The position numbers and the translations under genes are program-made. The notes below the pieces were generated by a model that worked only from the letters and a program-made list of their open reading frames with translations, was not told the DNA's origin and made no database searches. From NCBI RefSeq assembly GCF_964355755.1, contig NC_092672.1, forward strand, positions 7,688,001 through 7,752,000: a stretch of DNA of 64,000 nucleotides. Direction: 5' to 3'. The stretch comes from Antedon mediterranea (Eukaryota > Animalia > Echinodermata). Positions 1 to 64,000 of this stretch are shown here, piece after piece. The first letter of the stretch is position 1. Every line of letters begins with the position of its first letter.

Positions 1-3000
1 AGTCCAGATTGCAAAGTCCATTTTCAACCAGCACCTATGAATTAAAATAATAAAAGAATCAAAGTTATGTGTGCATTTTATCTTTTTCTTAAGCATAAAC
101 AGAACTTGTTAAACTCAAGAAAAATTATTACAAAATAACCTATGACAGTAACCTATAAGACATTTAAACTGTTATCATTTGGAGTATAGGGTGTGGTAAT
201 CAATATCATACAGAACGCGACGAATACTGTGCAAGCCATTGTTAACGCATATTTTTATGTTCGCTAAACAATGTAAATGATACAAGCATAGAATTTTACA
301 CTTCATCGGAAACGTAGTTTTTCCTTGTACATCCAGCCGTCACTCCTACGATTATACTAGGAACTATCCAGCCAAGATAACGGCTAAATAAAAAGCGTCG
401 TTCGTGGTTAGCAAACGGATGTCTGATCTTCATGTACACGTCTGTAGACACAATTAGCATCCATGCAAAGGCGGCTAAGAGACTGTAATGTAAGCAACCA
501 GCAATGGCAGCACATACAATCTGGAAAAAAACGAAGAATAATGAGGAAGACGAAGAAAAGGATGAATATCTTAAACAAAAATAAGGACAGTCGACTCAGA
601 AAAAACAGTAAAGTTTTTTTTATAAATATAATAGTATGCTATATCTAGGAAAATGTACTTTAAGCAAGTTTATGTTCGATACTATGATATCGTCTTCCAG
701 TGCCGCCTTTTGTTTTATTAATATTTACAGTAAATCTGAAAACAGGCTAAATGTGGAAAGGGTTAAAAACGCCAGAGCGGCCGATAACAGTGTTGCCAAA
801 AACACTGAATATATTCTATTTTGAAGAATTCATTAAGGAGAGTATGTTTGGAAGGAGTGATGGCATGCCTTTTATGTAGACATATTCTCAGTACTGTATC
901 TCCGCATAAATATTTGTATGATAATAAATATATATAAGGAATATTGGTAATACAGCATCTAATATGTATCGCATGTTGTGCCTGTATCCTAAAAGGTTAA
1001 GGGTTAGCTTATGTTGTACGATACTAGGAGATACATTTCTAGGATACTGGGCAAATCTAGATACAGTACTGCGAATCGGCTGATGATCACCATATCAACC
1101 AAATTTCCAAAGTACAGTATTTGCAAATAAACAATTATTAACTCTGACAAATTTTATTTTGTATAAAGTCATAATAAAATATTTTTTTAAAATAAAATTT
1201 AAATTAAACTTACCTTATTTTTAACATTCACACCTAGGAAGGCATAGAAGAAATTGACGATAAGTAGAGCAACTACCAGATGACAAAGGATTTTATGGCG
1301 CTCAGAATTTCTTAAGCTTCTAAAATAGTAATAATTTTTAGAATCAATTTTAGAATCCAAACATGATTTTATTTTGTTTTTATTTATTTATTTAGGTTTA
1401 AAAACACATACAAAACAGCAGCCATTGGCTGATAACGTTTGTTTACAATCAATATACATATATAATTAAAAGATTAAAGTTTTATTTGAATTAGGACAGT
1501 GGATGTAAACACAACGTCTACTAACTGTATCAATTAAGAGGCTACATAGAAAACATAGCAGGAAAAAATGTTACTTAAGATTATTTTTCGCATTAATATT
1601 ATTATAATAACAAGTGTTAGTGCAAACTTTGTGTCTTAAACAGTTAAATCATGTTTTGTATTTGATAACTTACTTGAAACTGTATATAGTAATCAGGGTT
1701 ATAATAAGAAACAAACTGGAAATACCAAGTCCAACGTTAGTAATTATTGATAAAGTCTTGTCATTAATATTTGACTATAAAACAGAAAGTAATAATAATA
1801 TAATCAATAAACAAAAAGTAGTCGATTTACTAATTGTTAATTTGATTGACTATTCTAACGTCTTCTTCAGTTAAACAGGTTTTCGACAAAGATTTTCAAG
1901 TACATCATGTTGATTCACTCCAACACCTTAACTTATATCATTGAGGTCTCATTCGTATTCAACACATAGTAAACGCATTCAAGTATGTTTTATAACTGTT
2001 ATTTTTTTGTTGTTTATAAATGTTACATTTATAAACAACAACAAATTAATTTATTTATTTTAATCAGGGAAGATAAGTTCAATCCTTCCTTCCATTTATA
2101 TATATAATTAATCATATTTTACCGGTATCGGTTTCATCAAAACGACAAATGACGTCATATGATTACATCTGCATATCACACCATCAATATGGTAGTTTTC
2201 ATAAAAAGTAGAACAACCTTCTGTTGACCATATCCTTAATAAAAAAGTTATTTAACAAGACCTTTAACAATACTGTACCTGACATTTCAAAAACCATTAA
2301 ACATTTCAAAACAAAGTTATTTTTCGTAAATGTGGTATCAATAAGCAACATTCGTCGTAATAGGAGGCACCACTAGGCGATCAATAGGGGAGCTTTCGAT
2401 TTCCAATGAAAAACGATCTTGACAACCTACATCATGGTAATTCACTGTGCGCATGCGGGGATATTGGGACGTGACTCCTCGCTTCAAACCCTGACATAGT
2501 TTTGATGGTTTCTAGATACAAACGACGATCGACGAAACATCGATTGACCTAACCTAGCCAGGTCGTCACAAATCGCAAGCTACCTAATGTTTAGGTTGGA
2601 TCACGGAAGAGTGAACTGAAGCAACGCATGAGGACGTTGATGTGACGCAAGTAAGCGGCTTATCCGAACTTATCTGTCCCACTTGTCTCTCTTTCATTTA
2701 TCATATTTCTATTAATAAATAACTGCCTATACTTACGGCTCTGAAGAGTCCATATTTTCAGTATAATAACACGCTGGTATATATTTCACATTTGTCGAAT
2801 TTTCATTTGTAATGTTCTTGAAAGACAGATATTATTAATAATAATTATACGTTTATATTATGTTTAAATCTTTTAAAACAACCGTTAGTTGCTTAAAACG
2901 TACCTTAATAACAGGAAACTTAATCTCTAAATTCATACCAACTTCCTCGCCTTTGTCATCATATACGTCGATAGTGACAATGTCAGATGAACTTATCATC

Positions 3001-6000
3001 TCCTCATCGTCCCTTTTATAATCGAAAATAAATTAACATAAGAATTTAATAAAATTATACAGTGTACAGTAAAATGATAATTACAATGGTATGTTTTGTT
3101 TATATGTTTTAGAAACTGCAAAACCCTCCTGACAAATTGGATTTTGTTAGTTCTCTACTTGAGTTATCAAGTTAAAAAAAGTAAAATTATTATTTTTGTT
3201 TTGATCTCTGTATGTGTTTCCACCAGACTGTACTGACATTAATAATGATATAACCGTATTAAAAAAAGTTAATTGTCTATGATGTAATAGTAAATGAATA
3301 AAAGAATGTTTTTAAAATAATAATAATATAAATATTAACTTACTGACTTTCTACGTTGAAATGAGTATCTTCGTCAACAGTTTCCTTTTCTGCAACGATT
3401 GTGTATTTTCCATCTAGACAAAGAGGTGAAATATTTGCAAGGCAAAGAGTGATCAGTGAAAATAAAAGAATTATGTAGAGTGAGAGTATCTCAACATTAT
3501 TCCGCATTGTTGAAGAAGGCAGAGTTGTAGGACTAACCTTTAATAAATGTTATAATTATATCAATTAAAAGGTGGTGGTTAGTGGGTTGTTATAATAAAT
3601 ACTTGCGATAATCAAATGTAATGAATATAACTGAAATGCAAACAACTCTTCTGCCTGTAAACAAACATAAGTCCTGGCAAAGACTTTATAATCGATTAGC
3701 GATAAATACGTAATTACAAATTAATATGCAGATTTCGAAAATACATTGTAATGGTTGTTATTACTAGCTATTAAAAATGTGTAAATCACACCTTCTTCTA
3801 TAGAACTATCTGTTGAAGTTGAGAATGTAATGCTATCTGGTTCCGCTGTTAGAGGAACGTCTTTTACCTCCGGTGATGTAATATTTTTGATAACTAAAAA
3901 AAAACAACAAAATGCAACATGTATTTGTCATGTCATCACTTAAATAATGCTACCCTAGATTTCCAGGTTCATAGTTTTAATAAAGTTAATCATTTGCGTA
4001 GAACAACAAAAAATGTTTTCAAAACAACAAAATAAAAGGTTAAATTCAACCAAAACCCCATTTACTTTTAGTTAAATTATAGGTTTTTTTACAGTATAAT
4101 ATACTAAATAATAATAACTATTATGAGACATTAAAATGGCATATTAAACAAACACATTTTTTTTTCAGGGGGACAATTCATCTTAAACAGTTTCCATATA
4201 ATCATTGGTCAGGCAATTTAAAACGTACTTGTTCTAACAAAAATAACAACAAAACAAAGTACTAATTTACTAAAAATAACATTTAATCAAGATATTTACC
4301 CTTAGTTACCGGGATGTTGGTAGTAGCAGGATTAGTAGTAATGGAATCGGTAGTAGCAGGATTAGTAATGGAATCGGTAGTAGCAGGATTAGTAGTAATG
4401 GAATCGGTACCGGTAGTAGCAGGATTAGTAGTAATGGAATCGGTAGTAGCAGGATTAGTAGTAATGGAATCGGTAGTAGCAGGATTAGTAGTAATGGAAT
4501 CGGTAGTAGCAGGATTAGTAGTAATTGAATCGGTAGTAGCAGGATTAGTAGTAATGGAATCGGTAGTAACATGATGACTAGTGGTGGAATCGGTAGTAGC
4601 AGGATGCGTAGTGGTGGTATCGTTAGTAGCAGGATGCGTAGTGGAGGTATCGGTAGTAGGATTATTCGTAGTAGTATCGACAGTGGTATTGGTAGTAGTA
4701 TCGACAGTGGTATCGGTAGTAGGATTATTCGTAGTAGTATTGGTAGGATTCGTAGTGATATCGGTAGTAGTGGGATTCGTAGTGATATCGGTAGTTGCGG
4801 GATTCGTATCGGTAGTAGCGGGATTCGTAGTGACATCGGTAGTAGCGGGATTCGCGGGATTCGTAGTGATATTGGTAGTAGCAGGATTCGTAGTGATATC
4901 GGTAGTAGTGGGATTCGTAGTAATATCGGTAGTAGCGGAATTCGTAGTGATTTCGGTAGTAACGGGATTCTTAGTGATACCGGTAGTAGCGGGATTCGTA
5001 GAGACATCGGTAGTAGCAGCAGGATTCGTACAGGTAGTTTTTGTGGTAGTGGCAGTATTCGTAGCACTATCTATATTCAGCAGTCATGCATGAAAATTAA
5101 AGAATCAGAAAGTAATAAATACTTGTTAAACCTAAACAAAATTGCTTGTATTTTAACATAAAAGAATAGAAAATCGTTCAAAAATAGTAATATCGACGAT
5201 TATTTAAAGGCATAGTATTAGTAGTACACACTCATCAGAGTCCGCCAGTATAATACATTTCTTACATATAAATTAAAATTTAACAGTAAGTTTGTTTTAA
5301 CCTACCCTTGGACACTTCTATACCAGCAAGGAAACCGCCATACGTTACACTCTCATCGGTAGTAAACCTTATAACCAATGTGTTACTTGAAGACAAAGTG
5401 TCTGGTGGCAAAGTATCATCATTGTATTTGGCAATCGTGTTTCCACCGTCAACTGACAAATAATCATAATGTTTTTCAATATGGAAATCGTAGAATTTTA
5501 GTAACAGCACATTTTCAGGATTTGTACAAAACGTCCAGGTGTAGTTCAGATGATTATCATATTTGTCTGGATAATTTTCTGATGTGATGTTCTTAGACTG
5601 GCTTGGATATAGAAAGTAATCACCGGACCATGTTGTTTGACCTTACAAAAGAAAAACATTTATTCATTAAAACTAATTGCCTAATCCAAACAACTACACA
5701 TTCCCCACCACCACACATAAAACCCCCAAAATGAGCAGTTATTGAAGTGTATACTTGATATAACCTGTTGTATAACAATAAGGATGGGCATATCCGTTTA
5801 AAACAATCGGATTTTTATCGGATTCCTATCAACTATTCAGGTAAGAATTGTTTACTTTACTTTTTTTGATGACAACGAAGAAAGTGTTTTCGCTGATAAA
5901 CCTGACCATGGTAATTTTTTTATATTATTACTTTATAATATTAAAGCCACTGTGGTCGTATAGTTTCTCTAGTTTTACTGATGAGGAGGTGATTGCGTTT

Positions 6001-9000
6001 CGACAGGGAAGTATGAAACTAACGACAACTAAAGATTCGTTACACACGCATCTAATTCATGCTCTAAATTGATCAAAACGTATTTTTAAGCATTTTAAAT
6101 TTTTAACGCGTCACATTGAAAAAACAATTAGGAATAAATTAAAACATTTGAAAGATATTGTAAATTGGTTGTGATCATTGTCATTTAACTTTTTGAGATA
6201 TTTGACACACACAATCTTTACAGAAAGAAATATAGACAATGGTTAGTATTACAGTAGCAATATCGGTAGCAGCAAGATTAGTAATACAGTAGTAGTAGCA
6301 GGATTAGTATCGGTAGTATCAGGATTAGTATAGTAATACGATCAGTAGTAGCATGATTAGTATCGGTAGTATCAGGATTAGTATAGTAATACTCTTAGTA
6401 GTAGCATGATTAGTATCGGTAGTATCAGGATTAGTATAGTAATACTATCAGTAGTAGCATGATTAGTATCGGTAGTATCAGGATTAGTATAGTAATACTA
6501 TCAGTAGTAGCATGATTAGTATCGGTAGTATCAGGATTAGAATATTAATACTATTAGTAGTAGCATGATTAGTATTGGTAGTATCAGGATTCGTATAGTA
6601 ATACTATCAGTAGTAGCATGATTAGTATCGGTAGTATCAGGATTAGTATAGTAATACTATCAGTAGTAGCATGATTAGTATCGGTAGTATCAGGATTAGT
6701 ATAGTAATACGATCAGTAGTAGCATGATTAGTATCGGTAGTATCAGGATTAGTATAGTAATACTATTAGTAGTAGCATGATTAGTATCGGTAGTATCAGG
6801 ATTAGTATAGTAATACTATCAGTAGTAGCATGATTAGTATCGGTAGTATCAGGATTAGTATAGTAATACTATAAGTAGTAGCAGGATTAGTATCAGTAAT
6901 ATCAGGATTAGTATAGTAATACTATCAGTAGTGGCAAAATTAGTATCGGTAGTATCAGGATTAATATAGTAATACTATCAGTTGTAGCATGATTAGTATC
7001 GGTAGTATCAGGATTAGTATAGTAATAATATCAGTAGTAGCAGGATTAGTATCAGTAATATCAGGATTAATATAGTAATACTATCAGTAGTGGAAAAATT
7101 AGTATCGGTAGTATCAGGATTAGTATAGTAATACTATCAGTAGTAGCAGAATTAGTATCGGTTGTATAAGGATTTATAGTATACTAATACTATCAGTAGT
7201 AGCAGAATTAGTATCGGTAGTAATCAGGATTAGTATAGTAGTACTCTAAAGTAGTAGCAGAATTAGTATCGGTAGTATCAGGATTTATAGTATAGTACTA
7301 CTATCAGTTGTAGCAGGATTAGTATCGGTAGTATCGGGATTACTATAGTAATACTATCAGTAGTAGCAGAAATAGTAAATTAATATCCGGCAATATGGTA
7401 ATGTGAAGGGAGCCTCGACCTGCCACTATCTTGTACGACTTATTCATGACCTGTGTTCTGCAGTTGACAAAAATCGCAATATTGGCACAGCCGTACTCAC
7501 GGACTTCACCAAAGCGTTTGATCTTATTGAACATAACATCTTAATTAATAAAATTATCAATATTGGAGTCCGTGGGTCGATCATCCCTTGGATTTACAAT
7601 TTTCTCAGCTGCAGAGAACAGTGTGTCAGGTATAGCAACACTATCTAATTACATCCCTCTTAAAGGTGGTGTCCCCATGAGGACTAAGCTTGGGCCTATA
7701 GGTTTCCAGATTCTGGTGAATGATTCACGACAAAGTACGACTACAAAATATTTGTTTTAGCCTACCCTTGTACACTTCTACACCAGCAAGGAAACCGTCA
7801 AACGTTACACTGTAATCGGTAATAAACCTTATAACCAATGTGTTATTTGAAGACAAAGTGTCTGGTGGCAAATTATAACTATCGTATTTGACAGTCGTGC
7901 TTCCATCGTCAACTGACACATAATCATAGCCTGTTTCAATCTGGAACTTGTAGAATTTTAGTAACAGCACATTTTCAGGATTTGTATGAAACGTCCAGGT
8001 GTAGATCAGATCATTTTCATATTTGTCTGGATAATTTTCTGATGTGATGGTCTTAGACTGGCTTGGATATAGAAAGTACTCACCGGACCATGTTGTTTTA
8101 CCTTACAAAAGAAAAACATTTATTTATTAAAACTAATTGTCTAATCCAAACAACCACAGTTCCCCCACATACACATAAAACTCCCAAAATGAGCAATTAT
8201 TGAAGTGTATACTTGATATAACCTGTTGTATAAAAATGAGGATTTGCATATCCATTTAAAGCAATCGGATTTTTACGATTCCTATCGACTATTCAGGAAA
8301 GAATTCTTTACTCTACTTTTTTGATGACAACGTTGAAAGTTTTTTTCGCTGTAAACCTGACCATGATAATTTTTTATTTTATTACTAAAATCACCCTGGT
8401 CGTATAGTTTATCAGTTTCACTGATGAGGAGGTGGCTGCGTTTCAGAAGAGTTAAATTCGATAAACTAAATATTCGACAACTAACGAAAACTAAATATTC
8501 GTTACACATGATACTGAGAACACGTTCAGCCACGACGTGGTTGTGACAGTGTCAAGAACACTGTGTTCTTCAAAACATTTGTTTCAAGAGACTGAGAACA
8601 CGTTCAGTCATGACGTGGTTGTGACAGTGTCAAGAAGACTGTGTTCTTCAAGATATTTGTTTCAAAAGACTGAGAACACGTTCAGCCATGACGTTGTTGT
8701 GACAGTGTCAAGAACACTGTATTCTTCAGGACATTTGTTTCAAGGGACTGAGAACACGTTCAGCCATGACGTGGTTGTGACAGTGTCAAGAACACTGTGT
8801 TCATCAAGACATTTGTTTCAAGAAACTGAGAACACGTTCAGTCATGACGTGGTGGTGACAGTGTCAATACTGTATTCTTCAGGACATTTGTTTCAAGAGA
8901 CTGAGAACACGTTCAGCCATGAGGTGGTTGTGACAGTGTCAAGAACACTGTATTCTTCAGGACATTTGTTTCAAGAGACTGAGAACACGTTCAGCCATGA

Positions 9001-9493
9001 CGTGGTTGTGACAGTGTCAAGAACACTGTATTCTTCAGGACATTTGTTTCAAGAGACTGAGAACACGTTCAGCCATGACGTGGTTGTGACAGTGTCAAGA
9101 ACACTGTGTTCATCAAGACATTTGTTTCAAGAGACTGAGAACACGTTCAGACATGCCGTGGTTGTGACAGTGTCAAGAACACTGTATTATTCAGGACATT
9201 TGTTTCAAGAGACTGAGAACACGTTCAGCCATGACGTGGTTGTGACAGTGTCAAGAAGACTGTGTTCATCAAGACATTTGTTTCAAGAGACTGAGAATAT
9301 GTTTAGTGACAACTGACAACGCTAAATCACTTGTTGTCAGTTATCAATAACAAACTGAAGGAAGTCCATTTCTGCGTGGTAATGTTAATGCCTGTTAAGA
9401 TAGCTGCTCAATAGATTAGTTGAACTTACCAAAAGAAAAGTAATTTAAGTTGATGACAAAAGACAGAACTGCTTTCAACAAAACACGTTTCAT
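1..9493 (-). CDS. Adhesion GPCR copy 1 (signal-CUB-CUB-Thr-rich mucin-GAIN/GPS-7TM), 3' end off the window
   Basis: Hand-spliced GT-AG exons: 9430-9493 (MKRVLLKAVLSFVINLNYFSF), CUB 7766-8101, CUB 5306-5641, mucin 4300-5070 (open Thr-rich frame), 3792-3893, 2904-3012, 2737-2816, GPS 2123-2234 (WSTEGC...CRCNHMTSFVVLM), TM1 1674-1774, TM2 1214-1319, TM3-4 300-520 (CAAIAGCLHYSLLAAFAWM...GWIVP), 1-34 (CWLKMD). Exons between about 3085 and 3654 could not be resolved cleanly. Confidence 0.85.
6243..7375. repeat. 53-bp minisatellite, about 20 copies
   Basis: Unit TAGTATCGGTAGTATCAGGATTAGTATAGTAATACTATCAGTAGTAGCATGAT; the period is seen at 6308, 6361 and 6414. Confidence 0.9.
7403..7735 (+). mobile_element. 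Non-LTR (CR1/L2-like) reverse transcriptase fragment
   Basis: ST.HYL...DFTKAFDLIEH.IL...WIYNFL..R.Q.V, then a frameshift to GGVPMRTKLGPIGFQILVND. Confidence 0.85.
8510..9310. repeat. 78-bp minisatellite, about 10 copies, aGPCR1 intron 1
   Basis: Unit GAGACTGAGAACACGTTCAGCCATGACGTGGTTGTGACAGTGTCAAGAACACTG... Confidence 0.92.
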
Positions 9494-10648
9494 GATGACG
9501 TTGACATGATATCAAGAAATAAAGTACTCTGTGTATCGTATTTCTTCCAAATGATTCAAACAATTATAATCGTAACAACATTTTCTCTGTTAATATTCTA
9601 CAGATTTAACTTATTTAAGCAACTTATTAAGTAGTTAATGATGACAAAATTACACATTAGTGAAAGTGCCAAGATTGAATATTACATCTTAGTGAACGCA
9701 ATATAATCATTATTATGGCTTTTAGTCTTCTCCGTCACTATAGAAAGAACATTAAATTTAAAAAGTAAATAACATGGTATATTGATTTTATGATATATTT
9801 ATATTATTAAGTTAGAAAGTCATCAATGCTCTACAGTAGACCTACTAAAATGAGGAAATAAATACAAAACATACACAGCTAAGTAACAATATTGTAAAGT
9901 GCTATGATTGTATATTACCTCATCTTAATAAACTCAACACTGTTATTAATATTAGATTTTAATATATCGTTACTATGGAAAGGAAATTCAAGTGGTATTA
10001 TTTACTTTTAATATTAGTCTAAAAGTCATCACCAATACTTATATTGAAAATACGTGCTCGTATAGCACTATTTCAAGTTATTTTAATGTACTAAGGAAGG
10101 TTAGTAGAATGCGATTTGCACAAAAAAAATCGTATTGATGCGCAATCATTTTCTGAAACACGAGAATGGCATAATCCATGCTCTAAATTGATCAAAACGT
10201 AATTTTAAGCATTTTTGTGATTTAGAGTGATCACACTGGAAAGCTAATTAGGAAAAAATTAAATTATTTAAAAAATATTGTAACATTTTTGTGATCATTG
10301 TCATTTATCTTTTTGAGACACACATCTGTACAGAAAGAAATAAAGAAGAATAATAATAATAAAATGTCATACATAGGTATAGGTGATTTAATTTAAATTA
10401 TCACCTTATAAGTTGTTGACGATGTTATTTGGAATGTCGACCAAAAACACCAATGGTTTCAGCAGCTGAAAGAACGAGTGAACAACTAAATACAGCGATG
10501 TCACTTTATTTTCAAATAGACACATTTACAGTAGAACAATTTTGAAATAAAATACACTATATTACATGTGTGCTACTATTATTGTATAGTTTGCACTACT
10601 GAGAAAGTACCAGTATGTAGACTAGAACCTGTATTATGTAAGACTTAC

Positions 10649-10710
10649 CTTGTCTTTGAGGTTGAAAGCTACGTTAGGCCTAGAATGTCCGTCGTCTTCA
10701 TGAACACTAA
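10649..10710 (-). promoter_or_regulatory. Candidate conserved 5' leader exon with uATG (also at 25985-26050 and 38675-38735)
   Basis: The block ATGA(A/C/T)GACGGACATTCTAGGCCTAACG...CAAG|GT is conserved about 1 kb upstream of three signal exons. Confidence 0.45.
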
Positions 10711-12390
10711 TTTCTTTTCGATCTGGTTGACATAATTTGTTATTGCAGAATTACTAAAACTGTAATACCAATGTATATGTATAGAAATACTGCGATTATT
10801 GCGTACATGTACGGGTATTGATTGATTGAGTGATTATTTGGATCAACCTATATTGGATAATGTACGACAAAGCTTTCAAAACAATGACACGTGACAAGTA
10901 ATACTTGTTTTTAAAAGCATTGCCGGCCGTCAGACGTGATTTATTTTATTAACAATATACTACTGAAAAAATAAATGAAAACTAAGTAATATTAAATATT
11001 AAGTGCAACAAATTATACGTAGATTAATGATTGATTTAAATTAAAATGATTCTGTACAAGGTTTGACCTAACACGTGATCACTTACTATGCAAATAGCGA
11101 TTTAATTAAATGTTTTATGAACTTGCTTACAAGTAATTCTACAAATATTAAAGTAATACAATTAATTAAAAACCAACATTTCAAATCATTGTACAGAAGT
11201 ATAATTGATTACAATTTAAAATTATTATATAGAAAAACATACGATAAACCTAAACTATAATATACTCTAAGACATTTTCTTTGGGAGTTAAACAAAGTAA
11301 AATTTGGTGAAACTAACCGACGTTTCGTGAACACTCGGTTTACATTTTGTGCTGTTCTAATAAAGAAACGCCGACTAACAGTTTCAATATAAAGTATATA
11401 AACATCACAATTTACACAATTATTTTTTTAAAGAAAGTATGCACTCTAACATGGAAATTATATTTATTTAAATTCTGCATAATTGTTGTATAATTGTTAT
11501 AATATTGTATGAGGCAGCGAATGCTGTAATGATATTAAAAGATTTATACACACTTTGCGACCAGAAATCACATTAAATTAATAATTTCATTCATTTTGCC
11601 AAGATAGATCTTAGGTATAACCACACCATATTCAATTGAGAATGAAGTATCTAGTTTAGGCATGGCAACTCAATCTCAAACTTTAAATCTATGTATACAT
11701 TATGTACATATATATGGACATATTGCTTTAATGATAGAATATACTTTTAAAGCATTTTCTTCCTAATTTGAGACTTATAAACACTAAATTCTAATCGGAT
11801 TTTCTTAATCCTCCTCATTAGTTTGTGTTGATTGACATGTAGCTATTTCATATTGATTAGGCATCTGTGATTCCAGGTGGTCTGGTGCGCAGGACATCGT
11901 GGTACTAGGTGTAGGAGTCAAAACGTCGTTAGGTTGTATGGATGTTTCATATAAGTTTTTCTTTGTGTAGATACACGGCTCATACTTGCATGCGGTGTCT
12001 TTTGCTGATTATGTCATTTTATATTCCTAATAGAAAAGAACACAAAAAACAATTTAGTATTTGTAAATGTGTATATTATTCGTTACCGTGCATAAGACAA
12101 AAGTATACTAATAAAAAATAATAGAAACAGATATACATACCATTTCTGCGTTAGACTCCATTTGTAAGTAATCATTTTTCGTCGCATTCTCTAACAAAGT
12201 ATCTAATTCATTGAACAGAATGTCAAAGGTCGGTCGTTTATCAGGAGATTTCTTCCAACATCTCTTCATTATAGAATATCTGTAAAAAAGTAATATATTT
12301 CGTTTTTGAAGAATTTAAGAATGACTAAGTCTACCGTTTAATTCTTTTAATGTAAATAAATAAAACTATGATAACTCAGGTTTTATTTAA

Positions 12391-13133
12391 CAAGGCCATA
12401 TAGATGGCTGCAGTCGCGTGCTCATTAGTGTTTACCGACCGACTGACCAACCTACCAACTGACCGAAATTACTGAACATGTTTAAAAATGTTGAAATATT
12501 TAAAAACATTTATATTTTTTTTAATTTACACGTGCGTAGCCTGTCACATTTGACGTGCTCGTTTAACGTAATTTCGAGTTGAAAAGTAAGTCAAGAAAAC
12601 AGAAATTGGGCAAAAAGAGTGCGCAATAACATTTAACGCGCAGTGCGCGCGCAAAAATTTTGTAAACGCTTAAAATTGCCTGAAACATACTGTTATTTCA
12701 TCGAAAATGAATTTTGAAAATTTTAAGCGCCCGTACGCATGCGTTACATGTGCTACGCACGTAACGTAATTGTATTGCCATATGATGATTTATGCCCTGA
12801 AATTTATGAGTACCAAATTTTATCTAATTGTGATTCATGGTTGTGAAGATATGATTACAAACGTGATTTCGTTAAATCGTGCGTAGATCGCGTAATTTTT
12901 TACTGGGCACCGTGAAAACATAACCACATCGATTCCTGGCCATAAGGAATATACTGTGAAAAATTGACTTAGCTAGATTAAACTGATATCAAGATAAGGT
13001 CAGAAAGTGATAAAACGCATAGTGATACCGGAACGACAGACAGACCGACAGACCGACCGACAGACGGACAGACCGACTGACCGACAGACCGACCGACCGA
13101 CATAGTGAACTATAGAGTCGCGTCCACGCGACT
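12391..13133 (-). mobile_element. Helentron-associated (DINE-1/HINE-like) non-autonomous element
   Basis: Palindrome AGTCGCGTGGACGCGACT, GTCG/GTCT microsatellite, matching subterminal CACGCGACT and a small terminal hairpin. Inserted in a T-run; absent from the paralogue near 40646. Confidence 0.8.
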
Positions 13134-14334
13134 AAAAACATTGAACGAGCTAAATTCTACATCGAATCACAAGTATATTTTTACAAATGGATCAAAATAA
13201 TATTTTGAAATACGTTAAATCATAAATTAAACTCTAATTTTATTTTAAACATATTAAACAAAATATGAGTACATAGGCTACTAATGCTTATAAACAAGTC
13301 ACCTTTTAATTATGTACATACTTTATTTAAACTATTATTTTGTTCCTATATTAAACGCAGTGATAGACACCGATTTAATGTAATTACGTTGCTTACACTT
13401 GGTGGGGGCAGTTGCCTGGCCGTGCCATTCGGTAACCTTGTTGCAGTTTCTTCGGATGCATTTCTATGAGAACATCCGGATATGGAACTTTTCCATAGGT
13501 AAATATTTCGTACAAAACAACACCAAAAGACCACCTGAATTTCACAATAAACAATATTCATTTATAATCACTAAAAAATGAACAAACTTCCTGCTACAAT
13601 TCCCATAAAAACATGGTTTTTCAGTGGTGTGAAATGTGCTTAAAGGTTTTGTGTGTATTTGATGTACGATATTAATATATAGTAATAATACCTGTAGATC
13701 AGATGCTATAATAATACCACGAATTAACCATGGCACTATACATTTAATTTTATAGCTTCATGAAAAAACTTACACGTCACTTTCTGATGACATCCGTTTT
13801 TCAAATATTGTTTCCAAGCTATACCATTTTACGGGTATCTCACCGTCGGATAGTTTGATGTAACCTCTCTCAAATACGTCTTGTCCCAGCCCAAAATCAG
13901 CAACTTTTGCAATCAGTTTTTCTCCAACTAGAATGTTTCTTGCAGCTAAATCACCGTGAACTATTTTGTTTGCAGCGACATAGTCCTAAAAATACAATTG
14001 GAAGCCTTACATTTTTATTATTAAAATAATTATATAATTATGCAAGTAGAAAAATAACTTGTGTTTATATTGTGTTCTTGAGATGTGTAGAATACAAGTA
14101 AGCGTCAAGCTCAGGCGGCGTTTGTAAGGCACTCATGACTCCAATTATATATAAACATTGTTTAATTTACAATATTAAAAATAGCAATAATAAATAACTA
14201 AATTACAAGTACATTACAACATATAAAAATGACATTAACATATTTAAAGCATAAATGATAAAATATTATTTAAAAATTAGGATGACTATAGCGAGGCATT
14301 TAATAAAAAGGCAAATTGCCTTAGAATGTAAAGT

Positions 14335-16630
14335 GACATGTTTCCAGAAACTATTCTCATCATCAGAACAGTAAACAACGCCTAGAGTGCTTATAAATTA
14401 TACCAGTAGGACATGTTGTATGTAAATAAGTAAGTAATTAACATAATAAAACAACAGGGAATGTAGGCAACAACCAATCATATGGCAAGTGTGACGCCTA
14501 AGTTATAGATTTGTTTGTTCAAGGAAGGTTTAATCCACGAGATGTGGAGGGCTTCCTTGACCTTAAGTTTGAAAGCTGAATCTGCAGAATCCAGAACGGT
14601 GAAGCAATCCGCATTAGCGAGGGCCTTACACCGTTCTGAATCCTGCAGATGTTGAAAAATGTGAGAAGCCTTGTCCCTGAAATGTTCACGCACCCGCATT
14701 GATAACCGTCTATTGGTTTCACCAATATACATGGAATTACATCCCATACATTTAAATGTATAAACAACACGAGAGCGGAACACATCATCAGGGACAGGGT
14801 CCTTAAGACTACACAAGTTTGAAATTTTGAATGATTTGAAAGCTAATTTAATATTAATACCTTTGCAATATTTACGTGTAATTTTGTCGATTCTTTGTTG
14901 TGCGCATTTGGCAAACTGTAAGTAAGGTAATTTAAAATAAAGAACATTGTTTTGTTCAATAATGGACTCAACTGACGCAACATTGCAAGGAGAAAAAAAT
15001 ATTATTAAGATATCTGTAAATATTGTCATTAATTATTCTGAGTGGAAAACAGTTTTTACTTAAAATGGTTTTAAGAGTTGAAATGTCATTGTTAAAGCTA
15101 GACCAGGAATTATTCAATTTGTAAACTCTATCAATCAAAGTAAGCCCAATTTTGTAAGACTAGATGGTACGCTCGCTTCGCTCGCATACCATCTAGGTCG
15201 TGCCCACAGATGGTTCTCGAATACATAATAATTTCAGCGTTAAAAAACTGGCGATTTCAAATGTACGTACCGCAGGACAATAATACATGTCGTTTAGGCT
15301 ACAGGAACGAATAAATAGACACTGATTTATGTACTCAACTAAATTTAGCACCCTGGGAATTACTTCCAAAAGAGAAACTTGTCACAAAATGAGACCAATT
15401 GTTTAAATTTAAACAAACTTAATTTGTGTTTTGTATGTAACATTAGGGTTGAGGGATGGGGAAGAGGATGGGTGCAAAGAGGAACAATTTTTAAATATAT
15501 TCTTTATCCATTTAGTAACGAAATATTAATTGTTTTCATGTTTTACAAATAATATACCACTACACACAGTAAAACATTGCGATTTAATACTTTGTTGAAA
15601 CTATCACCGTCATAGTCGATTGAAATAGTACAGTACATGTAACGATACATCACTACGACGTGTATTATATTTATATAATATAACACAATTTGTGAAAACC
15701 ACCTCTATTCGGGGAAAATCATAAATTCGATTTAATCGTCAATAAATATTAAATTATCTAACTCAACTTAATTAGTAGGCCTAATGGTTTTCAATTGTTT
15801 CTTAGAGCCAATTCATACTTAAGTTGGTTCCTACCCTACCTACCAACGCTACTCATGCCAGTGAGGGAAGGGTGGTGATGTGGGTGGTCTAACTGCAATA
15901 ATAAAGATGTGTACATAATATACGGCGAGTGAAAACGCTAGCTCATTATCCGTTAAAAAAAAAATGTGTATCCAACCTCTGCAGCACAGATTGAAATGGT
16001 GGGGGTGGTTGAAAAAAAAAATGGATCGAATTTCTGTTATGAGTATACAGTACTTGCCTTTACGACGCCTGAGGGAATAGACACTTGTGGAACAGAGATT
16101 GGAATGTTCCATTCATCGCAAATCAATACATTTGTATAAACGTATATTAAATCTATGAAAATAGTATTTTTTAAAGAAAATCGGCCTGTCTTCAACATTA
16201 TGATGCTGTACTCGAGCTGTTCAACCGGTTTTCAGCCATTAAAAACAATTATCGTAGGAGGAGATAGGAAAATGCGAAGCATCCTCGTATTATCGTCTGC
16301 GGGTATTTTTCAAGACGGACATCCATTAGACAGTGTATACCACGATCGAAAAACACCCCTATTTGGGGCAAATCGTTGAACCTAAATTCGTTTTAATCGT
16401 CAATAACTAATTATCGAACTCAATTTAATTAGTAAACAGGGTTACATCAGGCGGTTAAAATCAGTACCGAAAGTACGAACCAACTGTATATACCATCGAG
16501 TAAACATTCTAGAAATAACGCGCGATTTACCGAATTTTGCCCTTACGTAAATTTATATATAGAAAAGGAAGTGAAACTGTTAAAATTAGTGAGGAGACCC
16601 GTTAAGGTAGGCTTTATGAAGACCGAAGTT
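14335..16630 (-). mobile_element. Penelope-like retroelement 3' fragment (RT C-terminus plus GIY-YIG endonuclease)
   Basis: ORF 14478-15029 has VVYTFKC..C...YIGET.R.L..RVREH...KEALHI..KPSLNKQ. The upstream frame TSVFIKPTLTGLLTNFNSF|SYKIGL..LIDRVYKLNNSW is split by the insertion at 15160-16563. Confidence 0.85.
15160..16563 (-). mobile_element. Non-autonomous Helitron-like element (family A) nested in the Penelope remnant
   Basis: 5' TCTATATATAAA; 3' hairpin CTAGATGGTA...TACCATCTAG ending in CTAG; no TSD; a related copy starts at 31290. Confidence 0.75.
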
Positions 16631-18260
16631 ATTTTTTAAAATAATATTTATTATTTTTTCTGACACTTTCAGGAATCGTTGATGATGCAGAGTTCTTTGT
16701 CTTTGTGACTTCAAACTGAGAGTGAAGTGGATAAAAAGATGACATCGGTACCTACCGACATTGTCATACCCAAACTATAATTTAATTATTTAAAACAAAA
16801 TTTTGAATTACAAATATATATGTATGTATGTTGCAGAGGATTTAGATGAATTACAATACAAATATTTATGTTGAATGCAAACCTACTACACTATACTCTG
16901 TAAATTATGTTATTGTCATGTGGCAGACCTTAAAAATTGAATATTTATTGTATGTTAGGCCTATTTTATATTTCATTAATACTGTATTCATTTAATATTA
17001 CTATTATTATAATTTATATTATACAGTACTAGTTTGTACATGTTTTTACCCAAAAAAAAAAAAAATGAATAAATAATTTGTTATTCAATCTAATTGCTTG
17101 TTTGTTCATCAATAACAAAACAATTGTAAGCAAGTATATAACAGTTCTTGTTAGCCGCTTATTTCCGGTCATATTATTAATATTAGCTAGGCCCGACGCG
17201 CCCGATCACAACGTCACTAAGTGACTTTCCGCCCCTGGAACAATCGGTCGCTAATAGGGCTAGGCCTCAGACTCGTATAAAAGCTATTATAATAGTTATG
17301 ATAAATATTCCTCAACTAAAATGTATACTGTGATAAATAAACAAGTAATAATATACGTTGTATTGGAATGTATTTATTTATATGAATTCTTATACGCGGA
17401 CAATTATAAACATCGCGTATATCGTTCGATATAAATAAATTCATAAACACGATGACGATGTGTTTACAAAATGGCGGTTTCGCTAGTTTTCGATGGAACA
17501 AATAGTGGTACCTTTAGTTTGAATAGTCGGAGCTGCATCCCAACCACCAAATTTTGTATCTTAATATCGTATTCTGTAGATTATTAATTTTTCTAACAGG
17601 GATTTTAAATTCAGGACTGTTCAATTTTTCTAAATATTTTATTTTAATGATTTTCTAGGGTACAATTTCGAAAAAAAGACATTGGTTGATTTTGCCGTTA
17701 AATTACAGATTATCGTTTTGTTCAAATACATTTAATTTTACATGACAATATATTAAAACCATTTATGAATTTATTTCACTAACAATATTTTTCCGTTAAT
17801 CAGCTAAATTTACAAATATTGTGTTTTTCCAACACCCTAAAATTTAGCAATTTTGAACTAAATTTGAAAAGTAGGGCGCCCTCTTCGAATCGAAATTTGA
17901 CACGATTTGTCGACTGGCTGTCCCACTGCATATATATAATAATTACCTGAAAAATTATGGGAAGTAAAGCGATAATTACCTATTATTCCAGAAGATGCTG
18001 TATGCCTAATACGAAGTAATCATTCGGTTATTTAAACCTCCAAAAAAGCAATAGAAATTCATTCTGAAATAAAACTTGTTTTATGCAGTTCTGCAAAATT
18101 TGACGACTAGTAAACTCTTGCAAAAATTGTAAGACTTTTTTTGAAAAAAAGACTAGTATTAATTCAAAGTTTGTGTACTAGAACATGACTACACATGAAT
18201 TGTTGTTTTCTGAGTTCATATAAACCTTAGCATACTAATACAGTACAAGAAGATTATGGC

Positions 18261-18404
18261 CTGTCTACACTATCAAACTTTATGTGACAACAAATGTGAT
18301 GTGCCTATATATGAATATATCACTACCATATTTGGGCATATCACTACCACATTTGGGCATCATATCACACTTTTTTTGTCCAATTAGTTTGATAGTGTAG
18401 ACAG
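18261..18404. mobile_element. MITE
   Basis: 19-bp TIR CTGTCTACACTATCAAACT / AGTTTGATAGTGTAGACAG. Confidence 0.8.
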
Positions 18405-20219
18405 AGTTTTACTTACTAGTTGATGTTGAGTGCCCGGAAGGTTTATTGGTTATACTATCATTCGAACGTTGCCATCCACTCACATTAGTCCAACCATCAA
18501 AACCATGTTCAAAGTCAGCGCAAATACCATCTGTTTCTATATTAAAATAAGGTTAAGAAAAATGTAAACATATTACAGTTTCATAAATGTATTTTAGAAA
18601 TTGTTTCAATAATAAATATAGCGTTGATAGGTTATTTGCAATATATTGAAATCAAATAATATTGGACATTAATATAACATTTCCAGTCACAAAGATGTGG
18701 CAATAATACAAAACAAAAAAAACATGAACCTATGAATTAGATAAATGTTGTACCGGTCAGTCCACCACATGGCTGTTTACTATACTGGTTTGCATATGAG
18801 GCCTAGTCACTAGGTTTTCATGTCTAATTATTGTGCTTGCTTGTTATGCAATCATAAATACTTATAAACATAAAACATTAACCTTTAAAGTAATATTCGT
18901 AAGTAAGTATTCATAAATCGACAATTATTTGCGAAAAAAATCCAAATTTAATGAGAATTTCGGAAGAATGAACAACTAAATGAATTGAATAACTGCCAAG
19001 GTTAGTTTTTGAAAAGTTTTGTTTTTTCGTAAAGAATTTATGAATATTTAAAAACCAGATGAACATGTTTAATCACCCACCGTTGTACACTTTAATATTA
19101 GCAAGGAAACCTATACGTTGTCCACTACTGTCGGTGCGAAACATAACAATGAATGTGTTAAGCCTGGTTTCCAGTCGACGTAAGAAATTAGAATTTCTTA
19201 CGATTGCGTCGTTTTTACATTGGAAATTGAAAATCGACAGGAAACCGGTTGAAAAAAGCTAAATGTCAAAACGACGTAACGCAAGTAGAAATCGTCGTAG
19301 TACAAGTGTTTGACAGGAAACCGGTGACTGAAGCTTCCGTCTGTTACGTCGATATTCGACGGTTCGACAGGAAACCGGTGAATTTCTGGATGAACATGCC
19401 TTACGATTCGATTTTATACCCTTCCGCTTACGCTTACGAAAGTTGACTTGAAGTCAACTTTCGTAAGCGTAAGCGCAATGATCGTAAGAACCAGCCAATC
19501 AGTGACGAGGATTATGTGACGTTGGCAAGAAGGTCAAAGCTTCGAAAGGTGATAGAAAGTAGAAAGTACCGTATATATTAAGAATTGTTGACAATAATGA
19601 TACGTAAATAAACATGAACCACTTTTTTTTTTCAATTCGTGATAGAATGTAATAATTTAGGTGGATGAAATACGAAATAGATGTAAGAAATATACAAAAT
19701 TGTCTTGCTTGTTACTTATTATAATTATATAAACATTATAAAAATACGATATAATGGGTAAAAATAATACACACAGACGGACTAAATTAAAAACGTTATG
19801 GCAATACCATTTCATAAAATGTCAGAGAACAGTGTCATCATCAGGATCATCAGTATAACAATACGTTCACCTGGCATAGTTTGCGTTCAAAAGCAGGTGA
19901 GGAAAAGTTACGTAATGATTTTGTTTTAATTGTATGATGAAGGTAGGTTGGGAAATAAATTAATGATATATATTTATTAAATTCACCCAAGTGTTTGCTT
20001 GAATCATGGATTAAAGAATAGATTCTTTAATCCATGCTTGAATCTAAACACAATTTATAGGCATATGATAATTCATTTGATAATGAAAATAAATAATTAT
20101 AATTAGCCTACATCATTTGAATTTATTTATAAAAAAGGAAATAAAAACCGGGTAAAAAAATCCAATAGATGAACTGTAGGCCTATATGTAAATAACATCG
20201 CCGGGTAAAAAAATCCAAT

Positions 20220-22568
20220 AGATGTAAAGAAGTCCGTGTGTTTGACGCTATTCAAGCTTATCTTTGTCTATATGACAAAAATACCAAAGAATACAAAAGT
20301 GGAAAACGGGGAAAAAAAATGCGTGGGGAAGCTGTTTCTAAAGATGTTAACGTCGCAGTAGAAGAGTGCCAACAAATTTATAACACTCGAAGAACAGCAT
20401 TTTCCAGGTAGAGTGTAAGGCCTAGGCTAGGCCCTTATTATTATTATTATAATCATAATTATAGTTATTATAATAATCGTTATTATTATTATTGTAATAA
20501 TAATTATAATTATTATTACTTTTGTAGACATCTAAAGAAGGTTAGGGCTAGTGTCCGTAGTGGTGCAGGCAGGGATGACATCCTCCCAATTGGCCATGAG
20601 TGGGAACACATGAGATGGTTGATTAAACATATAAATCATAGGAAGACACTAGAGTCCGAAGAAATGTCGATTTCATTAACCGAGTCGGAAGCTTCATCTG
20701 AATGCACACGGCTTTTTTTCCGAAACTCAACAAGTGTTGGAGCTGGACTTTGACGACTCAGGTAAATAATTGTATTTATCAACCACCACACACTAAATTT
20801 TTTATCACACTATTTGAAATGAGGATAAACAAATAAAAGTAATTTTACATCTCAATATCTCATTAACAACATTTAATAACATCTTCAAGTAGCAATCAAA
20901 TATAAATATTTGTTAACGTTCTGCAACATCAGCAATATATTTAAATAATTTTTGCTCATGTAAAATCGATTTTTATTTGGAAATGTAAACCATAGTACAA
21001 GGACAAGACAACAAAAAATAATTATGAATGCAAGTTATAGCAAGCATAAACTACAACATTGTTATTTTTTTCTTCAATAAACAAGATTTGTCAATATTAA
21101 AAATTACTCAGAACATACTTGAAAATAGATTTAAAAAAATGTCATATAGATTATTTACAAAACAGGAAGATTACAAATACATATTTTAAACAATTTACTA
21201 ACAACACTTTTAAGATGCCAAAGGACCGCAATTGTGTACCACATCATACTGCCAAGGAACAGCACCTTCCTGGCTGTTAAAGTAGTCTCGAAACCTATCT
21301 CTTGTTTCTTTGGCAGTAGCCGTATAATTGTTTGACCCCACACTTCTTATATTTTGAAGGCCAGTTTCATCATCTTACACAACACTGCGCCATTCCCCTT
21401 CTTTAAATTCTGCATTGCTCCAGCTGTCAACAAACCCGCTGGGTATGTAGTGTGCGTTATCAGTTTGCATTAGGTAATTGTGTAGGCAGATTACAGCTTT
21501 TGTAATCTGGTCAACAGTTTCAATATTTGCTCTTATAGGACGCCTAAATATGCGCCACCTTGCAGCCATTACACCAAAGGTGTTTTCGATGGTTGGGCGT
21601 CCTCTCGATGTCCTATAATTTGCCACTTCCTCTTCATCAGTCAAATTGTTGCCACCATATGGTTTTATTAACCAAGTTTTAAGAGGAAATATATCATCCC
21701 CTAATAAAACATAAGGCAATTGTTGACCACCCACAACCGATGGTGGTGGCAGCTTTAGCGTTCCAAAATCAGCTCTTTTGAAAAATGATGACGCACCAAA
21801 AATAGCGGAATCATTGTCCCGCCCATATGAGCCAATGCTTGTCCATACAAATGAGTAACTGGCATCACAAATTGCCATTAATACTGTACTATGAAAGCCT
21901 TTATAGTTATAGTACATCGAGCCGCCAAATTTGGGACACTCGATAGCAATGTGCTTACCGTCTACTGCACCAATCGCATGAGGAACATTCCAATCATTTT
22001 CAAATTTTTCTGCAATTGTCATCCATTCACTCTCACTTGAGGGTAGCCTTAGGTATTTCTTATTTAAAGCTGTCCAAATTGAATCACAAACTTCCCGGAT
22101 TATGTTAGAAACTGTTGCACGACCAACCCGAAAGTTAAATGTTTGTGATGCCATCGAATCACCCGTAGCCAGATAACGCAAAGTTATCACAAGCCTTTCT
22201 TCTGCTGAAATTGCAGTACGACCTCTGTCTTGTCTTATCTTTAGATAGGGCTCAACCGCAGACAGAAGATGACTAAATCTTTCCGGCGTCATCCTTAAAT
22301 ACCTGAAGACAATAAACAAAATTATAAATAACAAAAAATAATATTTTACATTTACATTACTACAAAATAGTTTGTACCAACACTACATACTTTCAAGGCT
22401 TAAAAATAAAAAAAAACATTATTTATTGTCATTTTAGGAGAAGGTACTGAGTTGCAAAATGAAACAGAAGAAGCCGACTTATTGGGTAATGTCTCGGACG
22501 ACTTGGAAGACAAGGAAGATATGGAACTACAAATTATGCAATTGTTCCGTGACTATTTTAAGAAGTAA
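20220..22568 (+). pseudogene. Harbinger accessory MADF/Myb-like gene, frameshifted
   Basis: Fragments LYDKNTKEYK..KNAW, EECQQIYNTRRTAFSR|HLKKVRASVRSGAG...WEHMRWL; donor at 20761; probable last exon 22438-22568 (DMELQIMQLFRDYFKK*). Confidence 0.7.
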
Positions 22569-23450
22569 TAACAGAATTGATTTGCCAAATGTCAAAGTTA
22601 ATTCATGATTAGTAAATGTATTATTTGTGATTATGTTATGTATTCAATCTTCTACGGCAATAAATGCACTTTTGTTTGGGATATTTTATTTAGACTACAA
22701 TTGTTCATTGTGTACTGCATGCACTATTTAATCAATTTAGATTTTAATTTTTCAACATAATAATAACAGTAGGAGTAATACATACTTCCTATCCGTTTAG
22801 TACTTCTCTAGGCTACCACTGTAGATGGGTGTACAGTAGTAGTAGTAGTGTAGACCATGTGTGGACTGGATTCTAGTTGTAGTAACCTACCTACTTTACT
22901 AGCCTAGAATAAAGATCTGTCTAGGAGTGTCTTGATCATAGCATATAGGCCTAAATACTGTAAGCCTATATAGGCCTATCCTAGCCTAGGCCTATTTTAC
23001 TCACCATCGTCTTTATATAGACGCCAGCTCGGCGGCTGAAATGAACTGTGACCTTCATCTTTATTTAGCCAGGTCCATGTATGATGGCCATGTACTCTAC
23101 TAGGCCTAGGCCTAGGGCCTTTATAATTATAAATGCAAATTACAATTAAACATCTAGGCCTAGGCCTAAAAGTAAAAAGATATTAATAATAATTAAATGT
23201 TATTAATATATATATAGGCCTAGGCCTACCTAAAAAACCATTCTCTGTCGTTTTTTATCAGGGTCTTAAATAATGTATGGTACTGCCCGAACTCTATTCT
23301 TTCTTTTAGCACTTTCCTCTCCCAGAACTTGTGGATTCTTGGTTCTTTGTTCAACTCCTTTCTCCTCTAATCCTTCTCGTTAATATTCTTAAATATAGTA
23401 TCTTTTTGGCCAACTCACGTCCTCTCCTACGAATAACCATATTGAAATCG
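21210..23450 (-). pseudogene. Harbinger DDE transposase (HARBI1-like), two exons
   Basis: ORF 21375-22334 has LRYLATG, GAVDGKH, YYNYKGFHS, LLGDDIFPL and IENTFG. The TAA at 21375 is premature (the frame continues to ...RDYFNSQEGAVPWQ). The upstream exon ends at 23230 (GQYHTLFKTLIKNDREWFFR). Confidence 0.88.
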
Positions 23451-26400
23451 CACTGCACTGTTTATGTTTTGGAAAATGGCCTCCTCTCTTTTCGCGAGGA
23501 GGAATTGTGTGAGCCATGTGTTGTCGGAAGGAAAAAATTCAACTCGACGTAAGCGCAAGAAGGACAGACTTGCGATAAATTCAACTTTCGTAACGACGGA
23601 ATCAGCACATGTAATAATCTAAATTTTTGCGGTCCAACGCGATTATGACAATTTTGTGTCGACGTTAGTTTTTTGTCTACTGATCGGAACGCAAGCGTAA
23701 TCGTAAGAAAACGACGCAATCGTAAGCGGAAGCAAGTCTTACGTCGACTGGAAACCAGGCTTTACTTGTCGACAAGGTGTCTTGTGGCAAGTCTGTATCG
23801 CAGTATTTGACAGTAGTACTTCCGTCGTCAACTCACACATAGTCATGACAGTTGAGTTCGAGAAGAAAATCAGAGAATTTGAGCAATAGTAAATGTCCAG
23901 AATTTGTACGAAACGTCCAATTGTAGCTCAGATTATCATCATAGTAGCTGGGATAATTTGGTGATGTAATATTCCTAGACTGCTTTGGACATAGAAAGTA
24001 CTCGTCAGACCATTCCGTTTGACCTTTAAAAATAAAAAAAACTCATTTGTTTTTTATATCCTAAACAACATAGACAAACAATATGATTTTTTTTCAATTA
24101 CACCCTAGTATTTTTTTAATTGTTTATAGGCCTAATCGTCATCATCATAATTTGATATTTTTACTATAGATAGTCTTTCTTTCCTAGGAACATTTCCCGG
24201 GACATTCATTAAATACATAGGCCATTGGCTCGAATACAACACAAATTTAAATAATTTACAATAAAGTAAATTTATGTGTGTGTTAAATAATGCTTTCTCT
24301 TTTTATAAGCAACGTAAATGAACGATTAAAACATTTGTATACCCGAAAATATTAACACAGATATTAAATCAAATATTGCACAACTATCACAAGAATCATC
24401 AATGTAATTTTTGGCAAGTAAAAAGTAATACAGGATTATCACACACTTATTTGAATATATTTTTATAAAGATATAACATTAGCAGTTGGTCCATCTACAA
24501 GTTACACAGTCACACATTATTTATTCTTTCCAACAATTGTATTAAAAAATAATGTTTGTAAAATGTTAAGATAATCTTAATCAATCATAAGATCAATTTA
24601 AGAAAGTTACAACACACAAAGATTATGAGCTTATTTCGATTCTAAAAACATGATAATTGATAGAATAACACAATAGATTCAGGACGACCCTATTAATCCT
24701 TTAAGATGTATTTCCCCCCTCCCCAAAATATGTAATAAAAAAGATTAAATAAAAGAATGGAATGAAGAATATACATTCTTTCCTTTAAAAAAAAAACAAA
24801 CAATAATTCCACTTAAAAAAACTTACATAGAACATAAACGGAAAAATCCAAAAGTCATTGTCTGACAGACAATTTAAATTACAGTTTTGCAGGTGAATAC
24901 TTTTTTTCAACCTAATTTCAATCGAGATAAATAATAACTATTATGTTCAATTAAAATGGCATTATTAAAACATATTTTCAAGGAGACAATTTATCTTTAA
25001 CACAGAAGAATTAGTGTCCATTGTGGTCCTAAAAAGTATGAAACTAAAAAAAAATCATAGTTAAACTTACCAACAGAAAAGTAGTTTAGGTTGATAACAA
25101 GGAATAGAAATGTTATCAACAGAACACGTTCTATAGTAACTTAGAACAGGCGACGATGATGAAATATTTTTACTATTAAATTAAAGAAATACAGTAGGCC
25201 TGTACATACTGCATATGAATTTTATAGAAATCATAACACTCCAATCCTAACATCAGATTTAACCGTCTTAATTATTCTTCTCTGTTAATATTCTACATAT
25301 TGGAGTATTTTATGAATTTAATGATGACAATATTACACATTATTTCAAGTGCTATGGTTTGCAATTACCATTTCTTAGTAAACTCAACATATTTATTATT
25401 AGATTTTAATCTCCATCGTTACTATGGAAAGAACATTAATTTGTTAAGAGTAAACAACATTCAAGCGTGTCATCACTAATAATTTTTTTATAGGATGCGA
25501 AATGAAAAGCATCTAAGTTGTTGGAAAGGGTTATTTACTTACAACTCAGTAATTATATTGAAGAAAACAACATGATTTAATAAATTGCAATCAGGCTTTA
25601 GAAATCTCTATTCTACCAACACGTGTCTAATTATCTTCCTTACAGATCACATAAGCAAAAAACAGGTGGAAGCAGGATGGCATTTCGACGAATAAATAAT
25701 TAACGAATGAGTTGTTGTTGACGAATTTGGAAAAAAAAACTTTAAAAAAATAACAATGGAGTCAGCAGCTGAAAGAACGAAGCGACGAAATACAACGATG
25801 CCATTTGATTGTCAAATAAACCCATTTAGCCTACAGTATTAGAACAATTTTATAAAATAGACTGATTGATAATATGTACCGTAAACTATGCTCGCATGTG
25901 CTACAATTATGTATAGCTTGCACTACTGAGCTAATATAGGGTCTACCGGTATGTGAAGTAGACTGCAACATGTTCTAGACTTACCTTGCCTTTGAGGTTG
26001 AGAGCTGCAGTACGTTAGGCCTAGAATGTCCGTCGTCGTCATGAACACTATAATTTCCTGACGTTTTTAATTTCTTTTTAAACTAGTTGACATACAAAAT
26101 TACTGAAAATACAAATGTATATGTATATTAATTGCAATTTTTGGGTACATGTACGGGTATTTATTGATTATTTGACTAAACATACAGTATATTGGATAAT
26201 GTACGATGTCGACAAAGGTTTCAAAACAATGACACGTGACAATTAATACTTGTTTATCATATTGCTGTCTGACATGATTTATTTTACAAAATATTACTGA
26301 AATGAAAAATAGTAACATTGTAATTAAGTTATTAAATGAAATAAATTGTAGATTACAGATTTATTTAATATTTAAATGATTTTCCACAAAGTTCGATCAA

Positions 26401-26874
26401 ACAAAGATCTCGTGATAACCTCCAGTAATTATGCAAATAGTGTGATTTAATTAATACATGTATGTATATGACGTTACTACTAATACCGGTAGTTCTACAA
26501 ATATTAAATTAATACAACAGATTAAAAACCGACTATCAAAATAATTTATAAACATATTTATTAATTCATTACAATCTCTAAAAGACGACCTCATTGAATA
26601 CGGTAGTGTTGCACCATTCGACACAAAGCAGTTCTACATGTGTTTTAAAGGTAATCAGAAAAAACAATAATTTTAACACATTAATTTAAAATAAAATACA
26701 CAGCACTATATACAATACATAAACAAATGCAAATGGTTTATGTTGGTGTGGTTTTATCAAAGTTTGCGTCCAGGATCGGTCTTTGTTGGCCCTAATTAGC
26801 CCTGAATGAGGATAGTGAATTACTGAAATATTATGGCTACATTATCTATAAATCACATTATTTAGTCACGTTGC

Positions 26875-29800
26875 TCAGCGGTGGTACGATGAATTGTTAG
26901 TTTGGTCACCAGCAAGTTTAGTAGTGTCTGTCATAGTGATTGTATCTGGATGGATACGGTTGGCTGTCTTCTTCTTCCATTTATATTGAACCTATAATTA
27001 ATGAACGTATGATATACAATTGAGAAATTATAACTGAATTTTACTTTTGAACTTTCCTAATACATTCTATGAATCACTATAAAGCAAGATAAAGAGATAG
27101 AAAGACCACGTAAAAGTGCATAAGGTATCATTAAAGCAGACATAATGGGTTTACTGATTTACGAGAAGTGTATTTTAGAAAAAAATAATATTAGGAAAGA
27201 CCCCACCCATCTGCTACATTACTGTTACAATTTTAATAGATCTGGCATTGGACTACGACCACCAAAAGCCAATCTATGTAGAACTAGGAAATCCTTTGTT
27301 GTAAATAGCATTTATATATATTATGTATAATTCAAATGTTCGACGATAACTCTATATACTGTAATTGTTTTTAAATTTGTATCAGTTTTAATTTAACAAT
27401 GGCCTATAAATCGTATTTTAACATTGGCTTATAGCGTTTTGGCAAATTTTATGTATTATTTTTTTGTGCCAGTTTCATTGTCTTTTTGTCTTAATTATGC
27501 CAAGCAAAATTAATTTGCATTTTAAGTGGGGACCAATAACATTTCTTGAATCTTGAGTCAGAAGGGAAGTGAAATGAGAAAGAGCTTCCCTTCAAATTTA
27601 CCAACATGCCTTTCATCTCCGATTCCATGTTAAGACCTCCGGCTTCCCCACTCTACCTTCCCCTATACACTATCCTCCCACTCTCTTTCTCCCCTAGGGT
27701 GAGTATTAACACCTTTTCTGCCTTCCCAGATGATATAAAAAAGAAATTTCTCTCAATTGTAACTAATTTTGTATTTATTTTGTCTATTTATGCCGATATT
27801 TTCCTTTGATGGCATCGTTGCTAATGAAATTGAAATGAAATGCCCAACTTTTTTTTTTACCAAGTTTGAAAATTTAAGATATTGCTAAAACTGATTGTTA
27901 TTTAGGTAAATTTAAAAGTACACGTGAGTACTGTACCTCATTACTGAAGACACACTGAGAGAGCCAGATGAAGAAACCTTGAAATGAGTTCATGATGACA
28001 AATATGTATTCCATGACTTTGGAACTACTGAAGAGGATGATGATACCAAAAATCCATGGTAGTCCAACTACAGGTGCAAGGAGGATCAAACCGAACGCCA
28101 ACGATCTTTAAAAACAAAAACAAGGAAAACACAATACAGTTTTTGATATATTCATACTATACCGGTAATATTTATTATTTTTGTACTAGAAATCCTTGCA
28201 TACTTACTGATAGAAGTAATGTTAGTAATTTGAATTAGTCTGGAAGACATTATACAATTATTTACTACTGTATCTGAATTATCATTTTTTTTATATTCAT
28301 TTATCATAATAATTATTATGAAATTGTTCATGTCAAAACGAAATCATTTAAGATATATGTTGATACCTGATTCGTTTGATTGAGTTCTTGTCTTCTTTAG
28401 ATCGTGTTGGAAATCGAGTTTTTGTGAGTGCTATATGTCCAATGACAACAATCTGTACACTGATAATCTATACAAGAAAATACAGCATGTAATATATTAT
28501 TAATGAGTGTTTGTTCAGTTTTCAACTTTTAATTTTAAAAATTATTTCAAGTTCAAATTAACTAAACGTTTCGATTCTTCTTAAAACACAGACAAACATG
28601 TAACATTTTTCGTGAAGTAATTGAAATTAAAATGGTTTAGAAAACCAGTGTACCAACGAAAACACAAACCGCATGTTGACGTGAATATCAAATTAACCAT
28701 ACTTTACCAAACTTCAATTTCAAGAATTTCTCTACGATAATATATAATACTTATTGATAATGTTATAATGTAAAATTGTATCGCATTTCAGTTTACTGTA
28801 ATGATAATTTTAATAAATATACCATTATGAATTAATAATCAACCAAAATCGCAAAAAACTCTAAAATAAGCAGACAAGCAGAAAAAATGCGTCATTACTG
28901 AAGAGGACAAAGGATGACAACCATTACTTACAATAAGCGTAATAGCCATTGGTATGATGAAAGTCCAGATTGCAAAGTCCATTTTCAACCAGCACCTATG
29001 AATTAAAATAATAAAAGAATCAAAGTTATGTGTGCATTTTATCTTTTTCTTAAGCATAAACAGAACTTGTTAAACTCAAGAAAAATTATTACAAAATAAC
29101 CTATGACAGTAACCTATAAGACATTTAAACTGTTATCATTTGGAGTATAGGGTGTGGTAATCAATATCATACAGAACGCGACGAATACTGTGCAAGCCAT
29201 TGTTAACGCATATTTTTATGTTCGCTAAACAATGTAAATGATACAAGCATAGAATTTTACACTTCATCGGAAACGTAGTTTTTCCTTGTACATCCAGCCG
29301 TCACTCCTACGATTATACTAGGAACTATCCAGCCAAGATAACGGCTAAATAAAAAGCGTCGTTCGTGGTTAGCAAACGGATGTCTGATCTTCATGTACAC
29401 GTCTGTAGACACAATTAGCATCCATGCAAAGGCGGCTAAGAGACTGTAATGTAAGCAACCAGCAATGGCAGCACATACAATCTGGAAAAAAACGAAGAAT
29501 AATGAGGAAGACGAAGAAAAGGATGAATATCTTAAACAAAAATAAGGACAGTCGACTCAGAAAAAACAGTAAAGTTTTTTTTTTAAATATAATAGTATGC
29601 TATATCTAGGAAAATGTACTTTAAGCAAGTTTATGTTCGATACTATGATATCGTCTTCCAGTGCCGCCTTTTGTTTTATTAATATTTACAGTAAATCTGA
29701 AAACAGGCTAAATGTGGAAAGGGTTAAAAACGCCAGAGCGGCCGATAACAGTGTTGCCAAAAACACTGAATATATTCTATTTTGAAGAATTCATTAAGGA

Positions 29801-32800
29801 GAGTATGTTTGGAAGGATTGATGGCATGCCTTTTATGTAGACATATTCTCAGTACTGTATCTCCGCATAAATATTTGTATGATAATAAATATATATAAGG
29901 AATATTGGTAATACAGCATCTAATATGTATCGCATGTTGTGCCTGTATCCTAAAAGGTTAAGGGTTAGCTTATGTTGTACGATACTAGGAGATACATTTC
30001 TAGGATACTGGGCAAATCTAGATACAGTACTGCGAATCGGCTGATGATCACCATATCAACCAAATTTCCAAAGTACAGTATTTGCAAATAAACAATTATT
30101 AACTCTGACAAATTTTATTTTGTATAAAGTCATAATAAAATATTTTTTTAAAATAAAATTTAAATTAAACTTACCTTATTTTTAACATTCACACCTAGGA
30201 AGGCATAGAAGAAATTGACGATAAGTAGAGCAACTACCAGATGACAAAGGATTTTATGGCGCTCAGAATTTCTTAAGCTTCTAAAATAGTAATAATTTTT
30301 ATAATCAATTTTAGAATCCAAACATGATTAAAGTTTTATTTGAATTAGGACAGTGGATGTAAACACAACGTCTACTAACTGTATCAATTAAGAGGCTACA
30401 TAGAAACATAGCAGGAAAAAATGTTACTTAAGATTATTTTTCGCATTAATATTATTATAATAACAAGTGTTAGTGCAAACTTTGTGTCATGTCTCAAACA
30501 GTTAAATCATGTTTTATATTTGATAACTTACTTGAAACTATATATAGTAATCAGGGTTATAATAAGAAACAAACTGGAAATTGCAAGTCCAACGTTAGTA
30601 ATTATTGATAAAGTCTTGTCATTAATATTTGACTATAAAACAGAAAGTAATAATAATATAATTAATAAACAAAAAGTAGTCGATTTACTAATTGTTAATT
30701 TGATTGACTATTCTAACGTCTTCTTCAGTTAAACAGGTTTTCGACAGAGATTTTCAAGTACATCATGTTGATTCACTTCAACACCTCAACTTATATCATT
30801 GAGGTCTCATTCGTATTCAACACATAGTAAACGCATTCAAGTATGTTTTATAACTGTTATTTTGTTGTTGTTTATAAATGTTACATTTATAAACAACAAC
30901 AAATTAATTTATTTATTTTAATCAGGGAAGATAAGTTCAATCCTTCCTTCCATTTATATATATAATTAATCATATTTTACCGGTATCGGTTTCATCAAAA
31001 CGACAAATGACGTCATATGATTACATCTGCATATCACACCATCAATATGGTAGTTTTCATAAAAAGTAGAACAACCTTCTGTTGACCATATCCTTAATAA
31101 AAGAGTTATTTAACAAGACCTTTAACAATACTGTACCTGACATTTCAAAAACCATTAAACATTTCAAAACAAAGTTATTTTTCGTAAATGTGGTATCAAT
31201 AAGCAACATTCGTCGTAATAGGAGGCACCACTAGGCGATCAATAGGGGAGCTTTCGATTTCCAATGAAAAACGATCTTGACAACCTACATCTATATATAA
31301 ATTTACGTAAGGGCAAAATTCGGTAATTCTCGGTTTATTTCTAGAATTTCTACTCGATGGTATATAAAGTTGGTACATACTTTTGGTACTGATTTTAACC
31401 ATCTGATGTAACCCTGTTTACTAATTAAATTGAGTTAGGTAATTAGTTATTGACGATTAAAACGAATTTAGGTTCAACGATTTGCCCCAAATAGGGGTGT
31501 TTTCCGATCGTGGTATACACTGTCTAATGGATGTCCATCTTGAAAAATACCCGCCACAAAAATACGAGGAGGCTTCGCATTTTCCTATCTCCTCCTACGA
31601 TAATTGTTTTTAATAGCTGAAAACTGGTTGAACAGCTAGAGTACAGCATCATAATGTTGAAGACAGGCCGATTTTCTTTAAAAAATACTATTTTGATACA
31701 TGTAATATACGTTTTTACAAATGTATTGATTTGTGATGAATGGAACATTCCAAATTATTTGGTTTAACCATAGAGGTATAGATTTAGATTTATGGGCCCC
31801 CTTTGAGAATAAACATAAATAGTATTGCAATGCTGTACAATACTGTTAAGGTATTAACCACTTTTGATCGCAATTTGAATCGCAAATTTCTTACTGTGAG
31901 TGTTGGTACTGTTAGAGTTTTAACAAAGTATTAAATCGTAAATGTTTTACTGTATTTAGTGGTATATTATTTATAGGCCTATAAAACATTAAAAACAATA
32001 TTTCGTTACTTAGTGGATAAGAATATATTTTAAAATGTTTCCTCTTTGTACCTATCTTCTTCCCCCATCCCTCAACCCTTAATGTTACATACAAAACACA
32101 AATTGGGTTTGTTTAAATGAGTCCAAATAAAAAAATTGACTCATTTTGTTTCTCTCTCGGAAGTAATTCCCAGGGTGCTAATTTTGGTTGACTACATAAA
32201 ATATTGTGTATATTTATTCGTTTCTGTAAACGAAAATTTATTATAGTCCTGCAGTTCATTTTAAATCTCTATTTTTTTCTCGCTGGAAATACTGTGCAAA
32301 TCGCAAGCTATCTAATGTGTAGGTTGGATCACGGAAGAGTGAACTGAAGCAACGCATGAGGACGTTGATGTGACGCAATAAGCGGCTTATCCGAACTTAT
32401 CTGTCCCACTTGTCTCTCTTTCATTTATCATATTTCTATTAATAAATAACTGCCTATACTTACGGCTCTGAAGAGTCCATATTTTCAGTATAATAACACG
32501 CTGGTATATATTTCACATTTGTCGAATTTTCATTTGTAATGTTCTTGAAAGACAGATATTATTAATAATAATTATACGTTTATATTATGTTTAAATCTTT
32601 TAAAACAACCGTTAGTTGCTTAAAACGTACCTTAATAACAGGAAACTTAATCTCTAAATTCATACCAACTTCCTCGCCTTTGTCATCATATACGTCGATA
32701 GTGACAATGTCAGATGAACTTATCATCTCCTCATCGTCCCTTTTATAATCGAAAATAAATTAACATAAGAATTTAATAAAATTATACAGTGTACAGTAAA

Positions 32801-35800
32801 ATGATAATTACAATGGTATGTTTTGTTTATATGTTTTAGAAACTGCAAAACCCTCCTGACAAATTGGATTTTGTTAGTTCTCTACTTGAGTTATCAAGAT
32901 AAAAAAAAGTAAAATTATTATTTTTGTTTTGATCTCTGTATGTGTTTCCACCAGACTGTACTGACATTAATAATGATATAACCGTATTAAAAAAAATTAA
33001 TTGTCTATGATGTAATAGTAAATGAATAAAAGAATGTTTTTAAAATAATAATAATATAAATATTAACTTACTGACTTTCTACGTTGAAATGAGTATCTTC
33101 GTCAACAGTTTCCTTTTCTGCAACGATTGTGTATTTTCCATCTAGACAAAGAGGTGAAATATTTGCAAGGCAAAGAGTGATCAGTGAAAATAAAAGAATT
33201 ATGTAGAGTGAGAGTATTTCAACATTATTACGCATTGTTGAAGAAGGCAGAGTTGTAGGACTAACCTTTAATAAATGTTATAATTATATTAATTAAAAGG
33301 TGGTGGTTAGTGGGTTGTTATAATAAATACTTGCGATAATCAAATGTAATGAATATAACTGAAATGCAAACAACTCTTCTGCCTGTAAACAAACATAAGT
33401 CCTGGCAAAGACTTTATAATCGATTAGCGATAAATACGTACTTACAAATTAATATGCCGATTTCGAAAATACATTGTAATGGTTGTTATTACTAGCTATT
33501 AAAAATGTGTAAATCACACCTTCTTCTATAGAACTATCTGTTGAAGTTGAGAATGTAATGCTATCTGGTTCCGCTGTTAGAGGAACGTCTTTTACCTCTG
33601 GTGATGTAATATTTTTGATAACTAAAAAAAAACAACAAAATGCAACATGTATTTGTCATGTCATCACTTAAATAATGCTACCCTGGATTTCCAGGTTCAT
33701 AGTTTTAATAAAGTTAATCATTTGCGTACAACAACAAAAATGTTTTCAAAACAACAAAATAAAAGGTTAAATTCAACCAAAACCCAATTGTCTTTTAGTT
33801 AAATTACAGGTTTTTTTTACAGTATAACATCTATATTATAAGTGAGAGAGTTTGTACGTCTGTCTGTTTGTTTGTTTGTTTGTTTGTTTGTTCGTTATAC
33901 AAATTTTTGTTACTGCACGTAATCTTACATATGGGGTATCAAAATGACCGCAATTGTACCGGGAATGTTCTAAGCTATATTTGAACATCATCCGCCATCT
34001 AAGATCCAAGTTAGGGGCCAAAATGTGGTCAAAATTGCCCACTTTTCCCCACTTTCGGGTTTTTGTGGGAGGGTTGGGAGGGGGGGTGGTGGTTTGTGAT
34101 GTCATTTTTGCTTGGAATCGGGGTTGTAGGCTATCGAATTGTAAAATTATACTACAAATGTTTTACAGTATTTGAATTATCCTCAGGAAGGCGTTTGGGG
34201 GAAATATAGATATAGATATACATATTTTAATCATTAACCAATATGACACCTATTCATTTACACATTTAGCAAAGTACTTTAACCATATCCAGCTATGTAT
34301 CAGTCTCTTGGATTGTCTCATTACAGACATCCATTCCTGTCTGAACATATACACGTTCTTTGCTGTTACTGTGTTCTATTACTATAGTTGAACATCATTC
34401 GCCATCTAGGATCCAAGTTAGGGGCCACAATGCATGGTCAAAATGGCCCACTTTCGATATTTGTTCGTTTTACAAATTTCTGTTTCTGCATGTAACCATA
34501 CATATGGGGTATCAAAATGATCGCAATTGTGGTTGGAAAATGTTAAAGTATTTTAATTATGCCTGGAAAGGGGCTGGGATTTTGGTGTGGGGATGTAGGC
34601 CTATCACCAAGACCGAAACTGTATTGGGAATGTTTTAAACTACTTTTGAAAACTGCGACTGAGGGATTATGGGTTGGGAGTGATGGCTAACATAATTTGT
34701 ATTAGAACCTTCTTAAACACATTACCCAGTATCTGGGGTGTGTTTGAAGTGGAGGAGGAGGACCGAAAATGCTGGCGTAATGAAGTAGCCTATATGATTG
34801 TAATAGGAAAAGTTACTACATTTGAACTGTCCAGGGGAGGAGTTACGGTTTGTTGATTGTGGCTGGGATGTTGAGAGGAGAAAGAAGGCTAGGGGTATCA
34901 AAATTAGATATTTTAATTATCAGCCAATATGACACCTATTTATTTACACAGTTTACAACGTACTTAAACCATAGGCCCATCGTAGCTATGTATACCCTCT
35001 CAATTTGAAGCTGAAGTTGAATTGAATTTGTACTTGGAAGAATTTGTTTAAAAAAAAGAGTGTGGGGTGTTATTGAATAGAGGTGGGGGTTGGTGAGTGT
35101 AGGGAGGTAGGCCTACTGGCGTCGGGTGTTATGTACTGAGAAGGCTTTAAACTAATTTTAAAACCCACCCTGGGGCGGGTATAATTGCTAGTACTAAATA
35201 ATAATAACTATTATGAGACATTAAAATGGCATATTAAACAATAACATTTTTTTTTCAGGGGGACAATACATCTTAAATTAAACTAAAGTTTCCATATTAT
35301 CATTGCTCAGGCAATTTAAAACGTACGGTACTTGTTCTAACAGTAATAATAACAAAACAAAACAAAACAAAAGTACTAATTTATTAAAAATAACATTTAA
35401 TCAAGATATTTACCCTTAGTTACCGGGATGTTGGTAGTAGCAGGATTAGTAGTAATGGAATCGGTAGTAAAATGATGAGTAGTGGTGGAATCGGTAGTAG
35501 CAGGATGCGTAGTGGTGGTATCGGTAGTAGCAGGATGCGTAGTGGTGGTATCGCTAATAGCAGGATGCGTAGTTGTGGTATCGGCAGTGATATCGGTAGT
35601 GGTATCGGTATTAGGATTATTCGTAGTAGTATCAACAGTGGTACCGGTATGATTCGGAGTAGTATCGGTAATGATATCGGTAATGGTATCGGTAGTAGCA
35701 GGATTTGTAGTAGTATCGGTAGTAGTGGGATTCGTAGTAATAGCGGTAGTAGCGGGATTCGTAGTAATAGCGATAGTAGTAGGATTCATAGTGGTATTGG

Positions 35801-37585
35801 TAGTAGCAGGATTCGTAGTGATATCGGTAGTAGCAGGATTCGTAGTGATATCGGTAGTAGCAGGATTCGTAGTGGTATCGGTAGTAGCAGGATTCGTAGT
35901 GATATCGGTAGTAGCAGGATTCGTAGTGATATCGGTAGTAGCGGGATTTGTAGTAATATTGGTAGTAGCGGGATTCGTAGTGATATCGGTAGTAGCGGGA
36001 TTCGTAGTGATATCGGTAGTAGCGGGATTCGTAGTGATATCGGTAGTAGCGGGAATCGTAGTAATAGCGGTAGTAACAGGATTAGTAGTGACATCGGTAG
36101 TAGCAGGATTCGTACAGGTAGTAGCGATAGTAGCAGCATTCGCAGTAATATCTATATTCAGCAGTCATGCATGAAAATAAAAGAACCAGAAAGTAATAAA
36201 TAATTGTAAACCTAAACAAAAATTGCCTGTATTTTAACATAAAATAATAGGAAATTAAAAAAATAGTAATACCGACGAATATTTAAAGGCATAGTATTTT
36301 CGGACAGACTCAGCTGAGTCCGTCAGTATACATTTCTTACTTATAAATTAACATTTAACAGTAAGTTTGTTTTAGCCTACCCTTGTACACTTCTATACCA
36401 GCAAGGAAACCGCCATACGTTCCACTTGCGTCGGTAATAAAGTTTATAACCAATGTATTACTTGAAGACCAAGTGTCTTGTGGCAAAACAGAACCTTCGT
36501 ATTTGACAGTCGTGCTTCCATCGTCAACTGACACATAATCATAGGCTGTTTCAATATCGAAAGCGTAGAATTTTAGTAACAGCACATTTTCAGGATTTGT
36601 ATGAAACGTCCAGGTGTAGTCCAGATCATTATCATATTGGTCTGGATAATTTTTTGATGCGATGTTCTCAGATTGGCTTGGACATAGAAAGTACTCCCCG
36701 GACCATGTTGTTTGACCTTACAAAAGAAAATTTGTAAAGATTAATTTATAATCCAAACATCCACAGCAGCCGGCCCAAAGCCCCCGGCCCAAAGCCCCCG
36801 GCCCAAAGGCCCCCCCCCCCCCCTCATCCACACATAAAACCCAAAAATGATCAGTTATTGAAGTGTATACTTGATATAACGATTCCTAACTATTCATGAA
36901 ATAATTATTTACTTTACTTTTTTGATGAAAACTTTGAACGTGTTTTCGCTACAAACCTGACAATAATAATTTTTTTATAAATATTACTTAAAGTCACCGT
37001 GGTCGTATATTGAAGAAGAGGTGGCTGCGTTTCGACAGGGAAGAGTGATATTCGAAAACTAAATATTTGACAACTAACGACAACTAAATATTCGTTACAC
37101 ATAGAGACTGAGAACACGTTCAGTCATGTAGTGGTTGTGACAGTGCCAAGAACACTGTGTTTATCAAGACTTTGTTTCAAGAGACTGAGAACACGTTCAG
37201 CCATTACGTGGTTGTGACAGTGTCAAGAACACTGTGTTCTTAAAGACATTTGTTTCAAGAAACTGAGAACAGTGTCAAGAACACTGTGTTTATCAAGACA
37301 GTTATTTCAAGTGACTGAGAACACGTTCAGCCATGACGTGGTTGTGACAGTGCCAAGAACACTGTGTTCATCCAGACATTTGTTTAAAAAACTGAGAATA
37401 TGTAGTGACAACTCTAAATCACTTGTTGTCAGTTATAAATGACAAACTGTAGGAAGTCCATTTCTGCATGGTAATGTTAATGCATGTTAAGATAGCTGCC
37501 CAATAGATTAGTTGAACTTACCAAAAGAAAAGTAATTTAAGTTGATGACAAAAATCAGAAACGTTTTCAACAAAACACGTTCCAT
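26875..37585 (-). CDS. Adhesion GPCR copy 2 (signal-CUB-mucin-GAIN/GPS-7TM), both ends present
   Basis: Exons: 37522-37585 (MERVLLKTFLIFVINLNYFSF), CUB 36381-36716, mucin 35414-36151, GAIN exons about 32465-33621 (partly unresolved, as in copy 1), GPS 30981-31092, TM1 30532-30632, TM2 30175-30280, TM3-4 29261-29481, 28932-28995, 28367-28467, TM6-7 27937-28105 (GLPWIFG...YIFVIMNSFQGFFIW), last exon 26875-26991 ending in TGA. Secretin/adhesion-family 7TM motifs. Confidence 0.88.
27140..27560 (+). mobile_element. LINE 3' remnant in aGPCR2 last intron
   Basis: DPTHLLH...RSG..LR...RTRKSFV, resembling an L2/CR1 ORF2 C-terminus, followed by an AT-rich UTR and a TTCTTGAA-type tail. Confidence 0.5.
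31290..32296 (+). mobile_element. Helitron-like family A copy, 3'-truncated
   Basis: Starts A|TCTATATATAAATTTACGTAAGGG, the reverse complement of 16540-16563. Absent from the paralogous intron, where about 135 bp (2432-2568) is present instead. Confidence 0.75.
33830..35191 (+). mobile_element. Non-autonomous Helitron (family B)
   Basis: A|TC start; GC hairpin ACCCACCCTGGGGCGGGT shortly before CTAG|T; empty A|T site in the paralogue near 4101; no TSD. Confidence 0.9.
37104..37400. repeat. 78-bp minisatellite, about 4 copies, aGPCR2 intron 1
   Basis: Same unit as 8510-9310, at the paralogous position. Confidence 0.85.
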
Positions 37586-40169
37586 CGTAAGAGAAAGTAA
37601 ACGCTGACAAGATATTTCAAGAAATACAGTACACTATGTATCGTATGTCTTCCAAAGGAATCAAACAATTATAATCCTAACATCTAGACCCTTCTCTGTT
37701 AAAATTCTACAGATTTAACTTATTCAAGCAACTTATTAAGTAGTTAATGATGACAACATTACACATTAGTGGAAGTGCCAAGATTGAATATTACATCTTA
37801 GTGAACGCAATACAATCATTATTGTAGCTTTTGGTCTTCTTCGTCACTATGGAAAGAAAATGGTATATTGATTCTATGATATATTTATAATATTATTAAA
37901 TTAAAAAGTCATCAATGCTCTACAGTACGTCTACTAAATGATGAAATGAAAACAAACTAAGTAACATTATGATTGTATATTACCTCATCTTAGTAAACTC
38001 AATACTGTTATTTATATTAGATCCATCGTTTCTATGGAAAGAAAATTGATTTTTAGTGGTAAACAACATTAAAGTATGTTTCAATTGTATTGTTGACTTT
38101 TAATAAAGTCTAAAAGTCATCACCAATGCTTATATTGAAAATAAGTGCTCGTATATTTTAAGTTATTTTAATGTACTAAGGAAGGTTAGTAAAATGCGAT
38201 TTGCACACAAAAAATCATATTGATGCCCAGTCATTTTCTGAAACACGAGAATGGCATAATCCATGCTCTAAATTGATCAAAACGTAATTTCACAAAAGGG
38301 CGTATATATGTCATCACGGATGAGTGATCACACTGAAAAGCTAATTAGGAATAAATTAAATTATTTAAAAAATATTGTAACATTTTTGTGATCATTGTCA
38401 TTTAACTTTTTGGGACACACATCTGTACAGAAATAAATAAAGAAGAAGAATAAAGATTTCATACAATAACAATAGGTGATCACCTTATTAGTTGTTATAT
38501 ATATTATTTGGAATGTCGACCAAAAATACCAATGGTGTCAGCAGCTGGATGAACGAGTAAACAACTAAATACAGCGATGCCACTTCCACGTGTGCTACTA
38601 TTATTGTATAGTTTGCACTACTAAAATAGTACCTGTATGTAGACTACAACCTGTACATATTAGACCTACGGTACCTTGCCTTTGAGGTTGAGAGCTACGT
38701 TAGGCCTAGAATGTCCGTCATCGTCATGAACACTAATTTCCTGAGTTTTTAATTTCTTTTCGATCTGGTTGACATTAATTTGTTAGTGCAGAATTACTAA
38801 AACTGTAATACCAATGTATATGTATAGGAATAATGCGATTATTTAGATCAACCTATATTGGATAATGTACGATGTAAACAAAGCTTTTAAAACAATGACA
38901 CGTGACAAGTTTGTTTTTAACAGCATTGCCTTCAGAGGTGATTTATTTTATAAACAAAATACTACTGAAAATGAAAAATAGTAAAATTTTTATTAAATAT
39001 TTAGTGTAATAACTTATACGTGGACGTTGTAGATTAATTATTTATTTAAATTATCAAATGATTCTGTACAAGGTTCGATCTAACAAACTTCACGTGACAA
39101 GTAATACTTGTTTTTAACAGCATCGCCGGCCGTCAGACGTGATTTATTTTATTAACAAAATACTACTGAAAAATGTAATGAAAAAAAAGTAACATTAAAT
39201 ATTAAGTGCAATACATTATACGTGGAAGTTGTAGATTAATGATTTATTTAAATTATTAAAATGATTCTGCACAAGGTATATGACCTGACAAAGATCACGT
39301 GATAACTTACTATGCAAACAGAGATTTAATTAAATGTTTTATGAACGTGCTTACAACTAGTTCTACCAATATAAAAGTAATACAATTAGTTAAAAACCGA
39401 TATTTCAAATCATTGGAAAGAAGTATAATTGATTACAATCTAATATTATTATATAGAAAAACATACCATAAATATATTCTAAGGCATTTTCTTTGGGAGT
39501 TTAATCAAGTAAAAGTTGGTGAAACTAACCGTCGTTGTTGTTCTAAACCTCGACTAACAGTTTCAATATAAAGTATATAGACATCACAATTTACACAATT
39601 GTTTTTTTAAAGAAAGTATGCGCTCTAACATGGAACTTATATAAATATATTTATTTAAATTCTGCATAATTGTATAAATGTTATAATATTGTATGAGGCA
39701 GCGAGTCATATAATTATAATGTTATCCACACTTTGCTACCAGAAATCACATTGAAAGATTAATTATTTTTTCGTATTCAATTTGCCAACATAGATCTTAG
39801 GTATAATCACAACATATTCAATTAAGAATGAAATATATGCACCAAGTATGGCAATTCAATCTCAAATTATGGAGGAACGTTAAATCTATGTATACATTAC
39901 GTACATATATGCACATATTGCTTTAATGATAGAATATTTATTTATTTATTTTATTTTATTCAGTTGTCAACCAACAGCGATGAAACCGTCACCAACAGGT
40001 TGAATAAAATATACTTTTAAAGCATTTGTTCCTAATTTGAAACTTATAAACGCTTAATTCTAATTGGATTTTCTTAATCCTCCTCCTCGATAGTTTGTCG
40101 ACATGTAGGTATTTCATATTGATTAGGCATCTGTGATTCCAGGTGGTCTGGTGCGCAGGACATCGTGTA

Positions 40170-43100
40170 CTAGGTCAAAACGTCGCTAGGTTGTATGGAT
40201 GCCTCATATACGGTTTTCTTTGTGTAGATACACGGCTCATACTTGTTGCCTGCGGTGTCTTTTGCTGAACTTGTCATTTTACATTCCTAATAGAAAAGAA
40301 CACAAAAAACAATTTAGTATTTGTAAATGTGTATATTATTCGTTATCGTGCATAAGACAAAAATATACTAATAAAAAAAAATAGAAACAGATATACATAC
40401 CATTTCTGCGTTAGACTCCATTGGTAAGTAATCATTTTTCGTCGCATTCTCTAACAAAGTATCTAATTCATTGAACAGTATGTCAAAGGTTGGTCGTTTA
40501 TCAGGAGATTTCTTCCAACATCTTTTCATTATAGAATACCTGTAAAAAATAATATATTTCGTTTTTGAAGAATTTAAGAATGAATAAGACCGTTTAATTT
40601 TTTTAATGTAAATAAATAAAACTATGATAACTTAGGTTTTATTTAAAAACATTGAATGGGCTAAAGCCCTTTTACACCAAATGTGTATAAACATACAGTA
40701 TTAAGTCTATTTTTATAAACGGATCAAATAATATTTTGAATACGTTAAATCATAAAATTAAACTCTTTATTTAAAACAAATTAAACAAATTATGAGTACA
40801 TAGGCTACTAATGCTATAAATAAGCCCCCTTTTAATCATGTACATACTTTATTTAAATTAGTTTTTTCCTATATTAAACGCAGTGATAGACACATATTTA
40901 ATGTAATTATGTTGCTTACACTTGGTGTGGACAGTTGTCTGGCTGTGCCATTCGGTGTCCTTGTTGCATTTTCTTCGGAAGCATTTCTATGAGAACATCC
41001 GGATATGGAACTTTTCCATAAGTAAATATTTCGTACAAAACAACACCAAAAGACCACCTGGATTTTATAATAAACAATTATTCATTTTTAATCACTAATA
41101 TTTTAACAAATGCCCTGCTACAATTCTCACTACTGCGCTTGAAGAGATGAAGTAAAGATGGTTTTGTGTGGTATGTGATGCAAAATACTATGTATGTATA
41201 GTAATAATAAATAGGATAATAATATTAAAAAAAACAAACTTACACGTCACTTTCTGATGACATCCGTTTTTCAAATATTGTTTCCAAGCTATACCATTTT
41301 ACGGGTACCTCACCATCGGATAGTTTGATATAACCTCTCTCATATACGTCTTGTCCGAGCCCAAAATCAGCAACTTTTGCAATTAAGTTTTCTCCAATTA
41401 GAATGTTTCTTGCAGCTAAATCACCGTGAACTATTTTGTTTGCAGCGACATAGTACTACAAATAGATACCAAATAGAATTTAAATCTTAAAAAAAAAAAC
41501 TTCATTATCAAAACAATTAGGTTATATGTAAGTATATAACGTATTAATTCTTAAAATCTTATTTTCAATTCAATCACTCGGGATACTGTGAAAGAAACGG
41601 CGAATTGCTGTACTTATTAGTGTGAACGTTTTGAAAAGGAATATGCTCATTTTTAACCTGTTGGCGTTCTAATTAAGCAAATTCGACAATTAATAATGGA
41701 AATGTAAATGATGTATAATAAATTATGTTAAAAACATAAAAGTAATGATATTTATAATAATAATAATAACTGTCAATAATTAATAATAAAAAAAAAATTG
41801 ATTGATTGCAGCTTAATACTCACCATTCCAGATGTAATTTGTCTGGCTAAACTATATAGTTCTACAAGTCCGATATCGAAGGTTGGGTCAGTGAATTCAA
41901 CTTCTTTCTTCATCTAGTATCGAAAAGCAAAAACAACACAACATCCATCATTTGACAATGTTAAAACACATTTAAATCACATCAATAAACAAAAGATATG
42001 TTGGAGTTAATAATATGTCCACTACCCTAATTGAGTACGTGTTTTTTCGTTGAATAATAGTGAATGAACTATAGCATAGGCCTACAATCTTAACTAATGA
42101 ATTAAAATAATTTTTCATTATTGCTATTTATGAGACATCACCAATGTACATCAAGCTGAGTTTTTAAGAACGTAATAGTGGAAGTGTCTGGTAAACATAA
42201 ATCAACCGAAGCAATTAGGCCTATTCTAGAACCTGGTCATACTCTAGGCCTACCTCCCGCATATGGTGCACACATACCTGCTCTGAGGCTCGTAAGAAGT
42301 GAAGCAAGCTACCATATTTCATGTATTCAGTAATAATTAACAGTGGGTCGTATGTTGTCCTACATTTTAATATACCAAGAACATTTTTGTGATTTGCAAG
42401 TTGGATCATCAAGTCGATTTCATTTTTAAAGTCTTCCTTCTCTCCAGCCGACGACGTTTCTAAATAAGTTTTACAAGATCATAAACAACAGTAGTAACAA
42501 ATAATAATTACTTTAGTGAATTAAGGTGAAGAACTATTTTCTTTTATATTTCATATATACTATTTGATTAGATTACACACATACCTAGTGGCGTCTTTAC
42601 AGCGACATTGATCGCGTTTTCTGCAACGCATTTTAAAGTACATGAAAATACTTTTCCAAAACGGCCTCCACCAATCAAGACGCGACTATCCCAATCAAGA
42701 TGTTCCTTATCCTTTAACTCATGACCCTTGAACTTAATATCCGGTACAAGTCGTGGAATTAGTAACTCTATATTATCTTTCGTTGTAAAAAAGTAATTAA
42801 ACAAAATGGTATTATGGCATATTAATTTACAGATAATTAATGTTATTTACAAACTGTAGCTATGTTAAATTAAATTACCTTGTGTCAAATTTACAGTACG
42901 ATGTTTATTTCTATATCGTAGTGCTAAAAATATCAAAACAGCTAAACACACAGAGGGAACAATTATACCGACCAAGAGAACAGGGGCAATGCTTGTCTGC
43001 AGAGTTGATGGTTCCGTTGTGTAAGTGAAACTGTCAACAGCTTATGATAGAGAAGTATCGATTTATAAAACATATCTTTAGAATAAAATTATAATGTTGG

Positions 43101-46100
43101 GGTTGGTGACAAATGAACTAGTAGTCGTCGTATCGGTAGTTGCAGGATTAGCAATCGTAGTATCGGTAGTAGCAGGATTAGTAGTCGTAGTATCGGTAGT
43201 TGCAGGACTAGTAGTCGTAGTATCGGTAGCTGCAGGACCAGTAGTCGTAGTATCGGTAGTTGCAGGACTAGTAGTCGTAGTATCGGTAGTTGCAGGACTA
43301 GTAGTCGTAGTATCGGTAGGTGCAGGACTAGTAGTCGTAGTATCGGTAGTTGCAGGACTAGTAGTCATAGTATCGGTAGTCCCAGGACTAGTAGTCGTAG
43401 TATCGGTAGTTGCAGGACTAGTAGTCGTAGTATCGGTAGTAGCAGGATTAGTAGTCGTAGTATCGGTAGTTGCAAGACTAGTAGTCGTAGTATCGGTAGT
43501 TGCAGGATTAGAAATCGTAGTATCGGTAGTTGCAGGACTAGTAGTCGTAGTATCGGTAGTTGCAGGACTAGTTGTCGTAGTATCGGTAGTTGCAGGACTA
43601 GTAGTCGTAGTATCGGTAGTTGCAGGACTAGTAGTGGTAGTATCGGTAGTTGCAGGACTAGTAGTCGTAGTATCGGTAGTTGCAGGACTAGTAGTCGTGG
43701 TATCGGTAGTTGCAGGATTAGCAATCGTAGTATCTGTAGTTGCACGACTAGTAGTCGTAGTATCGGTAGTTGCAGGACTAGTAGTCGTAGTATCGGTAGT
43801 TGCAGGATTAGTAGTCGTAGTATCGGTAGTTGCAAGACTAGTAGTCGTAGTATCGGTAGTTGCACGATTAGCAATCGTAGTATCGGTAGTTGCAGGACTA
43901 GTAATCGTAGTATCGGTAGTTGCAGGACTAGTTGTCGTAGTATCGGTAGTTGCAGGACTAGTAGTCGTAGTATCGGTAGTTGCAGGACTAGTAGTGGTAG
44001 TATCGGTAGTAGCAGGACTAGTAGTCGTAGTATCGGTAGTTGCAGGACTAGTAGTCGTGGTATCGGTAGTTGCAGGATTAGCAATCGTAGTATCTGTAGT
44101 TGCACGACTAGTAGTCGTAGTATCGGTAGTTGCAGGACTAGTAGTCGTAGTATCTGTAGTTGCAGGATTAGCAATCGTAGTATCGGTAGTTGCAGGACTA
44201 GTAGTCGTAGTATCGGTAGTTGAAGGACTAGTAGTCGTAGTATCGGTAGGTGCAGGACTAGTAGTCGTAGTATCGGTAGTTGCAGGACTAGTAGTCATAG
44301 TATCGGTAGTCCCAGGACTAGTAGTCGTAGTATCGGTAGTTGCATGACTAGTAGTCGTAGTATCGGTAGTAGCAGGATTAGTAGTCGTAGTATCGGTAGT
44401 TGCAAGACTAGTAGTCGTAGTATCGGTAGTTGCAGGATTAGCAATCGTAATATCGGTAGTTGCAGGACTAGTAGTCGTAGTATCGGTAGTTGCAGGACTA
44501 GTTGTCGTAGTATCGGTAGTTGCAGGACTAGTAGTCGTAGTATCGGTAGTTGCAGGACTAGTAGTGGTAGTATCGGTAGTAGCAGGACTAGTAGTCGTAG
44601 TATCGGTAGTTACAGGACTAGTAGTCGTGGTATCGGTAGTTGCAGGATTAGTAGTCGTAGTATCGGTAGTTGCAGGACTAGTGATTGTAGTATCGGTAGT
44701 TGCAGGACTAGTAGTCGTAGTATCGCCAGTTGCAGGACTAGTAGTCGTAGTATCGTTAGTTGCAGGACTAGTAGTCGTAGTATCGGTAGTTGGAGGACTA
44801 GTAGTCGTAGTATCGGTAGTTGCAGGACTAGTAGTCGTAGTATCGGTAGTTGCAGGATTAGCAATCGTAGTATCGGTAGTTGCAGGAGTAGTAGTCGTAG
44901 TATCAGTAGTTGCAGACTAGTAGTCGTAGTATCGGTAGTTGCAGGATTAGCAATCGTAGTATCGGTAGTAGTAGGACTAGTAGTCGTAGTATCGGTAGTT
45001 GCAGGACTAGTAGTCGTAGTATCGGTAATTGCACGACTAGTAGGCGTAGTATCGGTAGTTGCAGGACTAGTAGTCGTAGTATCGGTAGTTACCGGACTAG
45101 TAGTCGTAGTATCGGTAGTTGCAGGACTAGTAGTCGTAGTATCGGTAGTTGCAGGACTAGTAGTCGTAGTATCGATAGTTGCAGGACTAGTAGTCGTAGT
45201 ACCGGTTGTTGTTGCAGAACTAGTAGGCCTAGTCGTAGTATCCGTAGTTGCAGGACTAGTAGTCGCAGTATCGGTAGTTGCAGGATTAGGAATCGTAGTA
45301 TCGGTAGTAGCAGGACTAGTAGTCGTAATATCGGTAGTTGCAGGACTAGTAGTCTTAGTATCGGTAGTTGCAGGATTAGCAATCGTAGTATCGGTAGTTG
45401 CAGGACTAGTAGTCGTAGTATCAGTAGTTGCAGACTAGTAGTCGTAGTATCGGTAGTTGCAGGATTAGCAATCGTAGTGTCGGTAGTAGCAGGAATAGTA
45501 GTCGTAGTATCGGTAGTTGCAGGACTAGTAGTCGTAGTATCGGTAATTGCACGACTAGTAGTCGTAGTATCGGTAGTTGCAGGACTATTAGTCGCAGTAT
45601 CGGTAGTTACAGGACTAGTAGTCGTAGTATCGGTAAGTTGCAGGACTAGTAGTCGTAGTATCGGTAGTTGCAGGACTAGTAGTCGTAGTATCGGTAGTTG
45701 CAGGACTAGTAGTCGTAGTACCGGTTGTTGTTGCAGGACTAGTAGGCCTAGTCGTAGTATCCGTAGTTGCAGGACTAGTAGTCGCAGTATCGGTAGTTGC
45801 AGGATTAGCAATCGTAGTATCGGTAGTAGCAGGACTAGTAAGCGTATTATCAGTAGTTGCAGGACTAGTAATCGTAGTATCGGTAGTTGCAAGATTAGCA
45901 ATCGTAGTATTGGTAGTTGCAGGACTAGTAGTCGTAGTATCAGTAGTTGCAGACTAGTAGTCGTAGTATCGGTAGTAGCAGGACTAGTAGTCGTAGTATC
46001 GGTAGTAGCACGACTAGTAGTCGTAGTATCGGTAGTTGCAGGACTAGTAGTCGTAGTATCGGTAGTTGCACGACTAGTAGTCGTAGTATCGGTAGTTGCA

Positions 46101-49100
46101 GGACTAGTAGTCGTAGTATCGGTAGTTACAGGACTAGTAGTCGTAGTATCGGTAGGTGCAGGACTAGTAGTCGTAGTATCGGTAGTTGCAGGACTAGTAG
46201 TCATAGTATCGGTAGTCCCAGGACTAGTAGTCGTAGTATCGGTAGTTGCATGACTAGTAGTCGTAGTATCGGTAGTAGCAGGATTAGTAGTCGTAGTATC
46301 GGTAGTTGCAAGACTAGTAGTCGTAGTATCGGTAGTTGCAGGATTAGCAATCGTAATATCGGTAGTTGCAGGACTAGTAGTCGTAGTATCGGTAGTTGCA
46401 GGACTAGTTGTCGTAGTATCGGTAGTTGCAGGACTAGTAGTCGTAGTATCGGTAGTTGCAGGACTAGTAGTGGTAGTATCGGTAGTAGCAGGACTAGTAG
46501 TCGTAGTATCGGTAGTTACAGGACTAGTAGTCGTGGTATCGGTAGTTGCAGGATTAGTAGTCGTAGTATCGGTAGTTGCAGGACTAGTGATTGTAGTATC
46601 GGTAGTTGCAGGACTAGTAGTCGTAGTATCGCCAGTTGCAGGACTAGTAGTCGTAGTATCGTTAGTTGCAGGACTAGTAGTCGTAGTATCGGTAGTTGGA
46701 GGACTAGTAGTCGTAGTATCGGTAGTTGCAGGACTAGTAGTCGTAGTATCGGTAGTTGCAGGATTAGCAATCGTAGTATCGGTAGTTGCAGGAGTAGTAG
46801 TCGTAGTATCAGTAGTTGCAGACTAGTAGTCGTAGTATCGGTAGTTGCAGGATTAGCAATCGTAGTATCGGTAGTAGTAGGACTAGTAGTCGTAGTATCG
46901 GTAGTTGCAGGACTAGTAGTCGTAGTATCGGTAATTGCACGACTAGTAGTCGTAGTATCGGTAGTTGCAGGACTAGTAGTCGTAGTATCGGTAGTTACCG
47001 GACTAGTAGTCGTAGTATCGGTAGTTGCAGGACTAGTAGTCGTAGTATCGGTAGTTGCAGGAGTAGTAGTCGTAGTATCGATAGTTGCAGGACTAGTAGT
47101 CGTAGTACCGGTTGTTGTTGCAGAACTAGTAGGCCTAGTCGTAGTATCCGTAGTTGCAGGACTAGTAGTCGCAGTATCGGTAGTTGCAGGATTAGGAATC
47201 GTAGTATCGGTAGTAGCAGGACTAGTAGTCGTAATATCGGTAGTTGCAGGACTAGTAGTCGTAGTATCGGTAGTTGCAGGATTAGCAATCGTAGTATCGG
47301 TAGTTGCAGGACTAGTAGTCGTAGTATCAGTAGTTGCAGACTAGTAGTCGTAGTATCGGTAGTTGCAGGATTAGCAATCGTAGTGTCGGTAGTAGCAGGA
47401 ATAGTAGTCGTAGTATCGGTAGTTGCAGGACTAGTAGTCGTAGTATCGGTAATTGCACGACTAGTAGTCGTAGTATCGGTAGTTGCAGGACTATTAGTCG
47501 CAGTATCGGTAGTTACAGGACTAGTAGTCGTAGTATCGGTAAGTTGCAGGACTAGTAGTCGTAGTATCGGTAGTTGCAGGACTAGTAGTCGTAGTATCGG
47601 TAGTTGCAGGACTAGTAGTCGTAGTACCGGTTGTTGTTGCAGGACTAGTAGGCCTAGTCGTAGTATCCGTAGTTGCAGGACTAGTAGTCGCAGTATCGGT
47701 AGTTGCAGGATTAGCAATCGTAGTATCGGTAGTAGCAGGACTAGTAAGCGTATTATCAGTAGTTGCAGGACTAGTAATCGTAGTATCGGTAGTTGCAAGA
47801 TTAGCAATCGTAGTATTGGTAGTTGCAAGACTAGTAGTCGTAGTATCAGTAGTTGCAGACTAGTAGTCGTAGTATCGGTAGTAGCAGGACTAGTAGTCGT
47901 AGTATCGGTAGTAGCACGACTAGTAGTCGTAGTATCGGTAGTTGCAGGACTAGTAGTCGTAGTATCGGTAGTTGCACGACTAGTAGTCGTAGTATCGGTA
48001 GTTGCAGGACTAGTAGTCGTAGTATCGGTAGTTACAGGACTAGTAGTCGTAGTATCGGTAGTTGCAGGACTAGTAGTCGTAGTATCGGTAGTTGCATGAC
48101 TATTAGTTGTAGTATCGGTAGTTGCAGGACTAGTAGTCATTGTACCGGTAGTAGCAGGATTATTACAGTATTCGTAGTATCAGTAAGTATCAAGATTAGT
48201 AGTCGTAGTATCGGTATTAGCAGGACTACTACAGAAGTCATAGTATCCGTAGTAGCAGGATTGGTAGTCGTATCCTTAGTAGCAGGACTAGTAGTCGTAG
48301 TATCGGTAGTAGCAGGATTAGTGGTCGTAGTACCGGTAGTAGCAGGACTAGTAGTCGTAGTACCGGTAGTAGCAGGACTAGTAGTCGTAGTATCGGTAGT
48401 AGCAGGACTAGTAGTCGCAGCATCGGTAAGAAGCAGAACTAGTAGTCGGAGTATTTGTAGTAGCATAGTTGTATTAGCCAGTATCAATAATATTAGTAGT
48501 AATACCGGTAGTCGCAGGATTAGTAGAAGTAGTACCATTAGTGGATATATTAGTTGTAGCGGTACCGGTGGAATATACGACTGTGGTAACTTGTGGACGT
48601 TGAATCGGTGCTTTCACAATATTTTTTTCTGTTTTTTTAATAAAAAGAAGAAAAACACAATATTAGCAGGAATAAAAGTCGTAGTATCGGTAGTAACAGG
48701 ATTAATAGTCGTAGTATCGGTATTTGCAGGACTATTAGTCGTAGTATCGGTAGCAGCAGGATTAGTAGTCGTAGTATCGGTAGTTGCAGTACTAGTAGTC
48801 GTAGTATCGGTAGTTGAAGGACTAGTAGTCATAGTATCGGTAATTGCACGACTAGTAGTCGTAGTATCGGTAGTTGCAGAACTATTAGTCGCAGTATCGG
48901 TAGTTACAGGACTAGTAGTCGTAGTATCGGTAAGTTGCAGGACTAGTAGTCGTAGTATCGGTAGTTGCAGGACTAGTAGTCGTAGTATCGGTAGTTGCAG
49001 GACTAGTAGTCGTAGTACCGGTTGTTGTTGCAGGACTAGTAGGCCTAGTCGTAGTATCCGTAGTTGCAGGACTAGTAGTCGCAGTATCGGTAGTTGCAGG

Positions 49101-52100
49101 ATTAGCAATCGTAGTATCGGTAGTAGCAGGACTAGTAAGCGTATTATCAGTAGTTGCAGGACTAGTAGTCGTAGTATCGGTAGTTGCAAGATTAGCAATC
49201 GTAGTATCGGTAGTTGCAGGACTAGTAGTCGTAGTATCAGTAGTTGCAGACTAGAAGTCGTAGTATCGGTAGTAGCAGGACTAGTAGTCGTAGTATCGGT
49301 AGTAGCACGACTAGTAGTCGTAGTATCGGTAGTTGCAGGACTAGTAGTCGTAGTATCGGTAGTTGCACGACTAGTAGTCGTAGTATCGGTGGTTGCAGGA
49401 CTAGTAGTCGTAGTATCGGTAGTTACAGGACTAGTAGTCGTAGTATCGGTAGTTGCAGGACTAGTAGTCGTAGTATCGGTAGTTGCATGACTATTAGTTG
49501 TAGTATCGGTAGTTGCAGGACTAGTAGTCATTGTACCGGTAGTAGCAGGATTATTACAGTATTCGTAGTATCAGTAAGTATCAAGATTAGTAGTCGTAGT
49601 ATCGGTATTAGCAGGACTATTACAGAAGTCATAGTATCCGTAGTAGCAGGATTGGTAGTCGTATCCTTAGTAGCAGGACTAGTAGTCGTAGTATCGGTAG
49701 TAGCAGGATTAGTGGTCGTAGTACCGGTAGTAGCAGGACTAGTAGTCGTAGTACCGGTAGTAGCAGGACTAGTAGTCGTAGTATCGGTAGTAGCAGGACT
49801 AGTAGTCGCAGCATCGGTAAGAAGCAGAACTAGTAGTCGGAGTATTTGTAGTAGCATAGTTGTATTAGCCAGTATCAATAATATTAGTAGTAATACCGGT
49901 AGTCGCAGGATTAGTAGAAGTAGTACCATTAGTGGATATATTAGTTGTAGCGGTACCGGTGGAATATACGACTGTGGTAACTTGTGGACTTTGAATCGGT
50001 GCTTTCACAATATTTTTTTCTGTTTTTTTAATAAAAAGAAGAAAAACACAATATTAGCAGGAATAAAAGTCGTAGTATCGGTAGTAACAGGATTAATAGT
50101 CGTAGTATCGGTATTTGCAGGACTATTAGTCGTAGTATCGGTAGCAGCAGGATTAGTAGTCGTAGTATCGGTAGTTGCAGGACTAGTAGTCGTAGTATCG
50201 GTAGTTGCAGGACTAGTAGTCGTAGTATCGGTAGTAGCAGGATTTGCAATCGTAGTATCGGTAGTAGTCGGACTAGTAGTCGTACTATCGGTAGTAGCAG
50301 GATTTGCAATCGTAGTATCGGTAGTTGCAGGACTAGTAGTCGTAGTATCGGTAGTGCAGGACTAGTAGTCGTAGTATCGGTAGTGCAGGACTAGTAGTCG
50401 TAGTATCGGTAGTAGCAGGATTTGCAATCGTAGTATCGGTAGTTGCAGGACTAGTAGTCGTAGTATCGGTAGTAGCAGGATTTGCAATCGTAGTATCGGT
50501 AGTTGCAGGACTAGTAGTCGTAGTATCGGTAGTTGCAGGACTAGTAGTCGTAGTATCGGTAGTAGCAGGACTAGTAGTCGTAGTATCGGTAGTGCAGGAC
50601 TAGTAGTCGTAGTATCAGTAGTTGCAGGACTAGTAGTCGTAGTATCGGTAGTGGCAGGACTAGCAGACGTAGTATCGGTAGTAGCAGGACTAGTAGTCAT
50701 AGTATTGGTAGTAGCATGACTACACACTAGTAGTCGTGGCATTGGTAATAGCACAGTTCGCATTAATCAATATTGTCAGTAGTATCAATAATATTAGTAG
50801 TAATACCGGTAGTCGCAGGATTAGTAGAAGTAGTACCAGTAGTTGAAGGATTAGTTGTAGCGGTACCGGTGGAATATACGGCTGTGATAATCTGTGAACT
50901 TTGAATCTGTGCTGTCACAATATTTGTATCTGATTTTTTTTAAATAAAAACAAAGACACAATTAACGATGGCCTACACTCACTGAATGATCGATAGTTCC
51001 TCCGGGGTAAACGGAGTTCATACTGTGTTTTTAAAATAAACTCTCACACTTTCTCCGCAAGGAATTGTCTCACTAAAGATGCTAACCGGTTGTGGGCGAC
51101 TATTTATTAGTATGCATAATATGTTATTTAAATGTGTTTATGTCTTTGTCCTAAAAATTGTCTAAAGGGTGTGTCTGAACTTAATCGTCTGAACTTAATT
51201 AATAGAATGGTGCAAATTCTGCGGGAAAAAGTAAGTTTGGGTTTTCTATGTTTTAGTATATCATAGAATAGCATCTATGCCACTTTTAAATTCTTGCAAA
51301 AAAAAAAATCTGATATGTTTTTATCCTGTACAAATATGTTTTTAAATAAATAAATAAAATGCGAAGAGATGAGGCGCACGGCCAGACTAAAATAGTGAAT
51401 TATCTTCTTTTTTAAGTTTTTAAGTCTTTATTACATTTTTCCCACAAATGTGTATATCTACTGTTCTGCACCCAGCTTTATGAACATACCTTCAACATTT
51501 TCTGCAACAAAAATATCATCAACAGCTATAAATCCATACCTAGTAATTCCGGTAATCTTCACATAATTTCGCAATAAACGATTAGTAAATGCTGCACTTG
51601 CAAATGCCCATCCATATCTAATTGACTTAGAAATGTGAATTAAACGATGGGAAGAGCCTTTGAAATGGTGTGTTACCATTAGTGTTGTATCGCTGTTCAT
51701 GTAATAATTAAACTGAATAGATACACTTTTCCAATTTGTTGGTAAATCTGGACTCTGGATGTATTCGGAAGTATACCTTCCATTAGCTTCAACATAAATA
51801 TAATAATTACCTGAAAAAAATTTTGGTAATAATAAAGCAATGTATATTAAAATTAATATGCATTTTTTAAGAAATTGATATCCGCGTCTGCTTTTGCGAC
51901 CTTCTTGTTAAGTTTCTCAAACTGTCTAAGGTCCTGCTTGATTACTGTACTAGTCAAGGCAAAGTCATTAATGATGTGGCCAAACTTCCGAACAGAAAGT
52001 AAAATTAACACGAATTTGATAACAACATAAAAACTTTTAATGTCAGACATGTTTCGTCGTATTGTTATACAACATCATCAGTGAAGTGAGAGCTATACGC

Positions 52101-55100
52101 ATTTTCACATGAGGTTTAAATAGGTTTGTTTGTGCATAACAGGTGTAAAGAAATAAGTAGTATTATAATACGTACTGAACTACTTTGCATTAAATACTTA
52201 AAGATGTATTGTTCCTTTGACAAATTCCCAAAAAATAAAAAATAAAAGATTTGAAAAAAAGTTGGTCATTTTGAAGTATCATAATAGTTATTAACTTTCA
52301 CCAAAAAAATTAGTCGAAAAAAATCATTTAACTGCAATACAGACGTTTTGTTGTTCAAAAAATAACTTTGACTTCCAGTCAAAGTTTTCGATCAAAACAT
52401 ATCTCATAATGCAACACGCTTGTTTGGATATACTCTGTATGCATACTCATAAAAAATTCCTTGTGATCTGTGTGAGAACACCTTCTCAACCGTGACGAGT
52501 TGTAAACGATCCTAATTAGCATCATGCATACTCGTGGTTTGAAATCTTTGTTTATTTTCGCTCGCGACAATTTTCCAGACGAAATGTAATCAGATTAACT
52601 TACCTGTTAAATTACGTAAACTTGTTGTTTTTGGCCCGAATTTTCGACTTAAAGTGAATAACTTTAATACTACTTTGATATGGCCAATTTAAATTTAGAA
52701 TATTTTGACTTTCATTTTTTTGTGTTTCAAGGGAAAATACATCTTTAAGTTAATTGCATAGCTTTGAACTTGTTTGTTGAGTTCTGGACTCTTCCATTTA
52801 ATTTAGAGGGCTTCTTTAATTTTTAATTGATAGTTCGTGTTTGCCTTATCAATTACTAGCAATTATACCCGCCCCAGGGCGGGTTTCAAAATTAGTTTAC
52901 AGCCTTCTCAGTACATAACACCTGACGCCAGTATCTGTCTATACTCACCAACCTCCACCCATCTTCAATAACACCCCATATTCTTTCTTAAAAGCAAATT
53001 CTTCCCAGTGATCGACTAATTCAATTCAACCTACGCTTCAAATTGAGAGGAGTTTACATAGCTATGATGGGTCTAATAATGGTTGAAGTACGTTGTAAAT
53101 TGTGTAAATGAATAGGTGTCATATTGGCTGATAATTAAAATATCTAATTTAGATACTGCTGTCCCCCAGCCTTCTTTCTCCTTTCACCACCCAGCCACCA
53201 TCAACAAACCTTAACTCCTCCCCTGGACAGTTCAAATATAGTTACTTTTCCTAGTACAATTCCAATCATATAGGCTACTTCATTACGCTAGTATTTTCGC
53301 TCCTCCTCACCCTACAAACACACCCCAGATACACTGGGTGATATGTTGAAGACGGTTCCAGTACAAATTATGTTATTATCACTCCCCACCCATAATTCCT
53401 CAGTGGCAGTTTTCAAATGTAGTTTAAAACATTCCAAATACAGTTTTGGTCATGGTGATAGGCCTACATCCCCACCCCAAACTCCCAGCCGCTCCCCAGG
53501 AATAATTAAATACTTTAAAATTTTCAAACCACAATTCTGGTGTAAACAAAATCCCCACTATTCCCTGTACCCCAACTCCTAAAGCCTGTACTCCAACTTC
53601 CAAAGCTCCCAACCCCACTCTCCCACAATTGACGTTTTTTCCTTGGAGGCATGGTGATGTAGTTGAACACAGTAACAGTAAACAACATGTGTATGTTCAC
53701 ACAGGAATGGCTGTCTGTAATGAGACAATCCAAGAGACCGGTACATAGCTGGATATGGTTAAAGTACTTTGCTAAATGTGTAATTGAATAGGTGTCATAT
53801 TGGTTAATGAATAAAATATGTATATCTATATATCTATATTTCCCCAAACGCCTTGCTGAGGATAATTCAAATACTGTAAAACTTTTCTAGTATAATTTTA
53901 CAATTCGATAGCACCGAGGACAACTACCGAGCCCTAGCAAAAATGACATCACAAACCACCACACCCACCCACCTCCTCCCACAAAAACCCCAGGAGTGGG
54001 GGTACAATTGCCATCATGTTGATACCCCATATGTATGGTTACGTGCAGAAACAGATATTTGTATAACGAACAAAAATCGAAAGTGGGGGTTTTGACCACA
54101 TTTTGGTCCCTAACTTGGATCCTAGGTGGCGGATGATGTTGAAATATAGCTTAGAACATTCCCGGTACAATTGCGGTCATTTTGATACCCCAAAATGTAA
54201 GATTACGTGCAGTAACAAAAATGTGTATAACGAACAAACCAACAGACATACAGACGTACAAACTCTCTCACTTATAATATAGATTTAAAAACAAGTTTTG
54301 TTAATGTGTGTCTTACAATTCGTATCTTTAATTAAGTGTTTATATCATGTGCGAATGTTTATCTCTATGTAAATGCTCTTCTATCCGCGTTGTATAATGT
54401 CGGGAAGTTTCCCCAATATGCATTTTGTTATTGTGATATTGAAATAAAGAATTTTTATTTGAATAAATTAGCTGTTGATATAAAGTTTGCGGTATACCAC
54501 GTGTATTAGTTCTGAAAAGAACTGTTGAGTTTCTATACTTTGATCGTCCTCTAGGACAACTACCCGCTTAGGACAACTACCACGCGGACAATTACTCTCT
54601 AGGACAACTACCACGCGGACAATTACTCCCTAGGACAACTACCACCCGGACAATTACCCCCTAGGACAACTACCACCCGGACAACTACCTTCTATGACAA
54701 CTACCCTCTAGGACAACTTCTATTTTATTTAGATTCCCTCGGATCTGGGACTTAATCCTTCAGATGTTCAGGACATGTGCGTAAACCTACTTGATGTTAA
54801 AATGTTTTCTGTTAAGCTTAAAAAGAGTTTTTTTACGAAAGAAAATGTTAGTGTTAGTGTTGCTTATCTTTTATTTTATATTATTCAGTTATGTATCTAT
54901 CTATCATGATCTTCTATGAGTTTGAAATAACCAATGTTTGGTCTTAACCATTCTATTTAATTATTTTAAATTTGGGATGGGACGTCCCATCAAAAAAGAT
55001 GAGTCCCTCAGTAAAATCCGGAATAAATTGAATTGAATATTCCCCTTGGAAAACTACCCCTCTCAACAACACACAATGGACAACTATAATAACTAACCTC

Positions 55101-57416
55101 ATGACACCAACACCTTAGTCTTTTCATTTAAGTTCATTTATTTTGCTTTTTTTTTATAATAATAAATTACGTTTGACATGAAGATGCCGTATAGAAATCT
55201 AGGAACACAGTTTACCAATTTGCACCAGTCATCGAAAATCATATAAATATTTATTTTAACAGCCCCTTACTATCGATACAATTGGCCTGATTTTGTTCAT
55301 TTTTTCTTTTCCATAAGAGCTTATGTCATGCTGTTTAATGACATTATGTATTTACTGCAAGTCCAGTAAATATGGAATATTGGTTTGACCTACCCAGGGG
55401 TAGTAGTACTAGGGGAAGTTGTCATAGGAGTAGCCTAGTTTTCCTATGAGTATGGGTAGTTGTTCTAGGAGGTAGTTGTTCTAGGAGGTAGTTGTTCTAG
55501 GGGGTAGTTGTCCTAGAGGGTAATTGTCCTAGGGGGTAGTTGTCTTAGAGGGTAGTTGTCCTAGGGGGTAGTTGTCCTAGAGGGTAGTTGTCCTAGGGGG
55601 TAGTTGTCCTAGGGGGTAGTTGTCCTTGGGGGTAATTGTCTTAAGAGGGTAGTTTTCCGGATGGTAGTTGTCCCAGCAGGGTAATTGTCCAGGTGGTAAT
55701 TGTCCGGGTGGTAGTTTTCCGGGTGGTAGTTGTCCTAGACCCGATTTACGAATTATATTTTTGGAGAACAAGAAATAAACAAAAATCAAGTAGCCGGATT
55801 CAAATTTTATTCGATGAATCAGATCAGCAATGCCGAAATAATAGATCATCAATAGAATGTGTGTTTGAGCAGTGCGTGCTGAAATAAATGGCCAGTGTGA
55901 ATCAATTATAGGTCGTTGTGATTTTAGCGCTGTTAGTTGAATCAGTGTTGTTTTCAGTGAATTTAACACTACTGACGTTAGTTTTTTACTCACTAGTTGA
56001 GATTAAATGGACAATATGTGAATCAGTATAATAATTGATGTTTTTAGAGCTGTTAAGTTGCTTAGAAGGGAATGAGTGTCCGGTATTTGGATCACTATAA
56101 TTGGTTGTTGTGTTTTACCTCTGCTGGTAAGTCGCGTACTTACTAGTGTAGGTTGAGTACTCAGCATTGATTACATCATTTGACCGTTTCCATACTTTGT
56201 GGAATACTTTGTCTCGTTTACTGCCTCTTTTAAGAAAGGTTGGCACCAGGGTTTGCATACGACTCCATCCATTAAAACCATATTCAAAGTCAGCGCAAAA
56301 GCCTTCTGTTTCTGTTTCTAAATTGAAAGAAGTTAACATGACTAAAATATAAACAAATTAGAATTTCAGAATTGTATTTTAAAAATAAACAGATTTTTCT
56401 TTTTCAGAATCAATATTTATTATCATCATTGTCATCGTTTTCGTTGTCATCACCATTATCATTATCATCTTTATTATTATCACACAATTGAGGTATGTTG
56501 AATTGAATTTGTGCTGTAAGTTTGCTTGAGCCATTTAATCTAATTATATTACACTGAGTTTACAATACACCTCATGTGATCATCATCATCATCATCATCA
56601 TCACCATAAATAATTTCTTTTATAGTAGTATTCGCTTTAGCCTTACCGTTGCCACTGTACGCTTCAATACCAGCAAAGAAACCTCTATGTTGCCCACTGC
56701 TATCGGTAGTAAACGTAAGGTCCAATGTGTTACTTACAGAAGACAAAGTGTCCGGTGGCGTGTACGAGTTGCTGTAGTCGGTATGACGATTATGATCAAT
56801 TACTATTAAAAGGTCATTTGATCGGAGAGAAAAATCGTAAAATTTGAGCAACAGCAAATGTCCTGGATATGTACGAAACTTGTAATCGTAGATCAGATCA
56901 TTAAAATATTTTCTTGGATAATTAGGTGATGATATATTCTTCGAATGGTTTGGACATATGAAGTACTCGTCGGACAATGCCGTTTGCCCTTTATTAAAGT
57001 ATAAAATAAAATGTTTTTATAAAACGAAACAAGCCAAAAACAAACCGTACAAAGATAAAACAATAATAGCGAAGGTGAGCATATTGTTCAAAGCAGTTTA
57101 CGATTAATTCAATTTAACCATAATATGTTATTTATGTCACCGTAATCATTACTTTTCTTGGTTTCATTGATGAGGACGAACCCATCGGCACGAAAAAAGT
57201 TTTAAAAAAACTACAGATTCGATTAAGAACACTTTCATCTATAACGTGGTTGTAACAATGCCAAAAACACTTGTATAAAACAATGTAGAATTAAAGTCCA
57301 TATATATTATGTTTAGATATATAACTGATCAAAACACTAGATATGTACTTACCATCAGAAAAGTAATTTAAGTTGATAACGAAGAACAGAAATGTTTTAA
57401 ACAAAACACTTTTCAT
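40170..57416 (-). CDS. Receptor tyrosine kinase RTK2: signal-CUB-MAM-Thr-rich stalk-TM-kinase (non-RD)
   Basis: Exons: 57353-57416 signal, CUB 56647-56988, MAM 56144-56317 (CADFEYGFNGW) and 51490-51810 (YYIYVE...FNYYM...IAVDDI), stalk exon(s) from 50929, TM 42879-43040 (VLLVGIIVPSVCLAVLIFLAL-RYRNKHR), kinase 42585-42776 (GGGRFG, VAVK), 42278-42459, 41824-41913, 41244-41455 (HGDLAARN, DFG, PVKW), 40920-41057 (WSFGV), 40401-40539 (CW...RPTF), 40170-40286. Stalk splicing is uncertain. Confidence 0.82.
43118..50760. repeat. 30-bp Thr-rich (TTTSPATTDT) minisatellite with higher-order 1906-bp and 1391-bp duplications
   Basis: Unit GCAGGACTAGTAGTCGTAGTATCGGTAGTT. ORF pairs are offset by 1906 (44564/46470, 44910/46816, 45428/47334) and by 1391 (48137/49528, 47853/49244). 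Confidence 0.95.
51853..52120 (-). mobile_element. Penelope-like pLTR / ORF N-terminus remnant
   Basis: ORF MSDIKSFYVVIKFVLI...LRQFEKLNKKVAKADADINFLKN resembles PLE ORF N-termini (from recollection, not searched) and is preceded by a hammerhead motif. Confidence 0.6.
52043..52084 (-). ncRNA. Minimal type I hammerhead ribozyme motif
   Basis: tca-CTGATGA-t-gttgtat(aaca)atacgac-GAAACATGTC-tga: conserved core, 7-bp stem II, palindromic stem III, GUC cleavage triplet, 3-bp stem I. Confidence 0.65.
52856..54283 (-). mobile_element. Non-autonomous Helitron (family B), second copy
   Basis: Inverted homologue of 33830-35191 with TC start, hairpin and CTAG end, between A and T. Confidence 0.88.
54541..55746. 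mobile_element. Foldback-like element with inverted arrays of short repeats
   Basis: Tandem (CTAGGACAACTACCC)n-like units at 54551-54720 and their reverse complement (GGGTAGTTGTCCTAG)n at about 55395-55740. Confidence 0.65.
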
Positions 57417-59183
57417 AGTTATAACAGGGAAAAATAAAATTGTTATTTCAAGAAATTCATTAGGTCGACACACTGTGTATTCCATAGAAATCATAAAACT
57501 CCAATCCAACATTTTATATATAACTCACTTAATTATTCTCTGTTAATATTCTACTGATTTTTATTGTTTTATGAATTTTATTGTGCATTTAATGATAAAA
57601 ATATTACTCCTTTGTAAGATTTTATAGTACTTCTTAGTAAACATAATAAACCATTATTAGAGTTCGTCTCCATCGAGAGTAAGAGTAAACAGCATTCAAA
57701 TATGTTTCAATGATGTGGTCGATTTATTATGTAATAAAAAATCTCATTTATAATTATTATACGCCTAGAAGTCATCGATGCACGAAACTAGACAAAAATG
57801 TAAGGGAAATCTATAACAACCTAAGGCAAATAGTACATCCGGTAAATTTTCCATTACCTGTGAAAATATGGAACGAAACACCAATGCAAGTCCGAGAAAT
57901 TAAATATAGGAAACATTTTAAAACCAAAGTCATAGAACTCCTGTTTGAGTCATAACATTTGGATAAATAAAGAAAGAAATTTCTCACTAACCGATGAAAT
58001 GAAAAAAAATAAATAACGCAACTGATATACTTCGCACGTACTATAGCCAGTGCATTGGAGGGTTATGACCACACCAACCTGCTGAAACATAGCCTTAGTA
58101 ATCAAACGGCGCAGATCCGTGTTTAATAGTGGGAGGGGGGACGTATAAAAATGAAATGCTTTTCGAGCGAAGCGACCAACCTTAGGCTGGCGGCCAGGGG
58201 ATCGCCAAGGGCCCCCGATTGGGGTCTTTGAGTAATGTATAGGTCGTTTCAATCGATTTCTGAGCACATAGAAATTCTGCCCAGAAGAATGCAATTATTT
58301 TGAGTTACGCACTTTTTAGGCACTGGTTCTGATGCGCCACTGGTTACATTCACGCAAAATATATTATCTTAGATACTGTATTTTGAAACTACATACGATA
58401 CGTCATGCGTGCCATAGAAGTCTTACTTTCTATTTCATTTCAACAGTTTAATGATTTTTGCTGTTGAAAAGTGAGGAGGACAATCCCCACTAAAAATATG
58501 TGGGGAAGGGGGGGGGGGGGCGGTGGACATGTCCACATTTCACATTAAACTGTAACAAAATTAGACTAAATGAGTGCACATGGACCACCATTATCGGGTA
58601 TGATTTACAAAAAACAAAAATCAATAAAAAGAAAACTTGGTACGCCCGCACATTACTGGATGCTTTAGGTAGAGGTAGGTCTAAAGAAAGGAGAAAAAAT
58701 TAATACTAAAATATACAAAAATAATAATATTGCCAAATATGCCTAAAAGAAGCAAACATACAAATTTAGGCCTACGTAAAAGCGAATGTGGGCTTGTTTC
58801 TACATTTATATATTTGATATTTACTAGCTGTTTGACATCGAAAAATTAACAATCTATTATGAATTCAGTGAAATTACTATTGTGTGGGTTGTATTTTCAA
58901 TAACCTAATAAAGATTTACACCAGGGATCTGATTTACAAAAAGCCAGATATACATGGAATTAGAGCGCCCTCTATAACATTAGCAGTACAGTATTTCCGT
59001 TCATTCTGGATTTTCCAATGGTTAAAATTAAACAAAGGTTAAGTTCACTTCCCTATTTACTATACAAAAGGTGTGGATAGCATATAGACGGCCTAGCTTA
59101 CTAAATCGATGTTTTCAGCTACGGTTAGTTATTTTTAACAAGAATTCAACATTCTGTATATAGGCCTTAAAGCAGACTTGAAA

Positions 59184-62100
59184 ATGAGACTAACAATGCT
59201 GAAAGGTATGACATAACATTTTTATAACTTATTTTAACAAGTTAAATAAAAAGGAAATAGCACGGACCGGTAGGCCTCTCATGATAAAAACACTCGTCGT
59301 ATTTTGGAATATTTTACGCTCCCCACTTAACCTAATATAAATTAATTAATTAATTATGGACGGTAATGTTCTTGCTGATAAGTGTGTTTTAAAGCAAAAC
59401 ATGTCGGGACGGCGCGGTTCAATCGTTGTCATTCGTAGTATGGGGCATAAAGGAGTGGTACTGTACTGCACTTTCGCACCGAGCTTACCCAACGTAAAAA
59501 TAAAACATTCACCCGCTGCGCGGCGGTGATGGCGAGTGAACCATGAAATCATAAATATGTACAGTATTTGTATATGTCTATTATAGCGCCCCCATAATAG
59601 CCATTAATTTTCATTTGCAAAGCCAGTTTTCTATGTAGTTTTCTGGAGTTTCCATGGAGTAGGAACTCTGATCATCTCGGAATGAATCATGAAACAATCA
59701 GTAACATTGTCCTTATCAATGATGCCAACTACGTTTACCTAATTTTTCAATCTACTGATGTGTAGAAGATAATCAAGTGTCTTGCTTAACTGGCTCTTAA
59801 TTTGATTTTGTTTGTATTAGGTACAAAGTTTACTAGGGGAAAGACACACAACGTAATTAAGTAATTGACCAATCACAAGCGATAGTCCGAAGAATCCTTC
59901 CTTTTGATTAGTAAACATAATTGTGTCGCGTCCTGTATTTGCGTTAAGTTAAGCACATATTAATATGAATACCATAAACTCATATTATAGTTATTTTCCC
60001 CCTTTTTCTGACAGACATAATAGTTTGTAGTGTTTCAACATCCAAAACCAGCGAAGATGTGGTTACAATGGTTCAGCAAGTATGCCCAGCAGAAAAGGTC
60101 ACATTCAAACCATTAGAAAGAAAGATTCGTTTTGATTCTAAGAAAGTAGTATTTTGTCACTCCAGTATGGATGGCCGTCTAGCATTGACAGATGTTAATG
60201 ACTCCATCTATGATCAGGCTATTAAAAATGCCTGTTCAGACGTGGGTAAGATACGATAAACTTCGTACTCAAGCATTTAATTTAAGACATTGATTTTACA
60301 CAAATGTTCTTACCTGCTTTTTAAGACCACCAAGTAATCAACCATTACGAAGTAAACAATATATTGAATTTTAGCAAGTTCTATGCTGAAAGAAAATACA
60401 GTAGTATAATCAACCTTATCAGACGAATTGTTTGTGAATATATTATAATTTCCGCCATGTTTCATTTGATATTCTAACTAAAACACTCTACTAAGCTTGC
60501 TAAAAGTGCGAATTTATATTAAAAATGTAATACTCAATACTCAGGTCACATCAAAGGGCATACGTTTATGAATAAACCAAAGGCTACAGACATTTACACG
60601 TACGGCGTACGTGACGCTAGCTTTCATCATTTTAGCAGCACGTATAGTACCTCTATTTTAAGCTTCTTTCCCACCACACTCGATTCACCAGGGACAAAAA
60701 GTAGTGAGCCCTCTATCGGCAGCCAATCGTTTTTGCACACGAGACAGCGTGGACAATTACCCGGAAGCAATTTTGTTTTGAAAAGTAAATCTTAGGTTTT
60801 TGCAAACTGGCCAATTGGAACTTTTGGTTTTATTTACTAATGAATAATTCATGAAAACCTTTGACAAGGCATCTACGAACCACGTGATATTGTTTTTTAA
60901 TCGACGAACCCATTATATTTGTGTGAAACAAGGGTGAATTACACCGATGTTTTTTAAACAATTTTAGGCTATTCGAATGTTAAAATTTCGTCTAATTTGT
61001 TGAGGCTGTAATAAAACAACGCAATTTTTTGAGAAGGTGGGTTTTATAGTTTCTGAATATTTGATTTTTCAATAGTAGTTAATAAAAAAATCTCGTTGGG
61101 GTTATTTTTTATTTTTTTTTAATGGCTGCTTAAACATGTGCCTTCTTGGGTATTTCACTATTGAAAATGGAACACATGGTTGTAGCTAAAATCATTTTTT
61201 ACGCCATAAGATAAAAAATTTGGTTTTGTAAATTAATAAGGGCAACATATAATATATAGGAAAGCTGTTTTTAATCATAAAACTCTACAAAGCCTCTTTT
61301 TTATTTATAAATCAATATAGTCTAGGCCTAGTAGTACAGTAGGAGAGCCAGGCTTTAGCCTCCTATAGTGGGGTAGTGCGTGCATTATTGGCGCGTGTTC
61401 ATTGTCGGGCGCGCGTTGTTTATAGGCCTAAGAAAATAAGTAAAATATACAAATATAATTAAATAATGATTATTATTAATTGAATGTTATTTTTTTTTTA
61501 CAGACCACAGAGGATTGTTCTACATACTTCAATACAAATAGCATTAAATCAACAACAATTTCTTATGAGTCATATTAATTGCTCTGGCATATAATGTGAA
61601 AAAGCACTATTAATACTGTAATAATGGATATCTATAGATGTATTGCCAAAAAGACATTTTATTTTTTAAAAACTTTAACTTATCCTAATTTACTTATTTA
61701 AAGGTTCAAGTGGCGGTTGGTTGTTGTGCAGTAGTTTAATAAAGTTTAAATGTACATTTCAAATCGGCAAATAAATAATGGTAATAGGCCTACAGTACTA
61801 CAGTAAAGAAAATCTTTTCGAAGATTAGGCTTAGTACAAAAGATGTTAGCTAAGTTGATGTAGAAAACTTGTTGTCTGATTTTTAAGGTGAAATTTGTGA
61901 TAATATTAAAAGTTAAAATGTTAATTGGTGTGTATTTGTATTTCATTTATTGCTCCATTATTATAATAAAAAGCAGGGAACCATGAAATTTCATTTTAGC
62001 TCCGATAAAAAGTAAACATTTTCAGCATATACTGTACTTAAATAAATCATATGTTAGTGACAGGTGACATTAACAGATTTATTATGAGATTACTAGTAAG

Positions 62101-64000
62101 CCTACTAGTAGGTTTAGCTCTATTCATAAAAATAATGACATTATATACTGTACATTAATTAATTAGCCTAGCTAGGCCTAACTAATTTACTGATTTTTCA
62201 GTATTTTACCAAGTCAACCAACCGTTCAGGCATGCAGACAGTCCTCACTTCACACTAATCTTCATAATTTTAAGAAAAATGAAAGTTCAGCACTTTATTT
62301 TAAAATTTATAAGCCCATATTATAAGATTCTGCATCATCCACTTAACAAGAACTAAAATTGAGAGCCCAGTGATAGAGCGCATCTTCCGACGTTCTCGTC
62401 GCCTAAGGAAACGAGTATTCCAGCCCTGCCGCGTCTTCCTAGGCCTACGCGCACCGCACTTTCGCTCAAAATACACTATCTTCAACTCCTTATAGAATTT
62501 GTTTGAAAAATAACCCCAAGCTTATATTTGGAAATCTTTGAAAATGCATATAAGACTATATTATAGCGTTTTCAGAATTTCATTTAAAAATTGCAAATTA
62601 ATGTTAGCTATTTTAACAGATTAGTTAGTTTTCACTTTTTTGTTTTCGCCGTATGACTCGCTTTGTTTACGTTTACATTTGGCTTAGACGTTTATCTTAG
62701 AATTCGAATCAATTAATCCATAATCAACTAAAATTGCTATTGTTGTGGTTTTTGTTTAATATAAATGTTCTTAATAAACAGAAATAAATCAAACAACAAT
62801 ATAATTTAATATAAATCCGTTAAAAGGGAAATTTAGACAGCCTATAAAACACGGAAGTCAGAACTCGCGTCGCTCGAAATGCTCGGGAACTTTCTATTTA
62901 TAGCCAATCGAAAAAGGCTCCGGCTAACTTAAACAATGAAAACGGCTCTCGGAACACTTAATGTCCCATTTTCGCTGTTTGACGTGGATGTGCCACTAGG
63001 ACGTAACGCAAGGTCGTAAACGCAACGCAAGTAAGTTGACCAATGACAACCGACAGTTTGCATTATCCATCACTTGAGATTGGTCAAATCACTTAGGTGG
63101 CGTTACGTCCTTGTGTTGCGTCTCTAGTGGGAACCAAGCATTAGATGGAACAATCCATGACTACCGTTTGTTTTTGTCCTTTGACGCCATTTCTTGAAAG
63201 GCAGCCATCGTCATAATGACATGTTATAAAATATAATCGATTGTGAATAAGTAGACCATATTATCTGTTTCTATCATAAATGTGTCTTTTTATTCTAAGG
63301 TAAAGAAAACGTGGCGTTTATCGTCACAAAAGTCCCCACAGCTGACGTCAGGGTTAGAACACAGATGATAAAGGACACACAGCCTACACTTATCTCTAAC
63401 ATTGGACTGTTGCTATTGGTGGATAGCGTTACGTCTGTTGAAGAGATAGGCAAGCACAGTGTTGATGAACTTCAAGACTTCTTAGCAAGACACGTTGATG
63501 TCGATAGAAGACCTGATGCGGATGTTGAAACATTGTTTCAATATTTGAATGGAATAGGCATAGGTATAGTCGCGCTGTTGCTGGTACTGCTGTTGGGCAT
63601 AAGAGGTTATTATAATATGAACAATAATAATGTCTCCCTTCTTCAAAATCAGGCAATAGAGTTGTATGAGAAGTCGAATAGTAAGCTTAACGCATCTATG
63701 GAATATTTAACGAGGAATATGAGTGATATTGGCAAACAGCTGAATTCATGTGATCAAACAGTCAACGAGCAAAATGAAAAAATAAATATGATTCAATCAC
63801 AGGTAACAGATGTATACGGAATAGTAAATGAAAGTATACGGGAACAAAAAGAAACTAACATCCGGTTGGAAAACAATATTATAAATAACTCGAAAACAAT
63901 GGAAAACAACTTACGCACTCAAGTAGCTAGTGATTCTAAGATTCTAAATTCAACTTTAAAAATGATCTTAACAACGGTGGAATCCGGCATTGGGAAGGTA
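59184..64000 (+). CDS. Putative type II membrane protein: N-terminal alpha/beta domain, TM helix, coiled coil; runs off the window
   Basis: Phase-compatible exons 59184-59205 (MRLTMLK, tentative), 60015-60245 (...VVFCHSSMDGRLALTDVNDSIYDQAIKNACSDVG) and 63300-64000, a stop-free frame (KENVAFIV...GIGIGIVALLLVLLLGI-RGYY...heptad-rich). The last exon is missing from the ORF track because it has no stop within the window. Confidence 0.65.
62993..63140. mobile_element. MITE-like inverted-repeat element
   Basis: Imperfect TIRs CCACTAGGACGTAACGCAAGG... / ...CGTTACGTCCTTGTGTTGCGTCTCTAGTGG, plus inner TTGACCAAT/ATTGGTCAA. Confidence 0.6.

What the first reader, a model, noticed from the sequence alone, without database searches (positions are those of the whole stretch)
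1..57416. Alternating RTK / adhesion-GPCR array in which both receptor classes share one signal-peptide+CUB cassette
Seen: four same-strand genes in the order RTK2, aGPCR2, RTK1(pseudo), aGPCR1. Each begins with a homologous 64-nt phase-1 signal exon (xxxVLxxxxLxxVINLNYFSx; 57353, 37522, 25071, 9430) and a 336-342-nt phase-1 CUB exon (GQT..S.EYF..P..S.NI.S.NYP...LLLKF...PPDTLS..NT....F.TD.S....GF). The intact genes also have a related ATTDT-type Thr-rich stalk, and flanking non-coding DNA is homologous. Downstream, the cassette joins either GAIN-7TM or MAM-TM-tyrosine kinase. Established: aGPCRs and RTKs are unrelated families, and symmetric phase-1 exons are the classic shuffling units. Inference: a lineage-specific paired-receptor system in which a diversifying CUB sensor feeds G-protein or phosphotyrosine outputs, possibly in immunity or allorecognition. 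I do not recognise it as described.
Basis: partly seen in the sequence, partly recalled or inferred. Interest (0 to 1): 0.9.

Follow-up and report, generated by a model that had tools for sequence, protein, structure and literature searches.

The report
Receptor kinase borrowed a GPCR's ectodomain
In a feather-star gene cluster, the signalling half of an unrelated receptor-kinase gene sits behind the same kind of signal-peptide, CUB and MAM exons that neighbouring adhesion-GPCR genes carry, likely forming a young hybrid receptor; the joining splice is unproven and one of the two copies is broken.

Summary
The four same-strand genes, four homologous 64-nt signal exons and five phase-1 CUB exons are real. 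The five CUBs form one clade with Antedon cluster paralogs (bootstrap 100), sister to a crinoid CUB-MAM-ZP protein. The direction of transfer can be traced. The TM-kinase half, introns included, is a recent copy of a conserved YWTD-EGF receptor kinase recorded on another chromosome-size sequence, and it sits behind the 5' half of a CUB/MAM-aGPCR paralog. The kinase stayed under purifying selection (omega 0.21). A spliced kinase contig of this type occurs in a related organism. Corrections: RTK2's 'stalk' is a frame-broken 7.6-kb minisatellite, its linking splice sites are weak and its tail has an early stop. RTK1 is a pseudogene. The alternation most likely comes from one tandem duplication. 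RTK and aGPCR CUBs are only about 50% identical. No RNA here shows CUB joined to kinase or to 7TM. aGPCR CUBs show suggestive diversification. Verdict: a probable young chimeric receptor gene, not a demonstrated paired immune system. The scan had no related earlier finding.

The parts
57353..57416 (-). RTK2 signal-peptide exon (64 nt, phase 0-1)
56647..56988 (-). RTK2 CUB exon (342 nt, phase 1-1); lacks the Glu that the aGPCR CUBs keep at the recalled Ca-binding position
56144..56317 (-). RTK2 MAM exon 1 (174 nt; 16-aa insertion against P0001)
51490..51810 (-). RTK2 MAM exon 2 (321 nt)
50867..50929 (-). Possible short RTK2 stalk exon (weak donor; inferred)
43117..50722 (-). 30-bp Thr-type minisatellite, 252 copies, about 25 frame switches; decayed stalk, not an open exon; the inferred fusion point lies at its 3' end
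42879..43040 (-). RTK2 transmembrane exon; first part homologous to the YWTD-EGF RTK P0012; weak acceptor
40401..42776 (-). RTK2 kinase exons K1-K6 (42776-42585, 42459-42278, 41913-41824, 41455-41244, 41057-40920, 40539-40401)
40074..40286 (-). RTK2 last exon with in-frame TAG after 38 codons (tail about 32 aa shorter than the ancestral frame)
37522..37585 (-). aGPCR2 signal exon
36381..36716 (-). aGPCR2 CUB exon (identical to the CUB of RefSeq model XP_071944562, which calls it a separate gene)
35414..36151 (-). aGPCR2 Thr-rich stalk exon (738 nt, open, phase 1-1)
30981..33621 (-). aGPCR2 short GAIN-like region in five exons ending in GPS (H-M|T) and tethered-agonist sequence
26875..30632 (-). 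aGPCR2 7TM and tail exons (match RefSeq model XP_071944113)
25135..26575 (-). Upstream block shared with the other genes; encodes the first 20 residues of cluster paralog P0001 at 20 of 20
25071..25134 (-). RTK1 signal exon, start codon lost
23762..24023 (-). RTK1 CUB exon, 5' part, with a stop codon
19161..23761 (.). PIF/Harbinger transposon (DDE_Tnp_4, terminal inverted repeats, TAA duplication) inside the RTK1 CUB
19081..19160 (-). RTK1 CUB exon, 3' part
17920..18536 (-). RTK1 MAM exon 1 (18536-18417) and remnant of MAM exon 2
11805..13985 (-). RTK1 kinase exons K4-K6 and last exon (stop at codon 6 of the last exon)
9430..9493 (-). aGPCR1 signal exon
7766..8101 (-). aGPCR1 CUB-a exon
6279..7368 (-). 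53-bp intronic minisatellite related to the Thr stalk (decayed first stalk, inferred)
5306..5641 (-). aGPCR1 CUB-b exon
4300..5070 (-). aGPCR1 Thr-rich stalk exon (771 nt, open)
1..3893 (-). aGPCR1 GAIN-like and 7TM exons to the window edge; 98-99% identical to aGPCR2 including introns

Best explanation
A DNA copy of the transmembrane-to-tail half of a conserved crinoid YWTD-EGF receptor kinase lies behind the signal, CUB and MAM exons of a tandem CUB/MAM adhesion-GPCR cluster, and likely formed a young hybrid receptor kinase that would read ligands with the cluster's CUB-MAM module. Shown: two unrelated sources for the two halves, retained kinase introns, one CUB clade, purifying selection on the kinase after duplication, and a spliced kinase contig of this type in a related organism. 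Inferred: the kinase half replaced the GAIN-7TM half of one cluster member at its stalk. A later unequal crossover then duplicated the block 'kinase + aGPCR' and put the second kinase behind another paralog's 5' half (RTK1), which produced the alternation. RTK1 then decayed, and RTK2 may be decaying in this assembly. Inferred function: CUB (and MAM) bind extracellular proteins at the tip of a mucin-like stalk and signal either by tethered-agonist G-protein activation or by kinase dimerisation. The ligand class is open: immune or non-self recognition about 0.35, gamete or egg-coat recognition about 0.25, matrix or adhesion about 0.4.
For: The nearest kinase is P0012 (XP_071947329, YWTD-EGF ectodomain, on a 36.2-Mb record; the cluster models are on a 39.0-Mb record), 66 of 69 residues identical in K4; its Anneissia ortholog P0013 has 60 of 69. 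Homology to P0012 starts at the TM exon and none was found upstream. A parent-type spliced contig skips the same five introns. Cluster models carry the same modules on aGPCRs: P0010 MAM-CUB-stalk-GPS-7TM, P0011 CUB-stalk-GPS-7TM, P0001 CUB-MAM-CUB. The CUB clade has UFBoot 100 and its sister is P0156 CUB-MAM-CUB-MAM-ZP at 92. RTK2 changed 10 of 210 conserved kinase positions against 24 of 83 in TM and tail (p 5.5e-8). RTK1 vs RTK2 kinase: 13 synonymous and 11 non-synonymous differences, omega 0.21, p 2e-4. RTK1 and RTK2 ectodomains differ at dS 0.5-0.8 but their kinases at 0.14, and the RTK1 CUB groups with P0011 and P0001 at 93. A spliced K4-K5 contig in run X10 (organism B) differs from RTK2 at 9 of 350 bases and has the window-copy letter at 12 of 12 diagnostic places.
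Against: No transcript links ectodomain and kinase. RTK2's linking donor scores 2.1 (19% of random GT sites score as high) and its acceptor -0.2 (36% of random AG sites); only 3 of 34 model donors and 1 of 34 model acceptors score as low. The stalk is frame-broken and the tail has an early stop. No protein model of RTK2 or RTK1 appeared among 6 hits of 86 candidates. RefSeq models split aGPCR2 into a lone CUB (P0072) and a lone 7TM (P0009). The two RTK2-identical contigs listed for run X5 (depth 3.4 and 5.3) show no splice joint. The X10 contig covers kinase exons only, so it could belong to a kinase-only transcript or to another copy.
Confidence: 0.66

Rival explanations
1. A kinase fragment landed in the stalk of a cluster gene and broke it. 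The CUB-MAM exons and the kinase exons are adjacent but never made one protein; the kinase is transcribed as a truncated or membrane-less product, or is decaying.
For: Weak linking splice sites, a destroyed stalk exon, an early stop in the tail, no protein model of RTK2 and no RNA joint. Novel architectures inferred from gene prediction alone can be errors (PMC4967905, abstract).
Against: Kinase exons were under purifying selection after the local duplication. About 27 non-synonymous differences are expected if one copy were neutral, and 11 are seen. RTK2's signal, CUB, MAM and TM exons are all open and phase-compatible, giving a 731-codon frame. No other signal exon of this family lies in front of the TM exon.
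Confidence: 0.2
2. One reading: a maintained paired-receptor system in which RTK and aGPCR partners share a diversifying CUB sensor and are co-used in immunity or allorecognition.
For: Linkage, a common CUB clade and shared upstream DNA. aGPCR CUB omega is 1.6-9 by counting, omega = 1 is rejected at p about 0.003, and variable sites are enriched in the recalled ligand loops (16 of 31 vs 20 of 80, p 0.012) while the recalled Ca-binding residues are kept.
Against: Neighbouring RTK and aGPCR CUBs are only 49-64% identical. RTK1 is dead. Other cluster models have no annotated kinase partner. One duplication explains the alternation. The non-synonymous rate of CUB-a vs CUB-b (32 of 263) is not above the flanking intron rate (34 of 342, p 0.43). 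There are no expression data by tissue.
Confidence: 0.1
3. The RTK2 defects and the long repeat are assembly artefacts, and RTK2 is an intact CUB-MAM-mucin RTK.
For: Long tandem repeats are often mis-assembled (general knowledge). Organism B contigs show gaps in the last-exon region.
Against: The same 1-nt frame shifts recur in duplicated sub-blocks of the repeat. A related frame-breaking minisatellite lies in an aGPCR1 intron. DNA contigs of run X1 match the laid RTK2 stretch with no differences in the eight pieces listed, although X1 may be the source sample.
Confidence: 0.04

Closest known systems
Crinoid YWTD-EGF receptor tyrosine kinase (Antedon XP_071947329; Anneissia XP_033104226, 'LRP4-like')
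   Same: TM exon, kinase and tail are its recent duplicate: 84-98% identity in five of the six kinase exons (73% in K3), same intron positions.
   Different: The ectodomain is CUB-MAM rather than YWTD propeller-EGF, and the locus lies on another chromosome-size record.
Anneissia CUB-MAM-CUB-MAM-ZP membrane protein (XP_033121899)
   Same: Closest outside relative of the CUB and MAM modules.
   Different: It ends in a ZP domain and a single TM, with no GAIN-7TM or kinase.
ADGRG6/GPR126 and other adhesion GPCRs (ADGRL3 and ADGRD1 are the nearest solved relatives)
   Same: Secretin-like 7TM, GPS and tethered-agonist sequence. ADGRG6 also has an N-terminal CUB (PMC13197933, passages).
   Different: No pentraxin or hormone-receptor domain was detected, the stalk is mucin-like, and only about 155-165 residues lie between stalk and TM1 against about 320 for a full GAIN (PMC3321182, listing).
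EXTK tyrosine-kinase expansions of amphioxus and other invertebrates (D'Aniello et al. 2008)
   Same: Lineage-specific RTK duplication (PMC3342872, passage). Varied ectodomains gained by shuffling is recalled, not read.
   Different: Here donor and recipient are both identifiable and recent, and the recipient is an aGPCR cluster. The primary paper was not held.
Vertebrate paired immune receptors (KIR, LILR, Siglec pairs; recalled)
   Same: Clustered genes, related ectodomains on different signalling parts, exchange between paralogs.
   Different: Those pairs have near-identical ectodomains within one protein family and opposing outputs. Here the outputs are from unrelated families, the CUBs are about 50% identical, and no opposition is shown.

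Membership tests
Adhesion GPCR (aGPCR1, aGPCR2) | Secretin-like 7TM | tested here: met
   Pfam 7tm_2 on two exons; paralog P0011 best matches ADGRL3 and ADGRD1
Adhesion GPCR (aGPCR1, aGPCR2) | GPS cleavage triad and tethered agonist before TM1 | tested here: met
   Pfam GPS E 2e-7; H-M|T followed by a T-x-F-x-x-L-M segment
Adhesion GPCR (aGPCR1, aGPCR2) | Two-subdomain GAIN (2-6 helices plus 12-14 strands; PMC11697300 passages) | tested here: inconclusive
   Only about 155-165 aa available; the model of P0011 had pLDDT 34; the atlas was unreachable
Adhesion GPCR (aGPCR1, aGPCR2) | Adhesion domain on the same polypeptide as the 7TM | tested here: inconclusive
   Open GT-AG models without internal stop (about 830 codons for aGPCR2; 814 to the window edge for aGPCR1); paralog models P0010 and P0011 agree; RefSeq splits aGPCR2; no RNA joint seen
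Adhesion GPCR (aGPCR1, aGPCR2) | Autoproteolysis and G-protein signalling | not testable with these tools
   needs expression and assay
Receptor tyrosine kinase (RTK2) | Tyrosine-kinase domain with catalytic motifs | tested here: met
   Pfam PK_Tyr_Ser-Thr on four exons; Gly loop, VAVK lysine, alpha-C glutamate, HGDLAARN and DFG present
Receptor tyrosine kinase (RTK2) | Signal peptide, ectodomain, one TM and kinase in one transcript | tested here: inconclusive
   A 731-codon frame exists only through weak splice sites around the minisatellite; no RNA joint
Receptor tyrosine kinase (RTK2) | Ligand-induced tyrosine phosphorylation | not testable with these tools
   needs assay
Chimeric gene formed at DNA level | Halves traceable to two unrelated parent genes | tested here: met
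Chimeric gene formed at DNA level | Donor introns retained (not a retrocopy) | tested here: met
   a parent-type spliced contig skips the same five introns
Chimeric gene formed at DNA level | Selective constraint after formation | tested here: met
   (kinase part only)
Chimeric gene formed at DNA level | Fused transcript | tested here: inconclusive
   only kinase-internal joints seen
Paired immune receptors (features recalled) | Near-identical ectodomains on the two partners | tested here: not met
   RTK vs aGPCR CUB identity 49-64%, dS 0.70-0.80
Paired immune receptors (features recalled) | Genomic clustering | tested here: met
Paired immune receptors (features recalled) | Same ligand, same cells, opposing outputs | not testable with these tools
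   no tissue or ligand data
EXTK kinases | Kinase-domain phylogeny with the EXTK clade | not tested
   no named EXTK sequences were held

The most novel reading that the evidence does not exclude
Feather stars keep a recombining receptor cluster in which one fast-evolving CUB/MAM recognition module, taken from a ZP-type coat protein family, is wired to both G-protein (GAIN-7TM) and phosphotyrosine outputs. Unequal crossover swaps ectodomains onto the captured kinase, so new ligand specificities are tried on both signalling routes.
Probability: 0.3. Interest if true: 0.75.

Novelty: new variant of a known kind. Interest (0 to 1): 0.55.

Why it matters
RTKs and adhesion GPCRs are assumed to have drawn their ectodomains from a shared pool of modules, but the events are usually too old to trace. 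Here donor, recipient, junction region and the later duplication are all still readable, and the transferred kinase shows selection. This would be a dated, testable case of a natural ectodomain swap between the two main receptor classes. It also offers aGPCRs with an unusually short GAIN region and fast-changing CUB loops. If the joint transcript is not found, it reduces to an ordinary insertion into a tandem cluster.

Tried and rejected
No whole genome is held, so a genome-wide CUB tree was not possible. The tree used the 5 window CUBs and the 46 best-scoring of 1,330 domain hits in 165 fetched proteins (at most two per protein; P0072 dropped as identical to the aGPCR2 CUB). No listed run is on record as RNA; X5 and X10 are read as RNA only because their contigs skip introns. 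X5 and X10 had no cover on the TM exon, which is no evidence either way. The structure model of P0011 was unusable (pLDDT 34), so no fold search was run. The atlas did not answer. An extra GAIN exon and an extra loop exon in aGPCR2 were considered and dropped because paralog models splice past them. An in-frame, signal-like stretch before the second GAIN exon was read as a polypyrimidine tract. A retrocopy origin of the kinase was rejected because the introns are kept. Earlier-finding look-ups gave nothing relevant. Literature searches found no description; D'Aniello 2008 was not held.


Full report
1. Observation. The window is animal DNA (34% GC). Two RefSeq models named Antedon mediterranea match its exons almost letter for letter: P0009 the aGPCR2 7TM and P0072 the aGPCR2 CUB. 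Four minus-strand genes lie in the order RTK2, aGPCR2, RTK1, aGPCR1. Each starts with a 64-nt exon ending in a phase-1 GT donor at 57353, 37522, 25071 or 9430. These match the aGPCR2 exon at 52-58 of 64 bases, while no other stretch on either strand reaches 38. Five CUB exons are phase 1-1 and Pfam CUB.

2. Gene models. aGPCR2 reads as signal, CUB, 738-nt Thr stalk, five GAIN-like exons, GPS (H-M|T), 7TM and tail, about 830 codons without an internal stop. aGPCR1 has two CUBs and is open for 814 codons to the window edge. Their GAIN-7TM DNA is 98-99% identical including introns, while their 5' halves differ by about 10%. RTK1 is a pseudogene: start codon lost, stop in the CUB, a 4,601-bp PIF/Harbinger element in the CUB, MAM2 cut, TM to K3 not found, stop in the last exon. 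RTK2 is not clearly intact. Its supposed stalk is a 30-bp minisatellite of 252 copies with about 25 frame switches and a stop after 54 codons. A 731-codon frame exists if this repeat is intronic. The needed donor and acceptor score 2.1 and -0.2 on matrices built from 34 model sites each; 19% and 36% of random sites score as well. The last exon has an early TAG.

3. Where the parts came from. The K4 exon found 6 hits among 86 candidates. The best is P0012, an Antedon RTK with a YWTD-EGF ectodomain on a different chromosome-size record, with the Anneissia ortholog P0013 next. RTK2 is closer to P0012 than to P0013 in every kinase exon (for example 66 vs 60 of 69 residues in K4), so the copy likely postdates the split of the two genera. 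Homology begins at the TM exon, and nothing upstream matches. A parent-type contig in run X5 (89 of 898 bases different) skips the same five introns, so the copy was made at DNA level. The ectodomain modules belong to the local cluster. RefSeq models XP_071944558 (MAM-CUB-stalk-GPS-7TM)..559 (CUB-stalk-GPS-7TM) and ..561 (CUB-MAM-CUB) lie on the same record as the aGPCR2 models. MAM is thus shared with aGPCRs too. In a tree of 51 CUBs, the five window CUBs and four cluster CUBs form one clade (UFBoot 100), sister to the CUBs of an Anneissia CUB-MAM-CUB-MAM-ZP protein (92). This is not a genome-wide tree.

4. How the alternation arose (inferred). From the RTK kinase through the aGPCR stalk, the two units differ by roughly 3-26%, mostly about 10%. 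The two RTK ectodomains differ far more (dS 0.5-0.8, against 0.14 for their kinases). The RTK1 CUB groups with P0011 and P0001 rather than with RTK2. The DNA upstream of RTK1 encodes the first 20 residues of P0001 at 20 of 20, against 11 of 20 upstream of the aGPCRs. The simplest reading is one unequal crossover that duplicated 'kinase + aGPCR' and set the second kinase behind another paralog's 5' half. The shared unit includes about 1.4 kb of upstream DNA, so this is capture of a half gene rather than movement of one symmetric exon.

5. Was the hybrid functional? On the RTK2 branch, 10 of 210 conserved kinase positions changed against 24 of 83 in TM and tail (p 5.5e-8). RTK1 vs RTK2 kinase exons show 13 synonymous and 11 non-synonymous differences (omega 0.21, p 2e-4); about 27 non-synonymous differences are expected if even one copy had been neutral throughout. 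In run X10 (organism B; RNA inferred from skipped introns), a spliced K4-K5 contig differs from RTK2 at 9 of 350 bases and carries the window-copy letter at 12 of 12 listed places where both window copies differ from the parent type (the difference table was cut to its best-supported rows). Run X6 of organism B holds RTK2-like DNA over the start of the TM exon. Against this, no contig links ectodomain and kinase, the RTK2-identical pieces in X5 show no joint, no protein model of RTK2 was found, and RefSeq splits aGPCR2 in two. I put current full-length function of RTK2 in this assembly near 0.4, and past function of a CUB-MAM-kinase hybrid near 0.7.

6. Is the CUB diversifying? Among the three aGPCR CUBs, counting gives omega 1.69, 1.63 and 9.2 (1 synonymous vs 32 non-synonymous differences between CUB-a and CUB-b), and a codon model rejects omega = 1 (p about 0.003; the fitted value was not printed). 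Variable sites are enriched in the four loops recalled as the ligand face (16 of 31 vs 20 of 80, p 0.012), while the recalled Ca-binding residues are kept (alignment to cubilin). However, the non-synonymous rate does not exceed the flanking intron rate (p 0.43), so the signal is suggestive only.

7. Mechanism. Most likely, a CUB (with or without MAM) module on a mucin-like stalk binds an extracellular protein. In the aGPCRs this would expose the tethered agonist; in the hybrid it would dimerise the kinase (established mechanisms of the two families, not tested here). The ligand is unknown. The ZP-type relative, and the use of CUB repeats in the sea-urchin egg receptor EBR1 (PMC13672419, abstract), make gamete or coat recognition a live alternative to immunity.

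8. Comparison with what is known. CUB-bearing aGPCRs are known (ADGRG6; PMC13197933, passages). Lineage-specific RTK expansions are known (EXTK; PMC3342872, passage). GPCR-kinase fusions on one chain exist in choanoflagellates and sponges (PMC12716839, passages) but are a different thing. GAIN normally has a helical and a strand subdomain (PMC11697300, passages); here only about 155-165 residues are available and the fold could not be resolved. Five searches of the held library found no report of an RTK and aGPCR sharing a recent ectodomain, nor of this cluster; subscription journals are largely missing from that library. Novel architectures from gene prediction alone can be false (PMC4967905, abstract), which is why the missing joint matters.

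9. Verdict. A real, traceable and probably once or still functional chimeric receptor kinase inside an adhesion-GPCR cluster: a new variant of a known kind. The paired immune-receptor system is not shown. Interest 0.55.

Noticed in passing
window 19161-23761: 4,601-bp PIF/Harbinger transposon with terminal inverted repeats and TAA target duplication; its transposase frame has a stop near the end.
   Followed up: yes
window 30981-33621 and 2123-3893: The GAIN-like region is only about 155-165 residues, also in paralogs P0010 and P0011; it may lack the helical subdomain A.
   Followed up: partly
window 1-4114 vs 28962-33841: aGPCR 3' halves are 98-99% identical including introns while their 5' halves differ by about 10%, suggesting recent gene conversion or crossover that spares the CUB.
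   Followed up: partly
window 6279-7368: 53-bp intronic minisatellite derived from the Thr-stalk repeat; stalk exons in this cluster decay into minisatellites at least twice.
   Followed up: partly
window 41824-41913: Run X1 shows three K3-type contigs although the window has one K3 and one parent gene is known; there may be a further kinase copy or allele elsewhere.
   Followed up: no
window 33829-35201 and 52846-54284: The same interspersed repeat, inverted, sits in introns of aGPCR2 and RTK2.
   Followed up: no
window 14481-16563 and 31290-32291: GIY-YIG (Penelope-like) retroelement remains, partly shared in inverted orientation.
   Followed up: no
window 59978-60256 and 63299-64000: Plus-strand open frames, the second with a hydrophobic segment and predicted coiled coil; no Pfam family above cut-off.
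   Followed up: no
P0012 / P0013: A conserved crinoid RTK with a YWTD-propeller/EGF (LRP-like) ectodomain, annotated only as 'uncharacterized' or 'LRP4-like'; itself an unusual architecture.
   Followed up: partly
window CUB exons: aGPCR1, aGPCR2 and RTK2 CUBs lack the cysteine pair that the RTK1, P0001 (first CUB) and P0011 CUBs keep.
   Followed up: no
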